Part shown: positions 1-64,000 of the stretch, in pieces
How the letters are laid out: the number at the start of each line of letters is the position of its first letter
Position numbering within the stretch: position 1 is the first letter of the stretch
Sequence record: OQ708376.1
DNA: 64,000 nt
Reading direction: 5' to 3' (one strand)
Notes under the pieces: generated by a model
What the model was told of the DNA's origin: nothing
What the model saw: only the letters and a program-made list of their open reading frames with translations
The model's database searches: none
Translations under genes and position numbers: made by a program

Positions 1-2
1 AA

Positions 3-563
3 AATAAAATCTTAGCATATACTAACTATAGAGTTAATTTGGCTAATATCTACATTAGAAGTCAACTATTTGAAGTACCAGATGAATTTACTAAAGGTGA
101 GCCAATTGTTTTTGAAAGCATAACTGAGAATAGTCCATATGTAGTACAACAAATTATACAATGTCCTGAAGTAAAACGTGAAAGTTTCATGGGAATAGAT
201 TGTTGGCAATTCCGTTTACCTAATGGTAGTTATATTTTAGGTGTAGGACCAGAAACAAGAATTGCAATGGACGAAAAACTTGATAAACTTGTTAAGGATA
301 TTGAGAAAAAAGAAATAAATCCATTGACAAAGAAACCATATATGTGGCAGGATTACTATGTAATTAAGAACAAATTACATATCATCAATTATCCTTATGC
401 AACCACTGTTCATAAATCACAAGGAAGTACTTTTGATAACATTTGGTTTGATACTGATTTTATTGAACGTATTGGTACAAATGATACTAAGTGTAGAATT
501 TTATACACTGCCATGACACGCCCACGCTATAGTGTTATGTTGAGGCAAAATGCACGATTCTAA
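3..563 (+). CDS. RecD/Dda-like SF1B helicase, C-terminal part (5' end outside window)
   Basis: YPYATTVHKSQGSTFD and LYTAMTRPR match helicase motifs V/VI; frame is open from base 3. Confidence 0.8.
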   Translation, partial: NKILAYTNYRVNLANIYIRSQLFEVPDEFTKGEPIVFESITENSPYVVQQIIQCPEVKRESFMGIDCWQFRLPNGSYILGVGPETRIAMDEKLDKLVKDIEKKEINPLTKKPYMWQDYYVIKNKLHIINYPYATTVHKSQGSTFDNIWFDTDFIERIGTNDTKCRILYTAMTRPRYSVMLRQNARF

Positions 564-603
564 AAGACTAAATGTTATACGTAAATATTTTTGATTTTTA
601 ATA

Positions 604-610
604 ATAAATA
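604..610 (+). promoter_or_regulatory. T4-late-like promoter (ATAAATA)
   Basis: ATAAATA about 40 nt upstream of ATG 647; the same motif precedes other putative late genes. Confidence 0.5.
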
Positions 611-646
611 ATCAAAAGTGTTTTGTATTATGGAGAAGAATATACA

Positions 647-1213
647 ATGAACAATTTACTACAAGTATTTAAAATTGAAGTTGCAGGGACGAACCTAGAT
701 AATATCCCATATTATATGTATGGTGATTATGATTCATCTTCCCCAACAACCGCACCGACTGACCAGCAAACTATTGATAAGTCAATTGCACTTTTGCGTT
801 ACCTACAACTTTCTCGTTTGCTTTCAACTTATTCAGTACCAGTTTATAGCAATGTTGAATTTGCTACACCAGGAACTGCAAAAACGATTCCAACTGGTGC
901 AACAATCACCGTTGGATATATTAGTTATCAACCTTTTCTTAGTACTTTGAGTGTTGAAGAACAAGCAGCACTAACTACTGAAGATATGAAAACAGCAAAA
1001 GCTGCTGAGATTATCCAAACACTAATCAATGATTCATTGAAAGGTAATGGCACTAATGCACTAGAAAATGAAGAAATTACTGTACAAAAAACCATACAAC
1101 GTATCAAGAATGCTCTTACTACGAGTACTGTTGATTTCATTGAGTATGAGAACGTGTATCTTAATGTTCCTTCTGTTTCTGATGCATCTGTAGTATCTTA
1201 CGTTAAATTATAA
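647..1213 (+). CDS. hypothetical protein, probably late/virion
   Basis: GGAG at 632 then ATG 647; late-type promoter upstream. Confidence 0.7.
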   Translation: MNNLLQVFKIEVAGTNLDNIPYYMYGDYDSSSPTTAPTDQQTIDKSIALLRYLQLSRLLSTYSVPVYSNVEFATPGTAKTIPTGATITVGYISYQPFLSTLSVEEQAALTTEDMKTAKAAEIIQTLINDSLKGNGTNALENEEITVQKTIQRIKNALTTSTVDFIEYENVYLNVPSVSDASVVSYVKL

Positions 1214-1236
1214 TTTTATAACATGGAGTTCTTGAC

Positions 1237-1431
1237 ATGACTGACAAAACATTTTATGATCGTATTATTGAAGACAAGGGAGTTTTTGATAAGGTAGTTT
1301 ATGACCTAGAACTTATGATCAAAGACGCACCGAACCCCCGTGTGCGAACCCAAGCAGAATTTGCAAAAACTTATCTTGTTCAAGTTCAAGCAATCTGTGA
1401 AGCAATTAAAAAACACAATGATAGTGCTTGA
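1237..1431 (+). CDS. hypothetical protein
   Basis: ORF with GGAG RBS. Confidence 0.65.
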   Translation: MTDKTFYDRIIEDKGVFDKVVYDLELMIKDAPNPRVRTQAEFAKTYLVQVQAICEAIKKHNDSA

Positions 1432-1456
1432 CAGAACTAATGTTCTATCCTATAAT
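1428..1456 (+). promoter_or_regulatory. sigma70 consensus promoter
   Basis: TTGACA-17-TATAAT. Confidence 0.85.
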
Positions 1457-1500
1457 TACTATCGAACAAAACATTAAAATCATATTGGAGCTTTTATTAC

Positions 1501-2563
<1,063 letters not shown>

Positions 2564-2574
2564 AATATAGACTT

Positions 2575-4740
<2,166 letters not shown>

Positions 4741-4741
<1 letters not shown>

Positions 4742-5532
4742 TGCCAAGTAAGAGTAAAAGTCAGGCTAAATTCTTCGCAGCCGCCGCACACAATCCAGAA
4801 TTTGCAAAGAAAGCTGGAATTTCGCAAAGTGCTGCTAAAGAATGGAATGCCGCTGATGAAAAGGAAGGAAATCTTAAAAAAAGTTCTAAACTTCCTAATA
4901 AAGTAAAAGAAGCAAGTATGCGTAGTTTAGTCGATATTGTACAAGATGCAGAATTAGCTGATACAGACGACAGAACTTGTGATATAATGGATTCATGTGA
5001 AGACGACAAAGATAAGTTGGATGAAATGCCACAACGTTTCGATAGTTTTCAAGGTCAAGACCGAGACGAGTTTGTCGATAAAACTGCCGAAATGACAGGT
5101 AAGCACAACATGGTTAAGTTCGCAGAACATAAAGACTATGATGTATATATGAACAAAAACGGTACTGGATTTATCGCTTACGATAAGTCTGGTAAACAGC
5201 TTGCTATAGTTAGTGGGCATTTATCCAATGATGCAGTACTTGGTGTTCAAAACGTTTTTGAAATTGCCGCAACTGCATCTAAAACTGGAACTAAAGGTAT
5301 AATTTATAATATTTTTATGGATATGATATCACATGGTATTAAAGTTCTGAGTGATAGTCTGCATACTGATGATGCAATTAAATTCTGGACCCGTTTAATT
5401 GGTTCCCATCAAGTTTATATTGTTGGTGGTGGTGAAGTACTTGCAAAGGCGAGTCCAGATAAGGTTCATAAGTACTGGAGTGATGATGAATCAAGTCCAA
5501 GTGCCGAACTTCAACTTATGTTAGTAAAATAA
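4741..5532 (+). CDS. hypothetical protein, C-terminal GNAT-like region
   Basis: VLSDSLHTDDAIKFWTRL resembles phage GNAT motif B; N-terminal MPSKSKSQAKFFAAAAHNPEFAKK module. Confidence 0.5.
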
Positions 5533-5536
5533 TAAT

Positions 5537-5569
5537 ATATCGGGACAAATTGTTCCGATATTTTTTTTT
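5537..5569 (+). terminator. intrinsic terminator
   Basis: ATATCGGGAC...GTTCCGATAT followed by a T-run. Confidence 0.75.
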
Positions 5570-5631
5570 GAGACAAACAAAACATTGGTGATACAATGTT
5601 TTATGACAAAGAGACATGATAAGGAATTCAA

Positions 5632-7596
5632 ATGGCTAAGAAAGAAAGTGCTGTTCTACAGGAACATGATGTTCAACGACTAAATGATTATCAACATGCT
5701 CGTTTGCGTACCGAGATGTATCTTGGTTCTCGTTCAGTGCATGAAAGTCAAGTACTGATTTTTGGCGAATCAGGTTATGAGGTTAAGAACGTAGAATGGG
5801 TTCCTGCAATTCTTACTGCTACACGTGAAATTATTGATAACAGCTTAGATGAATTTAAAAAAGCTGGAACCAAAGAACCTGTTTTGAAAGTTGATTTCAA
5901 TGAAGAAGAACTATCATTTGACATTAGTGACAATGGACGTGGTATTCCAATTGATTATGTTCCAGAGTATCAAAAAAACTTGTGTACTATGGTAATGACT
6001 GAAACAAAAACAGGCCGTAACTTTGACGATTCAAAACGTGATGAAACGATTGGTCAGAATGGTTTAGGTGGTTCTGTTGCAATGATTGTCAGTTCTAAGG
6101 CAGAGTTAGAAATTCATCGCCAAGGTCGTCCGTATAAAACACAAAGTAGTAATGATGGTTATGATGGGTTTTATAAGTTCAATCAGAAGTTTGAGGAAGG
6201 AACTATTATGTTCCCTGAGCTTCATGTACACGAACCTACTATTAGAAAGGTACAAACCGATAAAACTGGAACAACAATTCGTTTTACTTTGAGTAAAGAA
6301 GTTTTTCCAAACAGAAAACTACCAACCGAATTACTTTATAGTATTCTTAAAGAAATGGCAGCAGCTAACCCAACTTATAAAATCTTTCTGAACGGGAAAC
6401 GTATTGCTATTAAAGGAAACACTGAAAAAGCACTCTTCAATGCATCTAAATTAATGCAGTTGAATGTTAAAGATGATTCATTCAATTTTAACAGTACTTT
6501 TTATATTGTTCCTAATGCAGTAGCTGGCATGAACACGAATTTCCATATGCATGGGTTGGTTAACAATGCTCCTGCATTTGATGGTGGTACACATCTTGAT
6601 ACATTCAAGAAATTCTTCTCACTCGGTGTAGGAACTGCACTAGAGAAAGAATCTAAGAAACGTAGGATGAAACCTAATCGTTCTGATATTGAAGAAGGTT
6701 TGTTGATTTATAATGTCACAACTATGAAAGCACCTTCATTCAACTCACAGATTAAATCTAAACTAACTAATGAAAACGTAATCCGTCCAATTCAACAAGC
6801 TATGAGTACCGAATGGTTTGATGAATTAGTTAAGAAGAACAAAGAATGGGTTGATGAAATCTTCGAACGTTGTGCTGCCCGTACAAATAAGAAAGATGCA
6901 GAAGAAGATCGTCGCCTAGCAAAGAAACTTCTAAAAGGTAAAGTTGCAAAACTATTGGATAGTACTGGAACAGACCGTTCACAGTGTATTCTATTGATTG
7001 CAGAAGGTGACTCTGCAATTTCCAACATGGCTAGTGCTCGTATACCAAGTATTCATGGTATTCTACCATTGCGTGGGAAAATTATGAACGTCAGTGGTAC
7101 TGAGAAAACCAAAGAATTAATGGATTCAATGGCTTTACATGATATAATGGCTAGTATCAACTTAGTTCCAGGTGTTAAAGCAGAACGTTCTGAACTAAAC
7201 TATGGTAAGCTTTACATCTGTGCTGATGAAGATGAAGATGGGAAGAACATTGGTGCTCTAGTGTGTAACTTCTTATTTAAATTCTGGCCTGAATTGTTTC
7301 AAGACCCAGAAAATCCATTTGTGTATGTATTCAAAACACCATTTATCATTCTTGAGAAAGGTAAAGAATCAAAATACTACTATGGTCATAATGTGCATGA
7401 ATATAACCCAGATGATTGGAAAGGCTGGAAAGCAACGCGTGCAAAAGGTTTAGGAACTTTAGAAAAAGCAAACTTCCGTGATGCATTCACTAATAGTGTT
7501 GCAGTAGCGATCACCGATGATGGCCGTCTTGGTGAAACTCTTGATTTGATTTTCAACAAGAAACGTGCAGATGATCGTAAGAACTGGATGGAATAA
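5632..7596 (+). CDS. DNA topoisomerase II large subunit (GyrB-like ATPase+TOPRIM; fused T4 gp39+gp60 equivalent)
   Basis: EIIDNSLDE, DNGRGIP, GQNGLGG (GHKL); IAEGDSA, PLRGK, ADEDEDG, KGLG (TOPRIM). Confidence 0.95.
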   Translation: MAKKESAVLQEHDVQRLNDYQHARLRTEMYLGSRSVHESQVLIFGESGYEVKNVEWVPAILTATREIIDNSLDEFKKAGTKEPVLKVDFNEEELSFDISDNGRGIPIDYVPEYQKNLCTMVMTETKTGRNFDDSKRDETIGQNGLGGSVAMIVSSKAELEIHRQGRPYKTQSSNDGYDGFYKFNQKFEEGTIMFPELHVHEPTIRKVQTDKTGTTIRFTLSKEVFPNRKLPTELLYSILKEMAAANPTYKIFLNGKRIAIKGNTEKALFNASKLMQLNVKDDSFNFNSTFYIVPNAVAGMNTNFHMHGLVNNAPAFDGGTHLDTFKKFFSLGVGTALEKESKKRRMKPNRSDIEEGLLIYNVTTMKAPSFNSQIKSKLTNENVIRPIQQAMSTEWFDELVKKNKEWVDEIFERCAARTNKKDAEEDRRLAKKLLKGKVAKLLDSTGTDRSQCILLIAEGDSAISNMASARIPSIHGILPLRGKIMNVSGTEKTKELMDSMALHDIMASINLVPGVKAERSELNYGKLYICADEDEDGKNIGALVCNFLFKFWPELFQDPENPFVYVFKTPFIILEKGKESKYYYGHNVHEYNPDDWKGWKATRAKGLGTLEKANFRDAFTNSVAVAITDDGRLGETLDLIFNKKRADDRKNWME

Positions 7597-7607
7597 TATA
7601 GACTAAT

Positions 7608-7630
7608 GGGGAACATGGTGTTCCCCTTTT
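7608..7630 (+). terminator. hairpin/terminator between topoisomerase subunits
   Basis: GGGGAAC-ATGGT-GTTCCCC-TTTT. Confidence 0.6.
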
Positions 7631-7646
7631 ACCAAGAGACAATGGA

Positions 7647-9059
7647 ATGGCTAAAAGTAAAAAAACAGAAAATCATAATATCGATAACCAAACACTAACT
7701 CTACTAGATTATAACAGTTCTGATTATGTGAATACAACATCACTAGAATATTCGATGTATACACTAGACCGTGCTATTCCTGGAATTGATGGTCTAAAGA
7801 GTTCACAACGTAAAGCAATCTTCACATTATCTAAAATTAGTGGGGAAATTAAAACAGTATCATGTGCTGGAAAAATGATTAGTGATGGTATCTATCTTCA
7901 TGGGGACACGTCAGCATCAGGAACACTTCAAAATCTAGCATCTCCAGTAGCTAACAACTATCCTCTTATTGGAAAACGTGGTGGTTTTGGTACACAAGTA
8001 AACAGTACACCAGCATCTGCTCGTTACACTTATGTTAAAAAGAATAAGAGTACTGAGATGCTTGTTTTGCGTGATGCTGATATTATACCAATGAAAGAGA
8101 ACTATGACGGGACAACATATGAACCTGTTCATTTCTTGCCTATTATTCCATTATCATTGTTTGGTAATGATAGTATGTCAGTTGGTTATAAGAGTACAAT
8201 TCTACCACATAAAATTGAAGATATTATTGATAATTGCATTCGTGCTATTGATAAAAAACCACTAAAAGAAATGACCCCATATTATGTTTCATGTGGTGCA
8301 AGTGATGTTGTGACTAAGCTTGATGAAAATAAGTATGAATTCTATGGTAAAGCTGAGGTTATTGATGCAAGCACTGTTAAAGTAACAGGCTTACCACCTA
8401 ATTACAGTATTGAGAAATTCATCGAAAAACTAATCAAAATGAGTGATGATGGTGAGATTCGTGATTATGACAATGATAGTACTGATGTAATTGATATTAC
8501 CATTAAACTTCCACGTGGAACGTCAGCTAAATGGACAGAGATGGATGTTATTGAGTATTTTGGCATTAACAAAAAAATGACTCAACATTTAACTGTTCTA
8601 GGTGAAAATGGCAAAGTGAAAGTTTACGATACTACGATGGATTTGATTAAAGACTTCGTTGATTTCCGTTTCAAATATTACATCAAGCGTTATGAAAAGA
8701 AACTTGATGATTGTGCTGCTGAAGTTCGTTATAAAATTCTAATTAAAGAATGTTTCGATAATGATATGATTGCTAAGGTAAAAGGATTTGCAAACCGTGC
8801 TGAAATGGTTGAATTCGTTAAATCGTTAAATACCGAAATTGAAGCAACGGAAGAGAATATTCAAAGCATTGTAAACTTCCCTTCATATCGCTGGACGCAA
8901 GATAATTATCAATCAGTACTACAAGATATTCAAGATAATCTTGATTTGATGGATAAGTACAATGAACTGTTATCTAATCATGACTTAATTTGGGACATTT
9001 ATAAATCTGAACTAAAAGAACTAAGAAAGATTGACTTTACTCCTAAATCAGACAATTGA
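7647..9059 (+). CDS. DNA topoisomerase II medium subunit (GyrA-like, T4 gp52 equivalent)
   Basis: RAIPGIDGLKSSQRK, YLHGDTS, catalytic ASARYT. Confidence 0.95.
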   Translation: MAKSKKTENHNIDNQTLTLLDYNSSDYVNTTSLEYSMYTLDRAIPGIDGLKSSQRKAIFTLSKISGEIKTVSCAGKMISDGIYLHGDTSASGTLQNLASPVANNYPLIGKRGGFGTQVNSTPASARYTYVKKNKSTEMLVLRDADIIPMKENYDGTTYEPVHFLPIIPLSLFGNDSMSVGYKSTILPHKIEDIIDNCIRAIDKKPLKEMTPYYVSCGASDVVTKLDENKYEFYGKAEVIDASTVKVTGLPPNYSIEKFIEKLIKMSDDGEIRDYDNDSTDVIDITIKLPRGTSAKWTEMDVIEYFGINKKMTQHLTVLGENGKVKVYDTTMDLIKDFVDFRFKYYIKRYEKKLDDCAAEVRYKILIKECFDNDMIAKVKGFANRAEMVEFVKSLNTEIEATEENIQSIVNFPSYRWTQDNYQSVLQDIQDNLDLMDKYNELLSNHDLIWDIYKSELKELRKIDFTPKSDN

Positions 9060-9069
9060 TATATTTAAT

Positions 9070-9108
9070 GGAAGACCTTATGGGTCTTCCTTGTCCTTTA
9101 TATAAATA
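9070..9108 (+). promoter_or_regulatory. terminator hairpin followed by T4-type late promoter TATAAATA
   Basis: GGAAGACC-TTATG-GGTCTTCC (9070-9090); TATAAATA at 9101-9108. Confidence 0.7.
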
Positions 9109-9146
9109 ATCTATAGATAATGGCAGCTTGGCTATGGAGAATTATA

Positions 9147-11540
9147 ATGACAACTTTTACCCCACGATGGGATATAAAAGCCGATGCTCGATATATACAA
9201 GAAGGACAAGACATTCTTGTGCGTTTGAGTATCAATAAAGAAAGCACAACGGATGATAGCTATGTATTAAATGAAGATGAATACTTAGAAATGATTCTTA
9301 ACATACAATGCTTGGATAGTTCAGGTGCTGTATTTGATCCAGAACCACATTATACTTTTTATGTTGGTAATGACGAAAATACTTTTGTTCCTATTTCAGA
9401 TGGTACAACTGGTAATAAATTAGTAAATGGTAAGCATAAGTGTAAAATCAGCAAAAATGAATTTAACTTATCTGCAAGTACTAATAGTGAAGATGTTTAT
9501 TTTATAAAAATTCATTGTAAAAATGATGGAACCTATAATAATACAGAAATTATAAATTTTTATTTACAAGCAGTAAATGTTATGTATTTTGGAAATATTT
9601 CACCAAGTGGTGTTCTAGGATTAACTGATACATCAATAACATATGATAGTCAAGAAGTTTGGGTTACACCAGGAGTTGAGATTGGTGATGACAAAAAGCT
9701 TTATTGTATTGGTGATGTTGAGTATGGCTCCAACAGTACATTGTTCGTTCAAGGATTTGGAAGAAGACGACCTTTCATTTTGGGTACTGACATGACTACT
9801 GATATTACACCTCGTGTCTTTTTTCCAGCATATCGTTTGATTGACATGGATATTTCTGAAGTTCCAGATAAACATATTACGAATGATTTCGCAGTATTCA
9901 AGCCAGCACAATCAACATGGCCTATTTCTGGTATAAACAAAGAAGTAAAAGTTAATATTCAAAATAGAAATGGTAATTTAATTGACACTGGAATGGTGTT
10001 CAACCCAAATGGGCAATTATTGCAAACATTTTTATATGACTCAGATGCTTGTGATGCATATTTTAAAGTTGAGATTGTTGATATATTAAGTACATACACC
10101 GAAGAAAGTGAAAGGTTTGCTATCAATCAACGATATAAAGCATATCAAATGTGGGTTTGTCCTGAAGACATAGATACTATATATTCTATTTCAGAAAAAC
10201 CACTACCCAATCATTTATATCAATTAAAAGATAATGTTGTGTATCCATACGTAATTAGTGGTGAATACGATAATGGAACAATTAAGCCCGTTTATGATAG
10301 TAGTGATTGGATTGATTTAGGATATTATGACTCTACTCTTGGTGATAATATCATTGGTATGCAAAAAATGTTCAGGGTTTTGATAAACGCAGAAGAAGGT
10401 AATAATATAAACTTTATTACTGATAGTGATTTAGGAACCATACATGTTGGTGAATATTTTGGAGACAGTATATATCCTAAAATTGAAACTGATAGCTCTA
10501 ATCAAGTTTCGTATGTTTTAGATGGTGGTGATGACATTAGAAAGTATGGGATAGATTTGACACCAGATGGATATCTTGTAGGAACTGCATATGCCAAAAG
10601 TATTGATTTTAGTGAAAATGATGATATTAAATTATCGTTTTATGTTAAAGCATTTAGTACTGAAGGTGGTGAAGCAAGAAAAATATTTAACCTTAAGATT
10701 GTAAGAGGATTCGGACAGAATTATTTGAGTGCACATGTATTACCTTCGGTTGCATTTGAGAGAGAATGGTTTAAATGTATAAGTACTTCATCATTCACTA
10801 ATCAACTATTTTTCCGACAATCTGACAATAGATATGGTCTTCAGAAAATACCGAAGATGTTATTGAAAGAAAACTTCCTAAGTCAAACGTATCCATATAC
10901 TAACCTTTCTGATATCAAGAAAGTATTGAGAAATAGTATAATTAACCCAAATGGAACTACTATTCCAAATGGAAAATTTAAAATGGTAATGGGTAATTAT
11001 AAAATAATATCAGCACTTGACAATCAAGGTAACTTACAATATGATCTATTATATAGAGAGGTTTTACCTGAAGGTTCTTTAGTATCTGTATCCAAAAATC
11101 CACGTCAATATACTCAAATCGACAACGGTCAGCTTGGTGAATTATTTGGTTTACGACAAAATATTTTTCAGGCTATTGGTGAAGACACAACCAACTTAGT
11201 AAAAGACCCAACCGATTTACAAAATCGTGGTCTATACGTTGATGCGATACCAAGTATCAGTGATGAAATGCTTGATACGGTCCCAAGATTTATGAATCAC
11301 CCATACATTGAAGATGGTATACAGAAAAAATTCATGCCTATCATTCCAGTTGCATATTGTCAACCAGGCAAAGGTGAAGCATTTTTCAACACTTTACTTC
11401 AGAACAATGAACATGGTACAATGGTAGGTGTAGAGTTCGAAATCACATCGGTTGAATTCGGATACTTTTCGCATGAATCAGTGAATTATGTTTCAGATAC
11501 ATTTTTGATTACATTGCAAAACAATAACATAGGAGGTTAA
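9147..11540 (+). CDS. putative virion structural protein (baseplate wedge-like)
   Basis: late promoter; beta-rich 797 aa; ITDSDLGTIHVGEY and PRFM...IPVAYCQPGKG resemble jumbo-phage baseplate proteins from memory only. Confidence 0.55.
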   Translation: MTTFTPRWDIKADARYIQEGQDILVRLSINKESTTDDSYVLNEDEYLEMILNIQCLDSSGAVFDPEPHYTFYVGNDENTFVPISDGTTGNKLVNGKHKCKISKNEFNLSASTNSEDVYFIKIHCKNDGTYNNTEIINFYLQAVNVMYFGNISPSGVLGLTDTSITYDSQEVWVTPGVEIGDDKKLYCIGDVEYGSNSTLFVQGFGRRRPFILGTDMTTDITPRVFFPAYRLIDMDISEVPDKHITNDFAVFKPAQSTWPISGINKEVKVNIQNRNGNLIDTGMVFNPNGQLLQTFLYDSDACDAYFKVEIVDILSTYTEESERFAINQRYKAYQMWVCPEDIDTIYSISEKPLPNHLYQLKDNVVYPYVISGEYDNGTIKPVYDSSDWIDLGYYDSTLGDNIIGMQKMFRVLINAEEGNNINFITDSDLGTIHVGEYFGDSIYPKIETDSSNQVSYVLDGGDDIRKYGIDLTPDGYLVGTAYAKSIDFSENDDIKLSFYVKAFSTEGGEARKIFNLKIVRGFGQNYLSAHVLPSVAFEREWFKCISTSSFTNQLFFRQSDNRYGLQKIPKMLLKENFLSQTYPYTNLSDIKKVLRNSIINPNGTTIPNGKFKMVMGNYKIISALDNQGNLQYDLLYREVLPEGSLVSVSKNPRQYTQIDNGQLGELFGLRQNIFQAIGEDTTNLVKDPTDLQNRGLYVDAIPSISDEMLDTVPRFMNHPYIEDGIQKKFMPIIPVAYCQPGKGEAFFNTLLQNNEHGTMVGVEFEITSVEFGYFSHESVNYVSDTFLITLQNNNIGG

Positions 11541-11541
11541 T

Positions 11542-11853
11542 ATGTTTAATCCGTTTTTTGACCCGTCTGGAATGACGGAAAAAGAACTACAGTTAAAAAT
11601 TAATGAACAGTCAATGCGTTTAACTTCTGCTCGTGCTGCTGGCCTAAGCGACATGATTATTGGTAATATGCAAACTGTCTTAAATCAATGTTATGCTGAA
11701 CTAGAACTTCGCCAAGGACAAAAAGAAAAAACTGTTTATGACGAAGAAGATCCATGTATCTTCGATATGGATTCATATCTAACTGACAACGAAGAGGCCC
11801 AGAAGAAGAAAAATGAAAGTACAAGGAAACAGATTTATAAGTCCCAATGGTGA
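11542..11853 (+). CDS. hypothetical protein
   Basis: GGAGG RBS, coupled to upstream gene. Confidence 0.75.
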   Translation: MFNPFFDPSGMTEKELQLKINEQSMRLTSARAAGLSDMIIGNMQTVLNQCYAELELRQGQKEKTVYDEEDPCIFDMDSYLTDNEEAQKKKNESTRKQIYKSQW

Positions 11854-12331
11854 TGTGAAATGTAATCTTAACGCAGTTGTTTATGCAATCAATTGCGGTG
11901 CAGATATCCAGTACTTACAATTGCAGGAAATTGATGAACCTGAAAGGTTGAAATTCAATGATAACTGTAAAAAATTTGGCTTAGAACAACGTATGCTGGA
12001 TTATACAATTGAGCATGATAAAAATCATGAACTGTGGCGATATGATCCAGTATACGACAATATAAATCTGCGTGACTTTTTCTTACAAAAATGCACATCC
12101 GATGAAGCACGAAAACGTGTTGAGTATGAACTTGATTTATATGAATATTATAATATGACAAAGCTACTAAGATGTATGATATGGCTTGTTGATTATATGG
12201 AAGAAAATGAGATCTTTTGGGGTCTAGGTCGTGGAAGCTCTGTTGCATCATACTGTTTGTTTTTGATTGGACTACATATGGTAGATTCATTGAAGTATGA
12301 ACTTGATGTTAACGAATTTTTGAAATGGTAG
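11813..12331 (+). CDS. dnaE: DNA polymerase III alpha-subunit fragment (split DnaE)
   Basis: WGLGRGSSVASYCLFLIGLHMVDSLKYELDVNEFL aligns with DnaE [34 protein letters not shown]. Confidence 0.75.
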   Translation: MKVQGNRFISPNGDVKCNLNAVVYAINCGADIQYLQLQEIDEPERLKFNDNCKKFGLEQRMLDYTIEHDKNHELWRYDPVYDNINLRDFFLQKCTSDEARKRVEYELDLYEYYNMTKLLRCMIWLVDYMEENEIFWGLGRGSSVASYCLFLIGLHMVDSLKYELDVNEFLKW

Positions 12332-12394
12332 AAAAACATGTGATATAATGTTTATTGTAGGCTTATATCACACATACAATAAAAGGATTTTGAT

Positions 12395-12739
12395 ATGTCT
12401 AAACATACAACTTATCGTGGTACAACAATTGACATGGATATGCTCAAGTACCAAAATCAACATCAGGTAGCATTAGGTAATGCTAATTTAAACGCACGTG
12501 GTGATAAAATCGGTTCAGGTGGAACAATTATTAAAACTCGTGAAGAGTTGATTCAAGAAAAAGAACGAGAAATGCAAATTCCTGATTATATCCCTGAACA
12601 TCAACTTCATAGTACTGAACATGGTACGGATGAAGTATGGGATGATGAGAGTTTTGAAGTTAAGCCCGAAGAACAAGAAGCTGAGGTTTCTGAAGAGAAG
12701 AAAGCACCACGTCGAGCTAGAACCAAAGATCAGGAGTAA
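12395..12739 (+). CDS. hypothetical protein, acidic C-terminus
   Basis: AAGGA RBS; extended -10 TGATATAAT upstream. Confidence 0.75.
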   Translation: MSKHTTYRGTTIDMDMLKYQNQHQVALGNANLNARGDKIGSGGTIIKTREELIQEKEREMQIPDYIPEHQLHSTEHGTDEVWDDESFEVKPEEQEAEVSEEKKAPRRARTKDQE

Positions 12740-12747
12740 TATATTAA

Positions 12748-13074
12748 ATGACTAATAAAGTAATGACTGCATGTAAAGGTAAAGTACTGGTAACTGAACT
12801 GGAACATGGTGAACGCAAAACAGCAGGTGGTATCGTTTTAACAAACGATGACGGTAAAATTAGAGGTATTCGTTCTCGCTGGGCAAAAGTTTATTCTGTA
12901 GGCGAAGACATTACTGATATTAAAGAAGGTCAATGGATTTTAATTGATCATGGTCGATGGTCAAGAACTATTGAAGTTGATGGTATTGAATTAAACTTGG
13001 TTGATTATCCAGCCGCAGTTAGTTTAGTTTCAGATGAAGATCCACGAACTAAAATGCTAACCTTTGGTCGTTAA
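12748..13074 (+). CDS. groES: GroES-like co-chaperonin
   Basis: GKVLVTELEHGERKTAGGIVL...VYSVG...DIKEGQWIL. Confidence 0.85.
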   Translation: MTNKVMTACKGKVLVTELEHGERKTAGGIVLTNDDGKIRGIRSRWAKVYSVGEDITDIKEGQWILIDHGRWSRTIEVDGIELNLVDYPAAVSLVSDEDPRTKMLTFGR

Positions 13075-13087
13075 TAAAATATAATTA

Positions 13088-13114
13088 AAGCTCGGATGAA
13101 TATCTGGGCTTTTT
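13088..13114 (+). terminator. intrinsic terminator
   Basis: AAGCTCGGA-TGAATA-TCTGGGCTT-TTT. Confidence 0.65.
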
Positions 13115-13127
13115 ATTTGGACAGATT

Positions 13128-13400
13128 TTGATGATAACTGATGATGGAAAATTTAGTTTCAAGGATGTAACATTAGTATCTAAAAACGGAAGATTCATGT
13201 TTGAAGATAGAAAAAATACCAAATATGTATATGAAGTTTCACATGATATGTTTAAAGTTTTATTAGTTGCATCGGCCCAAGCTGAAAGTACTGGGATTAA
13301 AAATAAGGCAAATTCTTTTAATTTTTTATTAAATCAATTGGAAATGACAGAAGAACTTTTCACGGCTTTATTATATAATTCAGCCGATTGGATTCTATAA
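13128..13400 (+). CDS. hypothetical protein
   Basis: ORF track; fills the gap before RFC. Confidence 0.6.
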   Translation: MMITDDGKFSFKDVTLVSKNGRFMFEDRKNTKYVYEVSHDMFKVLLVASAQAESTGIKNKANSFNFLLNQLEMTEELFTALLYNSADWIL

Positions 13401-13423
13401 CACGTACACATAAGGAAATAAAA

Positions 13424-14377
13424 ATGACCACACTATGGACTGAAAAATATCGCCCACAATCAATGGAAGATTATGTATCAAAAAATGATGCACTACGCCA
13501 GAAAATGGAAGAATGGATTAAAACTGGTGACATTCCACATATTGGGTTTTTTGGCCCAGCAGGAACTGGTAAAACATCTGCGATCAAAGTACTCATTAAT
13601 GGATTGGTACAGAATGGACACCTTGACCCAAGTGATGTGACTACGCTTAACATGTCGGATGAGGGTATTGATGCAGTTCGTGATAAAATCGATGCCGCAG
13701 CAAAGCTATCATGTTTTGGTAGGTATCGTATCTTTGTTCTTGAAGAAATGGAGCAGATGAACCATAAAGCACAAGGTAGTTTGAAACGTGTAATGGAAGA
13801 CTACCATGAAAACGCTCGCTTTATTTTAACAAGTAACGAACCACATAAAATTCAAAAACCTATCATTTCTCGTGTTCAAGTTATTACAATCGAAAAGCAT
13901 GATATGGAACAATTCATGACTCGAATTTATAATATTCTTCTAGCAGAAGGTGTTGATTTGAGTAGTGATGATAGTGTTGAACAAGTTCAAAAGTATATCA
14001 ATGCTTCCTATCCTGATTTCCGTAAAACACTAAACGTATTGCAAAGTTCAGTTGTTGATGGTAAGCTAGTAAAACTTGAAGATAGTATTGAAAATTCAGC
14101 AGGGTATCGTACTGCAATTGTTGAAGCATTAAAGGCAGGAAACATTCGCCAAATGCGTGAACAAATTGTACAAAATATCCCTGATGATGAGATGGATGCA
14201 TTCTTTTCTTATCTGTATCGTAATGCTGAAATGTTCAGTACTGATGAAATCACACTGATGAAGATTAAAGTTAAAATTCGTGATGCAGTTGTTAAGCAAG
14301 CAACAGTATCAGACCGTGAAATGAATCTTAGTGCTTTACTGTGTGAGATTGACCTAATTTGTTCGGGGAACATGTAA
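13424..14377 (+). CDS. replication factor C / sliding-clamp loader small subunit (AAA+)
   Basis: LWTEKYRP, PHIGFFGPAGTGKTS, LEEMEQM, SRV, DFRKTLN. Confidence 0.92.
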   Translation: MTTLWTEKYRPQSMEDYVSKNDALRQKMEEWIKTGDIPHIGFFGPAGTGKTSAIKVLINGLVQNGHLDPSDVTTLNMSDEGIDAVRDKIDAAAKLSCFGRYRIFVLEEMEQMNHKAQGSLKRVMEDYHENARFILTSNEPHKIQKPIISRVQVITIEKHDMEQFMTRIYNILLAEGVDLSSDDSVEQVQKYINASYPDFRKTLNVLQSSVVDGKLVKLEDSIENSAGYRTAIVEALKAGNIRQMREQIVQNIPDDEMDAFFSYLYRNAEMFSTDEITLMKIKVKIRDAVVKQATVSDREMNLSALLCEIDLICSGNM

Positions 14378-15003
14378 TGAAACCACGTTGTATAGTTTTT
14401 GATTGTGATGAAGTTCTATTGGACCATATGGGTATGCTTTCTGAGTTTGTAAAACAAACTTATAATATCACACCATCAACACCATACCCATTAGAATATG
14501 ATTTATCAGACTGGTTGGGTGTTCCTCAACCTGAAGTTAAAAAGATTCTTGAACAGTTCAACCAACAATCATATTTGTTTGGGTTGTTAAAGCCAGTCGA
14601 ACCAAATACAGTTGATATTGTACAAGAGCTACGTGATCGTTTTCATAAAGAAAAATTCGTAGTACTCACAAAATGTGGTAAAAAAGGCTATGGTGAAGTT
14701 TTACGAAATGTAAATCTAATGCGTGAATTTGGTGAAAACTGCTTTGATGAGATTATTATCATAGAAATGAATGAATCAAAGAAAGAAGCATTAGAGGATT
14801 TACAAACACGATATGATGTAAAACTAATGATTGATGATTATATCAATAATATTGAAACTGCTATGGGTCTTGGTATTCCATCAGTTATGATGGGATGTTC
14901 TCATAATACTATGTATAAGAATCATAGTGGTTTTGAATATATCGAAAACTGGACAGAACTTAGACTGAAAATTTATTCAGTACTAGGTAAATATTACAAA
15001 TAA
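14377..15003 (+). CDS. HAD-superfamily 5'-nucleotidase-like hydrolase
   Basis: IVFDCDEVLLD (DxD motif I); MIDDYINN (motif IV). Confidence 0.75.
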   Translation: MKPRCIVFDCDEVLLDHMGMLSEFVKQTYNITPSTPYPLEYDLSDWLGVPQPEVKKILEQFNQQSYLFGLLKPVEPNTVDIVQELRDRFHKEKFVVLTKCGKKGYGEVLRNVNLMREFGENCFDEIIIIEMNESKKEALEDLQTRYDVKLMIDDYINNIETAMGLGIPSVMMGCSHNTMYKNHSGFEYIENWTELRLKIYSVLGKYYK

Positions 15004-15015
15004 AACTTTTAAATT

Positions 15016-15062
15016 GGGGTTTGATTCAAACCCCTTTTGTTGTATTTTAAAAGTAGTAAATA
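15016..15062 (+). promoter_or_regulatory. terminator plus late-like promoter
   Basis: GGGGTTT-GATTC-AAACCCC-TTTT; GTAAATA at 15056-15062. Confidence 0.6.
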
Positions 15063-15099
15063 GTATTATATGTGCTAGTTTTTAAGGATAATATAAAAT

Positions 15100-15663
15100 A
15101 TGGACGATTTAGATTATACAGATAATGCTATTCAGCAGTTGTATGATAACAGTGGTATGTTAGATATACTTCTTGCTGTAGAGAAATATTTCGATGATAA
15201 TGATTTATATGCGTATAAAGGAATTATTGAGGGTGAGTTGGTAGAGGGGCCAATTGTAAGTAAGTATTGGTGTACTGTTACATTTAAATACTATCGTGAA
15301 AATTTTCCCGATCCTACCGCATTCTCTATTTTAGAGAAACATGGAACTAAAGTATATGTTAAAGCTGATTATGAAATAACTCCTATTAAAGAACCAAATC
15401 GTCAAGCTGACATGAAAAGTGTAGCGACACAATCTGGCTCTGTACGTATACCAAAAAATGAAAGAATCCCAGTACTATTGGTTAGAGTGCAGATTCCACG
15501 AAACTTGATTAATCCAGAAAGTTTTGATGAATATAAACTAATGGCAGCAGAATTCAATAGTAATCCAATGAATTCTCCTGAGAATATTGAAGAACCTGTA
15601 ACTGGTGATGATGTGGATTTAGATGTAGAAGTAACGGATGAGACACAAGAAGGTGGAATGTAA
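15100..15663 (+). CDS. hypothetical protein
   Basis: AAGGA RBS, 187 aa. Confidence 0.8.
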   Translation: MDDLDYTDNAIQQLYDNSGMLDILLAVEKYFDDNDLYAYKGIIEGELVEGPIVSKYWCTVTFKYYRENFPDPTAFSILEKHGTKVYVKADYEITPIKEPNRQADMKSVATQSGSVRIPKNERIPVLLVRVQIPRNLINPESFDEYKLMAAEFNSNPMNSPENIEEPVTGDDVDLDVEVTDETQEGGM

Positions 15664-16343
15664 TGAAAAAGAAATTAAATGAACAAGGCTTACGTCCGCA
15701 AGTTCTCAAAGATTTGATTCATCCTATCATTAGTGTTGATGAATATACTCCTAAAATTGAAGATAGTAATATTGTTATTATGTTTCAGGTACTTAACAAT
15801 TTTGATGCAGCATATGATTTATCTTCTTTTATTGAAAAATCACCTATTGATGTAGCTGATACAGAAGCAGCAGAAACACCAAATTTAGATGGTCGATATC
15901 AAGTTTATGTTGAAATGGAACGAAATGCCGAATTCCCTGAAAAACTTTTACGTTTAATTAAAACTATTGAAAATATTTGTCCAGACCCAGGTTGGAAAAT
16001 ACAACTATATGGTGTTAATGACCCAATCGATGTTGATTTTGAAGAAATACAGCAGAGAATTGATTTGGGTATTCCTAGTTCAATTAGTGAGTTCCTTGAT
16101 TATGCTGGTGTTTCAGTAATCAAAGAAGGAAACATGTTGACATTAAAAACAGCATATGGTAAATTACATTACAGTACTGGAAGCGGTTTTGTTTCAGAAA
16201 CATATGTGAAAAAGTTATTAAAGAATGATACACAATTAGACACTTCGCGTCTTAGTTCCATACTAGGGGAAAGCTATACAGTACTACGAAGTGGTGATCA
16301 ATATGTAATTGGAAGAAACGGGAAATATTTGGTGTTGCGATGA
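15663..16343 (+). CDS. hypothetical protein (possible head protein)
   Basis: TAATG coupling; N-terminal MKKKLNE. Confidence 0.8.
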   Translation: MKKKLNEQGLRPQVLKDLIHPIISVDEYTPKIEDSNIVIMFQVLNNFDAAYDLSSFIEKSPIDVADTEAAETPNLDGRYQVYVEMERNAEFPEKLLRLIKTIENICPDPGWKIQLYGVNDPIDVDFEEIQQRIDLGIPSSISEFLDYAGVSVIKEGNMLTLKTAYGKLHYSTGSGFVSETYVKKLLKNDTQLDTSRLSSILGESYTVLRSGDQYVIGRNGKYLVLR

Positions 16344-17158
16344 GAATTTTAAATATGCTTAAATCTCTTCACGAAACAACCAAATTACATCAGGATGAAA
16401 AGTATCGTCGCAGCCTTACTAAAGATTTAGCATGTCGTATGTATATGCGTAGATTTGAAATTTCAAGAATTGGTAAAGGCTGGGATGATGTAAATCGTGA
16501 AGACATTGATCCAGATGCAATTTTTAAAGCATACATGGCTAGAAAAGTTTTCATAAATGAAAAAACTTTTTATATTGATAGTGATAGAGAATTAGAAAAT
16601 AAATTTACAAAAGGTTTATGGAAGATATGGTGTGTTGAAGTATTCGGTGAAGTATTACCTGAGCCACCTGTTCCAGAAACTTATAAAGATTTAAAAAGTA
16701 TTTTTGATAATGAACATATACATTCAAATTTCTCATTATATGATACTGTGTCAGAAGCTGTATTTTATGGTGAGTTACATGGTCATAACAAATACTTTGA
16801 TAGTATGGTTAGTTTTGATTTGTTTTGTCACTTGCCTGGTGTATCAAGTTGGACATGTGACCAACACAGAGCAAGTAAGATTGATAAGCGAAAATTCTCG
16901 GCCCAAAGATTTATGCAAGTTGCTATGAGTATGTATAAACTTGATTATCTTGGTTGTCCAGAACCATATAAACATTTTTGGAAAGAAAGAGCACAAAAAT
17001 GTTTAAACTATTGTATAATCCGTTTAATGGACACATACATTCTTAAGTTTAGAAATGCAACTGTATACGACATGCCTGAACCACCAAAGAATGAAAAATA
17101 TCCACCTGTCAAGACATTTGTATGGTACAAGGATAAAAGTAACAAAAGGATGCACTAA
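16340..17158 (+). CDS. hypothetical protein
   Basis: ATGA overlap, 272 aa. Confidence 0.75.
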   Translation: MRILNMLKSLHETTKLHQDEKYRRSLTKDLACRMYMRRFEISRIGKGWDDVNREDIDPDAIFKAYMARKVFINEKTFYIDSDRELENKFTKGLWKIWCVEVFGEVLPEPPVPETYKDLKSIFDNEHIHSNFSLYDTVSEAVFYGELHGHNKYFDSMVSFDLFCHLPGVSSWTCDQHRASKIDKRKFSAQRFMQVAMSMYKLDYLGCPEPYKHFWKERAQKCLNYCIIRLMDTYILKFRNATVYDMPEPPKNEKYPPVKTFVWYKDKSNKRMH

Positions 17159-17173
17159 GGTGCGTCCTTTTTT
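17144..17173 (+). terminator. intrinsic terminator (possibly bidirectional)
   Basis: AAAAGGATGCAC-TAAG-GTGCGTCCTTTT. Confidence 0.8.
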
Positions 17174-17184
17174 CTTTTCAGGTG

Positions 17185-17213
17185 TTGACATGTGTAGTCG
17201 AAGTATGTACAAT
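17185..17213 (+). promoter_or_regulatory. sigma70 promoter
   Basis: TTGACA-17-TACAAT. Confidence 0.8.
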
Positions 17214-17254
17214 ATCACCATAGCGTAAATTTTAATTGATTATGAGGTTTTATA

Positions 17255-18382
17255 ATGAAAGGTAAATATTTTTTCATTGAAAATGGCAAAGAAGTTGAGA
17301 TTCAAGAATTTAACTATAATTATGTACTGAACTCTTTATTGAAACAATATGACCGTTCATCAAACAAAAAATACATTTACAATGTAATTGTACGTCGCAC
17401 CTATGACTCGCTGGGTAATCCGTTATTTGATGTAAAAACTCTGTCATTAGATGAAATCTATTTTGATAATAAACGTCTGAAAGTTCTTGATTTAATGAAG
17501 GATAAAATTCATTTTAGTAATATTAGAATTGATCCTAACATGCCAGTACCGCCATTAGAGCGTGAATATCGTGAATGGAAAGAAGGTCGTGCCAAACCAC
17601 GTTTAGACTTGGTACAAACATCACCAGATGTACCTGCACCTATTGTTCTTAAGAAAAAACCTATCAACCCAGACGATAGCAGAATTGATGACATTGAAAG
17701 ATGGGTTGAATTCCCTAGTACTATTGAAAAGAATTCAGTAAAAGTACTAGACTGGTTTGTAAACTTACCAGTTTGTGCACAAGAAATTGGAACTAAGATT
17801 CAACAAATTTCAGAACGTCAATTGGATCTTAACTCAGCATTACAACAGCATAGTGATTATATTAGAATGCTTATGAATAACCTTACTGTTGCGTTGGAGA
17901 CGTTGTTCCCATTGAAGCCGACCTTTACACAGAAATTGTTTGGTAAAACTGATATCAAAGTGCAACCATCAGATTTGCCAAAAGTGATGAAAGCACTAAA
18001 TGAAGCAGTTAAGTATGACACTAATAAGTTTAGTGGTCTTAGTACGATGTTTTCAGAACTTAGAAACGAAGTTAATGAAATCAAAAATGAACTTGAATAT
18101 GGTAAGTTGGGTTGTGAATACGCACTACGTTGTGTGGATGATGCGTTTGAATATGAATTAACATTAGAACGTATTATGAAAATGGGAATCACCACCTCCA
18201 TGACTGAAACGAGCATTATTGCAACAAGTAAGCAATATCAAGTTGATATGAATCGTATGGTAGATATTCAAACTATTACTATTCCTTTGATTATCAATCG
18301 TTTACAATCACAGACAGGTAAAGCTGTGGATGAGAGTACTGTAGAAATTATTCGTAATCTGGCATATGGTAACAAAGAGTAA
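17255..18382 (+). CDS. TelA-related coiled-coil protein (divergent paralog with extra N-terminal domain)
   Basis: C-terminal half is helical, with FTQKLFGK and TITIPL echoing the adjacent TelA. Confidence 0.5.
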   Translation: MKGKYFFIENGKEVEIQEFNYNYVLNSLLKQYDRSSNKKYIYNVIVRRTYDSLGNPLFDVKTLSLDEIYFDNKRLKVLDLMKDKIHFSNIRIDPNMPVPPLEREYREWKEGRAKPRLDLVQTSPDVPAPIVLKKKPINPDDSRIDDIERWVEFPSTIEKNSVKVLDWFVNLPVCAQEIGTKIQQISERQLDLNSALQQHSDYIRMLMNNLTVALETLFPLKPTFTQKLFGKTDIKVQPSDLPKVMKALNEAVKYDTNKFSGLSTMFSELRNEVNEIKNELEYGKLGCEYALRCVDDAFEYELTLERIMKMGITTSMTETSIIATSKQYQVDMNRMVDIQTITIPLIINRLQSQTGKAVDESTVEIIRNLAYGNKE

Positions 18383-18391
18383 AAAAAATAC

Positions 18392-18439
18392 TTGACTATC
18401 ATACGTGCTGCCCGTATAATGTTTATCACAGAGCAGCAC
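18392..18439 (+). promoter_or_regulatory. sigma70 promoter with inverted repeat around the -10
   Basis: TTGACT-17-TATAAT; GTGCTGC(18405)...GCAGCAC(18439). Confidence 0.75.
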
Positions 18440-18468
18440 ATCATATTAAATTAAACGAGGAATACTAA

Positions 18469-19605
18469 ATGTCCGAGAAAGAAATCAATCCTAAAAAAGC
18501 ATCCACCGCAGCTAAATCAGCAAAACGCACTACTAAAACTGCGTCTAAAGGTCATACAATTGATGCAAGTGATATTTTTAACCAAACTACAAAATCACTA
18601 CCAGTACTGAAAGATGTTAAGGGAAATACTATGTCTCTAACAGTTCAAAACATCAATACTGTTGGTACAACTGCTGGTGCTGCTGTTGGGCGTTTGGCTG
18701 ATGAAATTATGTCTAAAGTTAATGTAACGGATGACAATACCGAGTTTGGTAAATCAATCACCACAATTCTTACGTTGACTCGTGCAGTTGATATTGACAG
18801 TCTTCAAGAAGATAAATCAATTGTTGGTCGTATTAAGAAATTCTTTGTTAATGCTCAACAGAAAGTAGGTGATCAGTACAAAAACAGTAAAGAGCAAATT
18901 GACGAAATTATGAAAACTCTTCAAACTGGTATTAATCGCCAGCACGGAGAATGTGAATGGCTTGATAAAGCATATAATGAAAACAAAGAATATTTGTTTG
19001 AATTACGTGATACATTAGTTGGTTTAGAAGAAGTAACTAAAACACAAGATGCATTATTATTAGAAATGCAAGCAGACAAAAATGTAGACTCTTTTGCTAT
19101 TCAAGAGCAAAAGATGATTTGTGAAGCACTTTCTAAACAAGAAGATAAGATTCGTCGTCTTATCATGATGTGCGAGCTAAGTGGTCCACGTTTGATGAGT
19201 ATGAAAAAAGTAAACTTGAACACTGTTTCTAAGTTTGAAGATTTAAAATCTGTTGTTATTCCAGCATGGAAGTCTCAATTGGCTGAACAGTTAATTTCCG
19301 AGCGTCAACGTAAGGATAATGAACTAGGCAATCTAATTGATAATGAGACAAACCGTCTTTTGGAAACTAACTCTAAAATGGTTGCAGCAAATATGTTGGA
19401 CGCAGCAAAGGCAAACAACCGTGGTATTGTGGATATTAAAACCTTGCGTAATGTACATAAAACGATGATTGACAGTATTGAAGCAGTTATTGAAGAAGAG
19501 AAAAAAGGCAAATTGGAACGTGAACGTGCTAAACAGGAAATTGCACAACTTTCCTATGAACTGGAAGACACTCTTCGTGAAATTGCCGAAAAAGCTAACA
19601 AGTAA
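18469..19605 (+). CDS. telA: toxic anion/tellurite resistance protein TelA family
   Basis: SKEQIDEI, YNENKEY, SGPRL..N, VIPAWKSQL, NETNRLL..N, RGIVDIKTL. Confidence 0.85.
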   Translation: MSEKEINPKKASTAAKSAKRTTKTASKGHTIDASDIFNQTTKSLPVLKDVKGNTMSLTVQNINTVGTTAGAAVGRLADEIMSKVNVTDDNTEFGKSITTILTLTRAVDIDSLQEDKSIVGRIKKFFVNAQQKVGDQYKNSKEQIDEIMKTLQTGINRQHGECEWLDKAYNENKEYLFELRDTLVGLEEVTKTQDALLLEMQADKNVDSFAIQEQKMICEALSKQEDKIRRLIMMCELSGPRLMSMKKVNLNTVSKFEDLKSVVIPAWKSQLAEQLISERQRKDNELGNLIDNETNRLLETNSKMVAANMLDAAKANNRGIVDIKTLRNVHKTMIDSIEAVIEEEKKGKLERERAKQEIAQLSYELEDTLREIAEKANK

Positions 19606-19608
19606 TAG

Positions 19609-19660
19609 TTGACATATGAGTGCGTTTTTAATATAATCTTATTGAAAACGCACTCTTTTT
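19609..19660 (+). promoter_or_regulatory. sigma70 promoter overlapped by terminator hairpin
   Basis: TTGACA-17-TATAAT; GAGTGCGTTTT...AAAACGCACTC-TTTT encloses the -10. Confidence 0.8.
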
Positions 19661-19684
19661 AATGTACAGATAAGGAACTAACTT

Positions 19685-20374
19685 ATGAAACGTCGTCATA
19701 TTAGTGTTGATATTGAAGCTCTTGGAACACCTGAACTTTCCGGTTATGATATTATTATCCCAAATTACGCAGCAGTAGTAGTTCCAAGTAAACCTGAAAA
19801 TGACATTCGTCAGTTCTTATATATTAAATTACCATACCAGGATCAAGTTGCTACTGGTTTAAAATCAGACGCAGGTGCAATGGATTTTTGGATGAATACA
19901 TGTCAGAAAGAATACCCTAATGCATATTATGAAGTTGCCAGTACTATGAAACTCAAAGCACCTGAACTGTATGGACCGAATGGTCAATCACGACGATTTT
20001 TTGCATACAGTAGTATTGTTGATTTCTGGAAAGAATTACGTTACAATGATTATGGTGAAGAAGTTCCTCATTCAGTATGGGGCAACGGATGTAACTTCGA
20101 TTGTAGTATTTTACAAGCAAACCATTTAAAACTAATGAACGCTGGTGAGTTGTGGAAGTATGATGCACCTGAAAATGCACGCACATTGAAACGTTTATTG
20201 AATGAAGAAGCTCGTATTGAAATGGATGAAATCGTTTCGGTACAGTTGGATAAATTTATCACATATGCAAATACGTGTGGGATTAATGGGTTGGAGTTAC
20301 ATCACCCACTGTTTGATGCAGCACGTGAAGCAATCCAGATTTCATTCTGTCTAAACAAGCTTAAAATGGATTAA
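19685..20374 (+). CDS. DEDDh 3'-5' exonuclease (DexA-like)
   Basis: ISVDIEALGT, WGNGCNFDCSIL, HHPLFDA. Confidence 0.8.
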   Translation: MKRRHISVDIEALGTPELSGYDIIIPNYAAVVVPSKPENDIRQFLYIKLPYQDQVATGLKSDAGAMDFWMNTCQKEYPNAYYEVASTMKLKAPELYGPNGQSRRFFAYSSIVDFWKELRYNDYGEEVPHSVWGNGCNFDCSILQANHLKLMNAGELWKYDAPENARTLKRLLNEEARIEMDEIVSVQLDKFITYANTCGINGLELHHPLFDAAREAIQISFCLNKLKMD

Positions 20375-20377
20375 TAC

Positions 20378-21472
20378 ATGAATTTCATTATTCTGTTAAT
20401 ACCTGCTCTTATCGTTGTATTCGTTATGAAATACATGTACGATAAGCATATCAGTACTAAAGAACTATTGATTCATATTGCTTGTTGTCTGGTTGGTGCG
20501 GCTCTTGTTCTTGGTATTTCATACGCAATCAACTATAGCCAGCTTTATGATGTTGAGATTCTGAATGGTCAAGTAACTTCAAAATACAGCCACAAAGAAT
20601 ATTGCACACAATCTAGTTCATGTAAGCACTATACATGGCATGAGAAGTGCCATACGCGATATGATAGTAAAGGTAAATCACATCGTGAGTGTGAATCATA
20701 TAAGGTTTTTGATTACTCATATGAAGTTGATTGGTATGTGAAAAGTACAGTAGGTGAGTTTGAGATTGAACGTGTGAACCGTCAAGGTACAATGACACCA
20801 CCACGTTGGCAGCAAGTTATTATTGGTGACTATGCCGCAGCAGAGAGTTCATATATCAACTATCTATTTGCTGATAAGAACTCATTGTTTAGTCCTGAAG
20901 AACTACACAACATGTATGATGAAAAGTATCTTAGTACTATTCCAGAATACCCAAGTGTAGTTGATTATTACAAAACACATCACGTAATTAACACTACAAA
21001 TTACAACGTTGATGGTTACGATGAATACCTTCGTAATGAGCTAAAAACGATGGGTGCACGAAAGCAGGTAAACATCCAAGTACTAGTTTATGATTACAAA
21101 GATGTTGATTTTGTTGATGCTACCCTTGCATCGTGGCGTGGTGGTAAGAAGAATGATGTTATTATGTTCTTTGGTATTGACAATGATGGTAACGTTGTAA
21201 AATTTTACAGTACATCATTTGCACAAGGAATGAAGAATGAAGAGTTACATGCAAAGATGCGTATTGATGCATTAAATGAAAAATTAACTCTTGACTTACT
21301 AGTTAAAGAAGTACATAATATTGACAAACATTTTGAGAGACTCTCTAATAAAGAGTTTGAGTACTTGTCAGTAAAAATGGAACCTAGAAAAGATGTTCTT
21401 ATCGGTGCTTCCATTGTGTTGTTGATTCTGTCTATTTTCATTGGCCTTTATATGAGGGATAACGATTTATGA
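20378..21472 (+). CDS. membrane protein with TPM-like extracytoplasmic domain
   Basis: two N-terminal and one C-terminal TM segments; KQVNIQVLV...WRGGKKNDVIMFFG. Confidence 0.6.
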   Translation: MNFIILLIPALIVVFVMKYMYDKHISTKELLIHIACCLVGAALVLGISYAINYSQLYDVEILNGQVTSKYSHKEYCTQSSSCKHYTWHEKCHTRYDSKGKSHRECESYKVFDYSYEVDWYVKSTVGEFEIERVNRQGTMTPPRWQQVIIGDYAAAESSYINYLFADKNSLFSPEELHNMYDEKYLSTIPEYPSVVDYYKTHHVINTTNYNVDGYDEYLRNELKTMGARKQVNIQVLVYDYKDVDFVDATLASWRGGKKNDVIMFFGIDNDGNVVKFYSTSFAQGMKNEELHAKMRIDALNEKLTLDLLVKEVHNIDKHFERLSNKEFEYLSVKMEPRKDVLIGASIVLLILSIFIGLYMRDNDL

Positions 21473-22023
21473 ATGGTAAACTCCTTGCGTTAATTGGTAT
21501 TTTGGTAGTTATCGTACTAATGGTGTTTGGTTCTATTAGTATGTATGTTGGTGCACATGATCGTGCAGTTGAGTTTGAAGGAAACATTAAAAAGTACTAT
21601 GATGCATCAGAAAGTCAACTTAGCAATTATACTCTTACTATTCAAGATAAGGTTCAAGTAGCCGATAAGTATAAAGATGCGTTGAAAGAAACGATTGAAT
21701 CATACTTTAAAGGGCGTGAAGGTGTTGACCAGAAGTTTGTAATGTCACAGATTCAACAACAGGTTCCAAATCTTGATCCTAAAATTTATCAGGAATTGAT
21801 GGTGACAATTGAAACAGGACGTACAAAGTTCAACAATCTTCAGAAAATGAAAATTGACCAGTGTACTGATTATGCTAAGTTCCGCAAAGGCTTCTGGAAT
21901 TCCAAAATTCTTGATTCGAATACGTTTCCAAGTGAAAATATTGAACACCTTTGTACAGTAGTATCTGATACGCGTACCAAGAAAGCAATGGATACTGGTA
22001 TTCAAGAATCAATTAAACTATAA
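21469..22023 (+). CDS. LemA-like membrane-anchored protein
   Basis: N-terminal TM followed by a helical bundle; IETGRTKFNN. Confidence 0.55.
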   Translation: MNGKLLALIGILVVIVLMVFGSISMYVGAHDRAVEFEGNIKKYYDASESQLSNYTLTIQDKVQVADKYKDALKETIESYFKGREGVDQKFVMSQIQQQVPNLDPKIYQELMVTIETGRTKFNNLQKMKIDQCTDYAKFRKGFWNSKILDSNTFPSENIEHLCTVVSDTRTKKAMDTGIQESIKL

Positions 22024-22032
22024 TTAAATGTT

Positions 22033-22056
22033 GGGAGTACTTTGTACTCCCCTTTT
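22033..22056 (+). terminator. intrinsic terminator
   Basis: GGGAGTAC-TTT-GTACTCCC-CTTTT. Confidence 0.75.
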
Positions 22057-22070
22057 CTATGGGGTGTACT

Positions 22071-22658
22071 ATGTTTTTAAAAAATACTTATGAATTAATT
22101 AAAATGCTTCAAAATATGAATTCCGGCGGCTTGTTTCCCTATTACTCTGAGGATGAAACTCATCGTTTAGTCCTTAAATTGGATGAAACTGGACGTATTA
22201 TATCACTAAGAACAACAGTCCCCAGTGTAGAACCAGTAATTACCAAATCAACTCAAAATTCAGGAACTGCTGTTAAAACACCACAAACATACAACTCTAA
22301 TTACCAACAACCACAAATGTACACGATTAGCACTCCACCTATTAAACGAGTTGCTTGTATTGTGAATATAAAAGTATCTAAGGACTATCGCGACTTAATA
22401 TCAGTTGAATGGTCAGAACTAACATCATCATTAGCAACACATGGATTTGTAGTAACAAATACAGGTCTAGCACAAAATGTGAAAGAAGGACAACAGATCA
22501 TGAGTGCATTGTATCTTAGTAATGGTTGTGTTATCATCAATGGTAAGTTGTATAGCGATGCCGACCCCACTGCATTCACTGAAGATTTGATTGGTGATAA
22601 AGAATACAGCATTCTTGAAATTATGAATTTGAAAAAGGTATATGAAAACCATGACTAG
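22071..22658 (+). CDS. hypothetical protein
   Basis: GGGG RBS then ATG 22071. Confidence 0.7.
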   Translation: MFLKNTYELIKMLQNMNSGGLFPYYSEDETHRLVLKLDETGRIISLRTTVPSVEPVITKSTQNSGTAVKTPQTYNSNYQQPQMYTISTPPIKRVACIVNIKVSKDYRDLISVEWSELTSSLATHGFVVTNTGLAQNVKEGQQIMSALYLSNGCVIINGKLYSDADPTAFTEDLIGDKEYSILEIMNLKKVYENHD

Positions 22659-23223
22659 ATTTCATCAAGATGATTTGCCATTTATACAAGAACTAGAAGA
22701 ACTGGTGATAAGTATTATGGATGAAATTAGTACTTGGGATATAACAGTTTTTCGAAATGTATATGATAAAGTGGTGAATTTTAAAAATGTTAATATTGAA
22801 GTAAAACATAATAATTTTTACTTAACAAAACAATTCATTCTAACTCGACCAGGATCAAAGCCAGTTAAACGTAATTTATCATTCGGACACCTGATTGGTG
22901 CAGAAAATGTACATGATGAATGGGTTGATTCAATCTATTCGTATACAAAAGAACTTATTCCTGATATTGAGAAAAAATATTATCTTAGTATCACATTAGA
23001 TGAAAACGGTAATCTTAATGCATATTCAATAAATTCTTCTTCAAATGTTCCATTACATTCAGTGACGATTGGTGATAAAAAAATGCTAATAAATTCTGAA
23101 ACATGGTATAATAGAGAAAATTTCGCAGCAGAATCATTTCAGTACTCAGTATCTGAACCAAAGTCACCTTTTGATTTAGTGTTTGTTAATAATATTATTT
23201 TACGTTTTGGTGTAGGAGTGTAA
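22642..23223 (+). CDS. hypothetical protein
   Basis: ORF; weak echo of the EExxFQ motif (AAESFQYS). Confidence 0.7.
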   Translation: MKTMTRFHQDDLPFIQELEELVISIMDEISTWDITVFRNVYDKVVNFKNVNIEVKHNNFYLTKQFILTRPGSKPVKRNLSFGHLIGAENVHDEWVDSIYSYTKELIPDIEKKYYLSITLDENGNLNAYSINSSSNVPLHSVTIGDKKMLINSETWYNRENFAAESFQYSVSEPKSPFDLVFVNNIILRFGVGV

Positions 23224-23226
23224 TTT

Positions 23227-23580
23227 ATGCTAATTTATTTAAGTGTTATTGTAATTTCATTACTGGTATCATTCGCTGTTCTTAAAATTGTTGCTATTTG
23301 TAGAAGTAAGATTGATAGTTCTGAAACTAGATCAGTACTTGACTTGATTATGGACCATCCTAAAATCTGTGGTATTATTGTATTATTCGTTGTACTGATT
23401 AATACATATATTGTCAGGGAACATTTATATAATATGTATGATTGTAGTGTGCGTTCTATTTCACAAGGTGTTGAAACAGACTATAGTTGGTACTATGAGA
23501 AATGTCGATTTAAAAACCAGCATGGTATTTGGGTTGATTTTGATAAACTACGTGGAACACCTTCAGGAGAAGAAGAATAA
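23227..23580 (+). CDS. membrane protein
   Basis: two hydrophobic segments; GGAG RBS. Confidence 0.75.
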   Translation: MLIYLSVIVISLLVSFAVLKIVAICRSKIDSSETRSVLDLIMDHPKICGIIVLFVVLINTYIVREHLYNMYDCSVRSISQGVETDYSWYYEKCRFKNQHGIWVDFDKLRGTPSGEEE

Positions 23581-23582
23581 TT

Positions 23583-24074
23583 ATGTTTGAATTCCCAGAA
23601 GAGTCATTTAACTTCATTGACCCTACTGATGATGGATACCGACATATTAACATTTATAGTAAAGCCAGAACGAAGTTAGGTAGAGATCTATCTAACTTTT
23701 CTTCGCATAGCTTCACACTTGAACCATATGGTTGGTTCCCTTCAGTTGAAACATTTTACTTTTGGTTTTTAACTGGGCAAAAACATGATGACCTTATAAA
23801 AGTATCTGGTGCAGCAGCAAAAGCAGCCGCTAACAAATATATGCATGATCGAATTGAAATGACGGATGATTGTATTTCTATTATTCAAGATGCTATTTGT
23901 GCTAAGATAATTCAAAATCCAGAGTTAGCCGAAAGATTAAGAAAAAGCAAGTTGCCTTTTTACCATTACTATGTATATGGTGGTAAAGTTGTAGATGTAT
24001 CCGACGAACATGATTGGTTTGTTAAAACATTCGAATATATAAGAACTGTGTTAAAGGAAAACTATGATGGGTAA
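23583..24074 (+). CDS. NADAR-family protein (T4 gp30.3-like)
   Basis: INIYSKARTKLGRDLSNF...FPSVETFYFW...SGAAAK. Confidence 0.6.
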   Translation: MFEFPEESFNFIDPTDDGYRHINIYSKARTKLGRDLSNFSSHSFTLEPYGWFPSVETFYFWFLTGQKHDDLIKVSGAAAKAAANKYMHDRIEMTDDCISIIQDAICAKIIQNPELAERLRKSKLPFYHYYVYGGKVVDVSDEHDWFVKTFEYIRTVLKENYDG

Positions 24075-24345
24075 ATGTTGGGTATGCTTCAAGGTGTTTG
24101 ATGAAGAATATGAAATAATATTAGATGTATTGCCACAGCAGTACATGGTATGTAATGGAAAATACAAATTGGACACCTACCCGACCCCCAAGTACATGGG
24201 AATATGTCCTTTGTGTGATGCAAATGGCGTGTCCAATAGTGAGATTTCATTCACTAACCAAGCCACAACTAACTGTGTATCTGGGTATATAAGAGAGAAT
24301 CGAGAATATTTTATTAGGAGATTATATGAACGACAAAATCTTTGA
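24064..24345 (+). CDS. hypothetical Zn-binding protein
   Basis: CWVC and CPLC. Confidence 0.55.
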   Translation: MMGKCWVCFKVFDEEYEIILDVLPQQYMVCNGKYKLDTYPTPKYMGICPLCDANGVSNSEISFTNQATTNCVSGYIRENREYFIRRLYERQNL

Positions 24346-24556
24346 TACATATGACATCGATACTTTACTAACACCATCTGATAACAGTACTGTTAAAATG
24401 GACATGTACTGGATTGTCGTTGATAAAAAAGTATTTAGACATAAAATTACTAAAGTTTGGCAATGTAATAAAAACAAATCTATTGTTGAAGGATTGGCAC
24501 AATGCATTCCTAATGCAGAGGTTTTATTTTTACCATACGCATATACAAAGGAATAA
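24326..24556 (+). CDS. hypothetical protein
   Basis: AGGAG RBS. Confidence 0.7.
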   Translation: MNDKIFDTYDIDTLLTPSDNSTVKMDMYWIVVDKKVFRHKITKVWQCNKNKSIVEGLAQCIPNAEVLFLPYAYTKE

Positions 24557-24557
24557 A

Positions 24558-24719
24558 ATGAAAAAAACTTGGAAAATATTCACAATACCTGCTATAATGT
24601 TGTTATTGGCACTTTTCACACCGCAGAGTCATGTATTGTCTCTTAATATTGTGGAAATAATTCTTCTTGTAATTCACTGTGTCGTGTGTTATAATTATGT
24701 AAAAGGTGATAAAGAATGA
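24558..24719 (+). CDS. small membrane protein
   Basis: AAGGA then ATG 24558; two hydrophobic stretches. Confidence 0.6.
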   Translation: MKKTWKIFTIPAIMLLLALFTPQSHVLSLNIVEIILLVIHCVVCYNYVKGDKE

Positions 24720-25138
24720 AGTTCTTTAAAATTCGAATTGGTGTAAGTTCTGGTTTATCTCATTGGGTATTTTATGATTTACCTGATAGTTATACTATTG
24801 ATGATGTAATTGATTTATATACCGAAGATCAACAATGGGTGTTAGATACAGAAACACATAGAATTGATTGTCAAGAGATTAGTGAAGAAGATTACAAGCA
24901 CGGAAAGCAAGCCATGAAGTATTTTGAAACAAATATCAAAATGCTGTCTGAAAACGTATTTCCTGTAAAAGAATGGGCAATTTTACTTGCTAATCCTAAA
25001 AAACCTGTTAGAATTGGTTATCCAAATTTTCATATGGTGTATCGTATGAATGATAAGCGAGAGCTTAACTATCAATACGATTACGATTCATCTAAGTTTG
25101 GAGTTCTTAAACAATTTTTAAAGGCTTATCCAGTATGA
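24716..25138 (+). CDS. hypothetical protein
   Basis: ATGA coupling. Confidence 0.7.
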   Translation: MKFFKIRIGVSSGLSHWVFYDLPDSYTIDDVIDLYTEDQQWVLDTETHRIDCQEISEEDYKHGKQAMKYFETNIKMLSENVFPVKEWAILLANPKKPVRIGYPNFHMVYRMNDKRELNYQYDYDSSKFGVLKQFLKAYPV

Positions 25139-25470
25139 GTGAAGATAGTAAAGAGTATATTTTACGTTGTTCTTGTGGCGATAAAATGGAGCATTGCGTT
25201 CACATTGCACAATTTGACTTGACAGAGGAATATGGAGATGATAAACTTGGTCAATGTCTGATAAGTATGCGTTTAAATCCTTTTTTAAAATGGTATAACC
25301 GTGTATGGGTTGCAGTAAAGTATGTTTTTGGTGTAAACGACTATCAATATGTAGAAGCAACAATTGATGTTGACATTCTAAAAGAAGTTGTGTTACAATT
25401 AGAAGATACTAGAACTGATGAGGTTAAAAAAGAACAAAGAGAAAAACGTACTGATGTGAAGGTTTTATGA
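25135..25470 (+). CDS. hypothetical protein
   Basis: ATGA coupling. Confidence 0.7.
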   Translation: MSEDSKEYILRCSCGDKMEHCVHIAQFDLTEEYGDDKLGQCLISMRLNPFLKWYNRVWVAVKYVFGVNDYQYVEATIDVDILKEVVLQLEDTRTDEVKKEQREKRTDVKVL

Positions 25471-25661
25471 GTACTGAACTTTATGAAAAAAAGTACTGTA
25501 CAAATTGCTCAACTGAGTATACAATACAAGGTATGTTGATTTGTACAATATGTCAGTCAAAGAAATCAGCAACTTTCATCGTTGATGATAGATTTGGTGA
25601 TTTGAAACAGTTTAAAGCAAACCGCAATCTTCGTATTTTTAGCAATCTAAATAAGGAATAA
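25467..25661 (+). CDS. zinc-ribbon protein
   Basis: CTNC and CTIC. Confidence 0.6.
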   Translation: MSTELYEKKYCTNCSTEYTIQGMLICTICQSKKSATFIVDDRFGDLKQFKANRNLRIFSNLNKE

Positions 25662-25664
25662 TAT

Positions 25665-26093
25665 ATGAATATCGAACAAACTATCCGTGAACATTCTTTC
25701 TTCGCTCCAGAAACTGGTCGTGTTATTGAGAGCGTCAAAATCGAAGAACTAATGGTCAATGTTAAATACAAAGAACCAAATGATGAGATTAGCAGTACTT
25801 TTTGTGCTCTACGTGCACCATTCCGTAATGAAAAAGCTAAGAAACCAGCATATGTTCTTGCCATTGCACTGGGTTGTGTTGTAAAACTTGCAGTTGATGA
25901 AAATCTTCTGAATATTAAAGTTGCACCAAGCAATGACGATGAAAACATTGATTTGAACTTTGATGGTTCTCTTGATGAAGATGTATTTTTCCAACAGTCA
26001 CTTGTTTACGACTTCCGTACAGTGACACATTCTCACATCAAGTTCATTAATGAAATGGTTGAGATTGTTGCTGAATACGAAGAATCTCTCTAA
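25665..26093 (+). CDS. EExxFQ-family protein
   Basis: LDEDVFFQQSLVYDF. Confidence 0.75.
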   Translation: MNIEQTIREHSFFAPETGRVIESVKIEELMVNVKYKEPNDEISSTFCALRAPFRNEKAKKPAYVLAIALGCVVKLAVDENLLNIKVAPSNDDENIDLNFDGSLDEDVFFQQSLVYDFRTVTHSHIKFINEMVEIVAEYEESL

Positions 26094-26101
26094 GTAAATA
26101 C

Positions 26102-26126
26102 AAAAGCCTCCATTATGGAGGCTTTT
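26102..26126 (+). terminator. bidirectional-type terminator
   Basis: AAAAGCCTCCA-TTA-TGGAGGCTTTT. Confidence 0.75.
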
Positions 26127-26146
26127 ATCACATAAGGAAATGAAAT

Positions 26147-26698
26147 ATGATAGACCAAATTAAAATCCTTACAAAGCAAATCACTGATTTTCTTTCTGAT
26201 AAAGATGGATTTAATACAGAAGTAAAAATGCACGGTGTTAGTGTTGATGTAATTGCACCAAATGGTAATGTAACAAGTTACGACATGTATGAATTACTTC
26301 TTTATACTCTAGCAGTACGTAAACTAGGTAGTGATATTGAACTCAATATCAATACTGATGAAAGTGGGAATAAAATTTTTGCAATCAACACCAGTGCTAA
26401 ATTCGATATCAGTACTGAAATTAAAAAAATAAATGAAAGTTTTATTGGCTTTAAGCATGAATCAATTCAAAGTGTTTTTATTGGAAAGCAAACTTCTAAT
26501 AGTGAATGCCCATATTGTGTAATGACTTTATATAAAGATGGAAACTGGATGCGTCAAGATTTAGTATTTGCTGAACTTCTGTATGCATTTACACATGAAC
26601 TTAAAATCGAATTGGACGATAGTGTTTATTGCTTTAAGAAAATTCGAAATATAACTAAAGATATACAAACCCAACTTAAAGAATTAAATGATAAATAA
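26147..26698 (+). CDS. hypothetical protein
   Basis: TAAGGA RBS. Confidence 0.75.
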   Translation: MIDQIKILTKQITDFLSDKDGFNTEVKMHGVSVDVIAPNGNVTSYDMYELLLYTLAVRKLGSDIELNINTDESGNKIFAINTSAKFDISTEIKKINESFIGFKHESIQSVFIGKQTSNSECPYCVMTLYKDGNWMRQDLVFAELLYAFTHELKIELDDSVYCFKKIRNITKDIQTQLKELNDK

Positions 26699-26702
26699 AT
26701 AT

Positions 26703-26837
26703 ACCAGAAATGGTTAACATATCATGTTACTTTCCTCCCTTACATAATAATGATGCGTTATTATATTTTCATTTTGTTCTTATTCCCCTTTTGGTACAAA
26801 ATCATTTTAGTACTGCCCCGATCTTCGGGGCATTTTT
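26703..26837 (+). ncRNA. candidate small RNA with C-rich anti-SD-like segments
   Basis: ATAAATA at 26691; hairpins flank TTCCTCCCTT and TTCCCCTTTT; ends in terminator TGCCCCG-ATCTT-CGGGGCA-TTTTT. Confidence 0.4.
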
Positions 26838-26858
26838 CTTATCTAAAATTGAGGATAT

Positions 26859-27254
26859 ATGAAGAACAATATTGGAACTTCAATAATTAAACCACTTTCT
26901 TATTACCTTGAAAAATTTAGAAGCACAAATGGTAATAAATTTAATAATATATTTCAGTTCTCTCATAAAGAATATATTACAATTGATCATTTTTCAAAGA
27001 AACTAATGTATGTAAATGATAATAGTCATATTATTAAATTATCATTCGATATTGAGTTAGATAAATTAACATTTACGGAATACATTAATCAAAAAACTTC
27101 TTTTTTATGTCAATACAATAGGAAAGTATATAGTAATATTTCTATGTATCTAAATGATGAATATCACTTTCAACAATCTACAATAGAAGAAGTATTGTTC
27201 AGTACTGAAGAATTAAAAGAACTATATTACTGGTATAATTATTTCACATCTTGA
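26859..27254 (+). CDS. EExxFQ-family protein
   Basis: NDEYHFQQSTIEE. Confidence 0.75.
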   Translation: MKNNIGTSIIKPLSYYLEKFRSTNGNKFNNIFQFSHKEYITIDHFSKKLMYVNDNSHIIKLSFDIELDKLTFTEYINQKTSFLCQYNRKVYSNISMYLNDEYHFQQSTIEEVLFSTEELKELYYWYNYFTS

Positions 27255-27279
27255 CATTATTGTGGGTTTATCCTACAAT
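27251..27279 (+). promoter_or_regulatory. sigma70 promoter
   Basis: TTGACA-17-TACAAT. Confidence 0.8.
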
Positions 27280-27309
27280 ACATGATGATGCTGCATTGAG
27301 GATAAATTT

Positions 27310-27720
27310 ATGAGTTTAGATTTACACAATGAACTAAAATATTTTTTAGATTTGGACATATCAGAATTGAACCACCACGTCAATCATATGACTAGTACTG
27401 TATGGTGGTCTAATGATCAAGACGACCCAATTATCCAACTAAGTGATGAATCGTCAATTATGCGATTTTATAAGATTAATTATAAAAAGAACATCAAGAT
27501 CACATATGTACCATACAAAAACATACTACTAGTCGAAACACTTAATCCAAGTTCTTTATTAAAAATCACCGATTTAGATACATTACAAACAAGTGAATCT
27601 TTATTCCAACGTTCATTAGTTGATGATCTTGGTGGTATTACTTTTGAAGATATATTACAATTGAAGAATATGTATAGTGAATTGTTGGAGATTAAAAACA
27701 CTTTAGTAATGGGGAATTGA
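27310..27720 (+). CDS. EExxFQ-family protein
   Basis: TSESLFQRSLVDDLGGITFEDI. Confidence 0.75.
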   Translation: MSLDLHNELKYFLDLDISELNHHVNHMTSTVWWSNDQDDPIIQLSDESSIMRFYKINYKKNIKITYVPYKNILLVETLNPSSLLKITDLDTLQTSESLFQRSLVDDLGGITFEDILQLKNMYSELLEIKNTLVMGN

Positions 27721-27721
27721 T

Positions 27722-28126
27722 ATGGTAAGTTTACTAGATATTGATAATACCAGTTTAGTGCTGGTGAAAAAAGGTTTAATTCCAAATTCTAAAAAAATTG
27801 ATTATGCTGTTATTGAAACAAATATTGGAAATATCTGGTACGACTCTGAAAGGGATATTGTGTTTAGCTGTGTAGACAGTGATCGTTCTGAATGTTGTAG
27901 AGTCGGTCATGACGGACAATTTGTTTTTGAATTTCGTTATTGGAAGGACGCAAAATTTCACCAAGAACTGGTTGCTTTGTCAAATGAACTATATACAGAA
28001 GAATCGTTCTTCATGGCTAGTACTATTAATGATTTTGGTTCAGTTACATTTGAGTACTATAAAAAAATATACGCACTATCCAGAGAAGTTATGAAAATTA
28101 TCAGAACTGCTGAAGGTAAAGAATAA
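27722..28126 (+). CDS. EExxFQ-family protein
   Basis: TEESFFMASTINDFGSVTFE. Confidence 0.75.
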   Translation: MVSLLDIDNTSLVLVKKGLIPNSKKIDYAVIETNIGNIWYDSERDIVFSCVDSDRSECCRVGHDGQFVFEFRYWKDAKFHQELVALSNELYTEESFFMASTINDFGSVTFEYYKKIYALSREVMKIIRTAEGKE

Positions 28127-28127
28127 C

Positions 28128-28505
28128 ATGACTACTATATATGATATTTTGGGTGTTCTGAGTAGAAATATAGATGATGATTTTGTTATTGTTCAAGATA
28201 CTAGAAATACATTTCAACTACCAATAGGTTCACCAGATAGGTTAATTTTTAATAGATACTCAAATGAACTAACTTACATCCATGATGGGATTGCAATTGT
28301 ATCAGTTTCTATAAACGACTATACAATACGATATGTATATGACTTCAACGATTATTGTACAAGAATCCACAGTATTGATATTTCCGAAGAGGAACTATTC
28401 CAATTGTCATTGATTGAGAAAAATGTAATAGGAATTACAGAAATTGGTATTATTAAAAAAGCATTAAACTATACAAATATAAGAATTAATGGTGGGTGCA
28501 GATGA
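28128..28505 (+). CDS. EExxFQ-family protein
   Basis: SEEELFQLSLIE. Confidence 0.75.
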   Translation: MTTIYDILGVLSRNIDDDFVIVQDTRNTFQLPIGSPDRLIFNRYSNELTYIHDGIAIVSVSINDYTIRYVYDFNDYCTRIHSIDISEEELFQLSLIEKNVIGITEIGIIKKALNYTNIRINGGCR

Positions 28506-28957
28506 ATGTTGACGAAATAAAAAATCATTTTGAAATTGCAATGTCATGTGAATTTGACACACAACGTGTTCATGACCCGAAAGAACATATACGCATTTGT
28601 TGTGAATTGTCAGATGATTGTAATATTTTTATTGGAAAAACCTATGACATGATCGATCTTTCATGTATAGATCCATTGGAAAGAAAAACAAAATATTTAT
28701 ATCTGTACAACACAACATCAGATACGATTGCAATACAACTAATATCAACCACAACATCCCACAGTTATTATAACATAACTGAGGTTAGTAGTTTAACGTT
28801 AACCGAAGAAGGATTCTTTCAACAATCGCTTATTCGTGAAATTGGTGTTAGTTATGATGAGTTAAATGTATTAGTAGATTGTTTCGAAAAATTGAGTACT
28901 TTTGTATTATCCCTTTTTAATATACAGTCGCAAAATCCAATGGTGGTGAAATGCTAA
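28496..28957 (+). CDS. EExxFQ-family protein
   Basis: TEEGFFQQSLIREIGVSYDEL. Confidence 0.75.
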   Translation: MQMNVDEIKNHFEIAMSCEFDTQRVHDPKEHIRICCELSDDCNIFIGKTYDMIDLSCIDPLERKTKYLYLYNTTSDTIAIQLISTTTSHSYYNITEVSSLTLTEEGFFQQSLIREIGVSYDELNVLVDCFEKLSTFVLSLFNIQSQNPMVVKC

Positions 28958-29391
28958 ATCCAAGTAAATTTCTCCACTTACTTTCGATAACATCAATACC
29001 GGATCTTACCAGTGAAACTAATGAATATCGTGAAGCTGGGGTGGTGTCTATGGAACTCGATACATTTGACCACAAATGCTATGTGACATATGACCCACCG
29101 CGTTATGGTAAAGAACATTCTTCTTTTATTTTTGTATTCGTATACACTGTATATGATAATACAACACTTGATGATGTTTGTATTGACACTTACGAAATTT
29201 GTGATAATATCATAACTGATGACAACAATAACTCATTTGATATGTCACTATATAACACAGAAGAATCGTTGTTTCAACTTAGTACTGTTATTGATGCACC
29301 ATCATTAGAAGATATAAAACAATTTCAAGAACATCTTGACGCAGTTCGTGAGATGTTCTATAATCATTATCCAGAAGTAGAGTTCAATTAA
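28951..29391 (+). CDS. EExxFQ-family protein
   Basis: TEESLFQLSTVID. Confidence 0.75.
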   Translation: MLNPSKFLHLLSITSIPDLTSETNEYREAGVVSMELDTFDHKCYVTYDPPRYGKEHSSFIFVFVYTVYDNTTLDDVCIDTYEICDNIITDDNNNSFDMSLYNTEESLFQLSTVIDAPSLEDIKQFQEHLDAVREMFYNHYPEVEFN

Positions 29392-29405
29392 CTAAAGGTA
29401 ATAAG

Positions 29406-29666
29406 ATGACTAAAGTAGTTCGTAAACGCCACATGATGAACATGGATGAATTTCGTACATTTGACAAATATCGTACTATGTTTCGTATGCTTTCACAGGG
29501 CCGTCCAATCGTCATTGTAACAGAGAATTACATGTCACCTGAGATTATGTTTGGTAATTATGAAAAGGTCTTCATGTTGTACGTGAAGCGTGGATTACTT
29601 ACAATCAAGACATTAGCTGAAGCAACTGATGAAGATATGGATGGTGATAATACCTTTACCATGTGA
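29406..29666 (+). CDS. hypothetical protein
   Basis: AAGGT RBS. Confidence 0.7.
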   Translation: MTKVVRKRHMMNMDEFRTFDKYRTMFRMLSQGRPIVIVTENYMSPEIMFGNYEKVFMLYVKRGLLTIKTLAEATDEDMDGDNTFTM

Positions 29667-29674
29667 GGAAATAT

Positions 29675-29752
29675 ATGTCTGAAAAGCCAAAAGAACCATT
29701 AGATCGTGATGATGATTTTTATGACGAACGATATGGAGATGATGATGAGTGA
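29675..29752 (+). CDS. acidic micro-ORF (25 aa)
   Basis: GAGGA RBS; MSEKPKEPLDRDDDFYDERYGDDDE; stop overlaps the next gene. Confidence 0.45.
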   Translation: MSEKPKEPLDRDDDFYDERYGDDDE

Positions 29753-29996
29753 ACATAGTGCTGTGCTTAAAAAGATTTTAAAGGAACTTGATGGTGAGTT
29801 TAATGTCACAGAAGAAGAATATCAGCATTGGAAGAAAGGTTTTGAACAACTAACCGAGTATGATAAAGTGTTCAATATGATTGGTGTAATTAGCCAGTAC
29901 TTACTTGGTGGAGGACGTGCAAGTGCTTCAATTCTGGCATCTGCAATCATCTGTACATCACGATGGTGTGATGAAAAAAGTTTGGAAGATTTCTAA
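29745..29996 (+). CDS. hypothetical protein
   Basis: GGAG at 29735 then ATG. Confidence 0.65.
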   Translation: MSEHSAVLKKILKELDGEFNVTEEEYQHWKKGFEQLTEYDKVFNMIGVISQYLLGGGRASASILASAIICTSRWCDEKSLEDF

Positions 29997-30048
29997 ATAA
30001 GATGCTATAATATATTATAGTACCTTAACAATATAAAAAGGATTTTAT

Positions 30049-30909
30049 ATGAAACCTATCCGAGTACTTTCTCTTTTTAATGGAATGAGTGTGGGATATA
30101 TGGCATTGCAAGATGCTGGTATCCCAGTTGAAAAATATTATTCATCCGAAATTGACAAGTACGCAATAGCTGAATCTCAAGCTAACTTTCCTGATATTAT
30201 CCAATTGGGTGATGTAACTAAGTGGAGAGAATGGGATATTGAGTGGGATAAAATAGATTTATTAATGGGTGGTTTCCCATGTCAAGCCTGGTCAGTTGCA
30301 GGTAAACAGGGTGGTTTAAATGATATACGTGGGCAGTTATTTTTAGTAATGGTTGAAATTTTTGATCATATCAAAAGTCTCAATCCTAACTTGAAATTTC
30401 TGTTTGAAAATGTTAAAATGAAGGAAGATTTCAAAGAATACATTAATAGTATTTTAGGAATCACGCCAGTACTGATAAACTCCCAGCATTATACGCCTCA
30501 CTTCAGGCAGAGATATTACTGGTACAGTACTGATAAGCTTTTTATACCACCTGCATTATCCAATGCACCTAAACTTCAAGATATTATTGAAGATGGTTGG
30601 TACACTGACAGAACCGCTTCGTACTGTATAGATGCTAACTATTTTAAAGGTGGTGATTGTAACCAGTACTTTAATAAATCCAGACGACAATTGGTGTTTC
30701 GTGACCCAGTGATCAGTCGTCAATATCTATTAGAGAATGGCAAAAGAAATATTGACTATAGACACTTAAGTGTAGTAGAATGTTGTAAATTACAGGGTGT
30801 TCCTGAAGATTTCTTTAAAGTGTCTAGTAAGACACAAGCATACAAAATGCTTGGGAATGGATGGACTATGCCAGTTATATCACATTTACTAAGAGAGATA
30901 TTCTTTTGA
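30049..30909 (+). CDS. DNA (cytosine-5)-methyltransferase
   Basis: VLSLFNG (I), GGFPCQ (IV), FENV (VI), RQRYYW (VIII), KMLGNGW (X). Confidence 0.93.
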   Translation: MKPIRVLSLFNGMSVGYMALQDAGIPVEKYYSSEIDKYAIAESQANFPDIIQLGDVTKWREWDIEWDKIDLLMGGFPCQAWSVAGKQGGLNDIRGQLFLVMVEIFDHIKSLNPNLKFLFENVKMKEDFKEYINSILGITPVLINSQHYTPHFRQRYYWYSTDKLFIPPALSNAPKLQDIIEDGWYTDRTASYCIDANYFKGGDCNQYFNKSRRQLVFRDPVISRQYLLENGKRNIDYRHLSVVECCKLQGVPEDFFKVSSKTQAYKMLGNGWTMPVISHLLREIFF

Positions 30910-31391
30910 ACATAAACAAATACCAAACTTATATAAAACGTACAGAAAGTTTCAAACGGCTGGCTGTAAAATCTGAATTAGAATTTAATTTGTATTATCC
31001 TAATATTGGTGATGAGGTATTTTATTGCTCTCATTCAAAGAATGGAACTTTACTTAAATCGGGTAAAGGAACTATTGTTGATATGACCGCAAATTTCAGA
31101 GGTAAACTTAATGTAATGTACAAAGTACAAGATTCAAGTACTGAGTGTATTCATGAAGTGATGCATAACATACCTGCATATCCAAAAGATTTTGTTCAGC
31201 TAATATCTCGAAGGGAGAAACCTATGTTTTATTGTGGTTATGACAAATTAACCAAACAAATTATTCCTAATACTATGGGAAAATTTAAAAGTGATGTGAA
31301 ATCTGAACTTGAAAAGAAATTTGGCACGTCATGGGAAACTGAAAACGAGTTTATCGAAATTCGTTTAATTGAAATTACTATACTTGAATAA
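30861..31391 (+). CDS. hypothetical protein (true start may be TTG 30906)
   Basis: ORF coupled to the MTase. Confidence 0.7.
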   Translation: MDYASYITFTKRDILLNINKYQTYIKRTESFKRLAVKSELEFNLYYPNIGDEVFYCSHSKNGTLLKSGKGTIVDMTANFRGKLNVMYKVQDSSTECIHEVMHNIPAYPKDFVQLISRREKPMFYCGYDKLTKQIIPNTMGKFKSDVKSELEKKFGTSWETENEFIEIRLIEITILE

Positions 31392-31433
31392 TTACAAATC
31401 CACGCATTGCGTGGATTTTTCATAGGTGCATAT

Positions 31434-31949
31434 ATGCCAATTCCTTATGTTAAAATTATTAATAATATTCTCGATTCATGGGAAGATGTTATTACTGGTA
31501 AAAAGCAACCATCACCAGTACATGCTTTATCTGGGAAACTTCAATTCAGAATGTCAAACCAAACTGAAACATTTAATAATCATGATATTTGCATTACATT
31601 AAAAACACCTATTAGTATTGTAATTAAAAAAAATAAAGATGATGAATTGACATTATCTATTGGTCGTGATAAAATCATTTTAAGTAATTTGTCTGAAGAA
31701 GAATTCTTTCAAAGAAGTACTATTATCGATATGAAAGATTTCACATATGAATCATTGGTTGAACTCAATACACGTTTTAACGATATTCAGGAACGATTGC
31801 GACCAATTCTTCGTATCGAAGAAGAAGCCTGGATTGAAAGTATTAGGAAGATGCAAGAAATGTTGAAAGAAAATATTAACAATCTGGGTAAAGCTACAAT
31901 GGAATTTGGTAAAACTTTTAAACTGAACTTTTCAAAGGATCGTAAATGA
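31434..31949 (+). CDS. EExxFQ-family protein
   Basis: SEEEFFQRSTIID. Confidence 0.75.
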   Translation: MPIPYVKIINNILDSWEDVITGKKQPSPVHALSGKLQFRMSNQTETFNNHDICITLKTPISIVIKKNKDDELTLSIGRDKIILSNLSEEEFFQRSTIIDMKDFTYESLVELNTRFNDIQERLRPILRIEEEAWIESIRKMQEMLKENINNLGKATMEFGKTFKLNFSKDRK

Positions 31950-32401
31950 AAATTGATAATTTGATTCATGTTTTAGGATCTTTACATAAAATATTATCAC
32001 ATCTACATGAGATAAAGAAACTGGGATATAACATCTCAAATTCAATTGAAACTACATTTAAATATCAATCAATTACTGGTGATGGTTATTACATAATCGA
32101 ATATACCTATGAAACCGATCCAGACTTCTATCCTCTTACGTTGAGAATTTATCCAACAAATCCGAGAGGAATTCACGACATATCATCAATTTCACTTGAT
32201 CCAGATGGTGAAACGAGTATTGAATACAATAATGATTCAAAACCAGAATTTTACATTGATGATATTAAAATGATGTTCAACGATGAATATGTGTTCCAGC
32301 AAAGTACTGTGCATGATGTTGGAAGTACTAATGGACAATTTTGGAATACATGTTATTATCATATGATTGAAATTTGTAAATTACTAAAAGGCGATGATTA
32401 A
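31946..32401 (+). CDS. EExxFQ-family protein
   Basis: NDEYVFQQSTVHDVG. Confidence 0.75.
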   Translation: MKIDNLIHVLGSLHKILSHLHEIKKLGYNISNSIETTFKYQSITGDGYYIIEYTYETDPDFYPLTLRIYPTNPRGIHDISSISLDPDGETSIEYNNDSKPEFYIDDIKMMFNDEYVFQQSTVHDVGSTNGQFWNTCYYHMIEICKLLKGDD

Positions 32402-32784
32402 TGAAATACAGCATTGAAGTACATTATACTACAGGGGACACTGAAAATTGTTATGACGTTCTTAATACAATTGATATTCAATGGTCTTCTAAAGAGGAAG
32501 CAGTTGCTGCTTTACAGTGCCTAAAAGAGCATTGGGTGTTTTATATGAAGCAAGATAATTGCTATACTAAAGAACACGAAACTATCGTTGAAAATGCTAA
32601 ACAAAAAGAGTGGTTTGACCCAATATCACCAGAATATTCATTCTTGGTTAAAGTTGGCGATGTGACAGTTCCATTACGAACACCGTGGAACGGCTACTTT
32701 GAAACTCTTCATAATGCACGAGTTGTCGCTGTTGATAATCCTGAGCAAATCGATTTCGATTCATTGGACTGGAAAAAACTATGA
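32401..32784 (+). CDS. hypothetical protein
   Basis: TAATG coupling. Confidence 0.75.
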   Translation: MKYSIEVHYTTGDTENCYDVLNTIDIQWSSKEEAVAALQCLKEHWVFYMKQDNCYTKEHETIVENAKQKEWFDPISPEYSFLVKVGDVTVPLRTPWNGYFETLHNARVVAVDNPEQIDFDSLDWKKL

Positions 32785-33224
32785 CAGTACTGCACCAATT
32801 GAAGAAGGTTAAGCATCCAGTTGTATACGAGGATTGGAAACGACAGAAGTTGATGGGTGATTTTTATTTCCCAAAATCTAAAGTTCTTGCGAATTCAAGA
32901 TGTACATATGTCACACATAATGATAAAGATACAGTATTTGTTGAAATGGGTTTCAATCCATCAAATACAATGTTCAGTACTAACCAGACATTTTACAAAT
33001 TTCATATCCAAAAAGATTCATTTTCTATCATGATTTTAAAACTTTTAGTTGAAGATCTGCTATACCGTGGTGAACGTGTTCCTTTATCATTAGTGGATAT
33101 TCCTTATGATAATTTAGAGGAAATGTACTTCCAACAGTTGACAGTACAAGAAAACTTTGGTATGATAGGACTTCAAGAGTTAGAGATGATTAAGCAAATT
33201 CGTGATATCTACTTTAAGGAGTAA
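32781..33224 (+). CDS. EExxFQ-family protein
   Basis: LEEMYFQQLTVQENFG. Confidence 0.75.
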   Translation: MTVLHQLKKVKHPVVYEDWKRQKLMGDFYFPKSKVLANSRCTYVTHNDKDTVFVEMGFNPSNTMFSTNQTFYKFHIQKDSFSIMILKLLVEDLLYRGERVPLSLVDIPYDNLEEMYFQQLTVQENFGMIGLQELEMIKQIRDIYFKE

Positions 33225-33226
33225 CT

Positions 33227-33370
33227 ATGCCAGTACGTAACAGTACTTCACGCTTTACGCTTCAACAGAAAGCAGATCTTTTGAATATGGCTAACAAAGA
33301 TTCTAATTTTTACTATCTAGTACTCGGTGGGTCAGTAGAAAAGATTGACCTACGTGAGTGTATGAAATAA
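33227..33370 (+). CDS. small hypothetical protein (47 aa)
   Basis: AAGGAG RBS; below the ORF-track cutoff. Confidence 0.55.
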   Translation: MPVRNSTSRFTLQQKADLLNMANKDSNFYYLVLGGSVEKIDLRECMK

Positions 33371-33387
33371 CAAAAAGGGGACTAAAA

Positions 33388-33558
33388 ATGAGTCTACGTG
33401 AATCATGGGAACAATTTAAAGAAGAGATTGGTTATCGTGGTGTTAAGATTGAAAAAATCAATCGAACCGAAAGCATCAAAGCCAGTACTAATGGCACTAC
33501 CTATGATCGTTATGATGAAAAGTATGGTTTGCATTCTAAACCGAAGGATACTGAATAA
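33388..33558 (+). CDS. small hypothetical protein
   Basis: AAGGGG RBS then ATG 33388. Confidence 0.6.
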   Translation: MSLRESWEQFKEEIGYRGVKIEKINRTESIKASTNGTTYDRYDEKYGLHSKPKDTE

Positions 33559-33701
33559 TGGTATACACTAACATTTTTACTGGTATTATGCGTAAATTTA
33601 TTAATGGTACTGGATACGTATCTAATGACAACGGTAGTACATGGGTAAAAAATAATACGTCTGAATCTTTAGTAAAAAGTCTTCCGTATTATAAAGCTTG
33701 A
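33558..33701 (+). CDS. small hypothetical protein (47 aa)
   Basis: TAATG coupling with AAGGA RBS. Confidence 0.55.
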   Translation: MVYTNIFTGIMRKFINGTGYVSNDNGSTWVKNNTSESLVKSLPYYKA

Positions 33702-33731
33702 CACATGAAAATGGAGTATATATAATACTCC
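33698..33731 (+). promoter_or_regulatory. sigma70 promoter with hairpin around the -10
   Basis: TTGACA-17-TATAAT; GGAGTA...TACTCC. Confidence 0.8.
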
Positions 33732-33758
33732 TATATTAATTAAACGAGGATATACGAA

Positions 33759-34331
33759 ATGGCTGGTGTTGATAAAATTTGTGAATTCAGTTCAGATTAT
33801 GAAGGTTACGAGATGTACAAGTCCAAGCGTAATCACATTCAAGTACTGTCAAAGTACCGTAAAGAATTCCGAGGCCACAAAGCAACATTGTATGTTTTTG
33901 AGAATGGATATTCTGAAGTTTTCACAAGTGGTGGGTACAGTACAGCTAACATGGCACATATCAACCCAAACCCAACTGAAGATGATTGGAATAGTGGTAA
34001 CGCTTTTCGTATTTCAATTTTGAATAAAATGAATCGTTACGACCGTTATTGTACATTCTTTGAAAATATTTCAGAATACAAGCAAGCATTAAAGAAATAT
34101 AATCAACGCTTACTAATGAATTATGATTACATTCTTCATGTGCCAACTGTTCCAGGTCAGGTTAATGGTCTGTATACGAATAGTACACATGATTTAACTG
34201 CGGTGAAGCGTCGCCTCAAACGTATGTTGGGTTGTCGTAATTTAACAATCAAGGTTATGCGTAATGAATCAATGTATAACTTTTTAGATGTACTACACTA
34301 CACACTGAAGGATAATAATGGAAACGATTAA
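33759..34331 (+). CDS. hypothetical protein
   Basis: GAGGA RBS. Confidence 0.8.
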   Translation: MAGVDKICEFSSDYEGYEMYKSKRNHIQVLSKYRKEFRGHKATLYVFENGYSEVFTSGGYSTANMAHINPNPTEDDWNSGNAFRISILNKMNRYDRYCTFFENISEYKQALKKYNQRLLMNYDYILHVPTVPGQVNGLYTNSTHDLTAVKRRLKRMLGCRNLTIKVMRNESMYNFLDVLHYTLKDNNGND

Positions 34332-34515
34332 GTTTATGTTTGAGGTGTTTGTTGCATTCATCTTATGTGCTGTGTCTCTTACTATTGCTTTAATCCCAGT
34401 AATCGTTTACCAAGTTAATGGTGGGACAGATCCAACAATTGATATTTTACTTCGTTGTTTTGGCTTTTTTATATGGTTGGCGATGTTTATGTACTACATG
34501 CATCTTGAGGATTGA
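34318..34515 (+). CDS. two-TM membrane protein
   Basis: hydrophobic helices. Confidence 0.7.
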   Translation: METIKFMFEVFVAFILCAVSLTIALIPVIVYQVNGGTDPTIDILLRCFGFFIWLAMFMYYMHLED

Positions 34516-35348
34516 TTATGTCATTAGAAAAAATAATCATTTCTGAATTCCGAAAGTATATCATGGATTGTGATAGAGATGTGCAGCGTAAGTTCAATGA
34601 GTACCTTGACAAATATCCGTATTTGATGTTTAATCCGTTTGAAACTGATGATGATTTATATCTTGGTTTTTACATAGGATTTACTCAACGAATTCTTCAT
34701 AAAGATGAAATGAAACAATCTGAGATTTGGGTAGAAACTGACTCATCAGAGTCTAATGTTTTTTATCTTTATACATATTATGCCGAAATTGTTAGAGATA
34801 CGACACCTGATGGTTGTCTATTTATACAATCGTCTGATATTGAAAGAATATATATCGAACCTGTATCTTTAGATATGGTTGCCCAGCTTCCAACTATCCA
34901 ACAGTTAGGTGCAGACGAATTAACTTATTCTGTATTTGAATATCTAGGTAGAGATGATTTGACTCAAGAAATTGATAAAATGGTTTCTAAATATACTTCA
35001 TCACTTATTTCAAATGGTAAACTTAAATTAGAATTAATTTTTGAAGATACTAGTATTAATCCAGTAAGAGGGGTAACAATTGGAAAAGTTACCATACGTG
35101 TTGTTTACGATAATGAAGTATTAGGATATATTTCAAAACGTGGACATGATTTATGTATAATTAGTACATTCGTTGTTTCTCGTAAAAAATGGAATGATTT
35201 AATGCAAAAAATCGTGGACGGTAGTAAAATTCGTGATATAATATGTAATGACATGGTAATTATTAATCCTGATGTTGACTGTGATGTATATTTTCCAGTT
35301 CCTGGATTTACACGAGAAAACTTTAGTAAATTGAAGGATAAGAAATGA
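34512..35348 (+). CDS. hypothetical protein
   Basis: GAGGA RBS, 278 aa. Confidence 0.75.
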   Translation: MIMSLEKIIISEFRKYIMDCDRDVQRKFNEYLDKYPYLMFNPFETDDDLYLGFYIGFTQRILHKDEMKQSEIWVETDSSESNVFYLYTYYAEIVRDTTPDGCLFIQSSDIERIYIEPVSLDMVAQLPTIQQLGADELTYSVFEYLGRDDLTQEIDKMVSKYTSSLISNGKLKLELIFEDTSINPVRGVTIGKVTIRVVYDNEVLGYISKRGHDLCIISTFVVSRKKWNDLMQKIVDGSKIRDIICNDMVIINPDVDCDVYFPVPGFTRENFSKLKDKK

Positions 35349-35635
35349 AAATTTTAGAAGTCTTGCTAGAAAAAGATGCATCTGGTACTCTTTATGTTGG
35401 TAATGAGTTCAGTCCAGATCCAATTGATATGTTACAGAGAATCCAAACACTGACTCAAAACATCTCGGTTAAAAAACCGTTTCAGAAAGAATTGGAAATC
35501 TTTTGTGATAAAGATATTGAACAGCATGATAATGTGATTTCAGATATTAAAAGTCTATTGACAAAAAATGGTTATGTAGAGTATAATCCTCCTATCGTAA
35601 TCGTTATTCCAGACTTCATGAAAGGAACAATTTAA
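35345..35635 (+). CDS. hypothetical protein
   Basis: ATGA coupling. Confidence 0.7.
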   Translation: MKILEVLLEKDASGTLYVGNEFSPDPIDMLQRIQTLTQNISVKKPFQKELEIFCDKDIEQHDNVISDIKSLLTKNGYVEYNPPIVIVIPDFMKGTI

Positions 35636-35904
35636 TGACTAAAGAAGAAATGAAATCTCGCTTAAGCGAACTGAAGAAAGAACGTAAACTAGTACGTTTA
35701 GACTGGGATATCCTTAACAGGAAAGATGAGCAATCATATGCTAACTGGAGTTCTGATAAAGTACGAAATGACCGTTCTAAAGAAGATGCAAAGCAATTCA
35801 TGGCATTATCGAAGCGACTATCATCTTTGAACAGTGAAATTACTGGCCTTCAGAAAGAGATTATTTCCATTCTTAAAGCGGAGATTGAATCACTCTATGA
35901 ATAA
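35635..35904 (+). CDS. hypothetical coiled-coil protein
   Basis: TAATG coupling. Confidence 0.7.
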   Translation: MTKEEMKSRLSELKKERKLVRLDWDILNRKDEQSYANWSSDKVRNDRSKEDAKQFMALSKRLSSLNSEITGLQKEIISILKAEIESLYE

Positions 35905-36193
35905 ACATGAAGTAATTCATTTTGATGATAAGATCTATATTCCAAATATTGATAGTACTGAAACATATTACCTAATCAATAAGATTATGGCTGAAACAAA
36001 TACGTGTTGTCGTCAACAGCCAGGAAAATATGAGTTCAGTCAGACTATTGGTTATTACCGATATGATATGTTAGAATCATTTACAATTGATAAGTCTAAA
36101 GTTATTGACATTCTTGTACAGAATGGATATAATGAACAACGTGTAAATAATACAGATTTACCAGTTTCAAAAATTGTTCTTTCTAATAATTAA
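35897..36193 (+). CDS. hypothetical protein
   Basis: ATG 35897 after GGAG. Confidence 0.7.
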   Translation: MNKHEVIHFDDKIYIPNIDSTETYYLINKIMAETNTCCRQQPGKYEFSQTIGYYRYDMLESFTIDKSKVIDILVQNGYNEQRVNNTDLPVSKIVLSNN

Positions 36194-36308
36194 AAATTGG
36201 ACAAGAACAGATATTGTGATATAATGTTTGTTATCGGCAGATATTAAAATGCAAACCATTCCTCAATGATGAGGGTTTTTCATAAAAAAGAAATAAAAGG
36301 GTATTAAA

Positions 36309-36518
36309 ATGGCTAAAGAAACTAACGCACAAGTACTAGATATCACCGACTTCGACCGCACTGTGAACTACATTCAATTCCAGATTCATCAAGCAGAAGA
36401 AGCTCTAGCAGTATTCCACGGTACTGGTGCAAGGCCAATCCGTTTTGCTCACTTGATTGCATGGAAGAAAAGTCTTCAAGAAGAACTATCTGAACTGCGT
36501 AAAGCAAATCGTAAGTAA
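36309..36518 (+). CDS. hypothetical protein
   Basis: AAGGG RBS; promoter TTGGAC-17-TATAAT upstream. Confidence 0.75.
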   Translation: MAKETNAQVLDITDFDRTVNYIQFQIHQAEEALAVFHGTGARPIRFAHLIAWKKSLQEELSELRKANRK

Positions 36519-36529
36519 TTTATCTTACC

Positions 36530-36556
36530 GCCTCATCATTTTTGATGGGGCATTTT
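36530..36556 (+). terminator. intrinsic terminator
   Basis: GCCTCATCA-TTTT-TGATGGGGC-ATTTT. Confidence 0.65.
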
Positions 36557-36583
36557 AATCATATAAAGTAAGAGGATTTATAA

Positions 36584-37090
36584 ATGAGTGTTGAATATTG
36601 GTTTTTGTTTGTGTGTATTGGTACACTTGCATTAATCACCATTGGATTGATTTTCAATACCATGATTAGTGGAAGTAAGTACTTTAAGACATTCCAACTT
36701 TTAATGTCTGCTATGCCATATAGTGCTGATGCCGAAAAAACAATTTCTCTAATTTTAGATAAGTTCGATGCAAATCTTTTGGTGGCTAAAATTTCAGCAT
36801 GTGATACAAATATTTCATTTTACACTGTAGAGACAGAACAGAATGGGATTGATACACAATACTCAAATCCAGTAGTTGCTGAAATTTTCATTGGTTCAAA
36901 ATATTATGCCTATGGATATGTAAGAAAATATTATTCAGAAGCAAAAGCTGAGTTGACGAAGAAGCGACCATCAATAAAAACTTTAAAACGCATCATTGCG
37001 TTGGAAAAATCACTTCGTGGTCAAACAAGCGTTAATGAGCCACCATCAGTGATTAAATCCAAAAAAAGTAATGTTGTGGAGTTGGAGTAA
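36584..37090 (+). CDS. membrane-anchored hypothetical protein
   Basis: N-terminal TM. Confidence 0.75.
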   Translation: MSVEYWFLFVCIGTLALITIGLIFNTMISGSKYFKTFQLLMSAMPYSADAEKTISLILDKFDANLLVAKISACDTNISFYTVETEQNGIDTQYSNPVVAEIFIGSKYYAYGYVRKYYSEAKAELTKKRPSIKTLKRIIALEKSLRGQTSVNEPPSVIKSKKSNVVELE

Positions 37091-37380
37091 TGGAACCAGA
37101 AAAATCAAGAAAAATTCTTATTGATGTCCAAACTAAATTACTAGATATTATGGAAATCATCAATGAGTTACCACAGGGTTATCAGTACAAAGTTCGTGAA
37201 ATGTTATCTTGTGCCGAAACCGTTGTTTCTATGTACGATGATATTCAACATGGTATTATCCCTGATATTCTCAAAGATGACGTAAATATTAACACTGAGG
37301 TAAAAGAAACTAAATTAGAATCAGAAACAGTATCTAATAAAAAAGTTCTAGACCTTAGTGGTATAAAAATTAATATCTAA
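37090..37380 (+). CDS. hypothetical protein
   Basis: TAATG coupling. Confidence 0.7.
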   Translation: MEPEKSRKILIDVQTKLLDIMEIINELPQGYQYKVREMLSCAETVVSMYDDIQHGIIPDILKDDVNINTEVKETKLESETVSNKKVLDLSGIKINI

Positions 37381-37402
37381 AAAACATCCAATAGGAGAAG
37401 TA

Positions 37403-37552
37403 ATGAGTAATCAAAAAATCGACTTAGTAGTAAAACTTCAAGAGATTCAAGCACTAGCTAAAGACCTTGATAACACACGTGCATCAGTAGTTGATTCACT
37501 ATGTGCAACAATCCTGACTGTTTTTACAGATTACGAAAAGAAATCTGATTAA
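37403..37552 (+). CDS. small hypothetical protein (49 aa)
   Basis: AGGAG RBS. Confidence 0.6.
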   Translation: MSNQKIDLVVKLQEIQALAKDLDNTRASVVDSLCATILTVFTDYEKKSD

Positions 37553-37564
37553 ACGTTACTTTGT

Positions 37565-37595
37565 AAATACCCAGTCAAGTACTGGGTATTTTTTT
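37565..37595 (+). terminator. intrinsic terminator
   Basis: AAATACCCAGT-CAAGT-ACTGGGTATTT-TTTT. Confidence 0.8.
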
Positions 37596-37606
37596 AAGGA
37601 AATAAA

Positions 37607-37999
37607 ATGACTGAATCTGAACTACGTGAAATGATAGATTTCATTTATGAAATGGTACAAGATAAAAATAACATCAATACAATTGCATCTGGTCCAAGAC
37701 AAATTGGTAACCAAATAACATATTCTTTGTCCTTATGGTTACACCCGTGCATTAAGGTTGATTGTTTGTATTTCCGTCCTGATATTGATGCTTATTATTT
37801 TGTCAATCATGATGCATTAATGAAACCACATAATCGTCCAGTTGATGATAACTTTGTGACGCACCCATTTTACCTTGCTGATTCCGAAGAGGATGAGTTT
37901 CAAAAGAACACAACGTTAAGCCCAGGTGAAATTTGCATCCCTTACACACTAAAAGATAAAATGATTTACATCACAGAAGTTATGAAAACATGCTGGTAA
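37607..37999 (+). CDS. EExxFQ-family protein
   Basis: SEEDEFQKNTTL. Confidence 0.7.
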   Translation: MTESELREMIDFIYEMVQDKNNINTIASGPRQIGNQITYSLSLWLHPCIKVDCLYFRPDIDAYYFVNHDALMKPHNRPVDDNFVTHPFYLADSEEDEFQKNTTLSPGEICIPYTLKDKMIYITEVMKTCW

Positions 38000-38046
38000 G
38001 TGCAATGAAACTCTGATATAATACTATGACTTACTAAGGAGAACAT

Positions 38047-38616
38047 ATGAACTTTATTAAATTCAACACATATGAGTCAGAAGCATACTTTAATACAAAT
38101 AATAAATTTAATATTATTCTTAAAGACGGAACGGTTGTTATCGGAGTATCATTGCTTTCATTTGATGGCGAAAAACTCAAAACTGTTTATAAATTCACCA
38201 ATCTTGATGGTGATTACTGGGATACGTCAGATGTATCTAAAATTTGCACACATTATGTATTTGAATCTATTGAAGTTGGTGATGGCTGGGCATTGACCTG
38301 TAATGGTAATAAAGTATTTTCTGGTAACATATTTGGAGTAATTTCCAGTAAAGAAATCGTAGACCATCATCTTCATGTTCTCAATAATAACGCCAACACT
38401 TATACACCTGATAATATCAAAATTCACGATATTGTAACATATACTGATTATAATGGTTTCAGACATAAAGCAATCGTAACTGAAGTTAAAAAACCAAAAA
38501 ATTATTTAGACCACGGTTTAATTGAAGTATATATGGTAGGTGGCGAAAAACAATACTTTGATCATTTCACTTATACTGGTTGGGATAGATTCCTAACCGT
38601 TATTGAGGAATACTAA
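38047..38616 (+). CDS. hypothetical protein
   Basis: AAGGAG RBS. Confidence 0.75.
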   Translation: MNFIKFNTYESEAYFNTNNKFNIILKDGTVVIGVSLLSFDGEKLKTVYKFTNLDGDYWDTSDVSKICTHYVFESIEVGDGWALTCNGNKVFSGNIFGVISSKEIVDHHLHVLNNNANTYTPDNIKIHDIVTYTDYNGFRHKAIVTEVKKPKNYLDHGLIEVYMVGGEKQYFDHFTYTGWDRFLTVIEEY

Positions 38617-38617
38617 C

Positions 38618-39106
38618 ATGCCGATTCGTGGTGTCCCAGAACCATTAATGGAAGTTATTAAGCATGTTCGCATTGGAGATCGAGAAGTTAATCTTCGCCG
38701 TAATAACATTTATTACTTTAAAACTTCAGAAATGAGTTCTGTGCAGATTGTCATTGGTACATCTATTAAGATTACTCGTGTACTTGATGGTAGTACTGAC
38801 TTCGTTGAATATAATGTACTTACTAATAAAGTAACGCATATATATAAATGGAGTGGGTATAAAACTATTAAGTATGAATTTGACTTAGCTAGAACTGAAG
38901 AAGAACGATTTATGCTGAGTACTATCAATCCAGCAAACTATCCCGATCTTGATGCATTTTTGCTAATTTTAAAATTGTATAATGAAGCAAATCAGAAAGC
39001 TAAAGAGTATGATAGAATCATGTATGAACGCCGAAAAGAACGTGCACAAAAAAGTTATGATCTGTATGATAGCCCATACGTGAAATATAGTAAGGGGTCG
39101 AAATGA
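38618..39106 (+). CDS. EExxFQ-family protein
   Basis: TEEERFMLSTIN. Confidence 0.7.
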   Translation: MPIRGVPEPLMEVIKHVRIGDREVNLRRNNIYYFKTSEMSSVQIVIGTSIKITRVLDGSTDFVEYNVLTNKVTHIYKWSGYKTIKYEFDLARTEEERFMLSTINPANYPDLDAFLLILKLYNEANQKAKEYDRIMYERRKERAQKSYDLYDSPYVKYSKGSK

Positions 39107-39507
39107 ATAAAGAAGTTCAAATTATCATAACTCCACCTATACAAAGTCTGGATGTATCCATTAGTGATTTTTTGGAAAAATACTATGAATGGTTTAATGA
39201 AGATTCAGTAATTTATAACCATTCATTACCAGATGGTTTCGTGGAGCTTATCGAATTAAATTCAAAATCACTATACTTCTGTGTTGAATACAATGATTAT
39301 ATGACAGATGAAGCTTATCGCTTTCGTTGTACATTGTATCCGAATTATTTTTCAATAGGTTATAAAGATTACCAGTACTGTACCACTAACTATAGTGTTG
39401 AGGAAGAATTTCAGTACAATTTACTTTATCCTGATTTAGATTATACGATTGCAGTACTGTTGACTAAAATCATGGATTTTTATAAAGATAAATATAATGC
39501 AGCCTAA
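39103..39507 (+). CDS. EExxFQ-family protein
   Basis: SVEEEFQYNLLY. Confidence 0.7.
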   Translation: MNKEVQIIITPPIQSLDVSISDFLEKYYEWFNEDSVIYNHSLPDGFVELIELNSKSLYFCVEYNDYMTDEAYRFRCTLYPNYFSIGYKDYQYCTTNYSVEEEFQYNLLYPDLDYTIAVLLTKIMDFYKDKYNAA

Positions 39508-39682
39508 GACATTTGATGAGTGGTTTAATCTACACTATAATATAAATGCAGCAGATATATACTATTTTAAGCTTGAATTGTATATATCATTGCGTAACCC
39601 AATTGAGTACTATAACAACATTATCAATTGTGATGATTTTGGTACATATTTTAGTATAGCCGTTATGGATATTAAGAGATGA
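39497..39682 (+). CDS. small hypothetical protein (distant MTHEEW-like)
   Basis: MQPKTFDEWF. Confidence 0.55.
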   Translation: MQPKTFDEWFNLHYNINAADIYYFKLELYISLRNPIEYYNNIINCDDFGTYFSIAVMDIKR

Positions 39683-39858
39683 CACATGAAGAATGGATGG
39701 CAATGATGAAAAAACGTTATGACCAGTTTGGAAATGGATTTATTGATGGTCATTTCGATATTTTACGAGACAAATATAAGTTCGAATCATATGTACTAGA
39801 TGAGAATGGAAATCGTTGGTTCATCTATGAGCTTGCGGTTAGAGACAAAAAAATATAA
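39679..39858 (+). CDS. MTHEEW-family small protein
   Basis: MTHEEWMAMMKKRYDQFGNG...WFIYELAVRDKKI. Confidence 0.7.
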   Translation: MTHEEWMAMMKKRYDQFGNGFIDGHFDILRDKYKFESYVLDENGNRWFIYELAVRDKKI

Positions 39859-39869
39859 TAACCTTTTCC

Positions 39870-39935
39870 ATTGTCCATTGCAATGCTTTCTTTACAGAAG
39901 AATAAATGAAACACTTAATTGAACTGGATACATAA
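39870..39935 (+). pseudogene. remnant of a duplicated 3' end of gene 40239-40454
   Basis: TGCTTTCTTTACAGAAGAATAAATGAAACACTTAATTGAACTGGATACATAA versus TGCTTTCTTTACAAAAGAAGAGATGCAGCACTTAATTGTACTGGATACATAA; GAG changed to TAA. Confidence 0.7.
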
Positions 39936-39936
39936 A

Positions 39937-40113
39937 ATGACACACAAAGAATGGATAGAGTCACTAAAATATAAACATGATCATTTTGGATTTGGTATAC
40001 GCCAAGGCCATTATGATGTTTTGAACGATAAAAAAACGTTCGAATCATTGGTTTTGGACGAAGATTCCAACCACTGGTTCATCTACGAGCTTGCTATTAG
40101 AGATAAAAAATAG
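39937..40113 (+). CDS. MTHEEW-family small protein
   Basis: MTHKEWI...FGFGIRQGHYDVL...WFIYELAIRDKK. Confidence 0.7.
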   Translation: MTHKEWIESLKYKHDHFGFGIRQGHYDVLNDKKTFESLVLDEDSNHWFIYELAIRDKK

Positions 40114-40118
40114 TAAGA

Positions 40119-40454
<336 letters not shown>

Positions 40455-40455
40455 A

Positions 40456-40638
40456 ATGACACACGAAGAATGGATGTCCAAACAGCATAAAGAACATGAC
40501 TGCTTTGGGAATGGCATTCGTCAGGTACATTATGATATATTAAGAGATGAAAATCTTTTCAGGTCATATGTTTTGGATACCAGAAAACCCTGGTTTATAT
40601 GCGAACTGGCATTTAGAAAGTCAAATAATCAAAACTAA
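40456..40638 (+). CDS. MTHEEW-family small protein
   Basis: MTHEEWM...FGNGIRQVHYDIL...WFICELAFR. Confidence 0.7.
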   Translation: MTHEEWMSKQHKEHDCFGNGIRQVHYDILRDENLFRSYVLDTRKPWFICELAFRKSNNQN

Positions 40639-40654
40639 ACAAGGAATACAAAAA

Positions 40655-40873
40655 ATGGAAACAACTTTATTAGAAGTTATTCAATCATTAAAACCTGAAG
40701 ATGAGGTTCAAGTACTACTACATGGTTATCGTGTAAAAGGTACTGTGGTTTTAGTCAATGATACAACATTGGTTATTACAGAAACAAACCCATATGATAG
40801 TAATCAACTTGCCAATATCCATATCGATATCACTGGAATTATTGGTGTCGGTGTATCTAAAACACTTGCATAA
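40655..40873 (+). CDS. small protein, possible Sm/Hfq-like fold
   Basis: AAGGA RBS; helix then VQVLLHGYRVKGTVVLVNDTTLVI...IHIDITGIIGV. Confidence 0.6.
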   Translation: METTLLEVIQSLKPEDEVQVLLHGYRVKGTVVLVNDTTLVITETNPYDSNQLANIHIDITGIIGVGVSKTLA

Positions 40874-40906
40874 ATCATTAATTCATTATATAATGGGACA
40901 TAACAT

Positions 40907-41022
<116 letters not shown>

Positions 41023-41026
41023 AATA

Positions 41027-41103
41027 CGGGGTATAGCACAATTGGATAGTGCAAGAGAATTCTAATCTCTAGGTTGGGGGTTCAAGTCCCTCTACCTCGG
41101 CCA
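41027..41103 (+). tRNA. tRNA-Arg(UCU)
   Basis: CGGGGTA/TACCTCG, AGAGA-ATTCTAA-TCTCT, CCA; A32 is atypical. Confidence 0.88.
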
Positions 41104-41126
41104 ATTTTAATTAAAGGTTAAAAACC

Positions 41127-41453
<327 letters not shown>

Positions 41454-41461
41454 AAAAAAAG

Positions 41462-42066
<605 letters not shown>

Positions 42067-42069
42067 TAC

Positions 42070-42229
<160 letters not shown>

Positions 42230-42244
42230 CAATGCGAGGTATAA

Positions 42245-42502
<258 letters not shown>

Positions 42503-42510
42503 GAATTTAA

Positions 42511-42912
42511 ATGAAAAAGAATGACTTGATCAAAATGCTTCAAGAAATTGACGGCAATCCAGAGATTGTTATTTGGAATGGATACGTCGATGATTATATG
42601 AACATCGAAAAAGGCTTGACTAAAATCACTCTAGTCAAAGAAACCGAACAGTTTCTTCAGGGTGCATTAGAGCACGAATGGTGTGAACGTAACAATACAT
42701 TCGACATTCCAGAAGACCAACGAACCAAGATTGCAGAACGTGCTAAAGAACTGCATAAGAAACGCGAATACGATTTCCAGAACCCATATGTCACTGAAGA
42801 CGAATTCAATCGCTGGTACGGTAAAAAGAAATTGACAAAGTATGTCCTTTCACCTAAACTACGTGGTAAGACTTCACTTGGTGTATTCAACGCCGCAGAC
42901 TTAAACTACTAG
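42511..42912 (+). CDS. hypothetical protein
   Basis: AGGA RBS. Confidence 0.75.
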   Translation: MKKNDLIKMLQEIDGNPEIVIWNGYVDDYMNIEKGLTKITLVKETEQFLQGALEHEWCERNNTFDIPEDQRTKIAERAKELHKKREYDFQNPYVTEDEFNRWYGKKKLTKYVLSPKLRGKTSLGVFNAADLNY

Positions 42913-42921
42913 CGGGTATTA

Positions 42922-43471
<550 letters not shown>

Positions 43472-43531
43472 TACAACCGACAATGACGAAAGAACAGTTA
43501 TCAACATTTATCAACGCAGCATTAGATAAAA

Positions 43532-43563
<32 letters not shown>

Positions 43564-43615
43564 TACCAAGCAGCTTGAAGAACTTTGTAGTGCTGCACCT
43601 ATGCCGACTCTTGGC

Positions 43616-43725
<110 letters not shown>

Positions 43726-43728
43726 TCT

Positions 43729-43818
<90 letters not shown>

Positions 43819-43824
43819 TACACT

Positions 43825-44250
43825 ATGACATACAACATTGTTAAAATGGTGAACTATGTATTAAAAAACAACGCATGGTCACTGCATGATGTACAATTAG
43901 AAGATATTGGTGAAGTTAGAGTATTTTGCTATGATCCAGATTTGAATCAAACCACAGATTTGAGTAAATGTTTTAATATTTTTCTTGGTTATGAATTCAA
44001 TAATCATTTTTATTCATTTGATGTGTATTTTGAAAAAGTTATATTCAGAAGTTATGAATGTGATAATGAAGATTATGATTATGATGATGAATCAATTGAA
44101 TTGAATGTTAACGATATTGATACTGAAGAAAAATTCTTCCAGTACTGCCTCCTTAACGACACATTAGGATTAACATTTGAGGACATTAAAGCTATACTTA
44201 AAGTTCAAAAGTTGATTCCAGAAGAGGTACTAAATCCATTAAATGACTAG
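43825..44250 (+). CDS. EExxFQ-family protein
   Basis: TEEKFFQYCLLNDTLGLTFEDI. Confidence 0.75.
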   Translation: MTYNIVKMVNYVLKNNAWSLHDVQLEDIGEVRVFCYDPDLNQTTDLSKCFNIFLGYEFNNHFYSFDVYFEKVIFRSYECDNEDYDYDDESIELNVNDIDTEEKFFQYCLLNDTLGLTFEDIKAILKVQKLIPEEVLNPLND

Positions 44251-44608
44251 TCTAATAGTACGTATAATGCAAGATGTTTGTAATAACCTTTATACAGGCA
44301 ATTTTGACGATCCGAACATAAAAATATTATGTTATGATGGTTTTACAATGGTACATCCATCCTATTCAAATAATATCTACGTAGCATATACAGGTGAAAA
44401 TCTATTGTATCAATTTGATATATATAGTACAATGACAAAGATAATTTTGGATGCCTCTAAACCAGCAATCTTTATTGCTTCTCATGATTACCATTACACT
44501 GAAGAATCACTATTTCAGTACTCAATGATTAATGACATTGGTGGGTTGACATTGGATGAGGTTAATGCTATACTAGCTGTCTCACGTTTGGTTAAAACCC
44601 ACAATTAG
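44243..44608 (+). CDS. EExxFQ-family protein
   Basis: TEESLFQYSMINDIGGLTLDEV. Confidence 0.75.
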   Translation: MTSLIVRIMQDVCNNLYTGNFDDPNIKILCYDGFTMVHPSYSNNIYVAYTGENLLYQFDIYSTMTKIILDASKPAIFIASHDYHYTEESLFQYSMINDIGGLTLDEVNAILAVSRLVKTHN

Positions 44609-44617
44609 GAGATTCAT

Positions 44618-44809
44618 ATGTTCTGGAATTTATTATGCTTGTTTGGTCGTACATTGGTTCTTGCTATTATTCATACACCTGGTATTCGTAATTATGTTTC
44701 TTATGAATTTAAGAAAAATTATCACAACAATACTGAAGTTCGTACAACTAAGATGTGCAAAGACTTCAAGGTAGATGTTCCACCATTCAAGAAGTACGAG
44801 GATGAATAA
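44618..44809 (+). CDS. small hypothetical protein
   Basis: AGGAG RBS. Confidence 0.65.
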   Translation: MFWNLLCLFGRTLVLAIIHTPGIRNYVSYEFKKNYHNNTEVRTTKMCKDFKVDVPPFKKYEDE

Positions 44810-45093
44810 TGGAATTCATTGTTGCACCTGATGAACTTAAAACATTCACGTTCAGAGATAATAACAATTATCCTTATACAAATCATTCATTGAATTCATT
44901 ACATGTTATTGCAATCATTGCATCTGAATACAGGGATAATCCATGTATTGATTTTAAAACCACTGATGGCGAATATACATGGGTGATCCCAAAAGATAAA
45001 TATAGTTATCAAGGGGCAGTAGAAATTCGTGACTCGATTCTAAAACAAATCGAAGATGGAAATACTCATCCTAAACTAAACACTCAGTACTGA
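44809..45093 (+). CDS. hypothetical protein
   Basis: TAATG coupling. Confidence 0.7.
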   Translation: MEFIVAPDELKTFTFRDNNNYPYTNHSLNSLHVIAIIASEYRDNPCIDFKTTDGEYTWVIPKDKYSYQGAVEIRDSILKQIEDGNTHPKLNTQY

Positions 45094-45106
45094 AATCGTT
45101 TAACCC

Positions 45107-45240
45107 GATAGCTTCTAGTCAGTACTGATTCCTCCTTATGTATAGAAGCTATCACTTTTTTACGTATAATGATATTACCCTCAAATTCATTATATTCGTT
45201 ACCCTCTAACAGTATCTTTTTATTCCTCTTGGATGCTGTA
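45107..45240. ncRNA. candidate sRNA: hairpins with CCTC-containing loops
   Basis: GATAGCTTCTA/TAGAAGCTATC encloses TTCCTCCTTA; ACAGTATC/GATGCTGT encloses TTCCTCTT; TACCCTC twice between them. Confidence 0.4.
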
Positions 45241-45249
45241 ATTTAGAAG

Positions 45250-45309
45250 TTGACTTTTTAACTTCTACTGTGTTATACTTAAGGCTGATTCGATGAATCG
45301 GCCTTTTTT
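45250..45309 (+). promoter_or_regulatory. weak promoter overlapped by terminator
   Basis: TTGACT-18-TATACT; AAGGCTGATTC-GAT-GAATCGGCCTT-TTTT. Confidence 0.55.
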
Positions 45310-45318
45310 CTTATATAG

Positions 45319-45747
45319 GTGAATGCAATGAGTTATTTGTTTACTTTAATTGATAAGTATGTTGACATTGTATACCGTCAAGTTTGTAGTGATACGTTTG
45401 AAACAAAAAACCCAATTAGAGATGGCATTTTTGATGTTGTCGTTGGATCATTTTTGAATGGATACACCGAGACATTATACAACAGTAATAATATTTTTAT
45501 TTCAGTTCAATCCAGACATACATCAGACTATGCTGTTAGCATTGATATTTGGGAAAATAATATAGAAATAGATATAACGGAACATACTAACATTCATGTT
45601 GATGATACATTTAATCAATTAACTGAAGAAATGTACTTGCAGTTGAATTTTGTACATAATCTTACAAATATCAGTTATGATACATTAAGGAAAATATGTT
45701 TTCTTAGTGGGGTGATCCGTAGTAATATGAGTAAGGATGGGAAGTGA
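45319..45747 (+). CDS. EExxFQ-family protein
   Basis: TEEMYLQLNFVHNL. Confidence 0.7.
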   Translation: MNAMSYLFTLIDKYVDIVYRQVCSDTFETKNPIRDGIFDVVVGSFLNGYTETLYNSNNIFISVQSRHTSDYAVSIDIWENNIEIDITEHTNIHVDDTFNQLTEEMYLQLNFVHNLTNISYDTLRKICFLSGVIRSNMSKDGK

Positions 45748-46165
45748 AATGTTAAAAATTCCACCTAAGTCGTTAACACATCTTATTGAATGTGGTGTAA
45801 TATTTTCCGAAGGTGATACCTCATCATACACATTGGTCGATGAGCCTTATAATTTTTCATACCAATCTTATAAAAATAATTCTAAAATTTCTTGTAGATA
45901 TGCTGAAAACATATTAATAGATGTTTCGTTACATAATGTTCCGAAATTTTACATTGATATCTTTGGTGATTCTTTGACAATTCGAACATATGATTATTTT
46001 ATTAATAAAGACCTCTTGAGTCTTCCAATTGAACATGATACTATAGATTCAGAGATGTTCTTTCAACTATCAACAGTTTACGATTTACAGGGTTTAACTG
46101 TTGAGCAGTTGAATGGAATATTTGAGATTTCACGAAACATACGAAGCAGGAATAAAAATGTCTAA
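45737..46165 (+). CDS. EExxFQ-family protein
   Basis: DSEMFFQLSTVYDLQGLTVEQL. Confidence 0.75.
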   Translation: MGSEMLKIPPKSLTHLIECGVIFSEGDTSSYTLVDEPYNFSYQSYKNNSKISCRYAENILIDVSLHNVPKFYIDIFGDSLTIRTYDYFINKDLLSLPIEHDTIDSEMFFQLSTVYDLQGLTVEQLNGIFEISRNIRSRNKNV

Positions 46166-46568
46166 TATTTTAAATGAAAAAACAGTTGATGTTGTTATTG
46201 GTGTTCTTAACACCGCAACTTCATTTCAGAAGAAACACAGTGTTGTATACTTTGGTGAAGATTGTTGGCTGAACTATACTAATAATTCGTTTATAATTCG
46301 TGTAGAGGCTGATGATATTGGATTAACCGTTCAGGTAGGATGTGCCAAAACTGACAAACAAATCACTGTCATTGTTGATAAACTTACGTCTTCTTTTTAT
46401 GATAGTATAGATGATTGTGAACACTATAGTTCAACATTTTATGATACAGAAGAAGAACATTTTATGGAAAGTACTGTTCAAGAGTTAGCTATTCCATATA
46501 AGCTAATGAAAGCAGTGAGTGATTTAATTTTAAAATATAAAAAAATAGGAGTTACTAATGCAATTTAA
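46158..46568 (+). CDS. EExxFQ-family protein
   Basis: TEEEHFMESTVQEL; start at ATG 46158 after AGGA. Confidence 0.75.
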   Translation: MSNILNEKTVDVVIGVLNTATSFQKKHSVVYFGEDCWLNYTNNSFIIRVEADDIGLTVQVGCAKTDKQITVIVDKLTSSFYDSIDDCEHYSSTFYDTEEEHFMESTVQELAIPYKLMKAVSDLILKYKKIGVTNAI

Positions 46569-47004
46569 TGGTAAAGTTTCCAAAGTAGGTTTGGTTTTTG
46601 AAAACTGTGAATTTGTTGATATTGATGTAAAGAATGTTTTATGGATGCATATTGCTGATGAGAAGACTCTTTGTAGCCGTTTTTCAAACGGTCTGACAAT
46701 TAGTACTGTTATCGGTGAGTTCGGTATTGCATTACGCAGCAATACACCATCGGATTTCATGGACAACTCTACACTGTTAGACCGTTTAAAAATGCGTGAC
46801 GTTACACACGTTTATCTATATGATACTAACGGTGTTGAACAGCGTTATGTAGTTGAATGGGCTAATTATAACCTTAGTGATCAATATTCAGTAAACCAGC
46901 GTGTTCAAATCACCCCTGGTGGTAATATTGTGTTTGTTAGTTCAACTGGTAAATTAATCAGTGTAGATGATAAAAACATTGACCTATTCACAGCATATAA
47001 CTAA
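46558..47004 (+). CDS. hypothetical protein
   Basis: AGGAG RBS. Confidence 0.75.
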   Translation: MQFNGKVSKVGLVFENCEFVDIDVKNVLWMHIADEKTLCSRFSNGLTISTVIGEFGIALRSNTPSDFMDNSTLLDRLKMRDVTHVYLYDTNGVEQRYVVEWANYNLSDQYSVNQRVQITPGGNIVFVSSTGKLISVDDKNIDLFTAYN

Positions 47005-47015
47005 TACGAGCTTCC

Positions 47016-47435
47016 ATGAAAACAATCAAAATTCATTTCAAAGACACTTGGACAGAAGTAAGTACTGGTAATATTCAGGATATTTTATATAGTACTGAAA
47101 CTATTCATGTTTATGATGAAGAGACTGCTTCCGAGCAGTTAAAAGTTTTGCATCGTAGTGTTGGTGTGCACACTGAATATGGCATTAAACATACTCGTGA
47201 ATTACTTAATACTAATCACATTGAAACCCGTAAAGCAAACTTATCAAAAGAAGAAATGTTCGATTTCATCCTGAACCATAAAGTTCATATTGAGCCTGAT
47301 GGGTCTATATGGGAGAACACTGCTGGACAAAAAGTGCTGAAAAAATATCATGTTTCAATTGATAATGTAAAAATGTCAGGGTATGATTTGGAAGATGCAA
47401 TTAATGAATATGTATCTAGGCAGAGGGCAAATTGA
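47016..47435 (+). CDS. hypothetical protein
   Basis: ORF in operon. Confidence 0.7.
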   Translation: MKTIKIHFKDTWTEVSTGNIQDILYSTETIHVYDEETASEQLKVLHRSVGVHTEYGIKHTRELLNTNHIETRKANLSKEEMFDFILNHKVHIEPDGSIWENTAGQKVLKKYHVSIDNVKMSGYDLEDAINEYVSRQRAN

Positions 47436-47806
47436 TGAGCTTGATAACATTTACAATTATTTGTTGCATTACTATTGTACTTTGTCGCCTGATTCATGTA
47501 TACTCATATCATAAAGCGTTGCGAATCGAACAAGAGATTTACAACGAAAACCGAGAACCAGAACCAGTCAAGAAGCCACCATCACCTTATGGGTTGAAAC
47601 GTGAGATGCATTCTCAAAGTAAAAAGTGGGGTTATGCAATTACTAAAAATGGCTACATCTATACTGCAAGTAATGGTTATTTTCAAATTCACCACGAATT
47701 AGAAGTGGCAGTTCAAATTTTGTGGGAGATGGAGGACATTGGTGGTTATGAGCGTACTAAGTTTGAATTCATATCAAATGATCCAGGAACTTCACGAGAA
47801 ACATGA
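47432..47806 (+). CDS. membrane-anchored hypothetical protein
   Basis: N-terminal TM. Confidence 0.7.
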   Translation: MMSLITFTIICCITIVLCRLIHVYSYHKALRIEQEIYNENREPEPVKKPPSPYGLKREMHSQSKKWGYAITKNGYIYTASNGYFQIHHELEVAVQILWEMEDIGGYERTKFEFISNDPGTSRET

Positions 47807-47951
47807 TATAATTGTTGATGTGGAGAAGAAGGAAGTCGTTATGAAAAAGCAAGCATATAGAATTTTAGAAGACTTCCATCTAAAAGCATTTATAATGAAG
47901 TTCTGTACAGATGAACATCTTACCGGACGAGTAATACGTAAGGAGTTGTAA
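47739..47951 (+). CDS. possible small protein (start uncertain, perhaps ATG 47841)
   Basis: fills gap; overlaps upstream gene. Confidence 0.4.
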   Translation: MVVMSVLSLNSYQMIQELHEKHDIIVDVEKKEVVMKKQAYRILEDFHLKAFIMKFCTDEHLTGRVIRKEL

Positions 47952-48293
47952 ATGAACTTAAGTTCAACAATTCAGTACTTGAGCAGTAACTTCGAGAAAA
48001 TTATTTCTCGCGGTGGGATGATTGTACACCCAGAAACAGAGGAAATGTACATCATTGGATTTGATAAAAATTCTTATGATCAAGTACTTGTAATTTCCAA
48101 GTTAGAAAGTTATAATGAAGTTGTTCAGTTTTGCTGTACCGAATTTGGTATCTATATTAAAGACGCTGAAACTAATACAATTTCGCATTATTTTTACCAC
48201 ACACTGATGGGTACTAAAGACTTCGGCTTGAAGTTCGATGATTTAGTACAATGTCACTATATGTTTAAAACCTTCCCAGCTAGTGGGCATTAA
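47952..48293 (+). CDS. hypothetical protein
   Basis: AAGGAG RBS. Confidence 0.75.
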   Translation: MNLSSTIQYLSSNFEKIISRGGMIVHPETEEMYIIGFDKNSYDQVLVISKLESYNEVVQFCCTEFGIYIKDAETNTISHYFYHTLMGTKDFGLKFDDLVQCHYMFKTFPASGH

Positions 48294-48306
48294 GGAGTAT
48301 ATCAAT

Positions 48307-49095
48307 ATGAGCAACATTTTCTTCAAAACTATTTCTTTCAAAAAAGCATCTTACTCCTACGCCTACGTTGATGGTAAAGTGCTTAATATTGTACTGGATG
48401 GTGTTGACGTACCAGTTGAATTTAAAACACATGAAGAAGCAGTTGAAGGTGCTAAAGAATTGAATTCAATTCTTAATGGTGAAGTAAGTCAAAAACAACA
48501 TGTAAAATCTGATTTAGATGTACTTTTGGAAAAAATCAAAACTGGTGAAGTATTAGAAATTTTAGACAACTGTAATGAAAAACTTCGTAATGTAGTTAAT
48601 AATGTTCGTGACCAGATTCAAGAAAAAGCACTAGAGCAAGCATTCAAACATGTATCCAAGAATGCTGAATCTCGTATTGACGGTATGGTTAAAAATCTTG
48701 ATGATGTACTATCTCATCTCTTTACTAAAGAATACGAACAAGAAGTTGAAGAAGAACCAGTAAAAGAAACTAAAAAAGAAAAACGTAGCTTTGGCTCAGG
48801 TGATGATGTGTTTGGTTTTACGAATGTCCGAACAAGTGCAGATGAACCAAAAGAAATTAGTGAGATGCTCATTGGTGACATGACAACTAAGCAGCTTCGT
48901 AATGAAATTGACAAGTTTGTAACTAGTTGTATCAAATCAGAACGTGCACAAAGTATGTTTAAAAGCATTAGTGAGAACTTTGGTCCAGAAGCAACTGAGC
49001 AGGCACTAACTGCATTTAAAGAATTGATTTATAATGTAGCCATTAGCAATCCAGATAAAACACTTGAAGAAGTTCTACGTGACAATTTCAAATAA
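48307..49095 (+). CDS. hypothetical helical protein
   Basis: AAGGAG then ATG 48307. Confidence 0.8.
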   Translation: MSNIFFKTISFKKASYSYAYVDGKVLNIVLDGVDVPVEFKTHEEAVEGAKELNSILNGEVSQKQHVKSDLDVLLEKIKTGEVLEILDNCNEKLRNVVNNVRDQIQEKALEQAFKHVSKNAESRIDGMVKNLDDVLSHLFTKEYEQEVEEEPVKETKKEKRSFGSGDDVFGFTNVRTSADEPKEISEMLIGDMTTKQLRNEIDKFVTSCIKSERAQSMFKSISENFGPEATEQALTAFKELIYNVAISNPDKTLEEVLRDNFK

Positions 49096-49107
49096 TTAGA
49101 TAAAATT

Positions 49108-49137
49108 AAAGCCACTACAATGTAGTGGCTTTTTTTA
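49108..49137. terminator. bidirectional terminator between convergent genes
   Basis: AAAGCCACTA-CAATG-TAGTGGCTTTTTTT. Confidence 0.85.
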
Positions 49138-50292
49138 TTATGCGTTGTAACCAACTATTACGACTGAGCAGTCAAGCGGTTCTACTACTTTAAGAATTAC
49201 ATTATCATCTTCATCCACTTGTATTTCACTATGAACTACATGATTGTCTGAAGAATATAATTGAACTTGTGGTAGTGCTTTACCATGTTCAGTTACTGGA
49301 ACTGAGATAGAGTACATAGAGTCTTCACCGAGAACCCACTCACTTAAAGTATATTCTTTATGGAAAGGAGTAGTATGCAGTGTTTTTCCGATTATACTCA
49401 AAGAAACAGGTAAATTATCAGTTTGATACACAGTAATATTACCTTCTGCGTCTACAGAAAGATCTACACCAACTTGATATAAGTCACCACTGTATGCTTG
49501 AAGTGCTAAGTACTGTCCACGATCATGAACATCAAATGGAACAACCGCAGAAAATACACCTTCCGAAACAGGTTCAAATTGGGATAGAAGAACTGATGTA
49601 ACAAAATCAATATCCTCACCACTTTCAAGAACATCAAATTCCACCACTTTAGTGTTATAATATGGAGAAGTGAGCGTAGCAGTACCTTTCCCTGATTGTG
49701 TGATAACATCAACTGGAATTGTAAATGCATCATTAACAAATTGGGTAGTAAAGTATTCTGTCCCGTCTGGTAATACGATTGTTATTACCATACCGTTAGT
49801 ATCAATTTCTGAACCAGTGTTGAATAATTTACCACTAATTGAGTCATTACCAACAAATACTGGTGAAATGAGAATATTATCTATATCACGATCTATAATA
49901 CCACATTCAGGTGTATACATATGATACAAGGTTTGTGAACTACCTAAAATTGTTTTATGTAGCATAAATTTATATACAAATCCAGTATCAGTTTCTTGTG
50001 GCTCTTCAGAATATCCACGAACAAAGAAACAATTTTTATTAATTTCACTTAATAGTTGGTCATTAGTTTTATTGTAATTTAATAGATAACCTTTATTATC
50101 TTTAGTTGTTATTTGTACTTTACGATATATTATATTAGTTCTTGGATCAACTAAATCATATAATCTATGGCTTCTTTGGCGATAGATTCTAATATTTTTT
50201 AGTCTAGTTCCATCGTTGAGGATTGCACCATCAACAACATAACCACATTCACCAAACTTATAGCGTCCAGCCGCAGCAATTGACCTTGACAT
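49138..50292 (-). CDS. putative virion/tail-fibre-associated protein (Ig-like domain plus two C-terminal repeats)
   Basis: GGAGGGA RBS and ATAAATA late motif (50324-50330) on -; repeats S.VP..H...Q.YS...VD..(G/D)N. Confidence 0.75.
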   Translation of the reverse strand: MSRSIAAAGRYKFGECGYVVDGAILNDGTRLKNIRIYRQRSHRLYDLVDPRTNIIYRKVQITTKDNKGYLLNYNKTNDQLLSEINKNCFFVRGYSEEPQETDTGFVYKFMLHKTILGSSQTLYHMYTPECGIIDRDIDNILISPVFVGNDSISGKLFNTGSEIDTNGMVITIVLPDGTEYFTTQFVNDAFTIPVDVITQSGKGTATLTSPYYNTKVVEFDVLESGEDIDFVTSVLLSQFEPVSEGVFSAVVPFDVHDRGQYLALQAYSGDLYQVGVDLSVDAEGNITVYQTDNLPVSLSIIGKTLHTTPFHKEYTLSEWVLGEDSMYSISVPVTEHGKALPQVQLYSSDNHVVHSEIQVDEDDNVILKVVEPLDCSVVIVGYNA

Positions 50293-50352
50293 TTATCCCT
50301 CCATTGGTATAATTATTATAACGTATTTATTATGCATATCCAAAAAATGAGC

Positions 50353-50381
50353 TTGACTGGTGTATGATTTGGTGTTATCAT
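50353..50381 (+). promoter_or_regulatory. sigma70-like promoter
   Basis: TTGACT-17-TATCAT. Confidence 0.65.
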
Positions 50382-50408
50382 GTAGTGAATGAATAATGAG
50401 GTGTTTTT

Positions 50409-50993
50409 ATGAATGTTATTGATAATAGATTAGTACTGAAAAATGGAAAAATGACTGTTAAGTTATATAAAGATGAAGCTGATTCTTTTATGGCAAAAGC
50501 GATTGAAAAATCAGAACGATATAAACTTTTGGCTCCAGCAAGTAAATCGCCATATGGTTTTAATCATGCACATAGTCATTTTGTTGGTATGGTGTGTGAG
50601 CACGCATCTTTAGTACTTTTTAATGAAATTGAAAACAATACTGGTATTAAACTTAATATCGATCCAGCATTCCAAAATGAAGCACGTGACGGTGAATGTG
50701 ATATTAAGGTAAACAACCTTCGTATTGAAGTAAAAGGTATCAAGTATAAATCATGGACTGACTTTGGACCATGTGTTAGTACTCGACAGTTAAAAAATAT
50801 CCAGAAAAAAGCTGACGTAATACTATGGGTATTGTATAATGAGAAAAAACAAGAGTTCACGTTTGAGGGATTCAACTATGTAAAAGATATTAGTTCTATC
50901 CCAGTTATCCTCACTGGTGTACCAGGGCGACCAATGATTGAAAATCACCCAGTACTCGGTATTATGAAACCACTACAGGAGTTACCATTGTGA
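50409..50993 (+). CDS. putative PD-(D/E)XK nuclease
   Basis: GMVCE...DGECDIKVNNLRIEVKG. Confidence 0.6.
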   Translation: MNVIDNRLVLKNGKMTVKLYKDEADSFMAKAIEKSERYKLLAPASKSPYGFNHAHSHFVGMVCEHASLVLFNEIENNTGIKLNIDPAFQNEARDGECDIKVNNLRIEVKGIKYKSWTDFGPCVSTRQLKNIQKKADVILWVLYNEKKQEFTFEGFNYVKDISSIPVILTGVPGRPMIENHPVLGIMKPLQELPL

Positions 50994-51217
50994 TTACTGC
51001 AACTGTATATCAAGATATCAATGAAGAATTTCATTCTAAAATTGCGTTCTTATCATTTCCTGTACTCCCAGCAGTTGGGTCAACGTTGAATCTTACCATT
51101 TGTGGTTTTGAGAAATATTATAAAGTACTAGATATTGAGTACTGTGCTGATGTATATTCATGTAATAGTGAAATTGCAATTCCAGTATCAATCGATATTA
51201 TTGTAAAAGAGGTTTGA
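50990..51217 (+). CDS. hypothetical protein
   Basis: GTGA coupling with GGAG. Confidence 0.65.
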   Translation: MITATVYQDINEEFHSKIAFLSFPVLPAVGSTLNLTICGFEKYYKVLDIEYCADVYSCNSEIAIPVSIDIIVKEV

Positions 51218-51675
51218 TTATGTTTAAGAATTTTATGGTTATCGTAGCAGTACTGTTTGGTACATCATGTTTCATTTCCCCAGTACACGCAGAAGAACAA
51301 CGTCAAACTATTAAAACTATTGGGACTGGTAAAACTCCCCCTAAACGTACTGCTGAAGAATACATGCCTGAAATGCGTGAACGTTATCGTCAGACATACA
51401 GGGAAAAACATGCTAATGATAAACCCATCAAGAAGCATAAATGGGAAGTTGTTAAATCTCCTTCATTTTGTGCTGGATATGCTAAAGTAAAGATTGAGCA
51501 GCACAAAAACCAGTACTATAAAGATATGTATTCCTTCTATGACTCCAGAATTTCTGACACAGATATGATGGCAGGGAAGGTTGATAAAGAAGAATTTCTA
51601 CAAGGCTATGATATGATGGACGATGACAAAATCATGGAATGCGTTGAAGTGTATGAAAAATACAGAGGCTTCTGA
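51214..51675 (+). CDS. putative exported protein
   Basis: signal-peptide-like N-terminus ending SPVHA. Confidence 0.7.
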   Translation: MIMFKNFMVIVAVLFGTSCFISPVHAEEQRQTIKTIGTGKTPPKRTAEEYMPEMRERYRQTYREKHANDKPIKKHKWEVVKSPSFCAGYAKVKIEQHKNQYYKDMYSFYDSRISDTDMMAGKVDKEEFLQGYDMMDDDKIMECVEVYEKYRGF

Positions 51676-52151
51676 TGTTAACAATAGTGTTGTTGGTTAG
51701 TCCATTTGTGTATTTTGTGCTGTATAATATTTTTAGTAATGCTAATCATTTTAAATATGCACAAACAATTGCAAAGCATGAAGGTTTTTGGAATTTTTTC
51801 CCAGCATTACTATGCTCATATCTATACCATGAACGCTATTTCATTTTTCCTGAATATAAAAATTATGGTTATGATTCTAAAGTAAATGGTATAATTGAGT
51901 ACTGTATAAGAAATTATATTAATAATAATGATAACGTCCAAGTAAGAATAGGAAATGGTAATATATCAAGAATAGTTTTCATACCTGATATACAAGACCC
52001 AATATACTTATATCCATATGATTATAGTATTAGTGTAGGTTGTTCGATACATGGTAGTAAATCTATGTACGATTATTTTATCTTACCACCAACACAAATT
52101 AGATTAATAGAAAAATATTTGAGGGAAAAGTTTGACAACAAAGATTCTTAG
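51675..52151 (+). CDS. membrane-anchored hypothetical protein
   Basis: N-terminal TM; TGATG coupling. Confidence 0.65.
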   Translation: MLTIVLLVSPFVYFVLYNIFSNANHFKYAQTIAKHEGFWNFFPALLCSYLYHERYFIFPEYKNYGYDSKVNGIIEYCIRNYINNNDNVQVRIGNGNISRIVFIPDIQDPIYLYPYDYSISVGCSIHGSKSMYDYFILPPTQIRLIEKYLREKFDNKDS

Positions 52152-52160
52152 TATTATAAT
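52132..52160 (+). promoter_or_regulatory. sigma70 promoter
   Basis: TTGACA-17-TATAAT. Confidence 0.8.
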
Positions 52161-52192
52161 TAACACACCAAGTAACCCAAGGGGGATGGAAA

Positions 52193-52651
52193 ATGGATGT
52201 ATTAGCTACAAATTTCAAACGTAACACAGAAGAGCGTGAAGGTTATTTGAGTATTAGTGAAGTTGTCGATGACAATTTTAAACAATACATTTTTAATAGT
52301 GCAATTAAATTAAAATGCACAAAAGATTCACCTGATCGTAGCTTTACTAAATGGATTGCGTATTGGGAAGATTCACCAGTTGCAATTGAAATGACTGTGA
52401 TTACAACAGTACTTGAAACAGGTTACATCAAAGCCATTATAGTTGATAAGAAAGTCCGTACTCTTGATGAAATTAATCCATATCCAGCCCGAAATTCTAA
52501 AGTTTTTGGTGTGTTGGTTGATGGTAAATTTATGATAGAAAAAGATGCAAAGGAATATGTAATTAATAAACTTCAAACTACATCAGAAAAAAAGGAAGTA
52601 GTGGACCAAAACTCTGTTGATGCAATCAAAAAAGCATGGGGACTAAAGTAA
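52193..52651 (+). CDS. hypothetical protein
   Basis: AAGGGGG RBS. Confidence 0.75.
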   Translation: MDVLATNFKRNTEEREGYLSISEVVDDNFKQYIFNSAIKLKCTKDSPDRSFTKWIAYWEDSPVAIEMTVITTVLETGYIKAIIVDKKVRTLDEINPYPARNSKVFGVLVDGKFMIEKDAKEYVINKLQTTSEKKEVVDQNSVDAIKKAWGLK

Positions 52652-52652
52652 T

Positions 52653-53075
52653 ATGTTCACACTAAGTAATGCAAAATATCTTTTTCTTATTAGTATTATT
52701 GGTTGGGTTATGGCTCCAGTGCTAAATGCACTGGGGTTTTCCGATGAACATAAACTTTTAAATGTTTCAGGTTTAATTCAGGGTATTTCATGGTATACAT
52801 TAATTATATTTTCAGTGTGCATCAATACATTTGCCCGTGATTATCGACGTTTGTTATATCTGAAAGTATTTGGAACTACACGATATAGTTTTGTTTACAC
52901 TTTCATTTTAGTACCGTGTATGTTATATGCATTTGTATTTGATTACTATACATATCTATGGGTATGTGGAACTATGTTTGTTATGTTGGAATACATCAGA
53001 ACTGTTCAAAACTCATATGCCGATGAGTTTCATGATCTAGAAGTTAAACGAAAATTAACGGAGCTAAACAAATGA
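52653..53075 (+). CDS. multi-pass membrane protein
   Basis: about 4 hydrophobic segments. Confidence 0.75.
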   Translation: MFTLSNAKYLFLISIIGWVMAPVLNALGFSDEHKLLNVSGLIQGISWYTLIIFSVCINTFARDYRRLLYLKVFGTTRYSFVYTFILVPCMLYAFVFDYYTYLWVCGTMFVMLEYIRTVQNSYADEFHDLEVKRKLTELNK

Positions 53076-53497
53076 GAGGCTATAATAAGATTTGTATTTT
53101 TGTATTTTTAGTTTGTGCATTCAATTCGTTTGGTTACTACTGTACAGAAAATAATATTTCATATGGTTTAAATCCTTTGTGGTTTACAATTTCCAATGTA
53201 GCACAAATTGGTATTGCTCTTATGTCTGCACTTATGTTCTGTCCAATTGTCACTATGGATACTGATCATGAAAGGCTTGGATTTCTCCGTGATACTGGAG
53301 ACGAACCTTACAGTAGATTGATTGTGTTGTATCCATTTATTGTTATTTTAGGTACTAACATCCAACTTGGGTCATTATCTAATAGTGTTACATCAGCAGC
53401 TATTGCTATATTTGCATTCACATTTTTTATGGTACACAAATCAGTACTTAATTGGTATATCACAAAAATGGCAGAAGAAGGTACTAAAAATACTTGA
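53072..53497 (+). CDS. multi-pass membrane protein
   Basis: about 4 hydrophobic segments. Confidence 0.75.
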   Translation: MRGYNKICIFVFLVCAFNSFGYYCTENNISYGLNPLWFTISNVAQIGIALMSALMFCPIVTMDTDHERLGFLRDTGDEPYSRLIVLYPFIVILGTNIQLGSLSNSVTSAAIAIFAFTFFMVHKSVLNWYITKMAEEGTKNT

Positions 53498-53522
53498 CAT
53501 AATTTAGTATGTTATATATAAT
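53494..53522 (+). promoter_or_regulatory. sigma70 promoter
   Basis: TTGACA-17-TATAAT. Confidence 0.8.
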
Positions 53523-53556
53523 TATTTTGTTAAAAACAAATTAGAGTAAGGAACTT

Positions 53557-53808
53557 ATGAACATCGATAAGGTCAAAGAACTTAGTGCTGCACTAATTAA
53601 GAATGAAGAAGTTTGTGAAGAACTTCGCAGTACTATCAAAGTTGAGTACGCACGACTCCAAGGTATGCTTCAAGAATCAGAATGGGTAGTAACTAAATCT
53701 ATCGAAGCAATCTATAAGGATATCGAATCCCTTTTCAACAAGAAAAGTAAGATTGAATCTGATTCATATAACAAACGTAAAGAGTTATCTACTGCACTTG
53801 GTATCTAA
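53557..53808 (+). CDS. hypothetical coiled-coil protein
   Basis: TAAGGA RBS. Confidence 0.75.
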   Translation: MNIDKVKELSAALIKNEEVCEELRSTIKVEYARLQGMLQESEWVVTKSIEAIYKDIESLFNKKSKIESDSYNKRKELSTALGI

Positions 53809-53814
53809 AAGTAT

Positions 53815-53850
53815 TTGACATAACAAATAATATGGAGTACAATGTGCTCC
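53815..53850 (+). promoter_or_regulatory. sigma70 promoter with hairpin across the -10
   Basis: TTGACA-17-TACAAT; GGAGTAC-AAT-GTGCTCC. Confidence 0.75.
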
Positions 53851-53882
53851 TAATTTAATTATCAGCTAAAAAGGAAAACATT

Positions 53883-54143
53883 ATGAAATCTATTCTCGTT
53901 GCAGTTAACCTGGTTGCTTCCCCATCTTTCAACTTCAAACAAGTTGTTGCTGATAATCTGAAGAAGATCTGTCCAAACGCTGAATTGACTTTCTGTGTAT
54001 TTGATTCAGAAAAAGTAACTAAAGTTGATCTAAACTATCTTTTGAACGAAGTACAAAGCGTTTCTGGTGAAAGTAACTTAAAAGTTCTTCATGAGATTGC
54101 AGAAGATTATGATGACACTCTAGTAATTTCGGAGAAATTCTAA
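53883..54143 (+). CDS. hypothetical protein
   Basis: AAGGA RBS. Confidence 0.75.
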   Translation: MKSILVAVNLVASPSFNFKQVVADNLKKICPNAELTFCVFDSEKVTKVDLNYLLNEVQSVSGESNLKVLHEIAEDYDDTLVISEKF

Positions 54144-54148
54144 ATCAA

Positions 54149-54568
54149 ATGATTACATTCATTCAGTACTTAATCATTAAATTTTTTGGCTATTATACGA
54201 TTGAGGGCAAAGCTACGCTTGCACATAAAATCTTTGTAGCATTATGTACGGGTGATTATGACGTATTGAATAAGTACTGTAAATCTAAAGAATGTATTGA
54301 TATAATGGCACTTCGTATCTATGAGTGCCGATCCAATAGATACAATTTTTACCAGTACAGATTTGATAAAGAAGAATTTGATAGCATCAAAATGCTAAAG
54401 AATTTATGTAACAATAAAAAGAATATGCATATATCAGAATTTGTTGCTTTGTATTTTTATTTAAAAAGTTCATTGTATATGAACACGATGCAAAGATTCG
54501 ATACTAGAATTAATGTATTCACCGATAAAGAATTTTATATATACGATAAATTCTTAGATAAGGTTTAA
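54149..54568 (+). CDS. hypothetical protein
   Basis: GGAG RBS. Confidence 0.7.
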   Translation: MITFIQYLIIKFFGYYTIEGKATLAHKIFVALCTGDYDVLNKYCKSKECIDIMALRIYECRSNRYNFYQYRFDKEEFDSIKMLKNLCNNKKNMHISEFVALYFYLKSSLYMNTMQRFDTRINVFTDKEFYIYDKFLDKV

Positions 54569-54569
54569 T

Positions 54570-55067
54570 ATGACAACTGTTTATATTGATAAACGATTAA
54601 ATTTATTGATTACCGATTCTAGAGTTACGTCAACTATACCACGAAACTTATTTGGTTTTTTCCCACTAAGACCAAAATATCAATATGGAGTTGTTAATCA
54701 AAAAACTTTATATGTACATGACCGTTTATTCAGTGCTAGTGGGTCAGTAAGTGAAATTGATAAAGTACTGGATTGGTTAATTAATAAAGTACCAGTTATA
54801 CCTGACAGAAAGTTAAGTTGCCATTGTGTGCTTCTTTCTAAAGATTATGTTATTCATATGATTTTAACTAAAGGAAAGTTTATTAAAAAACTTGAATATC
54901 TACATGAAGACTACACTTTCTTTATGGGAAGTGGTGGAGAATACATGGTAGATGCTGCTATTCATGAAGAACATACAACTTTATATGATAAAGTGTTTAG
55001 TACTTTCATGGATGTGCATAACCATGATTGCTTCACAGATGATAATATTAATGTATATCGATTTTGA
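54570..55067 (+). CDS. HslV/proteasome-beta-like Ntn peptidase
   Basis: N-terminal (M)TT, ITDSRVT, SASGS, FMGSGG. Confidence 0.65.
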   Translation: MTTVYIDKRLNLLITDSRVTSTIPRNLFGFFPLRPKYQYGVVNQKTLYVHDRLFSASGSVSEIDKVLDWLINKVPVIPDRKLSCHCVLLSKDYVIHMILTKGKFIKKLEYLHEDYTFFMGSGGEYMVDAAIHEEHTTLYDKVFSTFMDVHNHDCFTDDNINVYRF

Positions 55068-55088
55068 TTTCGTCATTAGGAGATGTAA

Positions 55089-56054
55089 GTGAAAAAGCTT
55101 GATTTAAATACAATTGCCGAAGAAGTTCTGGATGAATGTTTTTCTAATGAAGAAGTCAACACACTAGAAGCCTTAGATTTCGTTGAAGATAAAGATGAAA
55201 ATGAAGGTAAAGTACAAAGCAGTTTCAAATATAATATTACACTTAAGCGACCACCAAATGTTTCCAATGAAGATCTAATTCGTGATATTCAAGCTGGTAT
55301 CAATGTAAAGAAAAACACTGAACTGTTAGTTCGTTACAATTATGGACTTATTATTGATGTAGCAAGTAAATGTACTTGTTATATCCCATTTGAAGATAAG
55401 ATTTCATATGGTGTTGAGGGGTTCATGAGAGCACTAAAAACCTTTGATCTTAATAAGAATGTGAAGTTCATTACCTATGCTTCTTCTAGTATTTACATGA
55501 CAGTTTATAACGAAAGTTCTGACGCTAACTATATGGTACACTTCCCACGTTATATGAGTGTTCATAAGATCAAAGTAAAAAGATTCTGTCAGGAATATAT
55601 GCGTAAACATGGTGTTCGCCCAACTCCTGAAATAATCTCAGAGGGTACTGGGATTGAGATTCAGCATGTTAATAACTGTTTGTTATTTCAAAGCGAATAC
55701 ACTTCTCTGGATGCACCATTAGACGGTGTTACCGATGGTACACTAGGTGACATTATTCATTCACCTGCTTCTGATTTTAACCTCAATGTTGATAGTATTC
55801 GTGCACCTTTACGTTATGCTATCAATGAACTGACTAACGAATTGAGTACTAAAGAACGTGAGATTATCCAGCGTGTTCATGGTCTAGGTGAATATGAACC
55901 TGAAACGCTTCGTGAGATTGCTGATAATGGTTTTGTTGATGATAATGGAAAATATGTTAAATCCCGTTCATCAATACACCGAAAGTACAGTGAAGCTATG
56001 CAAAAGCTTAAGAAGTTAGTACTTGCAAAAGGGTACGAATACGAAGATTTCTAA
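55089..56054 (+). CDS. RNA polymerase sigma70-family factor (regions 2-4)
   Basis: LLVRYNYGLI..VA, FEDKISYGVEGF.RA.KTFD...KFITYA, RPTPEII, SLDAPL, LSTKEREII..HGL...TLREIA; GTG start after AGGAG. Confidence 0.9.
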   Translation: MKKLDLNTIAEEVLDECFSNEEVNTLEALDFVEDKDENEGKVQSSFKYNITLKRPPNVSNEDLIRDIQAGINVKKNTELLVRYNYGLIIDVASKCTCYIPFEDKISYGVEGFMRALKTFDLNKNVKFITYASSSIYMTVYNESSDANYMVHFPRYMSVHKIKVKRFCQEYMRKHGVRPTPEIISEGTGIEIQHVNNCLLFQSEYTSLDAPLDGVTDGTLGDIIHSPASDFNLNVDSIRAPLRYAINELTNELSTKEREIIQRVHGLGEYEPETLREIADNGFVDDNGKYVKSRSSIHRKYSEAMQKLKKLVLAKGYEYEDF

Positions 56055-56060
56055 AGAACA

Positions 56061-56088
56061 AGGGTTGGCTTATGCCAACCTTTTTTTT
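56061..56088 (+). terminator. intrinsic terminator after the sigma gene
   Basis: AGGGTTGGC-TTAT-GCCAACCTT-TTTTTT. Confidence 0.85.
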
Positions 56089-56124
56089 ATGGGATGAAGT
56101 AAAAGTTTGTGATATAATTATCTT

Positions 56125-56598
56125 GTACAATTCTGTTGGCATGATATTCATGTACCTGATCCACTCGAAAACGTAGAGGGCAGTTGAGCAGTCCGACAGT
56201 GCGAACAGCAAAAGAAACCCGTTAGATGTGGGCATAGTTTGAACCCCTCACGGCAATGCGGCTGTATAAAGAACCACGTTAGGATAGCTGGTGGTTCCTT
56301 GATAGACATATAAGGATAACACCTTACGAATTATCTAAGGGAGAGTTATCGAATTTTGTACAGGAAAGTTGCGTCCAAAATTTGAGTACTCACATTAAGT
56401 ATTTGATTGCATAGATACTTAATGAAGATACACTATGTTTAAAAGTGTAGACCGTCATATGAAACTGAAGTAGAGAGAAACAGGATGACCCGCTTTCGCA
56501 CTCGTTATGAGTAATCTTCAATGCAATAGCTCTGATACCATCAGCGTCAAATTTCCCTCCTTGTGGGGGGAAGAAAAATCCCTTCCTCAAATCCCGTC
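56125..56598 (+). ncRNA. candidate large structured ncRNA (~470 nt)
   Basis: extended -10 TGATATAAT (56110-56118); no + ORF of 60 aa or more; more than 10 complementary helices including a 5'-to-internal long-range stem. Confidence 0.65.
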
Positions 56599-56612
56599 AA
56601 TATTAAAAGTCC

Positions 56613-56641
56613 TTGACAGTTATTAATCATTCGCGTAGAAT
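56613..56641 (+). promoter_or_regulatory. sigma70 promoter
   Basis: TTGACA-17-TAGAAT. Confidence 0.75.
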
Positions 56642-56705
56642 ACGTAGTATTAGAAGCGAACAGACATCTCGAAGAGATGGATGATTAACCATTAAGGAAT
56701 ATCAA

Positions 56706-56915
56706 ATGAATTCAGTAATCTTTTTAGTAGTCGCTTTCTCTGTTAATTCCGGTGTACAAATAACCCCAATGAATTCCATGAATCAATGCATAGCAGTACG
56801 TGATAGTACATACGAACAAGTAAACAAAGATATTTGGATTACAGTTAGTAAAGAACAAATGTGGTGTTACAATAGTAATACTAACACAAAGCTTATTGTA
56901 GGACAAACTCAATGA
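56706..56915 (+). CDS. small exported-type protein with two Cys
   Basis: hydrophobic N-terminus; S..QC...WCY; resembles 60474-60674. Confidence 0.7.
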   Translation: MNSVIFLVVAFSVNSGVQITPMNSMNQCIAVRDSTYEQVNKDIWITVSKEQMWCYNSNTNTKLIVGQTQ

Positions 56916-57142
56916 GTTATGGCGTTCGTTTTGAGATTCGTTCTATTGTCATCAATGCAGAGAAACAAGTATCGTTGGATGGTGATATACGTGAAATTTA
57001 TCTATCATGTATCCGTGCGAAATCTGAAGCAGATGCCTTAGTACAAATGTATAGTTTTAACTTTTCAAATGGATTCTATTTGGTACGAGTTATTGAAGTG
57101 AAAAAAGTACTTATTGGTTGTAGCATAGAAGGATTAATGTAA
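56912..57142 (+). CDS. small hypothetical protein (A...DA family)
   Basis: IRAKSEADALVQM. Confidence 0.7.
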   Translation: MSYGVRFEIRSIVINAEKQVSLDGDIREIYLSCIRAKSEADALVQMYSFNFSNGFYLVRVIEVKKVLIGCSIEGLM

Positions 57143-57143
57143 A

Positions 57144-57932
57144 ATGAGCACTATAGATGAACTGATTCGACGGAATTCAAAATATTACCAACCATCAGAA
57201 ATTGTAGGTAACATTACCAAATCAGAGTTTGGTCCAAATACTCGAAAACTCATTCATGTAATGTCACGTGATGGCTTTAAATGTGATTGTTGCGGTGAAT
57301 CTAATGTAGTATTCACTTTACACAAGCACAGTACTAAAGATCGTTATAAATTCAGACCTTATGTACTTAAAGGGAAACGCCTTGTACGCATGACGTTAGA
57401 CCATAATGTACTGGACTGTCTTCAGGGCGGTAATGATAAAGAGAACATGACTGCACTGTGTGAAGATTGTAACGCATTACGCCAGCATAAGTTTGCTGAA
57501 TACAGTGAGTTTAAACACTGGTATAATAACGCGGATCGTTCAATCGAGCCTGACGTTAACTACTGCTTCATTGAGTACATTAAGAATGCCAAAGATACAT
57601 ACATTCTTAAATCAATGTCACCTATTACCGTGTTTCCTGAGAACCTATTCACTACATTAAAGAATAGTTTTATTGTAGGTGATATTGATGCATTCAAGTA
57701 TTTTGACAAAGGTGCAAAACATTTTGAAATTCAATGTCTTAGTACTGCACTATGTGAACTCATTAAAATTTACATAAAAGAGTATTTGGGTATTGACAAT
57801 GTACGTGTACCAGAGTATACTTTTTCTATTGAATTCGATTGTGAATCAATCAAAGAGTTTGGAATTCTTTTCAATAAACAAATAGAACTTGCAATTCAAA
57901 ACGAAATCAAGTACTATACTACTAACATTTAA
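57144..57932 (+). CDS. HNH endonuclease with Zn finger
   Basis: RDGFKCDCCG...TLDHNV...GGNDKENMTALCEDCN. Confidence 0.8.
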   Translation: MSTIDELIRRNSKYYQPSEIVGNITKSEFGPNTRKLIHVMSRDGFKCDCCGESNVVFTLHKHSTKDRYKFRPYVLKGKRLVRMTLDHNVLDCLQGGNDKENMTALCEDCNALRQHKFAEYSEFKHWYNNADRSIEPDVNYCFIEYIKNAKDTYILKSMSPITVFPENLFTTLKNSFIVGDIDAFKYFDKGAKHFEIQCLSTALCELIKIYIKEYLGIDNVRVPEYTFSIEFDCESIKEFGILFNKQIELAIQNEIKYYTTNI

Positions 57933-57947
57933 TCAGAGGAAATTATC

Positions 57948-58130
57948 ATGCAAATTATCATTCTTATCGTTGGCATCATGCTGGGTGTTTACGGTCACTC
58001 CTGGATGAACGAGAAGTTTCCTAATACGCGTCCTGAGTATTGCAGTTCTAATGTATTCCAGAATGGTGAGAAACCAAAGGAAAGCATTGGTAAAAAGCTG
58101 GATAAAGTACTTGATGTGATCAATGAATAA
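57948..58130 (+). CDS. small membrane/secreted protein
   Basis: GAGGA RBS; N-terminal TM. Confidence 0.7.
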   Translation: MQIIILIVGIMLGVYGHSWMNEKFPNTRPEYCSSNVFQNGEKPKESIGKKLDKVLDVINE

Positions 58131-58341
58131 GGGCCATAAAATGTTTAAACCGAATTCCAATGTTGGTAAGAAAGTTCAATTACTTGAAGATGTATCCACC
58201 ATGAGTGGAATTTTCCCAAGAGGTCACATCATGACTATTATTGCCGAAACATCCCGTGGGTGGGATTTGGAAGATGCTGATGGTAATCGCATCCTTGAGG
58301 CTGGATTCTATGGTCATCGTGAATATAAAATCGTTGATTAA
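58123..58341 (+). CDS. hypothetical SH3-like protein
   Basis: VGKKVQLL...RGHIMTII...RGWDLED. Confidence 0.65.
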   Translation: MNKGHKMFKPNSNVGKKVQLLEDVSTMSGIFPRGHIMTIIAETSRGWDLEDADGNRILEAGFYGHREYKIVD

Positions 58342-58350
58342 GGATACAAC

Positions 58351-58434
58351 ATGACTTTAGAGATTGTCTTTGGTATTGTTAGCTTAGTCGTCTGTGTGGG
58401 TTGGTTTGGGTATCTGATGATTTTTAGTGATTAA
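58351..58434 (+). CDS. hydrophobic micro-ORF (27 aa)
   Basis: TAAGGA RBS; MTLEIVFGIVSLVVCVGWFGYLMIFSD. Confidence 0.5.
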   Translation: MTLEIVFGIVSLVVCVGWFGYLMIFSD

Positions 58435-58437
58435 TAC

Positions 58438-58465
58438 TTGACATAAGATATCAGTACTGTATAAT
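58438..58465 (+). promoter_or_regulatory. promoter with CAGTACTG abutting the -10, 16-bp spacer
   Basis: TTGACA-TAAGATATCAGTACTG-TATAAT. Confidence 0.75.
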
Positions 58466-58510
58466 GTTTATATCAAACGAAATCCACTTTAACAAATGAT
58501 AGGAAATATT

Positions 58511-58789
58511 ATGTCTTTTTCTAAAGAAGAACGTGACCTTATTAAAAAAGCAATCTGGTTTTATGCTAATGAAGGGAAGTGCGATGAAGAAAAAGCACGT
58601 GAACTGTGTAATATCTTTGAGAAGAAACAAGATCTAAAAGTGTATCGTATCCGTGATTTGGATGAAGGGGATCGTATTGTCCTAGCTGAAACAAAAGAAG
58701 AAGCAGAACAAATCTTCACTGATAAAAACGAAAATCCACATTGGATGGAAGAAGTCTGTGATGTTAAAAAAGGTACTTATATCGATTGA
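58511..58789 (+). CDS. hypothetical protein
   Basis: AGGA then ATG 58511. Confidence 0.7.
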   Translation: MSFSKEERDLIKKAIWFYANEGKCDEEKARELCNIFEKKQDLKVYRIRDLDEGDRIVLAETKEEAEQIFTDKNENPHWMEEVCDVKKGTYID

Positions 58790-58884
58790 CAGTACTGAAT
58801 AATAGCAGTATTATGTTTTATATAAAAGGGAATGCAGTGAAAGGAAAGACAGCATAATCGTACTCGTCACTGCGTTCCCGCCCT
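58786..58884 (+). promoter_or_regulatory. sigma70 promoter followed by a 13-bp leader hairpin
   Basis: TTGACA-17-TATTAT; GGGAATGCAGTGA/TCACTGCGTTCCC then GCCCTTTT. Confidence 0.65.
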
Positions 58885-58908
58885 TTTAAATTAAATGAGG
58901 AATTAACT

Positions 58909-59217
58909 ATGTTTCAAACTAACACTCAAGGTTTTGTAATCATCGATTTGAATCAAAACAGCGGTCATTGGATGAAACCTACTGACGCATGTATGCAGTT
59001 TGATTTCTTAGGTTACAAAATTAGTGTAAGTACTGGTGCTTCTGTACTGAGAGGTGGTTGTATCGTTGAACATCTGGTAACTGATCCAGAAGGTCGTGAG
59101 TATGAAATCGCAGGTTCAGTACAAGATGCCATTATGTTTGTATGTCAGCGTGAAATGAATGGTTCGAATTCAAATGCACTGACTCATGCTCTTTCTCAAG
59201 AAGTGGAGGTTCGTTAA
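58909..59217 (+). CDS. hypothetical protein
   Basis: GAGGA RBS. Confidence 0.75.
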   Translation: MFQTNTQGFVIIDLNQNSGHWMKPTDACMQFDFLGYKISVSTGASVLRGGCIVEHLVTDPEGREYEIAGSVQDAIMFVCQREMNGSNSNALTHALSQEVEVR

Positions 59218-59462
59218 TGAAATACATTGTAGCAGTACTCGTCGCATTTCTACTCACTGCATGTGATGCTTCTACCAAAGAACGTACAAGTGATTTTGTT
59301 CTACCTGCTGAATTAAAAGAAGCAGGGTGTAAGATTTATCGTATGCAACAAGATGGTGCTGGTGCGACTTTATACACTGTGTACTGTCCTAATGCAAATA
59401 CAAGTACTGGATACACTAGCGGTAAAACACGAATCAACACTTCCGTAATTCATGGAGAATAA
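59217..59462 (+). CDS. putative lipoprotein
   Basis: lipobox LTAC after a hydrophobic signal. Confidence 0.75.
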   Translation: MKYIVAVLVAFLLTACDASTKERTSDFVLPAELKEAGCKIYRMQQDGAGATLYTVYCPNANTSTGYTSGKTRINTSVIHGE

Positions 59463-59464
59463 CA

Positions 59465-59833
59465 ATGAGCCTTGATACAACACGTGCAGCAGATTTATTA
59501 ACTCGTCTGAATGATGAAGAATATCTTGCTGAGATAAAGTACAAGCTTGACAAACTTGTTCGAAGTGCTGAAGTAATTGAAGTTGAAGGTCACTTACCGA
59601 TGGATCAATACCATAGGTTCAAGGAAGATATGGTTTATTATCCTAATGAAATTTGGATTGAGTGGCAACATTGGACTAACAAAACTCTTCGCATTGAAGG
59701 GTATTGTGTGAAGTATGAAAGTTCACCTGGTGATGTTACAAAAACTCTATCAATTTGGTGTACAAAAACAAATGAACTCGTTGAGGTGAATTTGAATTAT
59801 ATGAATGGATTCCGTTGGGGTGATGTTAAATGA
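59465..59833 (+). CDS. hypothetical protein
   Basis: GGAG RBS. Confidence 0.7.
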   Translation: MSLDTTRAADLLTRLNDEEYLAEIKYKLDKLVRSAEVIEVEGHLPMDQYHRFKEDMVYYPNEIWIEWQHWTNKTLRIEGYCVKYESSPGDVTKTLSIWCTKTNELVEVNLNYMNGFRWGDVK

Positions 59834-60105
59834 TTAAAAAACTCTTGACTGGAATCATTGTGTGCAGTACAATGTTTCTTACAGCATGTAATGATGACGG
59901 CAGGTTTAGTGCAAAAGACTTAGTTCGTCAGGATTGTACATTCACAGGTAAGTCTTTTATTAACGAGTATGAAATATGTACACAATCAGGTCGTATCTGT
60001 GGTGGTTGGGAAAAACGTCAGGAGCGATTGTATGTATATGAATGCCCTGGACATCACAACAAAGTACTAAGCACACACAAACTTGTTTATGATAAGGTTG
60101 AATAA
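59830..60105 (+). CDS. putative lipoprotein
   Basis: lipobox LTAC; additional Cys residues. Confidence 0.75.
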   Translation: MIKKLLTGIIVCSTMFLTACNDDGRFSAKDLVRQDCTFTGKSFINEYEICTQSGRICGGWEKRQERLYVYECPGHHNKVLSTHKLVYDKVE

Positions 60106-60320
60106 TGACTACCAATGAAATGATGCAGGTTATTTGGGATAAAGGTTGTGATATTAAAATCACTAGTACTGATGTTCGTGTATTCAAAACTGAATATATG
60201 GAGTACTTGGACCTTGATACTTATAATAATATTGTATCAATTGAACACAAAGGTGCAGTACTGGAAACCATTGACGTAGTACTCAAGAAAGCTACCGACC
60301 TATTAGGAGTGGCAGTGTGA
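60105..60320 (+). CDS. hypothetical protein
   Basis: TAATG coupling. Confidence 0.7.
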   Translation: MTTNEMMQVIWDKGCDIKITSTDVRVFKTEYMEYLDLDTYNNIVSIEHKGAVLETIDVVLKKATDLLGVAV

Positions 60321-60463
60321 ATAACAAAGAGTGGGAAGATTACCGCAAGAAGTGCAGGGAGTTTGATAAAGAACTTACTGGTACAGTGAATGCAGTAATG
60401 TGGGTATCTGTAATTATTGCAGTTCTTGCGTTGGGTGCTATTATTATTAATAAATTATTCTAA
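60317..60463 (+). CDS. small C-terminally anchored membrane protein (48 aa)
   Basis: AGGAG, GTGA coupling. Confidence 0.55.
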   Translation: MNNKEWEDYRKKCREFDKELTGTVNAVMWVSVIIAVLALGAIIINKLF

Positions 60464-60473
60464 GGCGAATATC

Positions 60474-60674
60474 ATGTTTACTTTATATCTCGCAGTAGTT
60501 CTCACCAATGGTGAAATCACTCGTACTATTGGTGAAGGTGTATATAAAACACCAGACCAGTGCTACTCTGCCACTCATTGGCCTCGCGATAGTGGGGATG
60601 AAACTCGCACTGAATTCAAATGCATGAAAGTAAAAGGTGATTTTGTTAACCTTAAGGTTATCGAGGCGAAATAA
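60474..60674 (+). CDS. small exported-type protein with two Cys
   Basis: MFTLYLAVVLTNG...TPDQC...FKCM. Confidence 0.65.
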   Translation: MFTLYLAVVLTNGEITRTIGEGVYKTPDQCYSATHWPRDSGDETRTEFKCMKVKGDFVNLKVIEAK

Positions 60675-61192
60675 TGGATATTAATGAGTTGTTGAAATTA
60701 GTGTTTAATCGTGAACGCCGCGATACAAGACCAATTGAATATCAAGATGTGATACGCATTGAAACTGATTTCTGTTATGGTAAAACAACTCATGACCTTT
60801 TGAATCTCTCTGGAAAACGCTATGCTGATGTTTGTTTTTCAGAGAGAAGTGATGGTTCAGAAATAACGAGTACTGATATTGTTTGTTACGCACGCAGTGC
60901 TGATAAATCTTATGAAATAGAACTTATATATTCCCCTAGTTCTAAAACAAATCATCACCGCCATATTTTATATGATGTTTACACACCACCTGGTATTGCT
61001 GAATATTTTGTTATTGATTATAGTACTGAAGAAAATGTGTTTCAACAAAGTTTGATTCATAACTTTGAGGTGAATGATCCATTAGTACCAAAGTTGTTCA
61101 AACTACTTGACACCATCGATGTTGATTTTGAATTTGTTATGTGCATTAGAACTTCTTTATTCAATGAATTCATGGAACTTTTTAATATATGA
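60674..61192 (+). CDS. EExxFQ-family protein
   Basis: STEENVFQQSLIHNF. Confidence 0.75.
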   Translation: MDINELLKLVFNRERRDTRPIEYQDVIRIETDFCYGKTTHDLLNLSGKRYADVCFSERSDGSEITSTDIVCYARSADKSYEIELIYSPSSKTNHHRHILYDVYTPPGIAEYFVIDYSTEENVFQQSLIHNFEVNDPLVPKLFKLLDTIDVDFEFVMCIRTSLFNEFMELFNI

Positions 61193-61410
61193 ATAGATAC
61201 TATGTTGTGTATGAACACGTCTCTGAATTTAATAACATACGCGGGTTTTCCAGAGTAGTCACCAAGATGGATGTATTCATTCGTGCTCTTAGTGAAGTAG
61301 ATGCACTGTTTAAATTGTTTGATGAAATTACAAAGTATAACACACCTAAAACACACCGCTATGTGGAAACTGTACATAGCATTATGCTAACTGAAAGTGA
61401 TGAGGAATGA
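61189..61410 (+). CDS. small hypothetical protein (A...DA family)
   Basis: FIRALSEVDALFKL. Confidence 0.7.
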   Translation: MNRYYVVYEHVSEFNNIRGFSRVVTKMDVFIRALSEVDALFKLFDEITKYNTPKTHRYVETVHSIMLTESDEE

Positions 61411-61413
61411 TAA

Positions 61414-61632
61414 ATGAATTTATATCTAGTTGAAGGTTTAGTACAAGTCTATAAACCAGAAGGTGAAGGTCAACGTTTTTCACACGTAGAAGAATTTAAG
61501 TACGTTGTACAGGCTGATGGTCAGTACGATGCGGAAATTCAAGTAGATGAATCATTCCGTAAGAAAAATGAAATTGGTAAATTTCAATACCAGAACTTAC
61601 AATATAAAGTATGGCCTAGTATAAATGACTAA
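61414..61632 (+). CDS. small hypothetical protein (A...DA family)
   Basis: VVQADGQYDAEIQV. Confidence 0.7.
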   Translation: MNLYLVEGLVQVYKPEGEGQRFSHVEEFKYVVQADGQYDAEIQVDESFRKKNEIGKFQYQNLQYKVWPSIND

Positions 61633-61840
61633 GATGTGGTGGTGTCATGGTGTATATAACGTGTATGTAAATGGTAGATATAAAATGTCTAGTACCTATG
61701 CAAGACGTGTTAATGCGAACAACCAAGTTGATGCTGCTTGTGAGATCATTGAGTGGTATGCTGAGTTCAATGCACCTGACTATATGTACGAAATAGTTAC
61801 AATAAATGTTGTACAAATCGATACATCTTTGATACAATAA
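61625..61840 (+). CDS. small hypothetical protein (A...DA family)
   Basis: RVNANNQVDAACEI. Confidence 0.65.
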   Translation: MTKMWWCHGVYNVYVNGRYKMSSTYARRVNANNQVDAACEIIEWYAEFNAPDYMYEIVTINVVQIDTSLIQ

Positions 61841-61872
61841 CCACATCAAAAAAATTGCATCTGAGGATACTT

Positions 61873-62535
61873 ATGTTAGTTAATCTTAATTTCATCACTT
61901 CACCTGACTGGGCATTACGTGGAGTTTCTTTAAACTTCAAGGAAACTATGTTTGACTACATTGGTGAGTGTACATTGGTAAATGCAACTTTTGATCCAAA
62001 TCATCCGTTTTGGGCTGAAATTCATGATCCAAATGTAAACAACAATACATCTGTTATGACTATTGTCCAGACTAAACATGCAGGTATCCTTGCAGGTTAT
62101 CGACCTGCACATGCAATTGAACACTTCACTGATTACGATGTCGTGGATGAATACCCAATGATCCATGAAGATGGAAGTCTATACACATCTGAAGACTTCC
62201 GTGCTATCTTTAATAGTACTGATGATATTCTACCAAGTGGACGTCCACGTCCTGAGTCTTATCTTATGCATCCATCTTATGGTGTAGCAGATACGCTTGA
62301 ACAGATTATGAATAAGTACAAGAACCTAATTGAAGGTCCAGAAGAAATTGTCCTGTGCTATCACCCAGTACTGAAGTCTGAACAACCAAAGGATGGTGGA
62401 TGGCGTTGGCATAAGAATGGTGAGTATATCGGTACTAAACGAAGTAAAGAACGTTTTGAGTACTTGTATGATGAGCCAGATGTTGATGTGGTTTTGTGTT
62501 ATAATTTTATTAAGGTGAAAAAGAAATGTATCTAG
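61873..62535 (+). CDS. hypothetical phage protein with GWRWHK motif
   Basis: GAGGA then ATG 61873; YGVADT.EQ, QPKDGGWRWHKNGEYIG. Confidence 0.8.
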   Translation: MLVNLNFITSPDWALRGVSLNFKETMFDYIGECTLVNATFDPNHPFWAEIHDPNVNNNTSVMTIVQTKHAGILAGYRPAHAIEHFTDYDVVDEYPMIHEDGSLYTSEDFRAIFNSTDDILPSGRPRPESYLMHPSYGVADTLEQIMNKYKNLIEGPEEIVLCYHPVLKSEQPKDGGWRWHKNGEYIGTKRSKERFEYLYDEPDVDVVLCYNFIKVKKKCI

Positions 62536-62768
62536 TACTAAGTTTTGTTGTTGCACTATTGTTTATGTTCTATCCTACACTAGTGGCATTAGCCACTAGA
62601 CGAACGATGGTAGATCTCACTACTGTATTCTTGCTAAACGTGGCATTAGTACTGGTGTCTATTATCATTCCAGTGAGCTTTACAGTTATTGATATTATTT
62701 CGGTATTACTCTTCGTGTTAAGTTATCTTATGCTTATTGAAGAAACAAATGTTGACAAACGTTCGTAG
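62526..62768 (+). CDS. three-TM membrane protein
   Basis: hydrophobic; YPTLVALATRRT resembles Imm-like superinfection proteins only loosely. Confidence 0.65.
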   Translation: MYLVLSFVVALLFMFYPTLVALATRRTMVDLTTVFLLNVALVLVSIIIPVSFTVIDIISVLLFVLSYLMLIEETNVDKRS

Positions 62769-62779
62769 TACTGTATAAT
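62752..62779 (+). promoter_or_regulatory. promoter with AGTACTG abutting the -10, 16-bp spacer
   Basis: TTGACA-AACGTTCGTAGTACTG-TATAAT. Confidence 0.75.
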
Positions 62780-62825
62780 GGTTCCTGTAGTCTGAAACTT
62801 AACACTTAAACTTGAGGTAAAAAAT

Positions 62826-63152
62826 ATGCTATCAGTACTAATTTCAATTCCGTCTTTAATTCTGATTTGGCTTCTGGTTTACGAATGCTTTATTACTGAT
62901 GATAATGATAAAAAAGAGTTCTCTGAGTTGTTTATGCTTGATTCACCGATTGTGCGTATTTTCTATACAGTAGTTGTGGTTTCAGTAATTGTATGGGTTT
63001 TGAGTTTTATCTTCCCACTCGGTGCAGTAGTTAAAACTTTGGATTTAGTTGAGAACTTTGTTGCAATTATGTGGCTAATCAAAGCACTATTTGCAGGAAA
63101 TGTTAAAATTTGGATTGATATTATCAAATTCAAGTTCACGAATAAGATGTAA
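62826..63152 (+). CDS. membrane protein
   Basis: GAGGT RBS; three hydrophobic segments. Confidence 0.75.
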   Translation: MLSVLISIPSLILIWLLVYECFITDDNDKKEFSELFMLDSPIVRIFYTVVVVSVIVWVLSFIFPLGAVVKTLDLVENFVAIMWLIKALFAGNVKIWIDIIKFKFTNKM

Positions 63153-63176
63153 CAGTGAAAATATCTCTATAGTATT

Positions 63177-63213
63177 AAATACTTCTGTACATATATATAG
63201 TACAGAAGTATTT
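63177..63213. repeat. 14-bp perfect inverted repeat
   Basis: AAATACTTCTGTAC-ATATATATA-GTACAGAAGTATTT. Confidence 0.85.
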
Positions 63214-63230
63214 CTCGTTAGAGGTTTGTT

Positions 63231-63590
63231 ATGAAGAGTTATATAAAATTAATAGCACTTGTGTGTGCATTATTTTCATGTTTTAGTTATGGTGCAGCAG
63301 CAGAAACATATTGTCGTAGTACTAAGGGAACGTGGCATGTATTGACTAACGACCCTAGAAATGGTAAAAATATAGTTGTTGATGGTGTGATTTATCGTTT
63401 TAAAGTAGAAAGTATTATCGGTAATAAAAAAATCTCGACTTATAGAGATGATTCTGGTACATTAGCAAACGTAATATTAATTGTAGACCCAAGAACTGGT
63501 AATGGTGATATCTATATAGTAATTTACTTGGACTCATCGGTACGCCGTGACCTAGATATAGATAAATTGAACTTACACTGTGAAATATAG
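63231..63590 (+). CDS. putative exported protein
   Basis: signal-peptide-like N-terminus ending GAAA. Confidence 0.75.
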   Translation: MKSYIKLIALVCALFSCFSYGAAAETYCRSTKGTWHVLTNDPRNGKNIVVDGVIYRFKVESIIGNKKISTYRDDSGTLANVILIVDPRTGNGDIYIVIYLDSSVRRDLDIDKLNLHCEI

Positions 63591-63601
63591 GACTTAAAAA
63601 A

Positions 63602-63979
63602 ATGGTAAACACTATTTTACTTTTGTTGTTGAATATTCCAATTATTCTGTCTTTTTTAATTTCTATTTTTATGGCAGGATATTGTTTAGTTGCAGTAATT
63701 CATTTCATTTTAACAAACAAATATGTCCTAATTTCTAAGCTTGATTCTATTTTTGCTTGCGATTCGATTGCTTATAACTTGTGGTTAATTTGTTCTTGCA
63801 TTATGGGAGTAACTTTCCTTCTGTATGTATTTGATGTCCTTGACCAAAAGTTCGTATACATCAGTACTGGATTGGCTCTTTATCCTGCTACGTGGTACTT
63901 GATTTACGTTGGTGATATATGGTATAGTACTTATAAAGAATATCAGTACAAGAAATCACTTAACGTTGGAGGAAAATAA
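63602..63979 (+). CDS. membrane protein
   Basis: three hydrophobic segments. Confidence 0.7.
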   Translation: MVNTILLLLLNIPIILSFLISIFMAGYCLVAVIHFILTNKYVLISKLDSIFACDSIAYNLWLICSCIMGVTFLLYVFDVLDQKFVYISTGLALYPATWYLIYVGDIWYSTYKEYQYKKSLNVGGK

Positions 63980-64000
63980 TCATGAAAATTATTTTATTTT

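Follow-up and report, generated by a model that had tools for sequence, protein, structure and literature searches.

A large family of small, mostly acidic proteins with a constant C-terminal module in the Asteriusvirus vB_EcoM_CRJP21 and its relatives

The stretch of 64,000 nucleotides analysed here (record OQ708376.1; hereinafter the window) comes from Escherichia phage vB_EcoM_CRJP21, an Asteriusvirus with a genome of 366 kb, whose relatives include PBECO4, 121Q and RaK2. Between positions 25665 and 61192 it codes for a series of small proteins that share a C-terminal motif of the form (T/S)EExxFQxS(T/L)(V/I). A preliminary description of the sequence read these as unrelated domains furnished with a constant C-terminal tag that docks on one common partner. 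The locus poses the question of whether a tag was added to unrelated proteins or one family has diverged until little beyond its C-terminus is recognizable, and of what so many copies might do for the phage.

An HMM of the C-terminal module separates 20 members (E ≤ 7e-10) from the remaining 330 ORFs of 40 aa or longer in the window, the best of which scores E 0.23; a wider HMM of 182 modules recovers the identical 20, and a six-frame scan of stop-to-stop segments found no further module remnants in the window. In leave-one-out HMM tests 17 of the 20 are recovered at E < 1e-3, the weakest being 32781 (E 0.02), 37607 (E 0.26) and 39103 (E 0.36), the latter two of which are marginal and were counted as divergent members by their motif, size, position and array context. 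Judged by this significant similarity among members, they appear to constitute a paralogous family. Twenty of the 21 motif-bearing ORFs listed previously are thus borne out, with translations agreeing with the earlier description; the other, a supposed weak version at 22642, is rejected, as it has no match at E ≤ 10 with either module HMM. The features are as follows (window coordinates; + denotes the plus strand).

25665..26093, +, family member, 142 aa; module at 25956-26090; leave-one-out E 2e-4; orthologues with 65-91% identity
26859..27254, +, family member, 131 aa; leave-one-out E 1e-6
27251..27279, +, sigma-70 consensus-like promoter, 11/12; upstream of the 27310-29391 run
27310..27720, +, family member, 136 aa; opens a six-gene run behind the 27251 promoter-like site; leave-one-out E 3e-8
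27722..28126, +, family member, 134 aa; leave-one-out E 4e-12; Klebsiella phages RaK2 and K64-1 have an orthologue with 30% identity over the full length
28128..28505, +, family member, 125 aa; leave-one-out E 4e-4
28496..28957, +, family member, 153 aa from GTG (annotated start in relatives is the ATG at 28502, giving 151 aa); leave-one-out E 2e-8
28951..29391, +, family member, 146 aa; pI 4.1, the most acidic together with 43825
31434..31949, +, family member, 171 aa, with a long C-terminal tail (longest ORF begins at TTG 31407); leave-one-out E 7e-7
31946..32401, +, family member, 151 aa; leave-one-out E 1e-5
32781..33224, +, family member, 147 aa; leave-one-out E 0.02
37607..37999, +, divergent, marginal member, 130 aa; leave-one-out E 0.26; orthologue in Turkey5 retains the motif
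38618..39106, +, family member, 162 aa, with a long tail; sole basic member, pI 9.2; leave-one-out E 6e-5
39103..39507, +, divergent, marginal member, 134 aa; leave-one-out E 0.36
41463..41490, +, sigma-70 consensus-like promoter, 11/12; upstream of 41522
41522..41875, +, family member, 117 aa; flanked by tRNA genes, behind the 41463 promoter-like site; leave-one-out E 2e-7
43415..43442, +, sigma-70 promoter with perfect 12/12 consensus; upstream of tRNA-Thr and the 43825-44608 pair
43825..44250, +, family member, 141 aa; nearest paralogue is 44243
44243..44608, +, family member, 121 aa; AlphaFold-modelled, with BFVD matches to other family members
45319..45747, +, family member, 142 aa from GTG (probable start is the ATG at 45328, giving 139 aa and matching relatives); jackhmmer connects its N-terminus with those of 44243 and 45737
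45737..46165, +, family member, 142 aa; leave-one-out E 3e-10
46158..46568, +, family member, 136 aa (another possible ATG upstream at 46113 gives 151 aa)
60674..61192, +, family member, 172 aa; apart from the arrays; leave-one-out E 6e-6
22642..23223, +, conserved ORF of 193 aa, not a member; no HMM match at E ≤ 10 and no Pfam match

The family is far larger than the 20 copies in the window, amounting to about 50 per genome. The phage EC22.5-2, which is 97.5% identical to the window across 25-47 kb, has 53 members among 1290 ORFs, every one on the same strand, and a RaK2-like Klebsiella phage carries 13 within 50 kb. An HMM search of phage proteomes had been proposed earlier; a search of 1.84 billion (1.84e9) proteins returned 131 family clusters at E ≤ 1e-3. 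Both size and architecture are uniform: the window members span a narrow 117-172 aa with the motif starting at residue 84-119, while the 131 clusters have a median length of 138 aa (interquartile range 129-147 aa) and a module start at about residue 95. The motif had been placed some 30-50 aa from the C-terminus and indeed 31-53 residues separate its start from the C-terminus in 18 of the 20 ORFs, with 68 and 83 in the other two. Members of a second cluster, located outside the window, are proportioned differently, their motif lying at residue 51-70 or 100-150.

In PHROGs each window member matches its own phrog over the full length (E 1e-70 to 1e-122), all of unknown function (phrog_24941, 17453, 24510, 24321, 23322, 21500 and about 20 more). 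The same proteins are there divided into more than 20 groups, which cross-match solely via the C-terminal 40-50 residues and for which PHROGs records neither a function nor a unifying family; the protein family is hitherto undescribed.

Within the window the genes form tandem runs at 27310-29391, 31434-33224, 38618-39507, 43825-44608 and 45319-46568. The prior claim that such arrays lie behind sigma-70 promoters fares well: at a threshold of at least 11 of 12 consensus positions there are 31 sites on the plus strand and two on the minus strand, as against about 3.4 expected per strand by chance. This density of consensus promoters points to early expression, and the family is probably transcribed early by the host RNA polymerase. 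The same region also codes for a phage sigma factor (55089-56054) and a C5 DNA methylase (30049-30909). Taken together, these observations support a real, large paralogue library in an early-looking region.

Paralogous head-protein families occur in other jumbo phages, and one might accordingly suppose that the module targets the proteins to the capsid interior, from which they are ejected with the DNA like the inner-body or internal proteins of large phages. A capsid inner body is present in the close relative phAPEC6 (PMC7247149). However, none of the 62 proteins of the phAPEC6 virion proteome (PMC7247149, Table 1) falls in the orthologue ranges gp082c-gp136c or gp405c-gp470c; hence the family is absent from these virions as sampled by proteomics, which is liable to overlook low-copy proteins. 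Moreover, the genes lie behind sigma-70 consensus promoters and outside the structural gene blocks. Packaged cargo is therefore a highly improbable and already disfavoured reading, and the same absence disfavours the earlier suggestion of a phage scaffold as the common partner.

The duplications are old. Across the genus the orthologues are one-to-one and syntenic, each paralogue having its own, and the pooled dN/dS of 0.25 for the N-terminal part and 0.19 for the module indicates purifying selection on both halves of the protein. Therefore, the copies are specialised rather than redundant. Copy number nevertheless differs between related phages: Turkey5 has three additional copies in the 45319-46568 run, while phAPEC6 and EC22.5-2 each have one additional copy near the tRNAs.

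The N-terminal parts had been described as lacking evident similarity, which the comparisons largely confirm. By BLAST they look unrelated, the best pair being 43825/44243 with E 0.006, and in profile-profile comparisons member-versus-member scores are no higher than those of controls; for 25665 and 28951 the profile-profile alignment covers only the module (33 and 32 columns, respectively). Jackhmmer, with zero decoy matches, joins the N-termini of 43825, 44243, 45319 and 45737, and N-termini new to an N-terminal HMM score higher with it than do reversed (p 0.012), shuffled (p 1e-5) and non-family (p 8e-15) controls. Searches with the N-terminal parts return module-bearing proteins only, with no instance of such a part without the module, and Pfam detected no known domain fused to the module in the 10 longest members.

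The structure prediction proposed in the preliminary description for every member was run on two of them. The confident AlphaFold model is that of one member of the 20, 44243, computed from an alignment mixing eight N-terminal groups, and it shows one compact domain (pLDDT 89.6, pTM 0.84). It comprises a helix (4-15), five strands (26-32, 44-51, 54-61, 64-68 and 76-79), the motif helix (87-96) and a last helix (104-114); the motif forms a helix inside the domain that packs against the sheet, and no low-confidence linker precedes it. For 28951, modelled on a shallow alignment of its seven orthologues alone, the pLDDT of 39 gave no confident model. The BFVD matches to the 44243 model are family members in other genera (CBB, GAP32, RaK2, fHe-Yen9-04 and PBECO4), aligned over nearly the full length with TM 0.4-0.76, although the values for distant members are a modest 0.4-0.5. 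Thus, for the modelled subgroup the prediction yields the single shared fold that the preliminary description had itself set against its tag model. Since this model is compact and the sizes are uniform, the module looks like an integral part of the fold, at least in that subgroup; the consistent module position and the lack of module-free N-termini or fused known domains likewise speak against a separable tag on unrelated domains. For 12 of the 20 members the indication of a common N-terminal fold is indirect, because N-terminal profiles overall do no better than controls. Only the C-terminal helix pair can still be recognized as alike, which suggests a single, rapidly diverging family and not unrelated proteins that each acquired a tag.

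Column counts from 116 cluster representatives clarify what the module conserves. Its first column is Thr, Ser or Asn, the two Glu columns are nearly invariant (109 and 112 of 116), Phe is present in 115, Ser in 106, and the Gln column holds Gln in 104 and Met in 12; the columns after Ser are beta-branched or hydrophobic, with Thr/Leu exchange tolerated. The trailing pattern noted previously is also recovered, with Asp at +12 from the first motif residue (73/116), Gly at +14, Thr at +17 and Glu at +19, followed by an amphipathic helix. These frequencies fit helix capping and packing, but the near-invariance of the Glu residues exceeds what capping needs and could mark a common partner or ligand. 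One form of this idea is that the invariant hairpin docks on a single partner in the infected cell (host RNA polymerase, ribosome, a chaperone, a protease or one phage protein), leaving the variable part to recruit or block different targets. Near-invariant polar residues (the Glu pair, Gln, Ser and Asp) in otherwise unalignable proteins, the retention of about 50 copies per genome, each under purifying selection, and the conservation of the module across genera all favour it. Nonetheless, we regard it as possible but rather unlikely, given that the motif helix sits within a compact domain and is not linker-separated, that the Gln to Met replacement in 12 clusters is better suited to packing than to specific hydrogen bonding, that the sizes are uniform with no fusions found, and that proteomics disfavours a virion-scaffold partner.

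The grouping of conserved acidic and polar residues on one helix might alternatively reflect a small enzyme, in which Glu-Glu, Gln, Ser and Asp would make up a site for catalysis or metal binding while the choice of substrate fell to the variable part. This strikes us as quite improbable: the proteins match no enzyme family or solved structure, the conserved residues all sit on that one helix and a second conserved element is lacking, the motif accepts Gln/Met and Thr/Leu exchanges, and a set of fifty paralogous 15-kDa enzymes would be out of the ordinary.

The members are distinctly acidic, with a median pI of 4.7 as compared to 6.0 for other ORFs in the 100-200 aa range; a pI below 5 is found in 80% of the members as against 20% of those ORFs (p 2e-4), and these 16 of 20 members have net charges of -6 to -21. 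They find no match in Pfam or among PDB chain sequences, none of the 20 matches a PADLOC model at E ≤ 0.1, and the 44243 model matches no solved structure (best Foldseek E 0.05, TM about 0.2). These properties bear on whether the proteins instead serve the phage itself, for example as regulators of transcription or replication or as assembly chaperones in many specialised copies. Their location in an early region near the phage sigma factor and tRNA genes, and their being intracellular and absent from the virion proteome, would accord with such a role. Yet it seems doubtful, in that no DNA-binding or other known domain was detected, the strong acidity of most members is unusual among nucleic-acid binders, and a copy number varying between related phages is more typical of accessory genes.

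The reading that we favour, with modest confidence, is that a family of early intracellular binders has expanded in this lineage, probably to serve host take-over or counter-defence; a role against host systems is plausible. On this view the family is heavily expanded, its phage proteins are small (~15 kDa), mostly acidic and intracellular, and each would be a single alpha/beta domain, as predicted for one subgroup. The C-terminal module would form a helical hairpin of the motif helix and the amphipathic helix, packed on a five-stranded antiparallel sheet and an N-terminal helix. This hairpin would provide the fold with its constant core and might also serve as a shared surface for contacts, while the sheet and first helix would have diverged past sequence recognition. 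We infer that each copy uses its variable face to bind a host protein of its own, most plausibly among basic, nucleic-acid-handling or defence proteins, and that during host take-over the phage proteins would thereby inhibit or modulate these targets stoichiometrically.

Several known systems offer partial parallels. The DNA-mimic anti-restriction proteins of the Ocr and ArdA types are small, strongly acidic and produced early; the present family is likewise small and acidic, with sigma-70 promoters suggesting early expression, but PDB fold, PDB sequence and Pfam searches revealed no relation to a known DNA mimic. Poxvirus ankyrin proteins with a C-terminal F-box-like domain and docking-peptide adaptors combine a tag that is a separable domain or peptide with a variable part that is a recognizable repeat or domain. 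Like these, and as in the earlier tag model, our family has a constant C-terminal element, a variable remainder and many copies; unlike them, its module lies within a compact domain in the 44243 model and no separable architecture is seen. The T4-type capsid-targeted internal proteins and phiKZ-type inner-body proteins belong to the virion and are cleaved by the prohead protease; they are similarly small, variable proteins of large phages with a short constant element, but the present family was undetected in phAPEC6 virions. Finally, large DNA viruses display lineage-specific gene-family expansions or 'genomic accordions' (PMC7824862, PMC13359090), exemplified by the ~35-copy zinc-ribbon expansion of Bacillus phage G, and nearly 10% of the RaK2 proteins are paralogues (PMC3622015). 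The family described here resembles these in comprising many tandem paralogues in one large viral genome with copy numbers varying among relatives, while differing in the protein family and predicted fold; and unlike recent amplifications, its paralogues are old, with one-to-one orthologues maintained under purifying selection.

The repeated C-terminal motif noticed in the preliminary description is real, and its extent was understated. The translations of the 20 ORFs firmly listed there, which we name by their start coordinates, agree with what was said of them: the motif starts at residue 84–119, and its reported distance of about 30–50 residues from the C-terminus is borne out, with 31–53 residues from motif start to protein end in 18 ORFs (68 and 83 in the other two). 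We built an HMM of the C-terminal 40–55 residues, hereinafter the module, which is predicted to comprise the motif helix and an amphipathic helix, and ran it on all six-frame ORFs of at least 40 aa in the window. It recovers the 20 members at E ≤ 7e-10, while all remaining ORFs of at least 40 aa score E ≥ 0.23. In leave-one-out runs 17 of the 20 are found again at E < 1e-3, with 32781 at 0.02 and the marginal members 37607 and 39103 at 0.26 and 0.36, respectively. No further window members emerge by iteration with relatives, an HMM of 182 modules or a scan of stop-to-stop segments. Hence, the claimed total of 21 holds for these 20 and fails for 22642, which is a non-member by both HMMs. The neighbors 32401, 46558, 47016 and 47432 were considered as decayed members and rejected, being distinct conserved proteins. 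The motif itself is summarized below.

Residue counts in the motif columns across 116 sequences (one representative per N-terminal cluster; column 1 is the first motif residue)
Column 1: Thr 70, Ser 30, Asn 8
Column 2: Glu 109
Column 3: Glu 112
Column 4: Glu 61
Column 5: Phe 38, Tyr 38, Leu 18
Column 6: Phe 115
Column 7: Gln 104, Met 12
Column 8: variable
Column 9: Ser 106
Column 10: Thr 70, Leu 44
Column 11: Val 57, Ile 38, Leu 16
Column 13: Asp 73, Asn 18, Glu 16

Beyond column 13 there is a loop, followed by a helix with hydrophobic positions every 3–4 residues.

The family extends well past the window. The unannotated relative EC22.5-2, scanned in pieces and 97.5% identical to the window over 25–47 kb, has 53 module-bearing ORFs (E < 0.01) among 1290, every one on the same strand: 21 in the window-equivalent stretch, 27 in a second cluster at 57–85 kb, and five single ones elsewhere (26.7, 98, 139 and 152 kb). 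The second cluster, which falls at ~26–43 kb of the CRJP21 record and thus beyond the window, consists of more divergent members with other proportions, the motif lying at residue 51–70 or 100–150 and the tails being longer; at 68.1–70.4 kb of EC22.5-2 it includes five tandem copies of near-identical pattern. Set against the 551 genes of phAPEC6 (PMC7247149), 53 members make up nearly one tenth of the genes. The phages UE-S1, TH47 and Turkey5 have one syntenic orthologue for each window paralogue; the Turkey5 run after tRNA-Thr (L002 22142–24718) has three additional copies, giving six or seven members as compared to three in the window, and copy number therefore differs within the genus. Farther afield, 50 kb of a RaK2-like Klebsiella phage contain 13 family members, and 27722 has a full-length orthologue in RaK2 and K64-1 at 30% identity. 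When 1.84e9 representative proteins were searched with a profile, 131 family clusters came up at E ≤ 1e-3, with 107 of these not close to any Asteriusvirus gene in the comparison set; two distant representatives (P0073 and P0092) had no match among 50,697 phage records.

Searches of the members against Pfam, PADLOC and PDB sequences gave no match, nor did a PDB fold search (best E 0.05, TM ~0.2). PHROGs places each member in a separate family of unknown function, with cross-matches solely via the module. The family is not described in the papers searched on PBECO4, 121Q, Sharanji, phAPEC6, RaK2 and CBB or in the comparative overview of jumbo phages, the RaK2 authors remarking only that nearly 10% of the RaK2 proteins are paralogues (PMC3622015).

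The preliminary description further proposed that the module is a constant, separable tag carried by unrelated effector domains. This is opposed by the uniform architecture of the family, by the lack of N-terminal parts occurring alone and by the lack of fusions to known domains. The 131 clusters have a median length of 138 aa (interquartile range 129–147), with the module starting at a median residue 95 and followed by a median of 6 residues. N-terminal searches found no such part without a module, the three apparent exceptions being orthologues, and the ten longest members show no Pfam domain. Structure prediction for one member points the same way. With an alignment of 36 sequences pooling eight N-terminal groups, 44243 is predicted at pLDDT 89.6 and pTM 0.84 as one domain that includes the motif helix: a helix at 4–15, strands at 26–32, 44–51, 54–61, 64–68 and 76–79, the motif helix at 87–96 and a further helix at 104–114. 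By comparison, AlphaFold gave an unusable model (pLDDT 39) for 28951 with seven close orthologues. The higher pLDDT obtained once paralogues were pooled in turn provides evidence that these proteins can be aligned at their N-termini. A Foldseek search of BFVD with the model retrieved family members in phage UB, Pectobacterium CBB, Yersinia fHe-Yen9-04, Cronobacter GAP32, Klebsiella RaK2, Erwinia pEa_SNUABM_47 and PBECO4, with alignments mostly near full length (TM 0.4–0.76). We consider it probable that all canonical members have a common full-length fold. That the helical hairpin formed by the module is a docking site for one common partner appears unlikely to us. Orthologues share on average 73% identity in the module and 64% in the N-terminal part. 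Both parts are constrained, with a pooled dN/dS over 30 orthologue pairs of 0.25 for the N-terminal part and 0.19 for the module. The CMSTMSU record, which is marked unverified and has several fragmented orthologues, was excluded from the conservation and dN/dS counts.

In sequence, the N-termini have hardly anything in common. The only BLAST match among them is 43825/44243 (E 0.006), and clustering those of 258 members drawn from all sources by BLAST yields 116 groups. In profile–profile comparisons of orthologue-group N-termini, family–family scores are distributed like family–control and control–control scores, with just three pairs at 50–75% probability. Jackhmmer connects the N-termini of 43825, 44243, 45319 and 45737, with zero matches to reversed, shuffled or non-family decoys, and leaves those of all remaining members unlinked. 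As these approaches are mostly negative, the earlier characterization of the N-termini as unrelated-looking is accurate at the sequence level. Counting against a common full-length fold, hhalign aligns the module alone for the 25665 group and for the 28951 group, and the attempt to establish N-terminal homology across members by BLAST, hhalign and jackhmmer, being mostly negative, was dropped. As further evidence against the modular reading, an HMM of the N-terminal part of the 36-sequence alignment, run on 103 unseen N-terminal clusters, shows a slight but significant excess over controls (p 0.012, 1e-5 and 8e-15 versus reversed, shuffled and non-family sequences, respectively). The members are mostly acidic, with pI below 5 in 16 of the 20 and a median of 4.7 as compared to 6.0 for 44 other ORFs of 100–200 aa (p 2e-4). 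The sole basic member, 38618–39106 (pI 9.2), has a long Lys/Arg/Glu-rich tail behind the module.

Base 1 of the window is base 248001 of OQ708376.1, and its bases 25000–47000 are 100% identical to Escherichia phage vB_EcoM_CRJP21 (366 kb) and 96–99% identical to the other Asteriusvirus genomes G17, Sharanji, JP4, PBECO4 and phAPEC6. The window has a G+C content of 29–38%, and nearly all its genes lie on the + strand. Strong sigma-70 sites (at least 11 of 12 consensus positions) number 31 on the + strand over 1–64000 as compared to 2 on the − strand, with chance expectation being ~3.4 per strand; 11 of those on the + strand are perfect 12/12 matches. This promoter pattern gives the window as a whole the look of a block transcribed by the host polymerase. 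A Pfam search of the region identified two genes and no others:

30049–30909, inside the family array: C5 cytosine DNA methylase
55089–56054, inside the early-looking block: phage sigma-70-family protein with regions 2, 3 and 4

At the position of the methylase UE-S1 has a far longer annotated methyltransferase (L003 5729–7609; 1881 nt versus 861 nt). The sole long minus-strand ORF of the region (49138–50292, −, 384 aa) lacks a Pfam match. Seven tRNA genes lie at 40141–43808. Those for tRNA-Ser, tRNA-Met and tRNA-Asn occupy 41976–42225, a variable hot-spot where phAPEC6 (gp092c) and EC22.5-2 instead have an additional family member of 127 aa; an HNH endonuclease is found near the equivalent position in JP4 and UE-S1. 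In Turkey5 (L002 135–617) and, adjacent to the orthologue of 27722, in K64-1 and Muenster, the deposited annotations have a NADAR-domain protein and a peptidyl-tRNA hydrolase as neighbors of the arrays, which fits a take-over or counter-defence region. The equivalent promoter-rich region of CBB has been proposed as a site of early host take-over genes (PMC5259590).

The window from 25–47 kb corresponds to gp082c–gp136c of phAPEC6, and the second cluster lies within gp405c–gp470c; none of these products is among the 62 proteins of the phAPEC6 virion proteome. On these data, we rejected packaging of the family as virion cargo.

The mechanism that we consider most likely is that one small α/β fold, of which the C-terminal helical hairpin would be the constant core, has undergone a lineage-specific expansion. 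The copies would be produced early and remain inside the cell, and we infer that each might bind a different host protein. As a defined set of early, non-virion, acidic proteins, they would lend themselves as candidates for roles in host take-over or counter-defence. About one in ten genes of well-studied jumbo coliphages (PBECO4, 121Q, phAPEC6 and Sharanji) would fall in this one family, and its recognition unites annotations that databases now carry as dozens of unrelated hypothetical proteins. It also provides a deep alignment that enables structure prediction, raising pLDDT from 39 to 90 with paralogues pooled, and the expanded fold would be a clean case of a small domain in which nearly the whole sequence has turned over, one invariant helix excepted. 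On a reading that we consider unlikely, the hairpin would dock ~50 paralogous adaptors per genome on a single host machine (such as a protease, RNA polymerase or the ribosome), each bringing or blocking a different host protein. Such an adaptor library would be phage-encoded and based on a fold without a solved relative, and its logic would be analogous to that of the substrate-receptor families of eukaryotic viruses.

Follow-up and report, generated by a model that had tools for sequence, protein, structure and literature searches.

CCUCC motifs in an Asteriusvirus early region probably belong to unrelated non-coding elements, one of them a large RNA with covariation support

Introduction

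Several small RNAs of Firmicutes, including RsaE, RoxS and RNAIII (S. aureus, B. subtilis), expose an unpaired C-rich tract that is complementary to GGAGG-type Shine-Dalgarno (SD) sequences and lies between hairpins, followed by an intrinsic terminator. These RNAs have their own promoters and at least two UCCC/CCCC loops, and they form Rfam families. A related arrangement is found in the icaR mRNA of S. aureus, where UCCCCUG in the 3'UTR, soon after the stop codon, pairs with the SD of the mRNA's own 5'UTR. Other RNAs also invite comparison. The T4 stable RNAs C and D are structured non-tRNA RNAs encoded in the tRNA gene cluster, and ColE1 RNA II and the transcripts of T4 oriF/oriG are promoter-driven, untranslated and several hundred nt long, have a G-rich segment close to the 3' end and lack a regular terminator; the T4 origins are dispersed over the genome in several copies. 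GOLLD, ROOL and the PA5oct lncRNAs are large, phage-borne RNAs of several hundred nt with heavy covariation, and PA5oct, a relative of the clade studied here, expresses a 451-nt lncRNA that accounts for ~5% of phage reads (PMC7318152).

Here we analyzed a 64,000-nt window (bases 248001–312000) of Escherichia phage vB_EcoM_CRJP21 (Asteriusvirus, ~366 kb; OQ708376.1), in which an earlier note had proposed that four structured elements use CCUCC motifs to imitate the anti-SD of 16S rRNA. Our reading is that the motifs probably mark four non-coding elements that lie on the + strand of the early region and are unrelated to one another, not one translation-control system: the motif is a stem arm at site 4 and part of a tRNA leader at site 2, and sites 1 and 3 alone look anti-SD-like.

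Results

CCTCC motifs in intergenic DNA

All five motifs were found on the + strand as the earlier note had observed: TTCCTCCCTT at site 1 (26732–26741), TCCCCTCC at site 2 (43680–43687), TTCCTCCTTA at site 3 (45129–45138), and TTCCCTCCTT (56553–56562, not 56533, a coordinate wrong by 20) and TCCCTTCCTC (56579–56588) at site 4. Counted against a first-order Markov background in the annotated intergenic part of 24001–64000 (3430 nt), CCTCC was in excess on the + strand (7 seen, 0.85 expected), and so was CCTC (14 seen, 4.3 expected). The CCTCC excess was absent over the whole window on both strands (20 seen vs 28.6 expected). Three of the seven intergenic matches are plainly explained. The match at 26107 is one arm of a bidirectional terminator hairpin (26100–26128, both strands) and pairs with the GGAGG arm at 26117; the match at 50298 is the SD (GGAGG, 50298–50302, − strand) of the sole minus-strand gene (49138–50292), 6 nt before its ATG at 50292; and the match at 56556 is paired to a G-run. 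Without these, three loci remain against 0.85 expected, an excess that is marginal (Poisson P ~0.055), and conservation therefore outweighs the count as an argument.

None of the motifs is followed by a minus-strand gene, as the earlier note had stated: at site 1 the minus strand offers only a 3-codon ORF, the frame of which is broken in the aligned relatives, and at sites 2–4 no credible minus-strand start was found beyond the GGAGG when the sequence was read against the ORF list. Promoters and terminators on the + strand flank all the elements, and this orientation, together with G-U pairs that are valid only on the + strand, supports the prediction that their RNA is made from that strand. 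Transcript data were found in the literature for no Asteriusvirus. The IF3 that the earlier note had placed in the window was borne out, since a 167-aa homolog (1501–2004, + strand) matches two Pfam domains, IF3_N at E 5.8e-16 and IF3_C at E 8e-14, with scores that pass the curated cut-offs. A possible Sm-fold protein, also mentioned there, was not located; a pattern search for the Hfq-type Sm2 motif, which is a weak test, found nothing.

The site-4 motif is a stem arm in a large structured RNA

Site 4 lies in a large structured RNA of ~480 nt (56110–56612, + strand), which was delineated by promoter, conservation and covariation. An extended −10 element, TGnTATAAT, at 56110–56118 suggests a start near 56125, and the conserved core spans ~56150–56605. 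The RNA has ~70% nucleotide identity across jumbo phages of eight host genera (Erwinia, Serratia, Pectobacterium, Cronobacter, Yersinia, Salmonella, Klebsiella and Xanthomonas), and the homologs always occupy gaps where the records call no ORFs, or only short unconserved ones. In an 11-sequence alignment, 44 of the 88 predicted pairs have compensatory changes. In a 27-sequence alignment, 59 pairs are 98.5% canonical and 35 of them compensatory, whereas shifted controls gave 4–13 compensatory pairs and 39–45% canonical pairing; distant homologs thus share a secondary structure that covariation supports. Several copies occur in every Rak2-like jumbo phage examined: BLAST placed the RNA at 3–5 positions per genome (4 in vB_EcoM_CRJP21), and a pattern scan located 2–3 dispersed copies per genome. 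Full-length chromosomal copies are present in Serratia fonticola (nhmmer E ~1e-82) and E. coli LR-29-1 (nhmmer E 1e-100), in low-GC or integrase-bearing islands. Searches of Rfam 15 gave no match to the RNA (55900–56800, E up to 5) and nothing credible in 39600–45400 (E up to 5), and in the whole-window scan, the only one that covered site 1, the gathering score was reached by tRNAs only. We found no paper that describes this RNA, and the records examined do not annotate it as RNA. Judged from the alignments, the site-4 RNA is an undescribed, covariation-supported family, which is a firmer result than the SD pairing of sites 1 and 3 discussed below.

At the 3' end of this RNA, the C-run of site 4 is a base-paired arm of a C-run/G-run hairpin (56553–56560 paired with 56565–56572). 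The requirement of the stem for C opposite G accounts for the CCUCC, and the arm varies among relatives (CCCUCC, UUCCCC, UCUCCC, CCUCC, GCCCCC). The second motif is not retained in paralogs, which have GCAUC, ACAUU or GGAUC in its place. The conservation in relatives on which the earlier proposal depended therefore fails at site 4.

One reading of the RNA, which we regard as rather unlikely, is that it serves a phage replication origin as its primer or as an R-loop transcript, in the manner of ColE1 RNA II or T4 oriF/oriG; the RNA-DNA transition would be marked by the C-run/G-run hairpin together with the conserved tail, and the islands would carry a copy so that an infecting jumbo phage replicates them. 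The RNA resembles these transcripts in its length, its promoter, its untranslated state and a G-rich stretch towards the 3' end, with the G-run on the RNA-like strand, and it resembles the T4 origins in its several dispersed copies, each of which has its own promoter and most of which lack a terminator. Furthermore, the promoter in CBB, GAP32, Yen9 and XbC2 has a TGAAAC-type −35, a class that the CBB authors link to DNA-synthesis genes (PMC5259590), and one of the copies in integrative islands adjoins two ParB/RepB-like genes. However, complex covarying structure such as that seen here over ~400 nt is also characteristic of RNAs that function in free form, in some paralogs an intrinsic terminator precedes the G-run module, and no AT-rich unwinding element was identified. 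T4 origin transcripts, moreover, are not known as conserved structured RNAs. In size, phage origin and heavy covariation, the site-4 RNA is also comparable to GOLLD, ROOL and the PA5oct lncRNAs, but it differs from them in having no Rfam match, in being multicopy per genome and in occurring in chromosomal islands as well; nhmmer found no similarity between it and PA5oct ncRNA002.

The site-2 motif lies in a tRNA-Thr leader hairpin

Alignment and folds delineate site 2 as a conserved hairpin with a 12-bp outer stem (43668–43725, + strand), situated between a 37-codon ORF (43544–43657) and tRNA-Thr (43735–43808), just 5' of the tRNA. The hairpin carries CCUCCCCUCC at 43678–43687, of which the first two C belong to the stem and CUC is likewise paired, leaving UCCC unpaired. 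GACCUCCCCUC is conserved, and the second CCUCC reads CCUCA in three of the six aligned relatives and likewise in EJP2. The conservation expected by the earlier note is thus seen in the first half of the motif, which is nevertheless partly base-paired within the hairpin. In EJP2 and ph0011 the hairpin is present as well, each time directly 5' of a tRNA. The motif is part of a conserved tRNA-Thr 5' leader hairpin, which is probably an element for processing or stability of the tRNA precursor. Like T4 RNAs C and D, this hairpin and a candidate at 43141–43410 lie amid phage tRNA genes and would probably be freed by tRNA processing.

Sites 1 and 3 expose C-rich tracts in structured 3'UTRs

Site 1 is in the structured 3'UTR (26699–26838, + strand) of the gene at 26147–26698, as delineated by folds, alignment and the terminator. 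Hairpins at 26703–26714, 26715–26729 and 26744–26764 leave CUUUCCUCCCUUAC (26730–26743) unpaired and are followed by a U-rich spacer and a strong intrinsic terminator (26814–26832) with its U tract. The motif is unpaired both in RNAalifold and in the minimum-free-energy fold (z −3.6), and the hairpins that flank it covary, the first one changing from A-U to G-C in A4. The 11-nt block UUUCCUCCCUU (26731–26741) is invariant in seven Asteriusvirus lineages (CRJP21, G17, UE-S1, CMSTMSU, JNE01, A4 and ph0011), down to ~72% flank identity, so that here the earlier note's expectation of a conserved, unpaired motif stands. No sigma-70 promoter was found immediately upstream. Only one strong duplex for the site-1 seed was found in the window (45721–45750, −20.8 kcal/mol), and it is not conserved, being lost in UE-S1 and CMSTMSU.

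Site 3 is a terminator-like hairpin (45084–45161, + strand; folds and alignment) with arms at 45107–45117 and 45143–45153 and a U tract at 45156–45161. Its 25-nt loop contains the palindrome UCAGUACUGA (45119–45128) and then UUCCUCCUUA (45129–45138), and a second copy of the palindrome at 45084–45093 is able to pair with the first. The 3' end of E. coli 16S rRNA is ...CACCUCCUUA-3', and the site-3 motif corresponds to its last 8 nt. The motif stays unpaired in both alternative folds and is kept in five of the six relatives possessing the element, the exception being UE-S1 with UUUUCUCCUU; substitutions in the stem produce G-U pairs that hold only on the + strand. Two genus members do without the element, which has been deleted from ph0011 and lacks a homolog in EJP2; it is dispensable in both, and the conservation expected of the motif is limited to the relatives that have the element. 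No promoter of its own was found.

At both sites, a UUCCUCC(C/U)UU tract is located 34–36 nt beyond a stop codon, in a structured 3'UTR with an intrinsic terminator. With respect to the Firmicutes RNAs, the tract is unpaired at sites 1 and 3, partly unpaired at site 2 and paired at site 4, and the position between hairpins and before a terminator is shared by sites 1 and 3. In contrast to those RNAs, sites 1 and 3 have one C-rich tract each, no promoter of their own, no Rfam match and a Gram-negative host; lacking a promoter, a discrete small RNA would need processing. The similarity to icaR lies in a C-rich, anti-SD-like tract soon after the stop codon, but sites 1 and 3 have no extended complementarity to their own mRNA: between the gene at 26147–26698 and its 3'UTR we found by eye only ~6 bp (AGGAAA with UUUCCU), no more than any SD would give.

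Two other explanations of these tracts were weighed. That the motifs of sites 1–3 are functionless chance C-rich tracts, preserved by the closeness of the relatives, would agree with the origin of all their homologs from one genus and with the marginal count left after removal of the explained matches, but we consider it unlikely, given that the site-1 block is unchanged in A4 (~72% regional identity) and JNE01 (~82%) while the adjoining spacers are scrambled, and that the site-3 tract persists in JNE01 at 72% regional identity. It is somewhat more plausible, though still doubtful, that the role of sites 1 and 3 is a cis one, within a terminator or attenuator structure or at the DNA level, and does not involve SD pairing. 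The invariant TCAGTACTGA palindromes of site 3 would then be protein operators or terminator-switching pairing partners, and the C-rich tract a loop, a linker, or a contact for Rho or a protein. TCAGTACTGA is strongly over-represented (30 matches with at most one mismatch, 2.2 expected), as is CAGTACTG (25 seen, 0.7–3.4 expected), and TCAGTACTGA occurs exactly in the −35/−10 spacer of four sigma-70-type promoters. In addition, pairing between the two site-3 palindromes can yield a helix of 10 bp, either in competition with the terminator stem or in a pseudoknot with it, and both C-rich tracts come shortly after stop codons and shortly before terminators. This reading leaves unexplained the invariant linker at site 1, which has no palindrome, and makes an odd coincidence of a perfect match to the 16S tail in a 25-nt terminator loop.

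Discussion

The interpretation of the motifs as SD mimics is supported in part: it agrees with the conserved, unpaired tracts of sites 1 and 3, and it is contradicted by the partly paired motif of site 2 and the paired, variable one of site 4. SD pairing is possible for sites 1 and 3 only. There, the tract would most likely pair with ribosome-binding sites rich in purines, either as an element of the 3'UTR or within a small RNA derived from it, and so reduce translation or alter mRNA decay; the pairing, its targets and a link to the phage IF3 are what we infer. A stronger form, in which the two tracts mimic the 16S rRNA 3' tail and titrate SD sequences, or else a factor or a nuclease directed against the anti-SD, and in which RNA, together with the phage IF3, takes over the initiation of translation in a Gram-negative host, seems very unlikely to us.

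The model of the earlier note goes further: each of the four elements would be a small RNA that acts in trans, with a CCUCC loop imitating the anti-SD of 16S rRNA, and in concert with the phage IF3 these RNAs would block the ribosome-binding sites of mRNAs from the host or from early phage genes. It draws on the presence and enrichment of the motifs in + strand intergenic DNA, the absence of any minus-strand gene that would explain them, the conserved, unpaired state of sites 1 and 3, and the encoded IF3 homolog. We find it highly improbable, as the site-4 motif is paired and not conserved, the one at site 2 lies in a tRNA leader and is paired in part, site 3 is missing from two genus members, sites 1 and 3 have no promoters of their own, and no conserved target was found within the window. 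Furthermore, 61 of 101 phage genes use AGGA/AAGGA SDs, and therefore a general SD binder would hit the phage itself.

SD pairing by sites 1 and 3, if real, would make them the first anti-SD mimics to be encoded by an enterobacterial phage, and the phage IF3 gene would gain context. As for the site-4 RNA, its sharing with chromosomal islands points either to an element for replication or regulation that the islands borrow from jumbo phages or use against them, or to large functional RNAs of a new class.

Genomic context of the region

A 3-kb piece of the window was 100% identical to OQ708376.1 (Escherichia phage vB_EcoM_CRJP21), and window positions 24001-64000 were identical to positions 272001-312000 of that record. 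The CRJP21 genome is ~366 kb long, and the phage belongs to Asteriusvirus, the PBECO4/121Q/G17 group of Rak2-like jumbo phages. The + strand carries nearly all genes, the sole exception in the annotated part being 49138-50292, and the region contains seven tRNA genes. Consensus sigma-70 promoters and intrinsic terminators are numerous, which is what transcription of an early region by the host polymerase would predict. The phage IF3 reported in the earlier note is indeed encoded at 1501-2004, with both IF3 domains, and is directly followed by a gene for a ClpS-like domain protein (2018-2563, E 2e-05). An Sm/Hfq-like protein, suggested as a possible product of the window, was not located there, and a crude pattern search for an Sm2-type motif gave no match.

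At 45250-45305, a good sigma-70 promoter (TTGACT, 18-nt spacer, TATACT with TG) stands only a few bases 5' of a strong terminator-like hairpin (45281-45305) with a U tract, and the ribosome-binding site of gene 45328-45747 comes only after this hairpin. The order of promoter, hairpin and ribosome-binding site is kept throughout the genus, and the hairpin could serve as an attenuator or a 5' stabilising hairpin. The window is also strongly enriched in the palindrome TCAGTACTGA, with 30 matches at up to one mismatch against 2.2 expected (for example at 41477, 41886, 41955, 43163, 45085, 45120 and 58452), while CAGTACTG occurs 25 times (0.7-3.4 expected) and AGTACT 151 times (16-56 expected). This palindrome fills the spacer between the -35 and -10 elements in four sigma-70-type promoters, an operator-like placement, and is found inside genes too.

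Frequency and strand of the CCTCC motifs

The earlier note had proposed that four + strand non-coding elements with CCUCC-type motifs (sites 1-4, at ~26731, ~43678, ~45129 and ~56553) mimic the anti-Shine-Dalgarno (anti-SD) sequence of 16S rRNA and form one translation-control system with the phage IF3. All five motifs were found on the + strand at or near the positions reported, except that TTCCCTCCTT starts at 56553, 20 nt from the claimed 56533, and minus-strand coding as their source was ruled out from the sequence and alignments. The annotated intergenic DNA of window positions 24001-64000, 3430 nt in total, has seven + strand CCTCC, whereas a first-order Markov model predicts 0.85. Three of the hits are otherwise explained: CCTCC at 26107 pairs with GGAGG at 26117 as the arms of a bidirectional terminator, that at 50298 serves as SD for the minus-strand gene 49138-50292, and that at 56556 is paired to a G-run. 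The remaining excess, three loci against 0.85 expected, is marginal. CCTCC is under-represented in coding DNA (2 observed, 4.1 expected) and shows no excess over both strands of the whole window (20 observed, 28.6 expected); two more + strand copies lie inside tRNA genes (40990 and 42213).

Sites 1 and 3

Sites 1-3 were found in Asteriusvirus only, with one copy per genome, and were aligned among CRJP21, G17, UE-S1, CMSTMSU, JNE01 and A4, with ph0011 and EJP2 checked besides. IMG/VR pattern scans for further diversity of these sites returned almost exclusively chance matches, and the sole match in a metagenome scan was an identical copy. The presumed conservation in relatives holds for site 1, in part for site 3 and for the first half of site 2, but not for site 4. 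The site-1 motif UUUCCUCCCUU lies 34 nt 3' of the stop codon that ends gene 26147-26698. None of the seven lineages with this region shows a change in it, not even A4 (~72% regional identity) or JNE01 (~82%), in both of which the spacers are scrambled. The motif is unpaired and flanked by conserved hairpins; one hairpin shows covariation (A-U to G-C in A4). A U-rich spacer and then a strong terminator lie 3' of these hairpins. The site-3 motif UUCCUCCUUA occupies part of a 25-nt loop in a terminator-like hairpin, 36 nt 3' of a stop codon. In an alternative fold, in which the two invariant copies of the palindrome UCAGUACUGA pair together, the motif stays unpaired as well. Five of the six relatives keep this motif, and the stem substitutions yield G-U pairs on the + strand only; the entire hairpin is deleted in ph0011, and no site-3 homolog was found in EJP2. 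Neither site 1 nor site 3 was found to have its own promoter. The hints of SD pairing come only from the anatomy of these two sites, which can reasonably be regarded as candidate 3'UTR elements of an anti-SD-like kind or as candidate sRNAs derived from a 3'UTR.

A duplex scan of the window with the site-1 seed gave one strong partner, 45721-45750 (-20.8 kcal/mol), and this duplex weakens to -12.3 in UE-S1 and -4.7 in CMSTMSU. Since it collapses in relatives despite the unchanged seed, the pairing probably arose by chance, and we rejected 45721-45750 as a phage target. The SDs of the phage genes themselves are short (AGGA, AAGGA or AAGG); GGAG, GAGG or AGGA is present in 61 of 101 phage genes and GGAGG in one. 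An RNA that binds SDs in general would hit phage genes too, although strong GGAGG sites would be its best targets. No transcriptome for Asteriusvirus was found in the literature. We consider it rather unlikely that sites 1 and 3 would act by SD pairing.

Site 2 and the tRNA region

The site-2 element is a hairpin in a tRNA leader; its stem has 12 bp, it lies immediately 5' of tRNA-Thr, and a tRNA always follows it. The conserved first half of its motif lies partly in the stem, and the second CCUCC reads CCUCA in half of the relatives. The site-2 tract ACCUCCCCU (43677-43685) has perfect 9-nt complementarity to AGGGGAGGU (43178-43186), although comparable scores occur elsewhere; both sequences are conserved in the genus, and AGGGGAGGU falls within a candidate for a second ncRNA of the tRNA region. 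This candidate (43141-43410) is a ~265-nt CDS-free stretch, almost invariant in Asteriusvirus and ending in an intrinsic terminator. It contains GGGGAGG at 43179-43185 and a UUCG hairpin for which UE-S1 and A4 show compensatory changes; of the 78 predicted pairs, 3 are compensatory.

Site 4 lies within a large structured RNA

The C-rich tract of site 4 is base-paired in a stem of a large RNA that represents a new family, the firmest and most interesting finding of the analysis. The first motif, UUCCCUCC (56553-56560), makes up the 5' arm of a hairpin and pairs with a conserved G-run on the 3' side. Across copies the 5' arm reads CCCUCC, UUCCCC, UCUCCC, CCUCC or GCCCCC; what is maintained is its pairing and not the sequence CCUCC. 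In orthologs the second motif corresponds to GCCUCAACAAAUCUCGUCAG in the alignment, while paralogs have GCAUC, ACAUU or GGAUC. Neither of the two site-4 motifs behaves like an anti-SD mimic. The motifs described in the earlier note are real, but the reading of all four elements as one translation-control system does not hold. In some paralogs an intrinsic terminator stands between the core and the C-run/G-run hairpin, and in several copies (L006, L022, L032, L033, L036 and L207) one is inserted between the GACGA/UCGUC hairpin and the C-run/G-run hairpin, so the latter and its tail may be a separate, conserved 3' module outside the main transcript.

The RNA lies in a 651-nt CDS-free gap after the gene 55089-56054, which encodes a sigma-70 family protein (regions 2, 3 and 4). 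Its core (~56150-56605) shows roughly 70% identity among jumbo phages, and was found in those of Erwinia, Serratia, Pectobacterium, Cronobacter, Yersinia, Salmonella, Klebsiella and Xanthomonas. All fetched phage loci are in 600-700-nt gaps, where the records call zero genes or only short unconserved ORFs. BLAST gave 3-5 matching places per genome and an IMG/VR scan with an invariant 19-base pattern 2-3 copies per genome; the copies are dispersed, at ~25, 93 and 335 kb in fHe-Yen9-04 and at ~90 and 193 kb in 121Q, and no second copy was found within the window. An extended -10 element (TGnTATAAT, 56110-56118) is conserved 5' of the RNA, with a TGAAAC element ahead of it in CBB, GAP32, Yen9 and XbC2. 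According to the CBB authors, this is a divergent promoter of RpoD-like type that is tied to DNA-synthesis genes (PMC5259590).

The fold is supported by covariation. RNAalifold on 11 sequences gave compensatory double changes in 44 of 88 pairs. In a MAFFT alignment of 27 distinct copies, including paralogs and fitted to no structure, 59 pairs were 98.5% canonical and 35 had compensatory changes, against 4-13 compensatory pairs and 39-45% canonical in controls with the partner shifted by 1-3 columns. The supported helices include 56271-56276/56292-56297 (6 of 6 pairs) and the long-range helix 56406-56412/56521-56527 (6 of 7 pairs). Rfam searches, with E up to 5 on two sub-regions and at the gathering threshold on the whole window, returned tRNAs only, and the RNA-seq-defined lncRNA of a relative, PA5oct ncRNA002, was rejected as a homolog (zero nhmmer matches). 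On the 3' side, 57144-57932 encodes a 262-aa HNH endonuclease (PHROG match, E 8e-187). This neighbourhood is not kept in other genera, and the endonuclease is unrelated to the ~265-aa downstream gene of CBB, which rejects it as a conserved protein partner.

Copies in bacterial chromosomes

Full-length copies also occur in bacterial chromosomes. A genome scan found one in Serratia fonticola GTA-SR07 (NZ_CP183218.1, L042:3675-4171; nhmmer E ~1e-82), in an island of 30-38% GC beside host DNA (rof, tilS) of 58% GC. The neighbours of this copy are a large serine recombinase and a pair of ParB/RepB-like genes. Among 5426 complete E. coli genomes, a copy is present in two; that of LR-29-1 (NZ_AP027515.1, L207:11974-12555; E 1e-100) is full-length and lies in a 1.4-kb CDS-free gap of an integrase-bearing island of ~10 kb beside ffs. 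None of the plasmids searched carries a copy. A relation to jumbo phages, as satellites or as defence islands, is possible for the E. coli and Serratia islands. An origin or primer transcript would fit the dispersed, promoter-driven copies, the lack of a terminator in most of them, the G-run and the occurrence in integrative islands; the RNA may equally be a free large ncRNA that the islands have in common with jumbo phages or use against these phages.

Follow-up and report, generated by a model that had tools for sequence, protein, structure and literature searches.

The open reading frame at positions 55,089 to 56,054 of the window (the whole stretch of DNA analysed, 64,000 nucleotides from record OQ708376.1) encodes a protein of the sigma-70 family, as judged from its sequence; the phage is a jumbo coliphage of the Asteriusvirus type (121Q/PBECO4/CRJP21, Rak2-like). 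We consider it reasonably likely that this protein acts as the middle-gene sigma factor of an early, middle and late cascade and recognises its promoters strictly. According to the alignments, the loss of the W-dyad and an insert in region 4.2 are common to the whole Rak2-like family and are missing in more distant homologues. Existing annotation already names the gene as a sigma factor, a known kind of gene; its structural variants are undescribed. The features identified are listed in Table 1.

Table 1. Features of the window that bear on the phage sigma gene and its putative promoters.
Feature	Position	Strand	Evidence
Class B-like promoter GAGACA-N16-TACAAT, GTGA extended -10; orthologous site 38013 in the 121Q record	5570..5597	+	
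Class B promoter TGGACA-N16-TATAAT, GTGA extended -10; orthologous site 68631 in the 121Q record	36198..36225	+	
Class B promoter GGGACA-N16-TATAAT, GTGA extended -10, directly 5' of tRNA-Ser (40933)	40895..40922	+	
Host-type promoter TTGACA-N16-TATAAT, where the + strand block with the sigma gene begins	50286..50313	+	
Host-type promoter TTGACA-N17-TATAAT, consensus, ~1.6 kb upstream, same + strand gene block	53494..53522	+	
Host-type promoter TTGACA-N17-TACAAT, ~1.25 kb upstream of the sigma gene	53815..53843	+	
Phage sigma-70-family sigma factor gene, 121Q gp167 orthologue	55089..56054	+	ORF, PHROG, Pfam, NCBIfam, PDB, Foldseek
N-terminal conserved helix (residues 6-18) and acidic disordered linker, then only a degenerate region 1.2-like stretch	55089..55262	+	Conservation, pLDDT, weak alignment
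Sigma region 2 (residues 80-140), divergent 2.2 core-binding segment	55326..55508	+	Pfam Sigma70_r2
Region 2.3/2.4 segment (residues 126-141)	55464..55511	+	phmmer and MAFFT alignments
Sigma region 3 (residues 162-226)	55572..55766	+	Pfam Sigma70_r3
Sigma region 4 (residues 251-313)	55839..56027	+	Partial Sigma70_r4; AlphaFold2 block, pLDDT 83-88
8-residue insert D284-K291 in the HTH turn, predicted beta-hairpin tip	55938..55961	+	MAFFT, AlphaFold2 strands
Region 4.2 recognition helix start, S292-S301	55962..55991	+	Alignment, conservation

Identity and conservation of the sigma gene

The gene starts with GTG, 7 nt downstream of an AGGAG Shine-Dalgarno sequence, and encodes 321 amino acids on the plus strand. 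The product matched phrog_351, 'RNA polymerase sigma factor', at 2.3e-60, and the Pfam domains Sigma70_r3, Sigma70_r4 and Sigma70_r2 at 2e-9, 3e-5 and 7e-5, respectively. Sigma70_r3 scored 37.8 bits against a cut-off of 25.3. Sigma70_r4 scored 23.9 bits against 24.1, with a match that covered residues 251-279 only and ended at the insert. Sigma70_r2, at 22.9 bits, fell just below its 24-bit cut-off in the window protein, and in six-frame searches orthologues exceeded it, with 25.4 bits in the 121Q record and 55.8 bits in Munch. NCBIfam TIGR02937 was matched above its cut-off (44.7 against 42.9 bits), and sigma chains in the PDB were matched by phmmer at E-values down to 5e-17. The top 50 Foldseek hits against the PDB were, without exception, sigma chains or entries of RNA polymerase containing a sigma (E to 5e-10, probability 1.00); the TM-scores were low (0.23-0.27) because the domain arrangement of the free model differs.

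The region 2 domain, the region 4 HTH and the overall fold were those of the sigma-70 family. The features of a group 1 primary sigma (RpoD) were not found: the four melting residues, which include the W-dyad, were not all present, the RpoD equivalog cut-offs were missed (RpoD_Cterm, 88 against 354 bits; PRK05658, 64 against 555 bits), and region 1.1 was lacking, with no Sigma70_r1_1 or Sigma70_r1_2 Pfam match in the 321-aa protein. With two of the four melting residues lost and regions 2, 3 and 4 present, the protein corresponds to a group 3-like alternative sigma as defined in PMC10911233.

Copies with 99-100% identity were found in 21 phage records. The gene was single-copy across all Rak2-like genera sampled, with identities of 31-100%, and in six related genomes no other Sigma70_r2 match exceeded the Pfam cut-off. 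The pEa19 genome had an additional sub-threshold Sigma70_r2 match of 11.7 bits, interrupted by a stop. The Rak2, Munch, CBB and XaC1 orthologues (31-44% identical) were missed by a word-based protein search and were recovered with tblastn. Genome-wide counts given for the 121Q record refer to a 348,532-bp record in which the sigma gene has the same coordinates as in 121Q KM507819.

The AlphaFold2 model was of moderate confidence overall (mean pLDDT 61), with pLDDT below 50 over residues 1-51. This N-terminal part, which aligned weakly to the RpoS N-terminus and region 1.2, contained the invariant residues K2, L4, D5, L6, N7, I9, V13, L14 and F18. In region 2.2, DLIQEGNIGLM of RpoD stood opposite DKISYGVEGFM, and this divergent segment was kept within the Rak2-like family.

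Loss of the W-dyad in region 2

The protein was aligned with sigma chains of the PDB by phmmer and with E. coli RpoD, RpoS, RpoH and FliA (from NC_000913.3) by MAFFT L-INS-i, and both methods placed K426-R441 of RpoD at residues 126-141. The melting residues F427 and Y430 were kept as F127 and Y130, which were invariant down to 48% identity. W433 and W434 were replaced by S133 and S134, and R436, Q437, T440 and R441 by Y136, M137, Y140 and N141, respectively. The sequence-only reading had aligned Y430, the two serines and the Y/M pair by eye in the same way, and had named aromatic residues at the W-dyad columns as the result that would speak against it; the HMM and multiple alignments placed none there. 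The two columns held small residues (S, T or A) in every Rak2-like lineage. Y and M at positions 436 and 437 were restricted to the clade of Asteriusvirus and RaK2 and had no visible counterpart in the -10 hexamer. Y136 and Y140 share a helix face with position 433 and, going by the alignment, might partly replace the wedge; Y136 was found only in the clade of this phage, and Y140 was missing in RaK2.

In primary sigmas, substitutions of Y430 and W433 lead to defective nucleation of melting, and mutation of W433/W434 is highly deleterious (PMC10911233). Group 3 alternative sigmas normally lack the tryptophans (PMC10911233). At the W-dyad columns, E. coli FliA has Q-R and RpoH has H-W; since FliA lacks both tryptophans, the loss has a precedent among alternative sigmas, and the rarity implied by the sequence-only reading was overstated. 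In the summary of Koo 2009 given in PMC10911233, reduced melting capacity is linked to stringent promoters.

The insert and recognition helix of region 4.2

An insertion of about eight residues in region 4.2, followed by SRSSIHRKY, had been noticed in the letters and was located at D284-K291 by MAFFT and HMMER. AlphaFold2 predicted a beta-hairpin there (strands 282-283 and 289-290) between the helices 274-280 and 293-313, and the HMMER alignment that spans RpoS (residues 80-314 against 96-322) requires the same 8-residue gap. A gap-free local HMMER alignment to mycobacterial SigA that ran into the insert was rejected, as it stops there and is unsupported by the AlphaFold2 model. After the insert, T583, R584, E585, R586, I587, R588, Q589, I590 and E591 of RpoD corresponded to S292, R293, S294, S295, I296, H297, R298, K299 and Y300, respectively, so that the R584 equivalent was retained and those of E585, R586, R588 and Q589 became S, S, H and R. 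R293, S294, H297, R298 and Y300 were invariant in 12 homologues down to 48% identity, and the region 4.2 features are therefore not due to chance.

Across the Rak2-like family the insert had the signature G-[FY]-x-D-x-x-G-K/N. Region 4.2 of 15 more distant homologues was aligned (P0013-P0022 and P0024-P0028), and none of them had the insert; P0023 was left out of this comparison because its sequence ends before region 4.2. The recognition helices read SRSSIHRKY in the window phage, SRTSLHRCY in Munch, VRGTLHYKF in RaK2, SKATLSRRY in CBB and SKPTLSRRY in XaC1.

Two promoter classes

Consensus host-type promoters lie upstream in the gene block of the sigma gene, and the gene is therefore probably expressed early, as far as promoter sequences indicate. 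A second promoter class (class B, the proposed phage-sigma promoters) was found in five of five related genomes. Its sites combine a lineage-specific -35-like hexamer with a spacer of 16/17 bp and an extended -10 that hardly varies. GACA-N12-15-TGnTATAAT occurred 24 times on the plus strand of the 121Q record and not at all on its minus strand. When the -35 window was scanned with TGnTATAAT as anchor, the top hexamers were GGGACA in 121Q (10) and Munch (25), TGAACA in RaK2 (11) and TGAAAC in CBB (29). TGnTATAAT was not enriched in XaC1; unbiased k-mer analysis there gave TGAAACG-N10-TGT[TC]C-TATACT at about 22 sites, in which TATACT is the -10 and TGT[TC]C its extension. The exact -10 hexamer was present at 42 of 49 class B promoters (86%) compared with 72 of 151 TTGACA-anchored host-type promoters (48%; Fisher p = 2e-6). 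Such stringency is what a sigma poor in melting residues would be expected to show, if class B is rightly assigned to it.

Genes downstream of class B promoters encoded SSB, a primase, an exonuclease, a Nudix hydrolase, a head protease and the late sigma. The gp55-like gene (phrog_12791; T4 gp55 sequence from NC_000866) was present in four of the four genomes searched, with a class B promoter in front of it, and the box of this orthologous promoter was GGGACA in 121Q, TGAATA in RaK2, GGGACA in Munch and TGGAAC in CBB. K-mer enrichment in upstream regions gave no orphan promoter-like class besides the host-type, class B and late TAAATA motifs. The hairpin-forming repeat GGTTGACTTCGGTCAGCC, enriched upstream of genes of the 121Q record and absent from the window, was judged to be a terminator-like stem-loop and not a promoter.

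A search of public runs returned no infection RNA-seq time-course. One raw-read RNA run gave 0 matching reads, and contigs of wastewater metatranscriptomes covered fragments only, from which starts and strand are not readable.

Covariation of the box with the recognition helix

The -35-like box varied together with the recognition helix across lineages (GGGACA, TGAACA and TGAAAC), and lineages on either side of the deepest split in the sigma tree shared a box when they shared a helix type. Among the five lineages, this tree implies two independent co-changes of helix and box. At the R584 position, an arginine accompanied boxes that have retained C at the base equivalent to -31, and a lysine those with A at this base. 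For XaC1, the helix served to predict the box before this was inspected, and two metagenomic contigs with SRS-type helices had one xGGACA-N17-TATAAT site each.

Proposed role and alternative explanations

In the proposed mechanism, an alternative sigma made early would bind host core RNA polymerase and direct it to phage 'middle' promoters, which in the window phage have the form (t)GGGACA(a), 16/17-bp spacer, (G)TGnTATAAT. Region 4.2, a hairpin-bearing HTH with a re-specified recognition helix, would read the lineage-specific -35-like box, and region 2, lacking the melting-wedge tryptophans, would depend on a near-perfect extended -10, which would result in stringent recognition as in group 3 alternative sigmas. 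Because transcription of replication genes, tRNAs and the gene for the gp55-like late sigma would start from class B promoters, the phage sigma would be the middle link of a cascade running from host sigma-70 through the RpoD-like phage sigma to the gp55-like sigma, which would in turn drive virion genes. Enterobacterial hosts share one sigma-70, and a phage-encoded reader of the box would therefore be required. We infer that class B is read by the phage sigma rather than by another factor, and that this sigma binds host core, a binding against which the divergent core-binding residues of region 2.2 count. The sequence-only reading had offered an altered-specificity sigma for a phage promoter class as one of two explanations, and the orientation-specific class in all five genomes, the box-helix covariation and the gene targets give it indirect computational support.

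The protein may instead be a working sigma that serves another set of promoters or a host-type subset, class B being read by host sigma-70 together with an unidentified phage activator at the box. We regard this as unlikely. In its favour, at T4 middle promoters an activator box stands in for the -35 element, which is a precedent. The TGnTATAAT of class B promoters is perfect and usable by host sigma-70. As a caveat on the middle-gene reading itself, host sigma-70 could probably use such an extended -10 even where a -35 box is lacking, and may then read class B partly or wholly by itself. The -10 hexamer equals the host consensus, yet the positions with which sigma-70 reads -12 (Q437, T440 and R441) are changed in the phage protein, and some other DNA-binding protein of the phage could recognise the box. 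Against an activator, the 16/17 bp between box and -10 are the canonical spacing of sigma promoters, the box varies together with the region 4.2 helix, and upstream k-mer enrichment gave no further orphan class. Searches for AsiA (PF09010) in four related genomes and for the MotA C-terminal domain (PF09158) in five gave no match at E up to 1, which weakens a T4-style sigma-appropriation model; unrelated activators would escape such a search.

The other explanation of the sequence-only reading, a melting-defective decoy or competitor that occupies host core or displaces sigma-70 and shuts off host transcription without initiating, appears very improbable. The gene does lie within an early host-takeover region, and the missing equivalents of W433/W434 are residues whose mutation harms melting by primary sigmas (PMC10911233). 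However, a pure core-binding decoy would have no need of invariant R293, S294, H297, R298, Y300, F127 and Y130, many functional alternative sigmas, host FliA included, do without the tryptophans, and a matching promoter class is present; the decoy proposal thus went unsupported. We give equally little credence to an accessory, host-derived RpoS/RpoD-like gene that is inessential to the phage programme and, for example, modulates host stress genes. RpoD, SigB and RpoS are the proteins it most resembles in NCBIfam and the PDB, and Iyer et al. suggested that RpoD-like sigmas of jumbo phages were acquired from cells (PMC7824862), but the gene is conserved as a single copy in all Rak2-like genera sampled, has clade-specific derived features and carries -35-reading residues unlike those of any host sigma.

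Comparison with known systems

The phage sigma resembles E. coli RpoD and RpoS, its best sequence and fold matches, in the order of regions 2, 3 and 4, in keeping the equivalents of F427, Y430 and R584, and in its apparent cognate -10, TATAAT with a TG extension. Unlike RpoD and RpoS, it is without the W-dyad, has changed equivalents of Q437/T440/R441 and of H455/E458, and bears the 8-residue hairpin and the S/S/H/R substitutions in region 4.2; unlike RpoD, it also has no region 1.1 or non-conserved domain. As in the group 3 sigmas FliA (sigma-28) and RpoH (sigma-32), some of the four melting residues are missing, and the proposed promoters, if rightly assigned to it, are near-invariant. It differs from these in being closer to RpoD/RpoS than to FliA/SigF models, in a proposed -10 that equals the housekeeping consensus, and in its HTH insert.

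Phage-encoded alternative sigmas and sigma cascades are textbook knowledge, and the present case is not a new kind of system. In SPO1, gp28 is followed by gp33/34: an early phage sigma reads middle promoters and a middle gene encodes the late sigma. In T4, gp55 is the late sigma and middle genes are transcribed through sigma appropriation by AsiA and MotA. The Rak2-like phages would share with these cascades an early sigma for middle promoters and a gp55-like gene behind a class B promoter; AsiA and MotA were not found in the related genomes searched (four and five, respectively), unlike in T4, and gp28 of SPO1 is a much smaller and more divergent sigma. A 'divergent RpoD-like promoter' of TGAAACG and TATA has been described in CBB and GAP32, and in CBB it is reported to precede DNA-synthesis genes and the gp55-like gene (PMC5259590). 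This motif is the same promoter class as class B, and in CBB it was re-found at about 35 sites. The passages of PMC5259590 covered here do not assign the motif to the phage sigma or report lineage-wise box differences that match the region 4.2 helix.

Significance

Phages of the Rak2-like jumbo group, among them 121Q, PBECO4, RaK2 and CBB, are being isolated with a view to therapeutic use, and their gene-expression programme is unstudied. The analysis supplies a concrete and testable wiring, from host sigma-70 to an early phage sigma and on to a late sigma. For sigma-factor biology the family would offer a natural experiment in two parts: a group 1/2-like sigma without the tryptophan wedge that apparently retains a TATAAT -10, and a region 4.2 that bears an insert without precedent and in which the helix residues vary with three -35 boxes. 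Rather tentatively, we propose that Rak2-like sigmas are natural orthogonal sigma/promoter pairs, in which the hairpin and a few helix residues set the choice among GGGACA, TGAACA and TGAAAC, and the W-less region 2 opens a housekeeping-type TATAAT only when this has a TG extension and no mismatch. Pairs of this kind could be put to use as orthogonal parts for gene expression. If this proposal is true, the W-dyad wedge would be dispensable for -10 melting at consensus promoters, and for a sigma region 4 of a new kind the pairs would directly reveal which residue reads which base.

Identification of the phage sigma factor

The window is a portion of an Asteriusvirus-type jumbo coliphage genome; positions 50000-62000 matched Escherichia phage vB_EcoM_CRJP21 at 100% identity, and slurp01, E9.1, phAPEC6, PBECO4 and 121Q at 98-99.5%. 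The sigma gene was present in 21 phage records at 99-100% identity, where it is annotated as an RNA polymerase sigma factor (gene 167 of 121Q), and its product matched phrog_351, 'RNA polymerase sigma factor' (2.3e-60). Pfam matches were Sigma70_r3 (2e-9), r4 (3e-5, residues 251-279 only) and r2 (7e-5). With NCBIfam, RpoD_Cterm matched at 6e-25, the cut-off of superfamily model TIGR02937 was passed, and all equivalog cut-offs were missed by far. The AlphaFold2 model, built with 12 homologues, was of moderate quality (mean pLDDT 61) with confident helical domains, and every one of its Foldseek matches was either a solved sigma chain or an RNA polymerase entry that includes a sigma. In the related 121Q record (348,532 bp), RaK2, Munch, CBB, XaC1 and pEa19, only the sigma gene exceeded the Pfam cut-off for Sigma70_r2; pEa19 carried an additional sub-threshold, stop-interrupted match (11.7 bits).

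The sigma gene lies within a long plus-strand block of small genes of unknown function. Because consensus host-type promoters (TTGACA/TATAAT class) stand upstream, it is most likely transcribed early by the host sigma-70 holoenzyme. Many copies of the palindrome CAGTACTG adjoin a host-type -10 (GTACTG-TATAAT); in the 121Q record the -35, too, has AGTACT beside it (AAAAAGTACTTGCA). The palindrome could be a regulator site, a nuclease site or part of a hairpin stem. Between small genes of the 121Q record, a terminator-plus-promoter junction recurs 8-11 times in which the stem-loop GGTTGACTTCGGTCAGCC, with a UUCG tetraloop, leads into a T-run and then TATAAT; the stem-loop was absent when sought in the window.

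Coordinates of features in the window and, where stated, in the 121Q record
Feature	Position	Strand	Description
tRNA cluster	40141-43808		seven tRNAs (Gly, Ser x2, Arg, Met, Asn, Thr); two host-type promoters directly before tRNA-Ser(gct)
Class B promoter	40895		directly 5' of tRNA-Ser(tga)
Palindrome CAGTACTG	e.g. 41477, 41955, 58452, 62366		25 window sites vs 0.63 expected (shuffles)
Host-type promoters upstream of sigma gene	50286, 52132, 53494, 53815		TTGACA, 16-17 bp, TATAAT or TACAAT
ORF directly upstream of sigma gene	54570-55067		165 aa, phrog_24804; weak HslV-family peptidase match (phrog_1040, 4.9e-6)
Sigma gene	55089-56054	+	GTG start, AGGAG 7 nt upstream, 321 aa
Gap 3' of sigma gene	56066-56700		about 640 bp, no long ORF
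Contig joints/loose ends	56201-56386		depth raised (123 vs about 25-60); fits a multi-copy or variable element
HNH endonuclease	57144-57932		phrog_35175, 8e-187; two genes beyond the gap; possibly a homing element
Stem-loop GGTTGACTTCGGTCAGCC units	about 98.7-112.8 kb (121Q record)
gp55-like late sigma	321985-322824 (121Q record)		279 aa; phrog_12791, 2.7e-154

Loss of the W-dyad and insertion in region 4.2

phmmer against PDB chains and MAFFT with E. coli RpoD, RpoS, RpoH and FliA (NC_000913.3) reproduced the by-eye alignment of the sequence-only reading. As it had proposed, RpoD Y430 is retained as Y130, the melting residues W433 and W434 (the W-dyad) are replaced by S133 and S134, and R436 and Q437 by Y136 and M137. 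RpoD F427, T440 and R441 correspond to F127, Y140 and N141, respectively. The W-dyad columns were S, T or A in every Rak2-like lineage in the MAFFT alignment. Since R-Q is kept at R436/Q437 in Munch, GAP32, CBB, pEa19 and the basal metagenomic homologue P0012, Y-M is specific to the Asteriusvirus and RaK2 clade. Judged from the alignment, dyad loss has precedent: host FliA likewise lacks it (Q-R), and host RpoH has H-W.

The insertion of about 8 aa claimed for region 4.2 was also recovered. MAFFT placed eight residues, D284-K291, between both helices of the helix-turn-helix (HTH), after which the recognition helix SRSSIHRKY aligned with TRERIRQIE of RpoD as claimed. Profile alignments spanning RpoS required the identical 8-residue gap, and in the AlphaFold2 model helices 274-280 and 293-313 are joined by a predicted beta-hairpin whose strands are 282-283 and 289-290; block pLDDT was 83-88 in region 4. 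The insert is common to the whole Rak2-like family.

Among the 16 next-closest homologues outside this clade, two of them from contigs >300 kb, 14 have W at the W434 position, mostly as W-W, and none of 15 has the insert; the sixteenth, P0023, ends before the insert position and is not judgeable. The Rak2-like clade is therefore characterised by two derived traits, dyad loss and the HTH insert.

A candidate promoter class that covaries with the recognition helix

The genome-wide promoter search covered the 121Q record, in which the sigma gene stands at its 121Q coordinates, and the full-length genomes of RaK2, CBB, Munch and XaC1. K-mers enriched upstream of genes in the 121Q record were host-type TTGACA/TATAAT, T4-late-like [AC]TAAATA, a terminator-like hairpin and GGGACA. 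The last belongs to a candidate promoter class (class B) whose members combine a -35-like hexamer with a 16/17-bp spacer and (G)TGnTATAAT; GACA-N12-15-TGnTATAAT occurred 24 times on the plus strand and 0 times on the minus strand. In this record, the first genes after class B promoters encode SSB (two tandem promoters), DNA primase, exonuclease, Nudix hydrolase, head maturation protease and the gp55-like late sigma. With the -35 hexamer as sole anchor, the -10 was exact in 42/49 class B sites versus 72/151 TTGACA-anchored host-type sites (Fisher p = 2e-6). Alternative sigmas with reduced melting residues need near-consensus promoters (Koo et al. 2009, as cited in PMC10911233), and this higher exactness is the pattern that a reduced-melting sigma should show.

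The dominant hexamer of the -35 window was obtained with TGnTATAAT as sole anchor for 121Q, Munch, RaK2 and CBB, and by unbiased k-mer analysis for XaC1. For CBB this recovers a motif published earlier, the 'divergent RpoD-like promoter' of CBB and GAP32 (PMC5259590).

Class B promoters, sigma recognition helices and W-dyad columns of Rak2-like phages
Phage	-35-like box (sites)	-10	Helix	W-dyad columns	Orthologous promoter before gp55-like gene
121Q/window phage	GGGACA (10)	(G)TGnTATAAT	SRSSIHRKY	S-S (window phage)	GGGACA (121Q)
Munch	GGGACA (25)	TGTGA-TATAAT	SRTSLHRCY	T-A	GGGACA
RaK2	TGAACA (11)	(G)TGA-TATAAT	VRGTLHYKF	A-S	TGAATA
CBB	TGAAAC (29)	TGTGG-TATAAT	SKATLSRRY	T-T	TGGAAC
XaC1	TGAAACG (about 22)	TGT[TC]C-TATACT	SKPTLSRRY	T-S
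GAP32				T-T
pEa19				T-A

Across the five phages, an identical helix type pairs with an identical box, and the box of XaC1 was first forecast from the helix and only then examined. Genetics links R584 of sigma-70 to C at -31; the equivalent residue is arginine where the box retains C at the matching position, and lysine where it has A. Contigs with two further SRS-type sigmas carried one xGGACA-N17-TATAAT site each, which is weak at n = 1 each. In the maximum-likelihood tree, (Munch,(XaC1,(pEa19,GAP32,CBB))) (99/99) was separated from the window phage and RaK2 clade (96/96), so that the deepest well-supported split runs between the two GGGACA lineages, 121Q-type and Munch. The simplest history would therefore start from an ancestral GGGACA/SRxSxHR pair and involve two independent co-changes, in RaK2 and in the XaC1 and CBB clade, and on these sequences the covariation evidence amounts to two events. 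In the Xanthomonas phage XaC1, the sigma has S-N-D in region 3.0 versus S-V-N/H in other lineages, and the class B -10 with its extension is TGT[TC]C-TATACT versus TGTGn-TATAAT elsewhere; the extended -10 may covary with region 3.0 as a second covariation.

Proposed role of the phage sigma factor

The best-supported model, as far as sequence evidence goes, would be a classical sigma cascade. Host sigma-70 would transcribe the early region including the sigma gene, the phage RpoD-like sigma would read class B promoters of replication genes, tRNAs and the late sigma, and the gp55-like sigma would read TAAATA late promoters. T4 gp55 is about 100 residues shorter than this late sigma, whose T4-family match is limited to C-terminal residues 125-262. 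Of the altered-specificity sigma put forward in the sequence-only reading, the promoter class exists and its box tracks the 4.2 helix; that the phage sigma binds core polymerase and is the reader of class B is what we infer. A caveat to the cascade is that the -10 hexamer is unchanged despite differing -12-reading sigma residues.

With its perfect extended -10, class B could be used by host sigma-70 alone, a reading against which the -35-like box changes in step with the 4.2 helix. Because enterobacterial hosts share one sigma-70, the box must be read by a product of the phage itself. Searches with Pfam models gave no AsiA match in four related genomes and no match to the MotA C-terminal domain in five. 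The other suggestion of the sequence-only reading, a melting-defective decoy that sequesters core polymerase, was not borne out and is unlikely, as the DNA-reading residues R293, S294, H297, R298 and Y300 do not vary among homologues down to 48% identity.

The gene class is known and annotated. These group 2 jumbo phages have no RNA polymerase of their own and rely on phage sigma factors (Iyer et al., PMC7824862), and the phage sigma has already been assumed to redirect host polymerase (Sharanji paper, PMC11895373; Iyer et al., PMC7824862). We found no published description, for Rak2-like sigmas, of the family-wide W-dyad loss, of a hairpin inserted into the turn of the 4.2 HTH or of lineage-specific -35 boxes tracking the recognition helix. 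The phage sigma is of moderate interest, mainly because it can be tested directly.

Follow-up and report, generated by a model that had tools for sequence, protein, structure and literature searches.

Large phage-borne RNAs already have precedents. GOLLD and ROOL, two large and ornate RNAs borne by phages and prophages, assemble into multimers made of RNA alone (bioRxiv 10.1101/2024.12.08.627333, PMC5737381). Long noncoding RNAs have also been detected by RNA-seq in the Pseudomonas jumbo phage PA5oct, for example ncRNA002 (451 nt), which makes up as much as 5% of the phage reads; four ORF-free loci of 236-619 nt are transcribed in this phage, two of them highly (PMC7318152). The PA5oct RNAs are the nearest published item to the RNA described here, which occupies 56125-56604 on the + strand of the window (the 64-kb stretch of record OQ708376.1 that was analysed). 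PA5oct is distantly related to the Rak2 group of jumbo phages, and its RNAs show no sequence similarity to the profile of the new family and contain none of its invariant motifs.

The RNA resembles GOLLD and ROOL in size, in its elaborate conserved fold, in its carriage by phages and prophages and in the lack of a constant protein neighbour. It differs from them in that neither Rfam model matches it, and in that it is found in enterobacterial hosts and their jumbo phages, with four to five diverged paralogues per genome. A large, conserved, multi-domain fold that is borne by phages or prophages and has no constant protein partner, which is what sets the GOLLD/ROOL kind apart, is found here as well.

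Other structured RNAs invite comparison. RNase P RNA and group I introns are large pseudoknotted ribozymes with invariant junction bases and swappable peripheral modules. The jumbo-phage RNA shares with them a comparable size, long-range pseudoknots, invariant junction bases and swappable modules; in contrast to them it is matched by no covariance model, has its own promoter and interrupts no gene. A group I intron was considered and rejected, since the locus lies between a terminator and a promoter, has its own -10 element and is flanked by separate, complete ORFs. 6S RNA is rod-shaped and ~180 nt long; its central bubble imitates an open promoter, and it binds the sigma-70 holoenzyme. The likeness is that of a presumably stable non-coding RNA which, in one genus, adjoins a sigma-factor gene in its window-type copy; the differences are the lack of a model match, 16 helices and 5 pseudoknots without a closing rod, and a sigma adjacency that is not conserved. 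ColE1 RNA II and the put RNAs of HK022 are structured plasmid or phage transcripts, driven by a promoter and acting in cis on the locus that encodes them, the put RNAs occurring in two similar copies. These are far simpler, and one paralogue of the RNA described here has nothing downstream to control. A tmRNA or other tRNA-like molecule was also rejected, ARAGORN finding no tRNA-like domain and neither tRNA nor tmRNA at 56 kb; the seven tRNAs that it reports are all at 40-44 kb.

Searches with the covariance models of Rfam 15 (4,227 models, including GOLLD, ROOL, raiA, OLE, HEARO, 6S, RNase P, tmRNA and group I and II introns) returned only tRNAs from the window at the gathering score. With E-values of up to 10 allowed for 55900-56900, only terminator-type sRNA noise of at most 19 bits was obtained. 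Ten further phage and metagenome members gave noise only at E up to 1, and four bacterial loci gave, at the gathering score, only a TPP riboswitch elsewhere. The preliminary description of the locus had proposed such a screen, and by its outcome the RNA matches no described family. No published description was found in the literature searched, including the paper on phage Sharanji, a 2026 review of jumbo phages and a 2026 survey of non-coding families. The RNA family itself is real and strongly supported, and it has no detectable relative in Rfam 15, in annotations or in the papers covered.

The surroundings of the RNA are well marked. The upstream ORF (55089-56054) gives matches to Sigma70 r2, r3 and r4, of which only r3 exceeds the Pfam cut-off while r2 and r4 fall just below it; a phage sigma factor had been proposed here. 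This gene ends in an intrinsic terminator (56060-56092, + strand; a 10-bp stem at 56060-56083 and then a T run), which is also annotated in the G17 and UE-S1 records and forms the upstream boundary of the RNA unit. After it comes, as had been noted, an extended -10 element, TGATATAAT, at 56110-56118 on the + strand and without a -35; its spacing predicts a start at ~56125-56127. This motif occurs 26 times in the window compared to 8.75 expected and is also found ~10 nt ahead of the tRNA genes at 40914 and 41961. TGnTATAAT precedes each of the four paralogues, and relatives from other genera have it as well. With its own extended -10 of the tRNA-gene type, the RNA appears to be expressed like the stable RNAs of the phage. 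That there is such a transcript, where it starts and stops and how stable it is are predictions. The RNA gene would measure ~480 nt, with a conserved core from ~56127 to 56601-56604, where the similarity of relatives stops; the family profile matches 56139-56603 with an E-value of 5e-104 (nhmmer).

The locus has a G+C content of 0.40-0.44 as opposed to ~0.30-0.35 upstream, and so is indeed richer in G+C than its surroundings, as had been observed. It has no credible ORF: the largest ORF in the ORF list that overlaps 56110-56598 has 75 amino acids and is on the minus strand. The statement that this is the longest stretch of the window without a credible gene holds for a cut-off of 80 aa applied to the ORFs of both strands (56055-57143); for a cut-off of 45 aa applied to the + strand the stretch (56055-56705) ranks second. 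Sequence records place between one and six short hypothetical ORFs over the locus, and UE-S1 marks it as a 'repeat_region'; an RNA annotation is absent from every record examined.

On the 3' side, no intrinsic terminator of the RNA was found in the window, so that the window copy may be read through into the downstream genes. Those genes have a sigma-70 type promoter (56613-56641, + strand; 11 of 12 matches) that lies outside the RNA and marks its downstream boundary. The window's 262-aa ORF is named HNH endonuclease in 121Q and has no Pfam match. Proteins of ~260 aa that are encoded downstream of other members are orthologous only inside one syntenic group and are unrelated to this ORF; no protein family was found as a constant neighbour across the members. 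Paralogue c2 is flanked by divergent and convergent genes and is followed by none in its own orientation, and the same is true of the copy in phage Munch, which argues against a leader role for the family. In one paralogue group the order of elements is promoter, terminator-like hairpin with a T run, and RNA.

The RNA had been called an orphan, and this proved wrong. The window belongs to Asteriusvirus, the 121Q/PBECO4-type Rak2-like jumbo coliphages, and its RNA region is 100% identical in slurp01, SP27 and CRJP21. Sensitive BLASTN detected relatives ~70% identical over ~430 nt in at least five genera. These include Eneladusvirus (Serratia phage BF and Yersinia phage fHe-Yen9-04) and Mimasvirus (CBB, GAP32 and XbC2), with further matches in Salmonella phages Munch and 7t3, Erwinia phages and others. 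Each record has three to five matching places, all in unannotated gaps of 600-700 nt or beneath short 'hypothetical proteins'. In OR844650.1 a profile built from 25 members located four full-length copies on the same strand, at ~18, 128, 208 and 261 kb. Self-BLAST found no second copy inside the 64-kb window. Exact-pattern scans with 22 specified bases from invariant columns gave 80 matches in metagenomes and 62 in IMG/VR, 52 of which are on contigs of 345-378 kb, usually with four or five each, and two in RaK2. The INPHARED records that match are all 310-386 kb genomes of the Rak2-like clade or one of two short records of Klebsiella phage phiKp_21. A looser, gapped pattern of 14 bases run on IMG/VR returned chance matches; used as negatives for the profile, these gave one match among the matches listed, and it was a true member. 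The RNA is present in more than 70 sequenced phages, and the sequences fetched contain 94 unique full-length members. A jumbo genome has four to five paralogues, and copies are found in chromosomes of bacteria too.

The paralogues fall into groups whose members are 82-96% identical between Eneladusvirus and Mimasvirus, whereas different groups within one genome are only 57-75% identical. Three of the Asteriusvirus paralogues are syntenic across genera, in the regions of the sigma gene, of EndoVII and of methyltransferase/cytidylyltransferase genes. Cross-genus identity and synteny together indicate that the copies are old and separately maintained, and the contrast between the two ranges of identity points to separate, specialised roles rather than to dosage alone. 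The link to the sigma factor suggested in the preliminary description fares poorly in this comparison. Only the window's paralogue adjoins the sigma gene; in fHe-Yen9-04 that gene is ~1.8 kb upstream, and the neighbours are unrelated in Serratia phage BF, CBB, GAP32, Munch, XbC2 and at the other three Asteriusvirus paralogues.

The window sequence on its own gives little sign of structure, with single-sequence folding no better than that of shuffled sequences (z of -1.1 for the + strand and -1.6 for the - strand). The window alone could therefore not have proved a fold, and the proof is comparative. RNAalifold applied to 25 members gave 70 pairs, 41 with compensatory double changes. The 94 unique full-length members were then aligned, column pairs were ranked by APC-corrected mutual information, and the helices so obtained were pair-counted. 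For the resulting 105 pairs, 89% of cells are canonical and 74 pairs are compensated by double changes; with the 3' partner slid by one or two columns, the canonical fraction is 0.3-0.5 for most helices. The variable hairpins P1, P6, P11 and P15 are imperfectly aligned, so that their counts are underestimates. The large structured RNA proposed from the window alone is thus borne out by covariation across the 94 members and without an Rfam match. The fold consists of ~16 helices and five pseudoknots, together with many invariant unpaired bases; in the 25-sequence alignment ~110 positions are invariant, and many of these lie in junctions. The + strand often has G-U pairs where the opposite strand would carry A-C mismatches, which fixes the + strand as the one transcribed.

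All elements of the fold are on the + strand. Near the 5' end, 56133-39 pairs with the loop of P3 (56193-99) as PK1. Its complementary run has a mean of 7.3 nt compared to 5.0 in shuffles, and at least 6 bp can form in 87% of the 94 members, with many different compensated sequences. P1 (56140-44/56148-52) is a hairpin missing in two bacterial or metagenomic members, where the -10 element abuts P2. Hairpin P2 (56156-66/56176-83) has 8 pairs that are 92% canonical, 7 of them double-changed, and a conserved apical loop; it is followed by the P3 hairpin (56188-90/56200-02), whose loop is the partner in PK1. P4 (56205-09/56261-65) is 99% canonical with four of five pairs compensated, and encloses P5 (56219-22/56250-53, 98% canonical) and the P6 hairpin (56225-32/56244-49, 79% canonical, five of six compensated), for which some paralogues have a longer alternative. 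PK2 (56256-58/56307-09) connects the P4/P5 junction with an invariant block at 56301-56306; it is 98% canonical, with two of three pairs compensated, and falls to 0-1% canonical when slid one column. All seven pairs of the P7 hairpin (56271-77/56291-97) are compensated. The P8 hairpin (56311-15/56322-26), also pair-counted in the 94 members, forms PK3 through its loop (56316-20 with 56345-49), a pairing that recurs with different letters in relatives. Between the two lies an AAGG (56337-56340) that is invariant in 94 of 94 members, a count that applies to these four letters, the flanking letters of TAAGGGAG being tabulated in part.

The 3' half starts with the peripheral module P9 (56352-58/56376-82), ~30 nt long at 56352-56382, and the long P10 hairpin (56393-404/56413-24), in which 11 of 12 pairs are compensated. 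The P10 loop (56406-11) pairs with 56522-27 to form PK4, 94% canonical and with all six pairs compensated; PK4 is strongly supported, as is PK1. Most relatives have a shorter P11 hairpin than the window (56429-34/56444-49). The core knot is made up of P12 (56466-70/56516-20) and P13 (56473-77/56493-97), each 100% canonical with four pairs compensated, and of PK5 (56454-58/56485-89), which crosses both and is 100% canonical with three compensated pairs. P14 (56500-04/56508-12) is a hairpin with five of five pairs compensated. The P15 hairpin (~56532-56548, within a feature at 56532-56551) varies in register and carries the direct repeat DR1. More than half of the representatives have a terminator-like hairpin and/or a T run after P15/DR1 and before P16. 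The P16 hairpin (56553-60/56565-72), a C-rich strand against a G run, is 88% canonical with G-U changes only; its G run is kept in nearly all members.

The sequence letters quoted in the preliminary description are all present where it had placed them, and nine of the 13 helices drawn there from one sequence turn out to be right, including the pseudoknot; the other four are unsupported. Covariation supports CATGA/TCATG, GAACCAC/GTGGTTC, TAAGG/CCTTA and GTCAT/ATGAC, as it does CATTAAGTATTT/AGATACTTAATG, while TTCCCTCC/GGGGGGAA is conserved and backed by G-U changes only. The suggested ATAAC-GTTAT pseudoknot is PK3, for which there is covariation and a weak run-length statistic (4.0-4.6 versus 3.3-4.0). 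TACACT/AGTGTA is a hairpin found at the same place in relatives in poorly aligned columns, and CTGAT/ATCAG is one of two registers that occur in the family. Of the helices that were not sustained, GTACAATTC/GAATTTTGTAC used the 5' end, which instead pairs with the loop at 56193-56199; both strands of CTGTT/AACAG have other, covarying partners; and the CTTCA (56516-20) of the long-range helix between TGAAGAT (56422) and ATCTTCA covaries with TGAAG at 56466-70. CCTTGATAG/TTATCTAAGG lies in invariant columns and shows no compensation. The proposed search for homologues and covariation thus had a positive outcome, BLASTN yielding relatives and 74 of 105 pairs being compensated.

Two features of the RNA are unusual and offer concrete handles for structural work, a movable peripheral module and a pair of repeats that change in concert. 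Some members lack the P9 module, others have it at the tip of P14 instead, and paralogue c3 has it at both sites. Peripheral tertiary-contact modules of large ribozymes show the same movable behaviour. The repeats are DR1 (56538-56551), partly within P15, and DR2 (56588-56601), the last conserved block, both on the + strand. At the column pair 56541/56592 the 94 members have T in both repeats (58) or C in both (36), with no discordant case. The pair 56550/56600 is G/G in 52, A/A in 33 and discordant in 9, and 56538/56588 is C/C in 86, A/A in 3, G/G in 4 and discordant in 1. The CGTCA core has three rare variants, each of which occurs in both repeats of the same molecule. The variable letter differs among the paralogues of one genome, which implies that it is read in cis, by the molecule or locus, and not by one shared protein. 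No segment complementary to DR1 and DR2 and covarying with both was found. A helix between the flank of the G run (56570-75) and DR2 can be formed in most members and was rejected because its changes are uncompensated. When a purine column tracking the variable letter was sought, only the P14 pair 56501/56511 did so, at 83-87%.

Copies are also found in bacterial chromosomes. Among 185,579 species-representative genomes the exact pattern matched four, with full-length copies in the chromosome of Serratia fonticola, in Serratia sp. 2723, in Silvania hatchlandensis and in an Enterobacteriaceae MAG; profile E-values are 1e-68 to 1e-102. For E. coli, copies occur in 2 of 5,426 complete genomes, and the plasmid collection gave no match. 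The contexts of these copies are mobile or temperate, and the loci look like prophage-like islands. A large serine recombinase gene is directly upstream of the RNA in Serratia sp. and Silvania, and in S. fonticola two ParB-like genes separate the recombinase from the RNA. In Silvania and the Enterobacteriaceae MAG a gene for a CI-like S24 repressor is convergent with the RNA. In E. coli LR-29-1 the RNA lies within a 10.7-kb island between ffs and ybaA. Alongside an IS3 element, a resolvase and fragments of an integrase, the island encodes DUF4326, DUF488 and dual-OB proteins; RefSeq has no annotation over the RNA. The only island protein in common with the jumbo genome is the DUF4326 protein, which is not adjacent to the RNA. 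No phage sigma gene was found near the bacterial copies within the 8-40 kb examined.

The members form one conserved family with a common fold on the + strand and without a constant neighbour. The explanation that we consider probable is a stand-alone, promoter-driven, folded RNA particle that acts in trans, of the same kind as GOLLD and ROOL and with old, specialised paralogues; action in trans as a particle we infer by exclusion and by analogy. Four paralogous genes would encode such a stand-alone RNA, ~480 nt in length, and 56125-56604 of the window would be one of them. Host RNA polymerase with sigma-70 would initiate at ~56125, and the transcript would fold into one compact particle with its 5' end locked in the P3 loop. 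Such a particle could work by itself, in multimeric form or together with a protein whose gene lies elsewhere; it would be neither a leader nor an antisense RNA, nor a partner of the sigma factor. The 3' part, with P15/DR1, the optional terminator-like hairpin, P16 and DR2, would most likely set alternative 3' ends or conformations. That E. coli jumbo phages carry here a large RNA of a new class, catalytic or self-assembling, which itself reads DR1 and DR2 as twin sites and whose paralogues are specialised, for example as subunits or as variants with different targets, seems to us rather unlikely. About the same can be said of a self-processing large ribozyme that reads DR1 and DR2 in cis as two copies of one substrate site, so that the RNA is cleaved, an end is formed or the P16 segment is excised. 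The many invariant junction positions and the five pseudoknots amount to a ribozyme-like architecture, and the perfect agreement at 56541/56592, the rare CGTCA variants shared by both repeats and a reader in cis would fit such an activity; on the other hand, no Rfam ribozyme family matches and no segment covaries by complementarity with both repeats.

A leader that acts in cis, as an antiterminator or in the manner of a riboswitch, and governs read-through into the downstream genes is improbable. The window RNA does lack a terminator and has co-directional genes downstream, many members have a terminator-like hairpin and T run between DR1 and P16, and one paralogue group has its terminator-like hairpin between promoter and RNA. 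However, only opposite-strand genes follow the c2 and Munch copies, the RNA is convergent with the repressor gene in prophage-like islands, the window's downstream genes have a strong promoter of their own right after the RNA, and the downstream genes vary among paralogues; size and complexity are also well beyond those of known leaders. A constant place upstream of a co-directional gene was looked for and the idea rejected, with c2, Munch and the prophage copies all having convergent neighbours. Decidedly improbable as well is an origin-associated primer RNA of the ColE1 RNA II or T4 origin-transcript type, the dispersed copies being origins and the islands having borrowed the element. Four or five copies spread over 350 kb on one strand, the runs of G and of C close to the 3' end, the short repeated motifs and the mobile-island copies beside ParB-like and recombinase genes would suit it, but three of the four copies show no GC-skew inflection, the skew follows gene orientation, no initiator gene is adjacent, and to our knowledge no primer RNA has five pseudoknots or so many invariant unpaired bases set close together. 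A 6S-like RNA that binds the RNA polymerase holoenzyme, to which the sigma gene next door in Asteriusvirus had given rise, is very unlikely: neither the relatives nor the other three paralogues keep that adjacency, the Rfam 6S model finds no match, the fold is knotted and multi-helical rather than a rod with a central bubble, and bacterial islands lack a phage sigma gene in the 8-40 kb examined. The least credible reading dispenses with RNA in favour of a protein gene that has decayed or of a repeat at the level of DNA, for example an array of protein-binding sites. It could draw on the one to six short hypothetical proteins of some records, on the 'repeat_region' of UE-S1 and on the direct repeats, yet no reading frame is conserved, and the compensatory changes, with their G-U pairs on one strand, are typical of an RNA; covariation refutes it. 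A small ORF after P16, which begins at the only recurrent ATG, was rejected since neither its frame nor its start is preserved, the ATG being missing in the window and the frame changing in the 261-kb paralogue.

We know of few RNAs with comparable conserved tertiary structure, and nearly all of these are ribozymes, ribonucleoprotein cores or, recently, RNA-only cages. The carriers of this one include phage isolates that grow on E. coli K-12 (for example, Sharanji on MG1655), which makes the RNA open to direct study. In the annotated genomes of Rak2-like phages, four or five of these RNA genes per genome are covered by spurious small ORFs.

The extended -10 motif TGnTATAAT occurs 26 times in the whole window where 8.75 sites are expected (roughly a 3-fold enrichment), with 20 of the 26 on the + strand. 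One copy (40914-40922) lies about 10 nt upstream of a tRNA-Ser gene, and another (41961-41969) about 10 nt upstream of a second tRNA-Ser gene; this placement suggests that the phage drives its stable RNAs from promoters of this type. In one paralogue group of the RNA, a strong hairpin resembling a terminator, T run included, separates the extended -10 from the RNA that follows (loci L031:2830-2880, L002:2400-2475 and L007:1900-1960). This order could yield a very short transcript or reflect conditional read-through.

Short 'hypothetical protein' CDSs have been placed within the RNA genes in some records, 1-6 per locus. Examples are GAP32_503A in phage GAP32 (L005:2312-2425) and G17_00407 in phage G17 (L163:3300-3455). 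These are very likely spurious calls. Window 57144-57932 holds a 262-aa ORF that is called an HNH endonuclease in 121Q. No Pfam family matches it at E up to 0.01, and the proteins of similar size that other genera encode downstream of the RNA are not related to it.

A stretch of about 590 nt upstream of tRNA-Thr (window 43141-43734), contains only minus-strand ORFs of 52-69 aa. It has no match in Rfam, and its conservation is confined to Asteriusvirus, with indels. The published lncRNA ncRNA004 of the Pseudomonas jumbo phage PA5oct ends (L290:1680-1735) in a C-run/G-run hairpin shaped like P16, the family's 3'-part hairpin, but beyond this shape it bears no likeness to the family.

The RNA is also found in bacterial chromosomes. 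In E. coli LR-29-1 (NZ_AP027515.1) it resides in a 10.7-kb island flanked by ffs and ybaA (L288:15900-26650). The other cargo includes IS3, integrase fragments, a resolvase, and DUF4326, DUF488 and dual-OB proteins. Of these, the DUF4326 protein is 41% identical to a relative encoded in the jumbo phage (OR844650.1, ~221 kb). In Serratia fonticola (L207:4775-5490), the RNA-bearing end of the island directly adjoins two neighbouring 87-aa Rof (Rho-modulator) genes, a pair that may represent a duplication tied to the island's insertion site.
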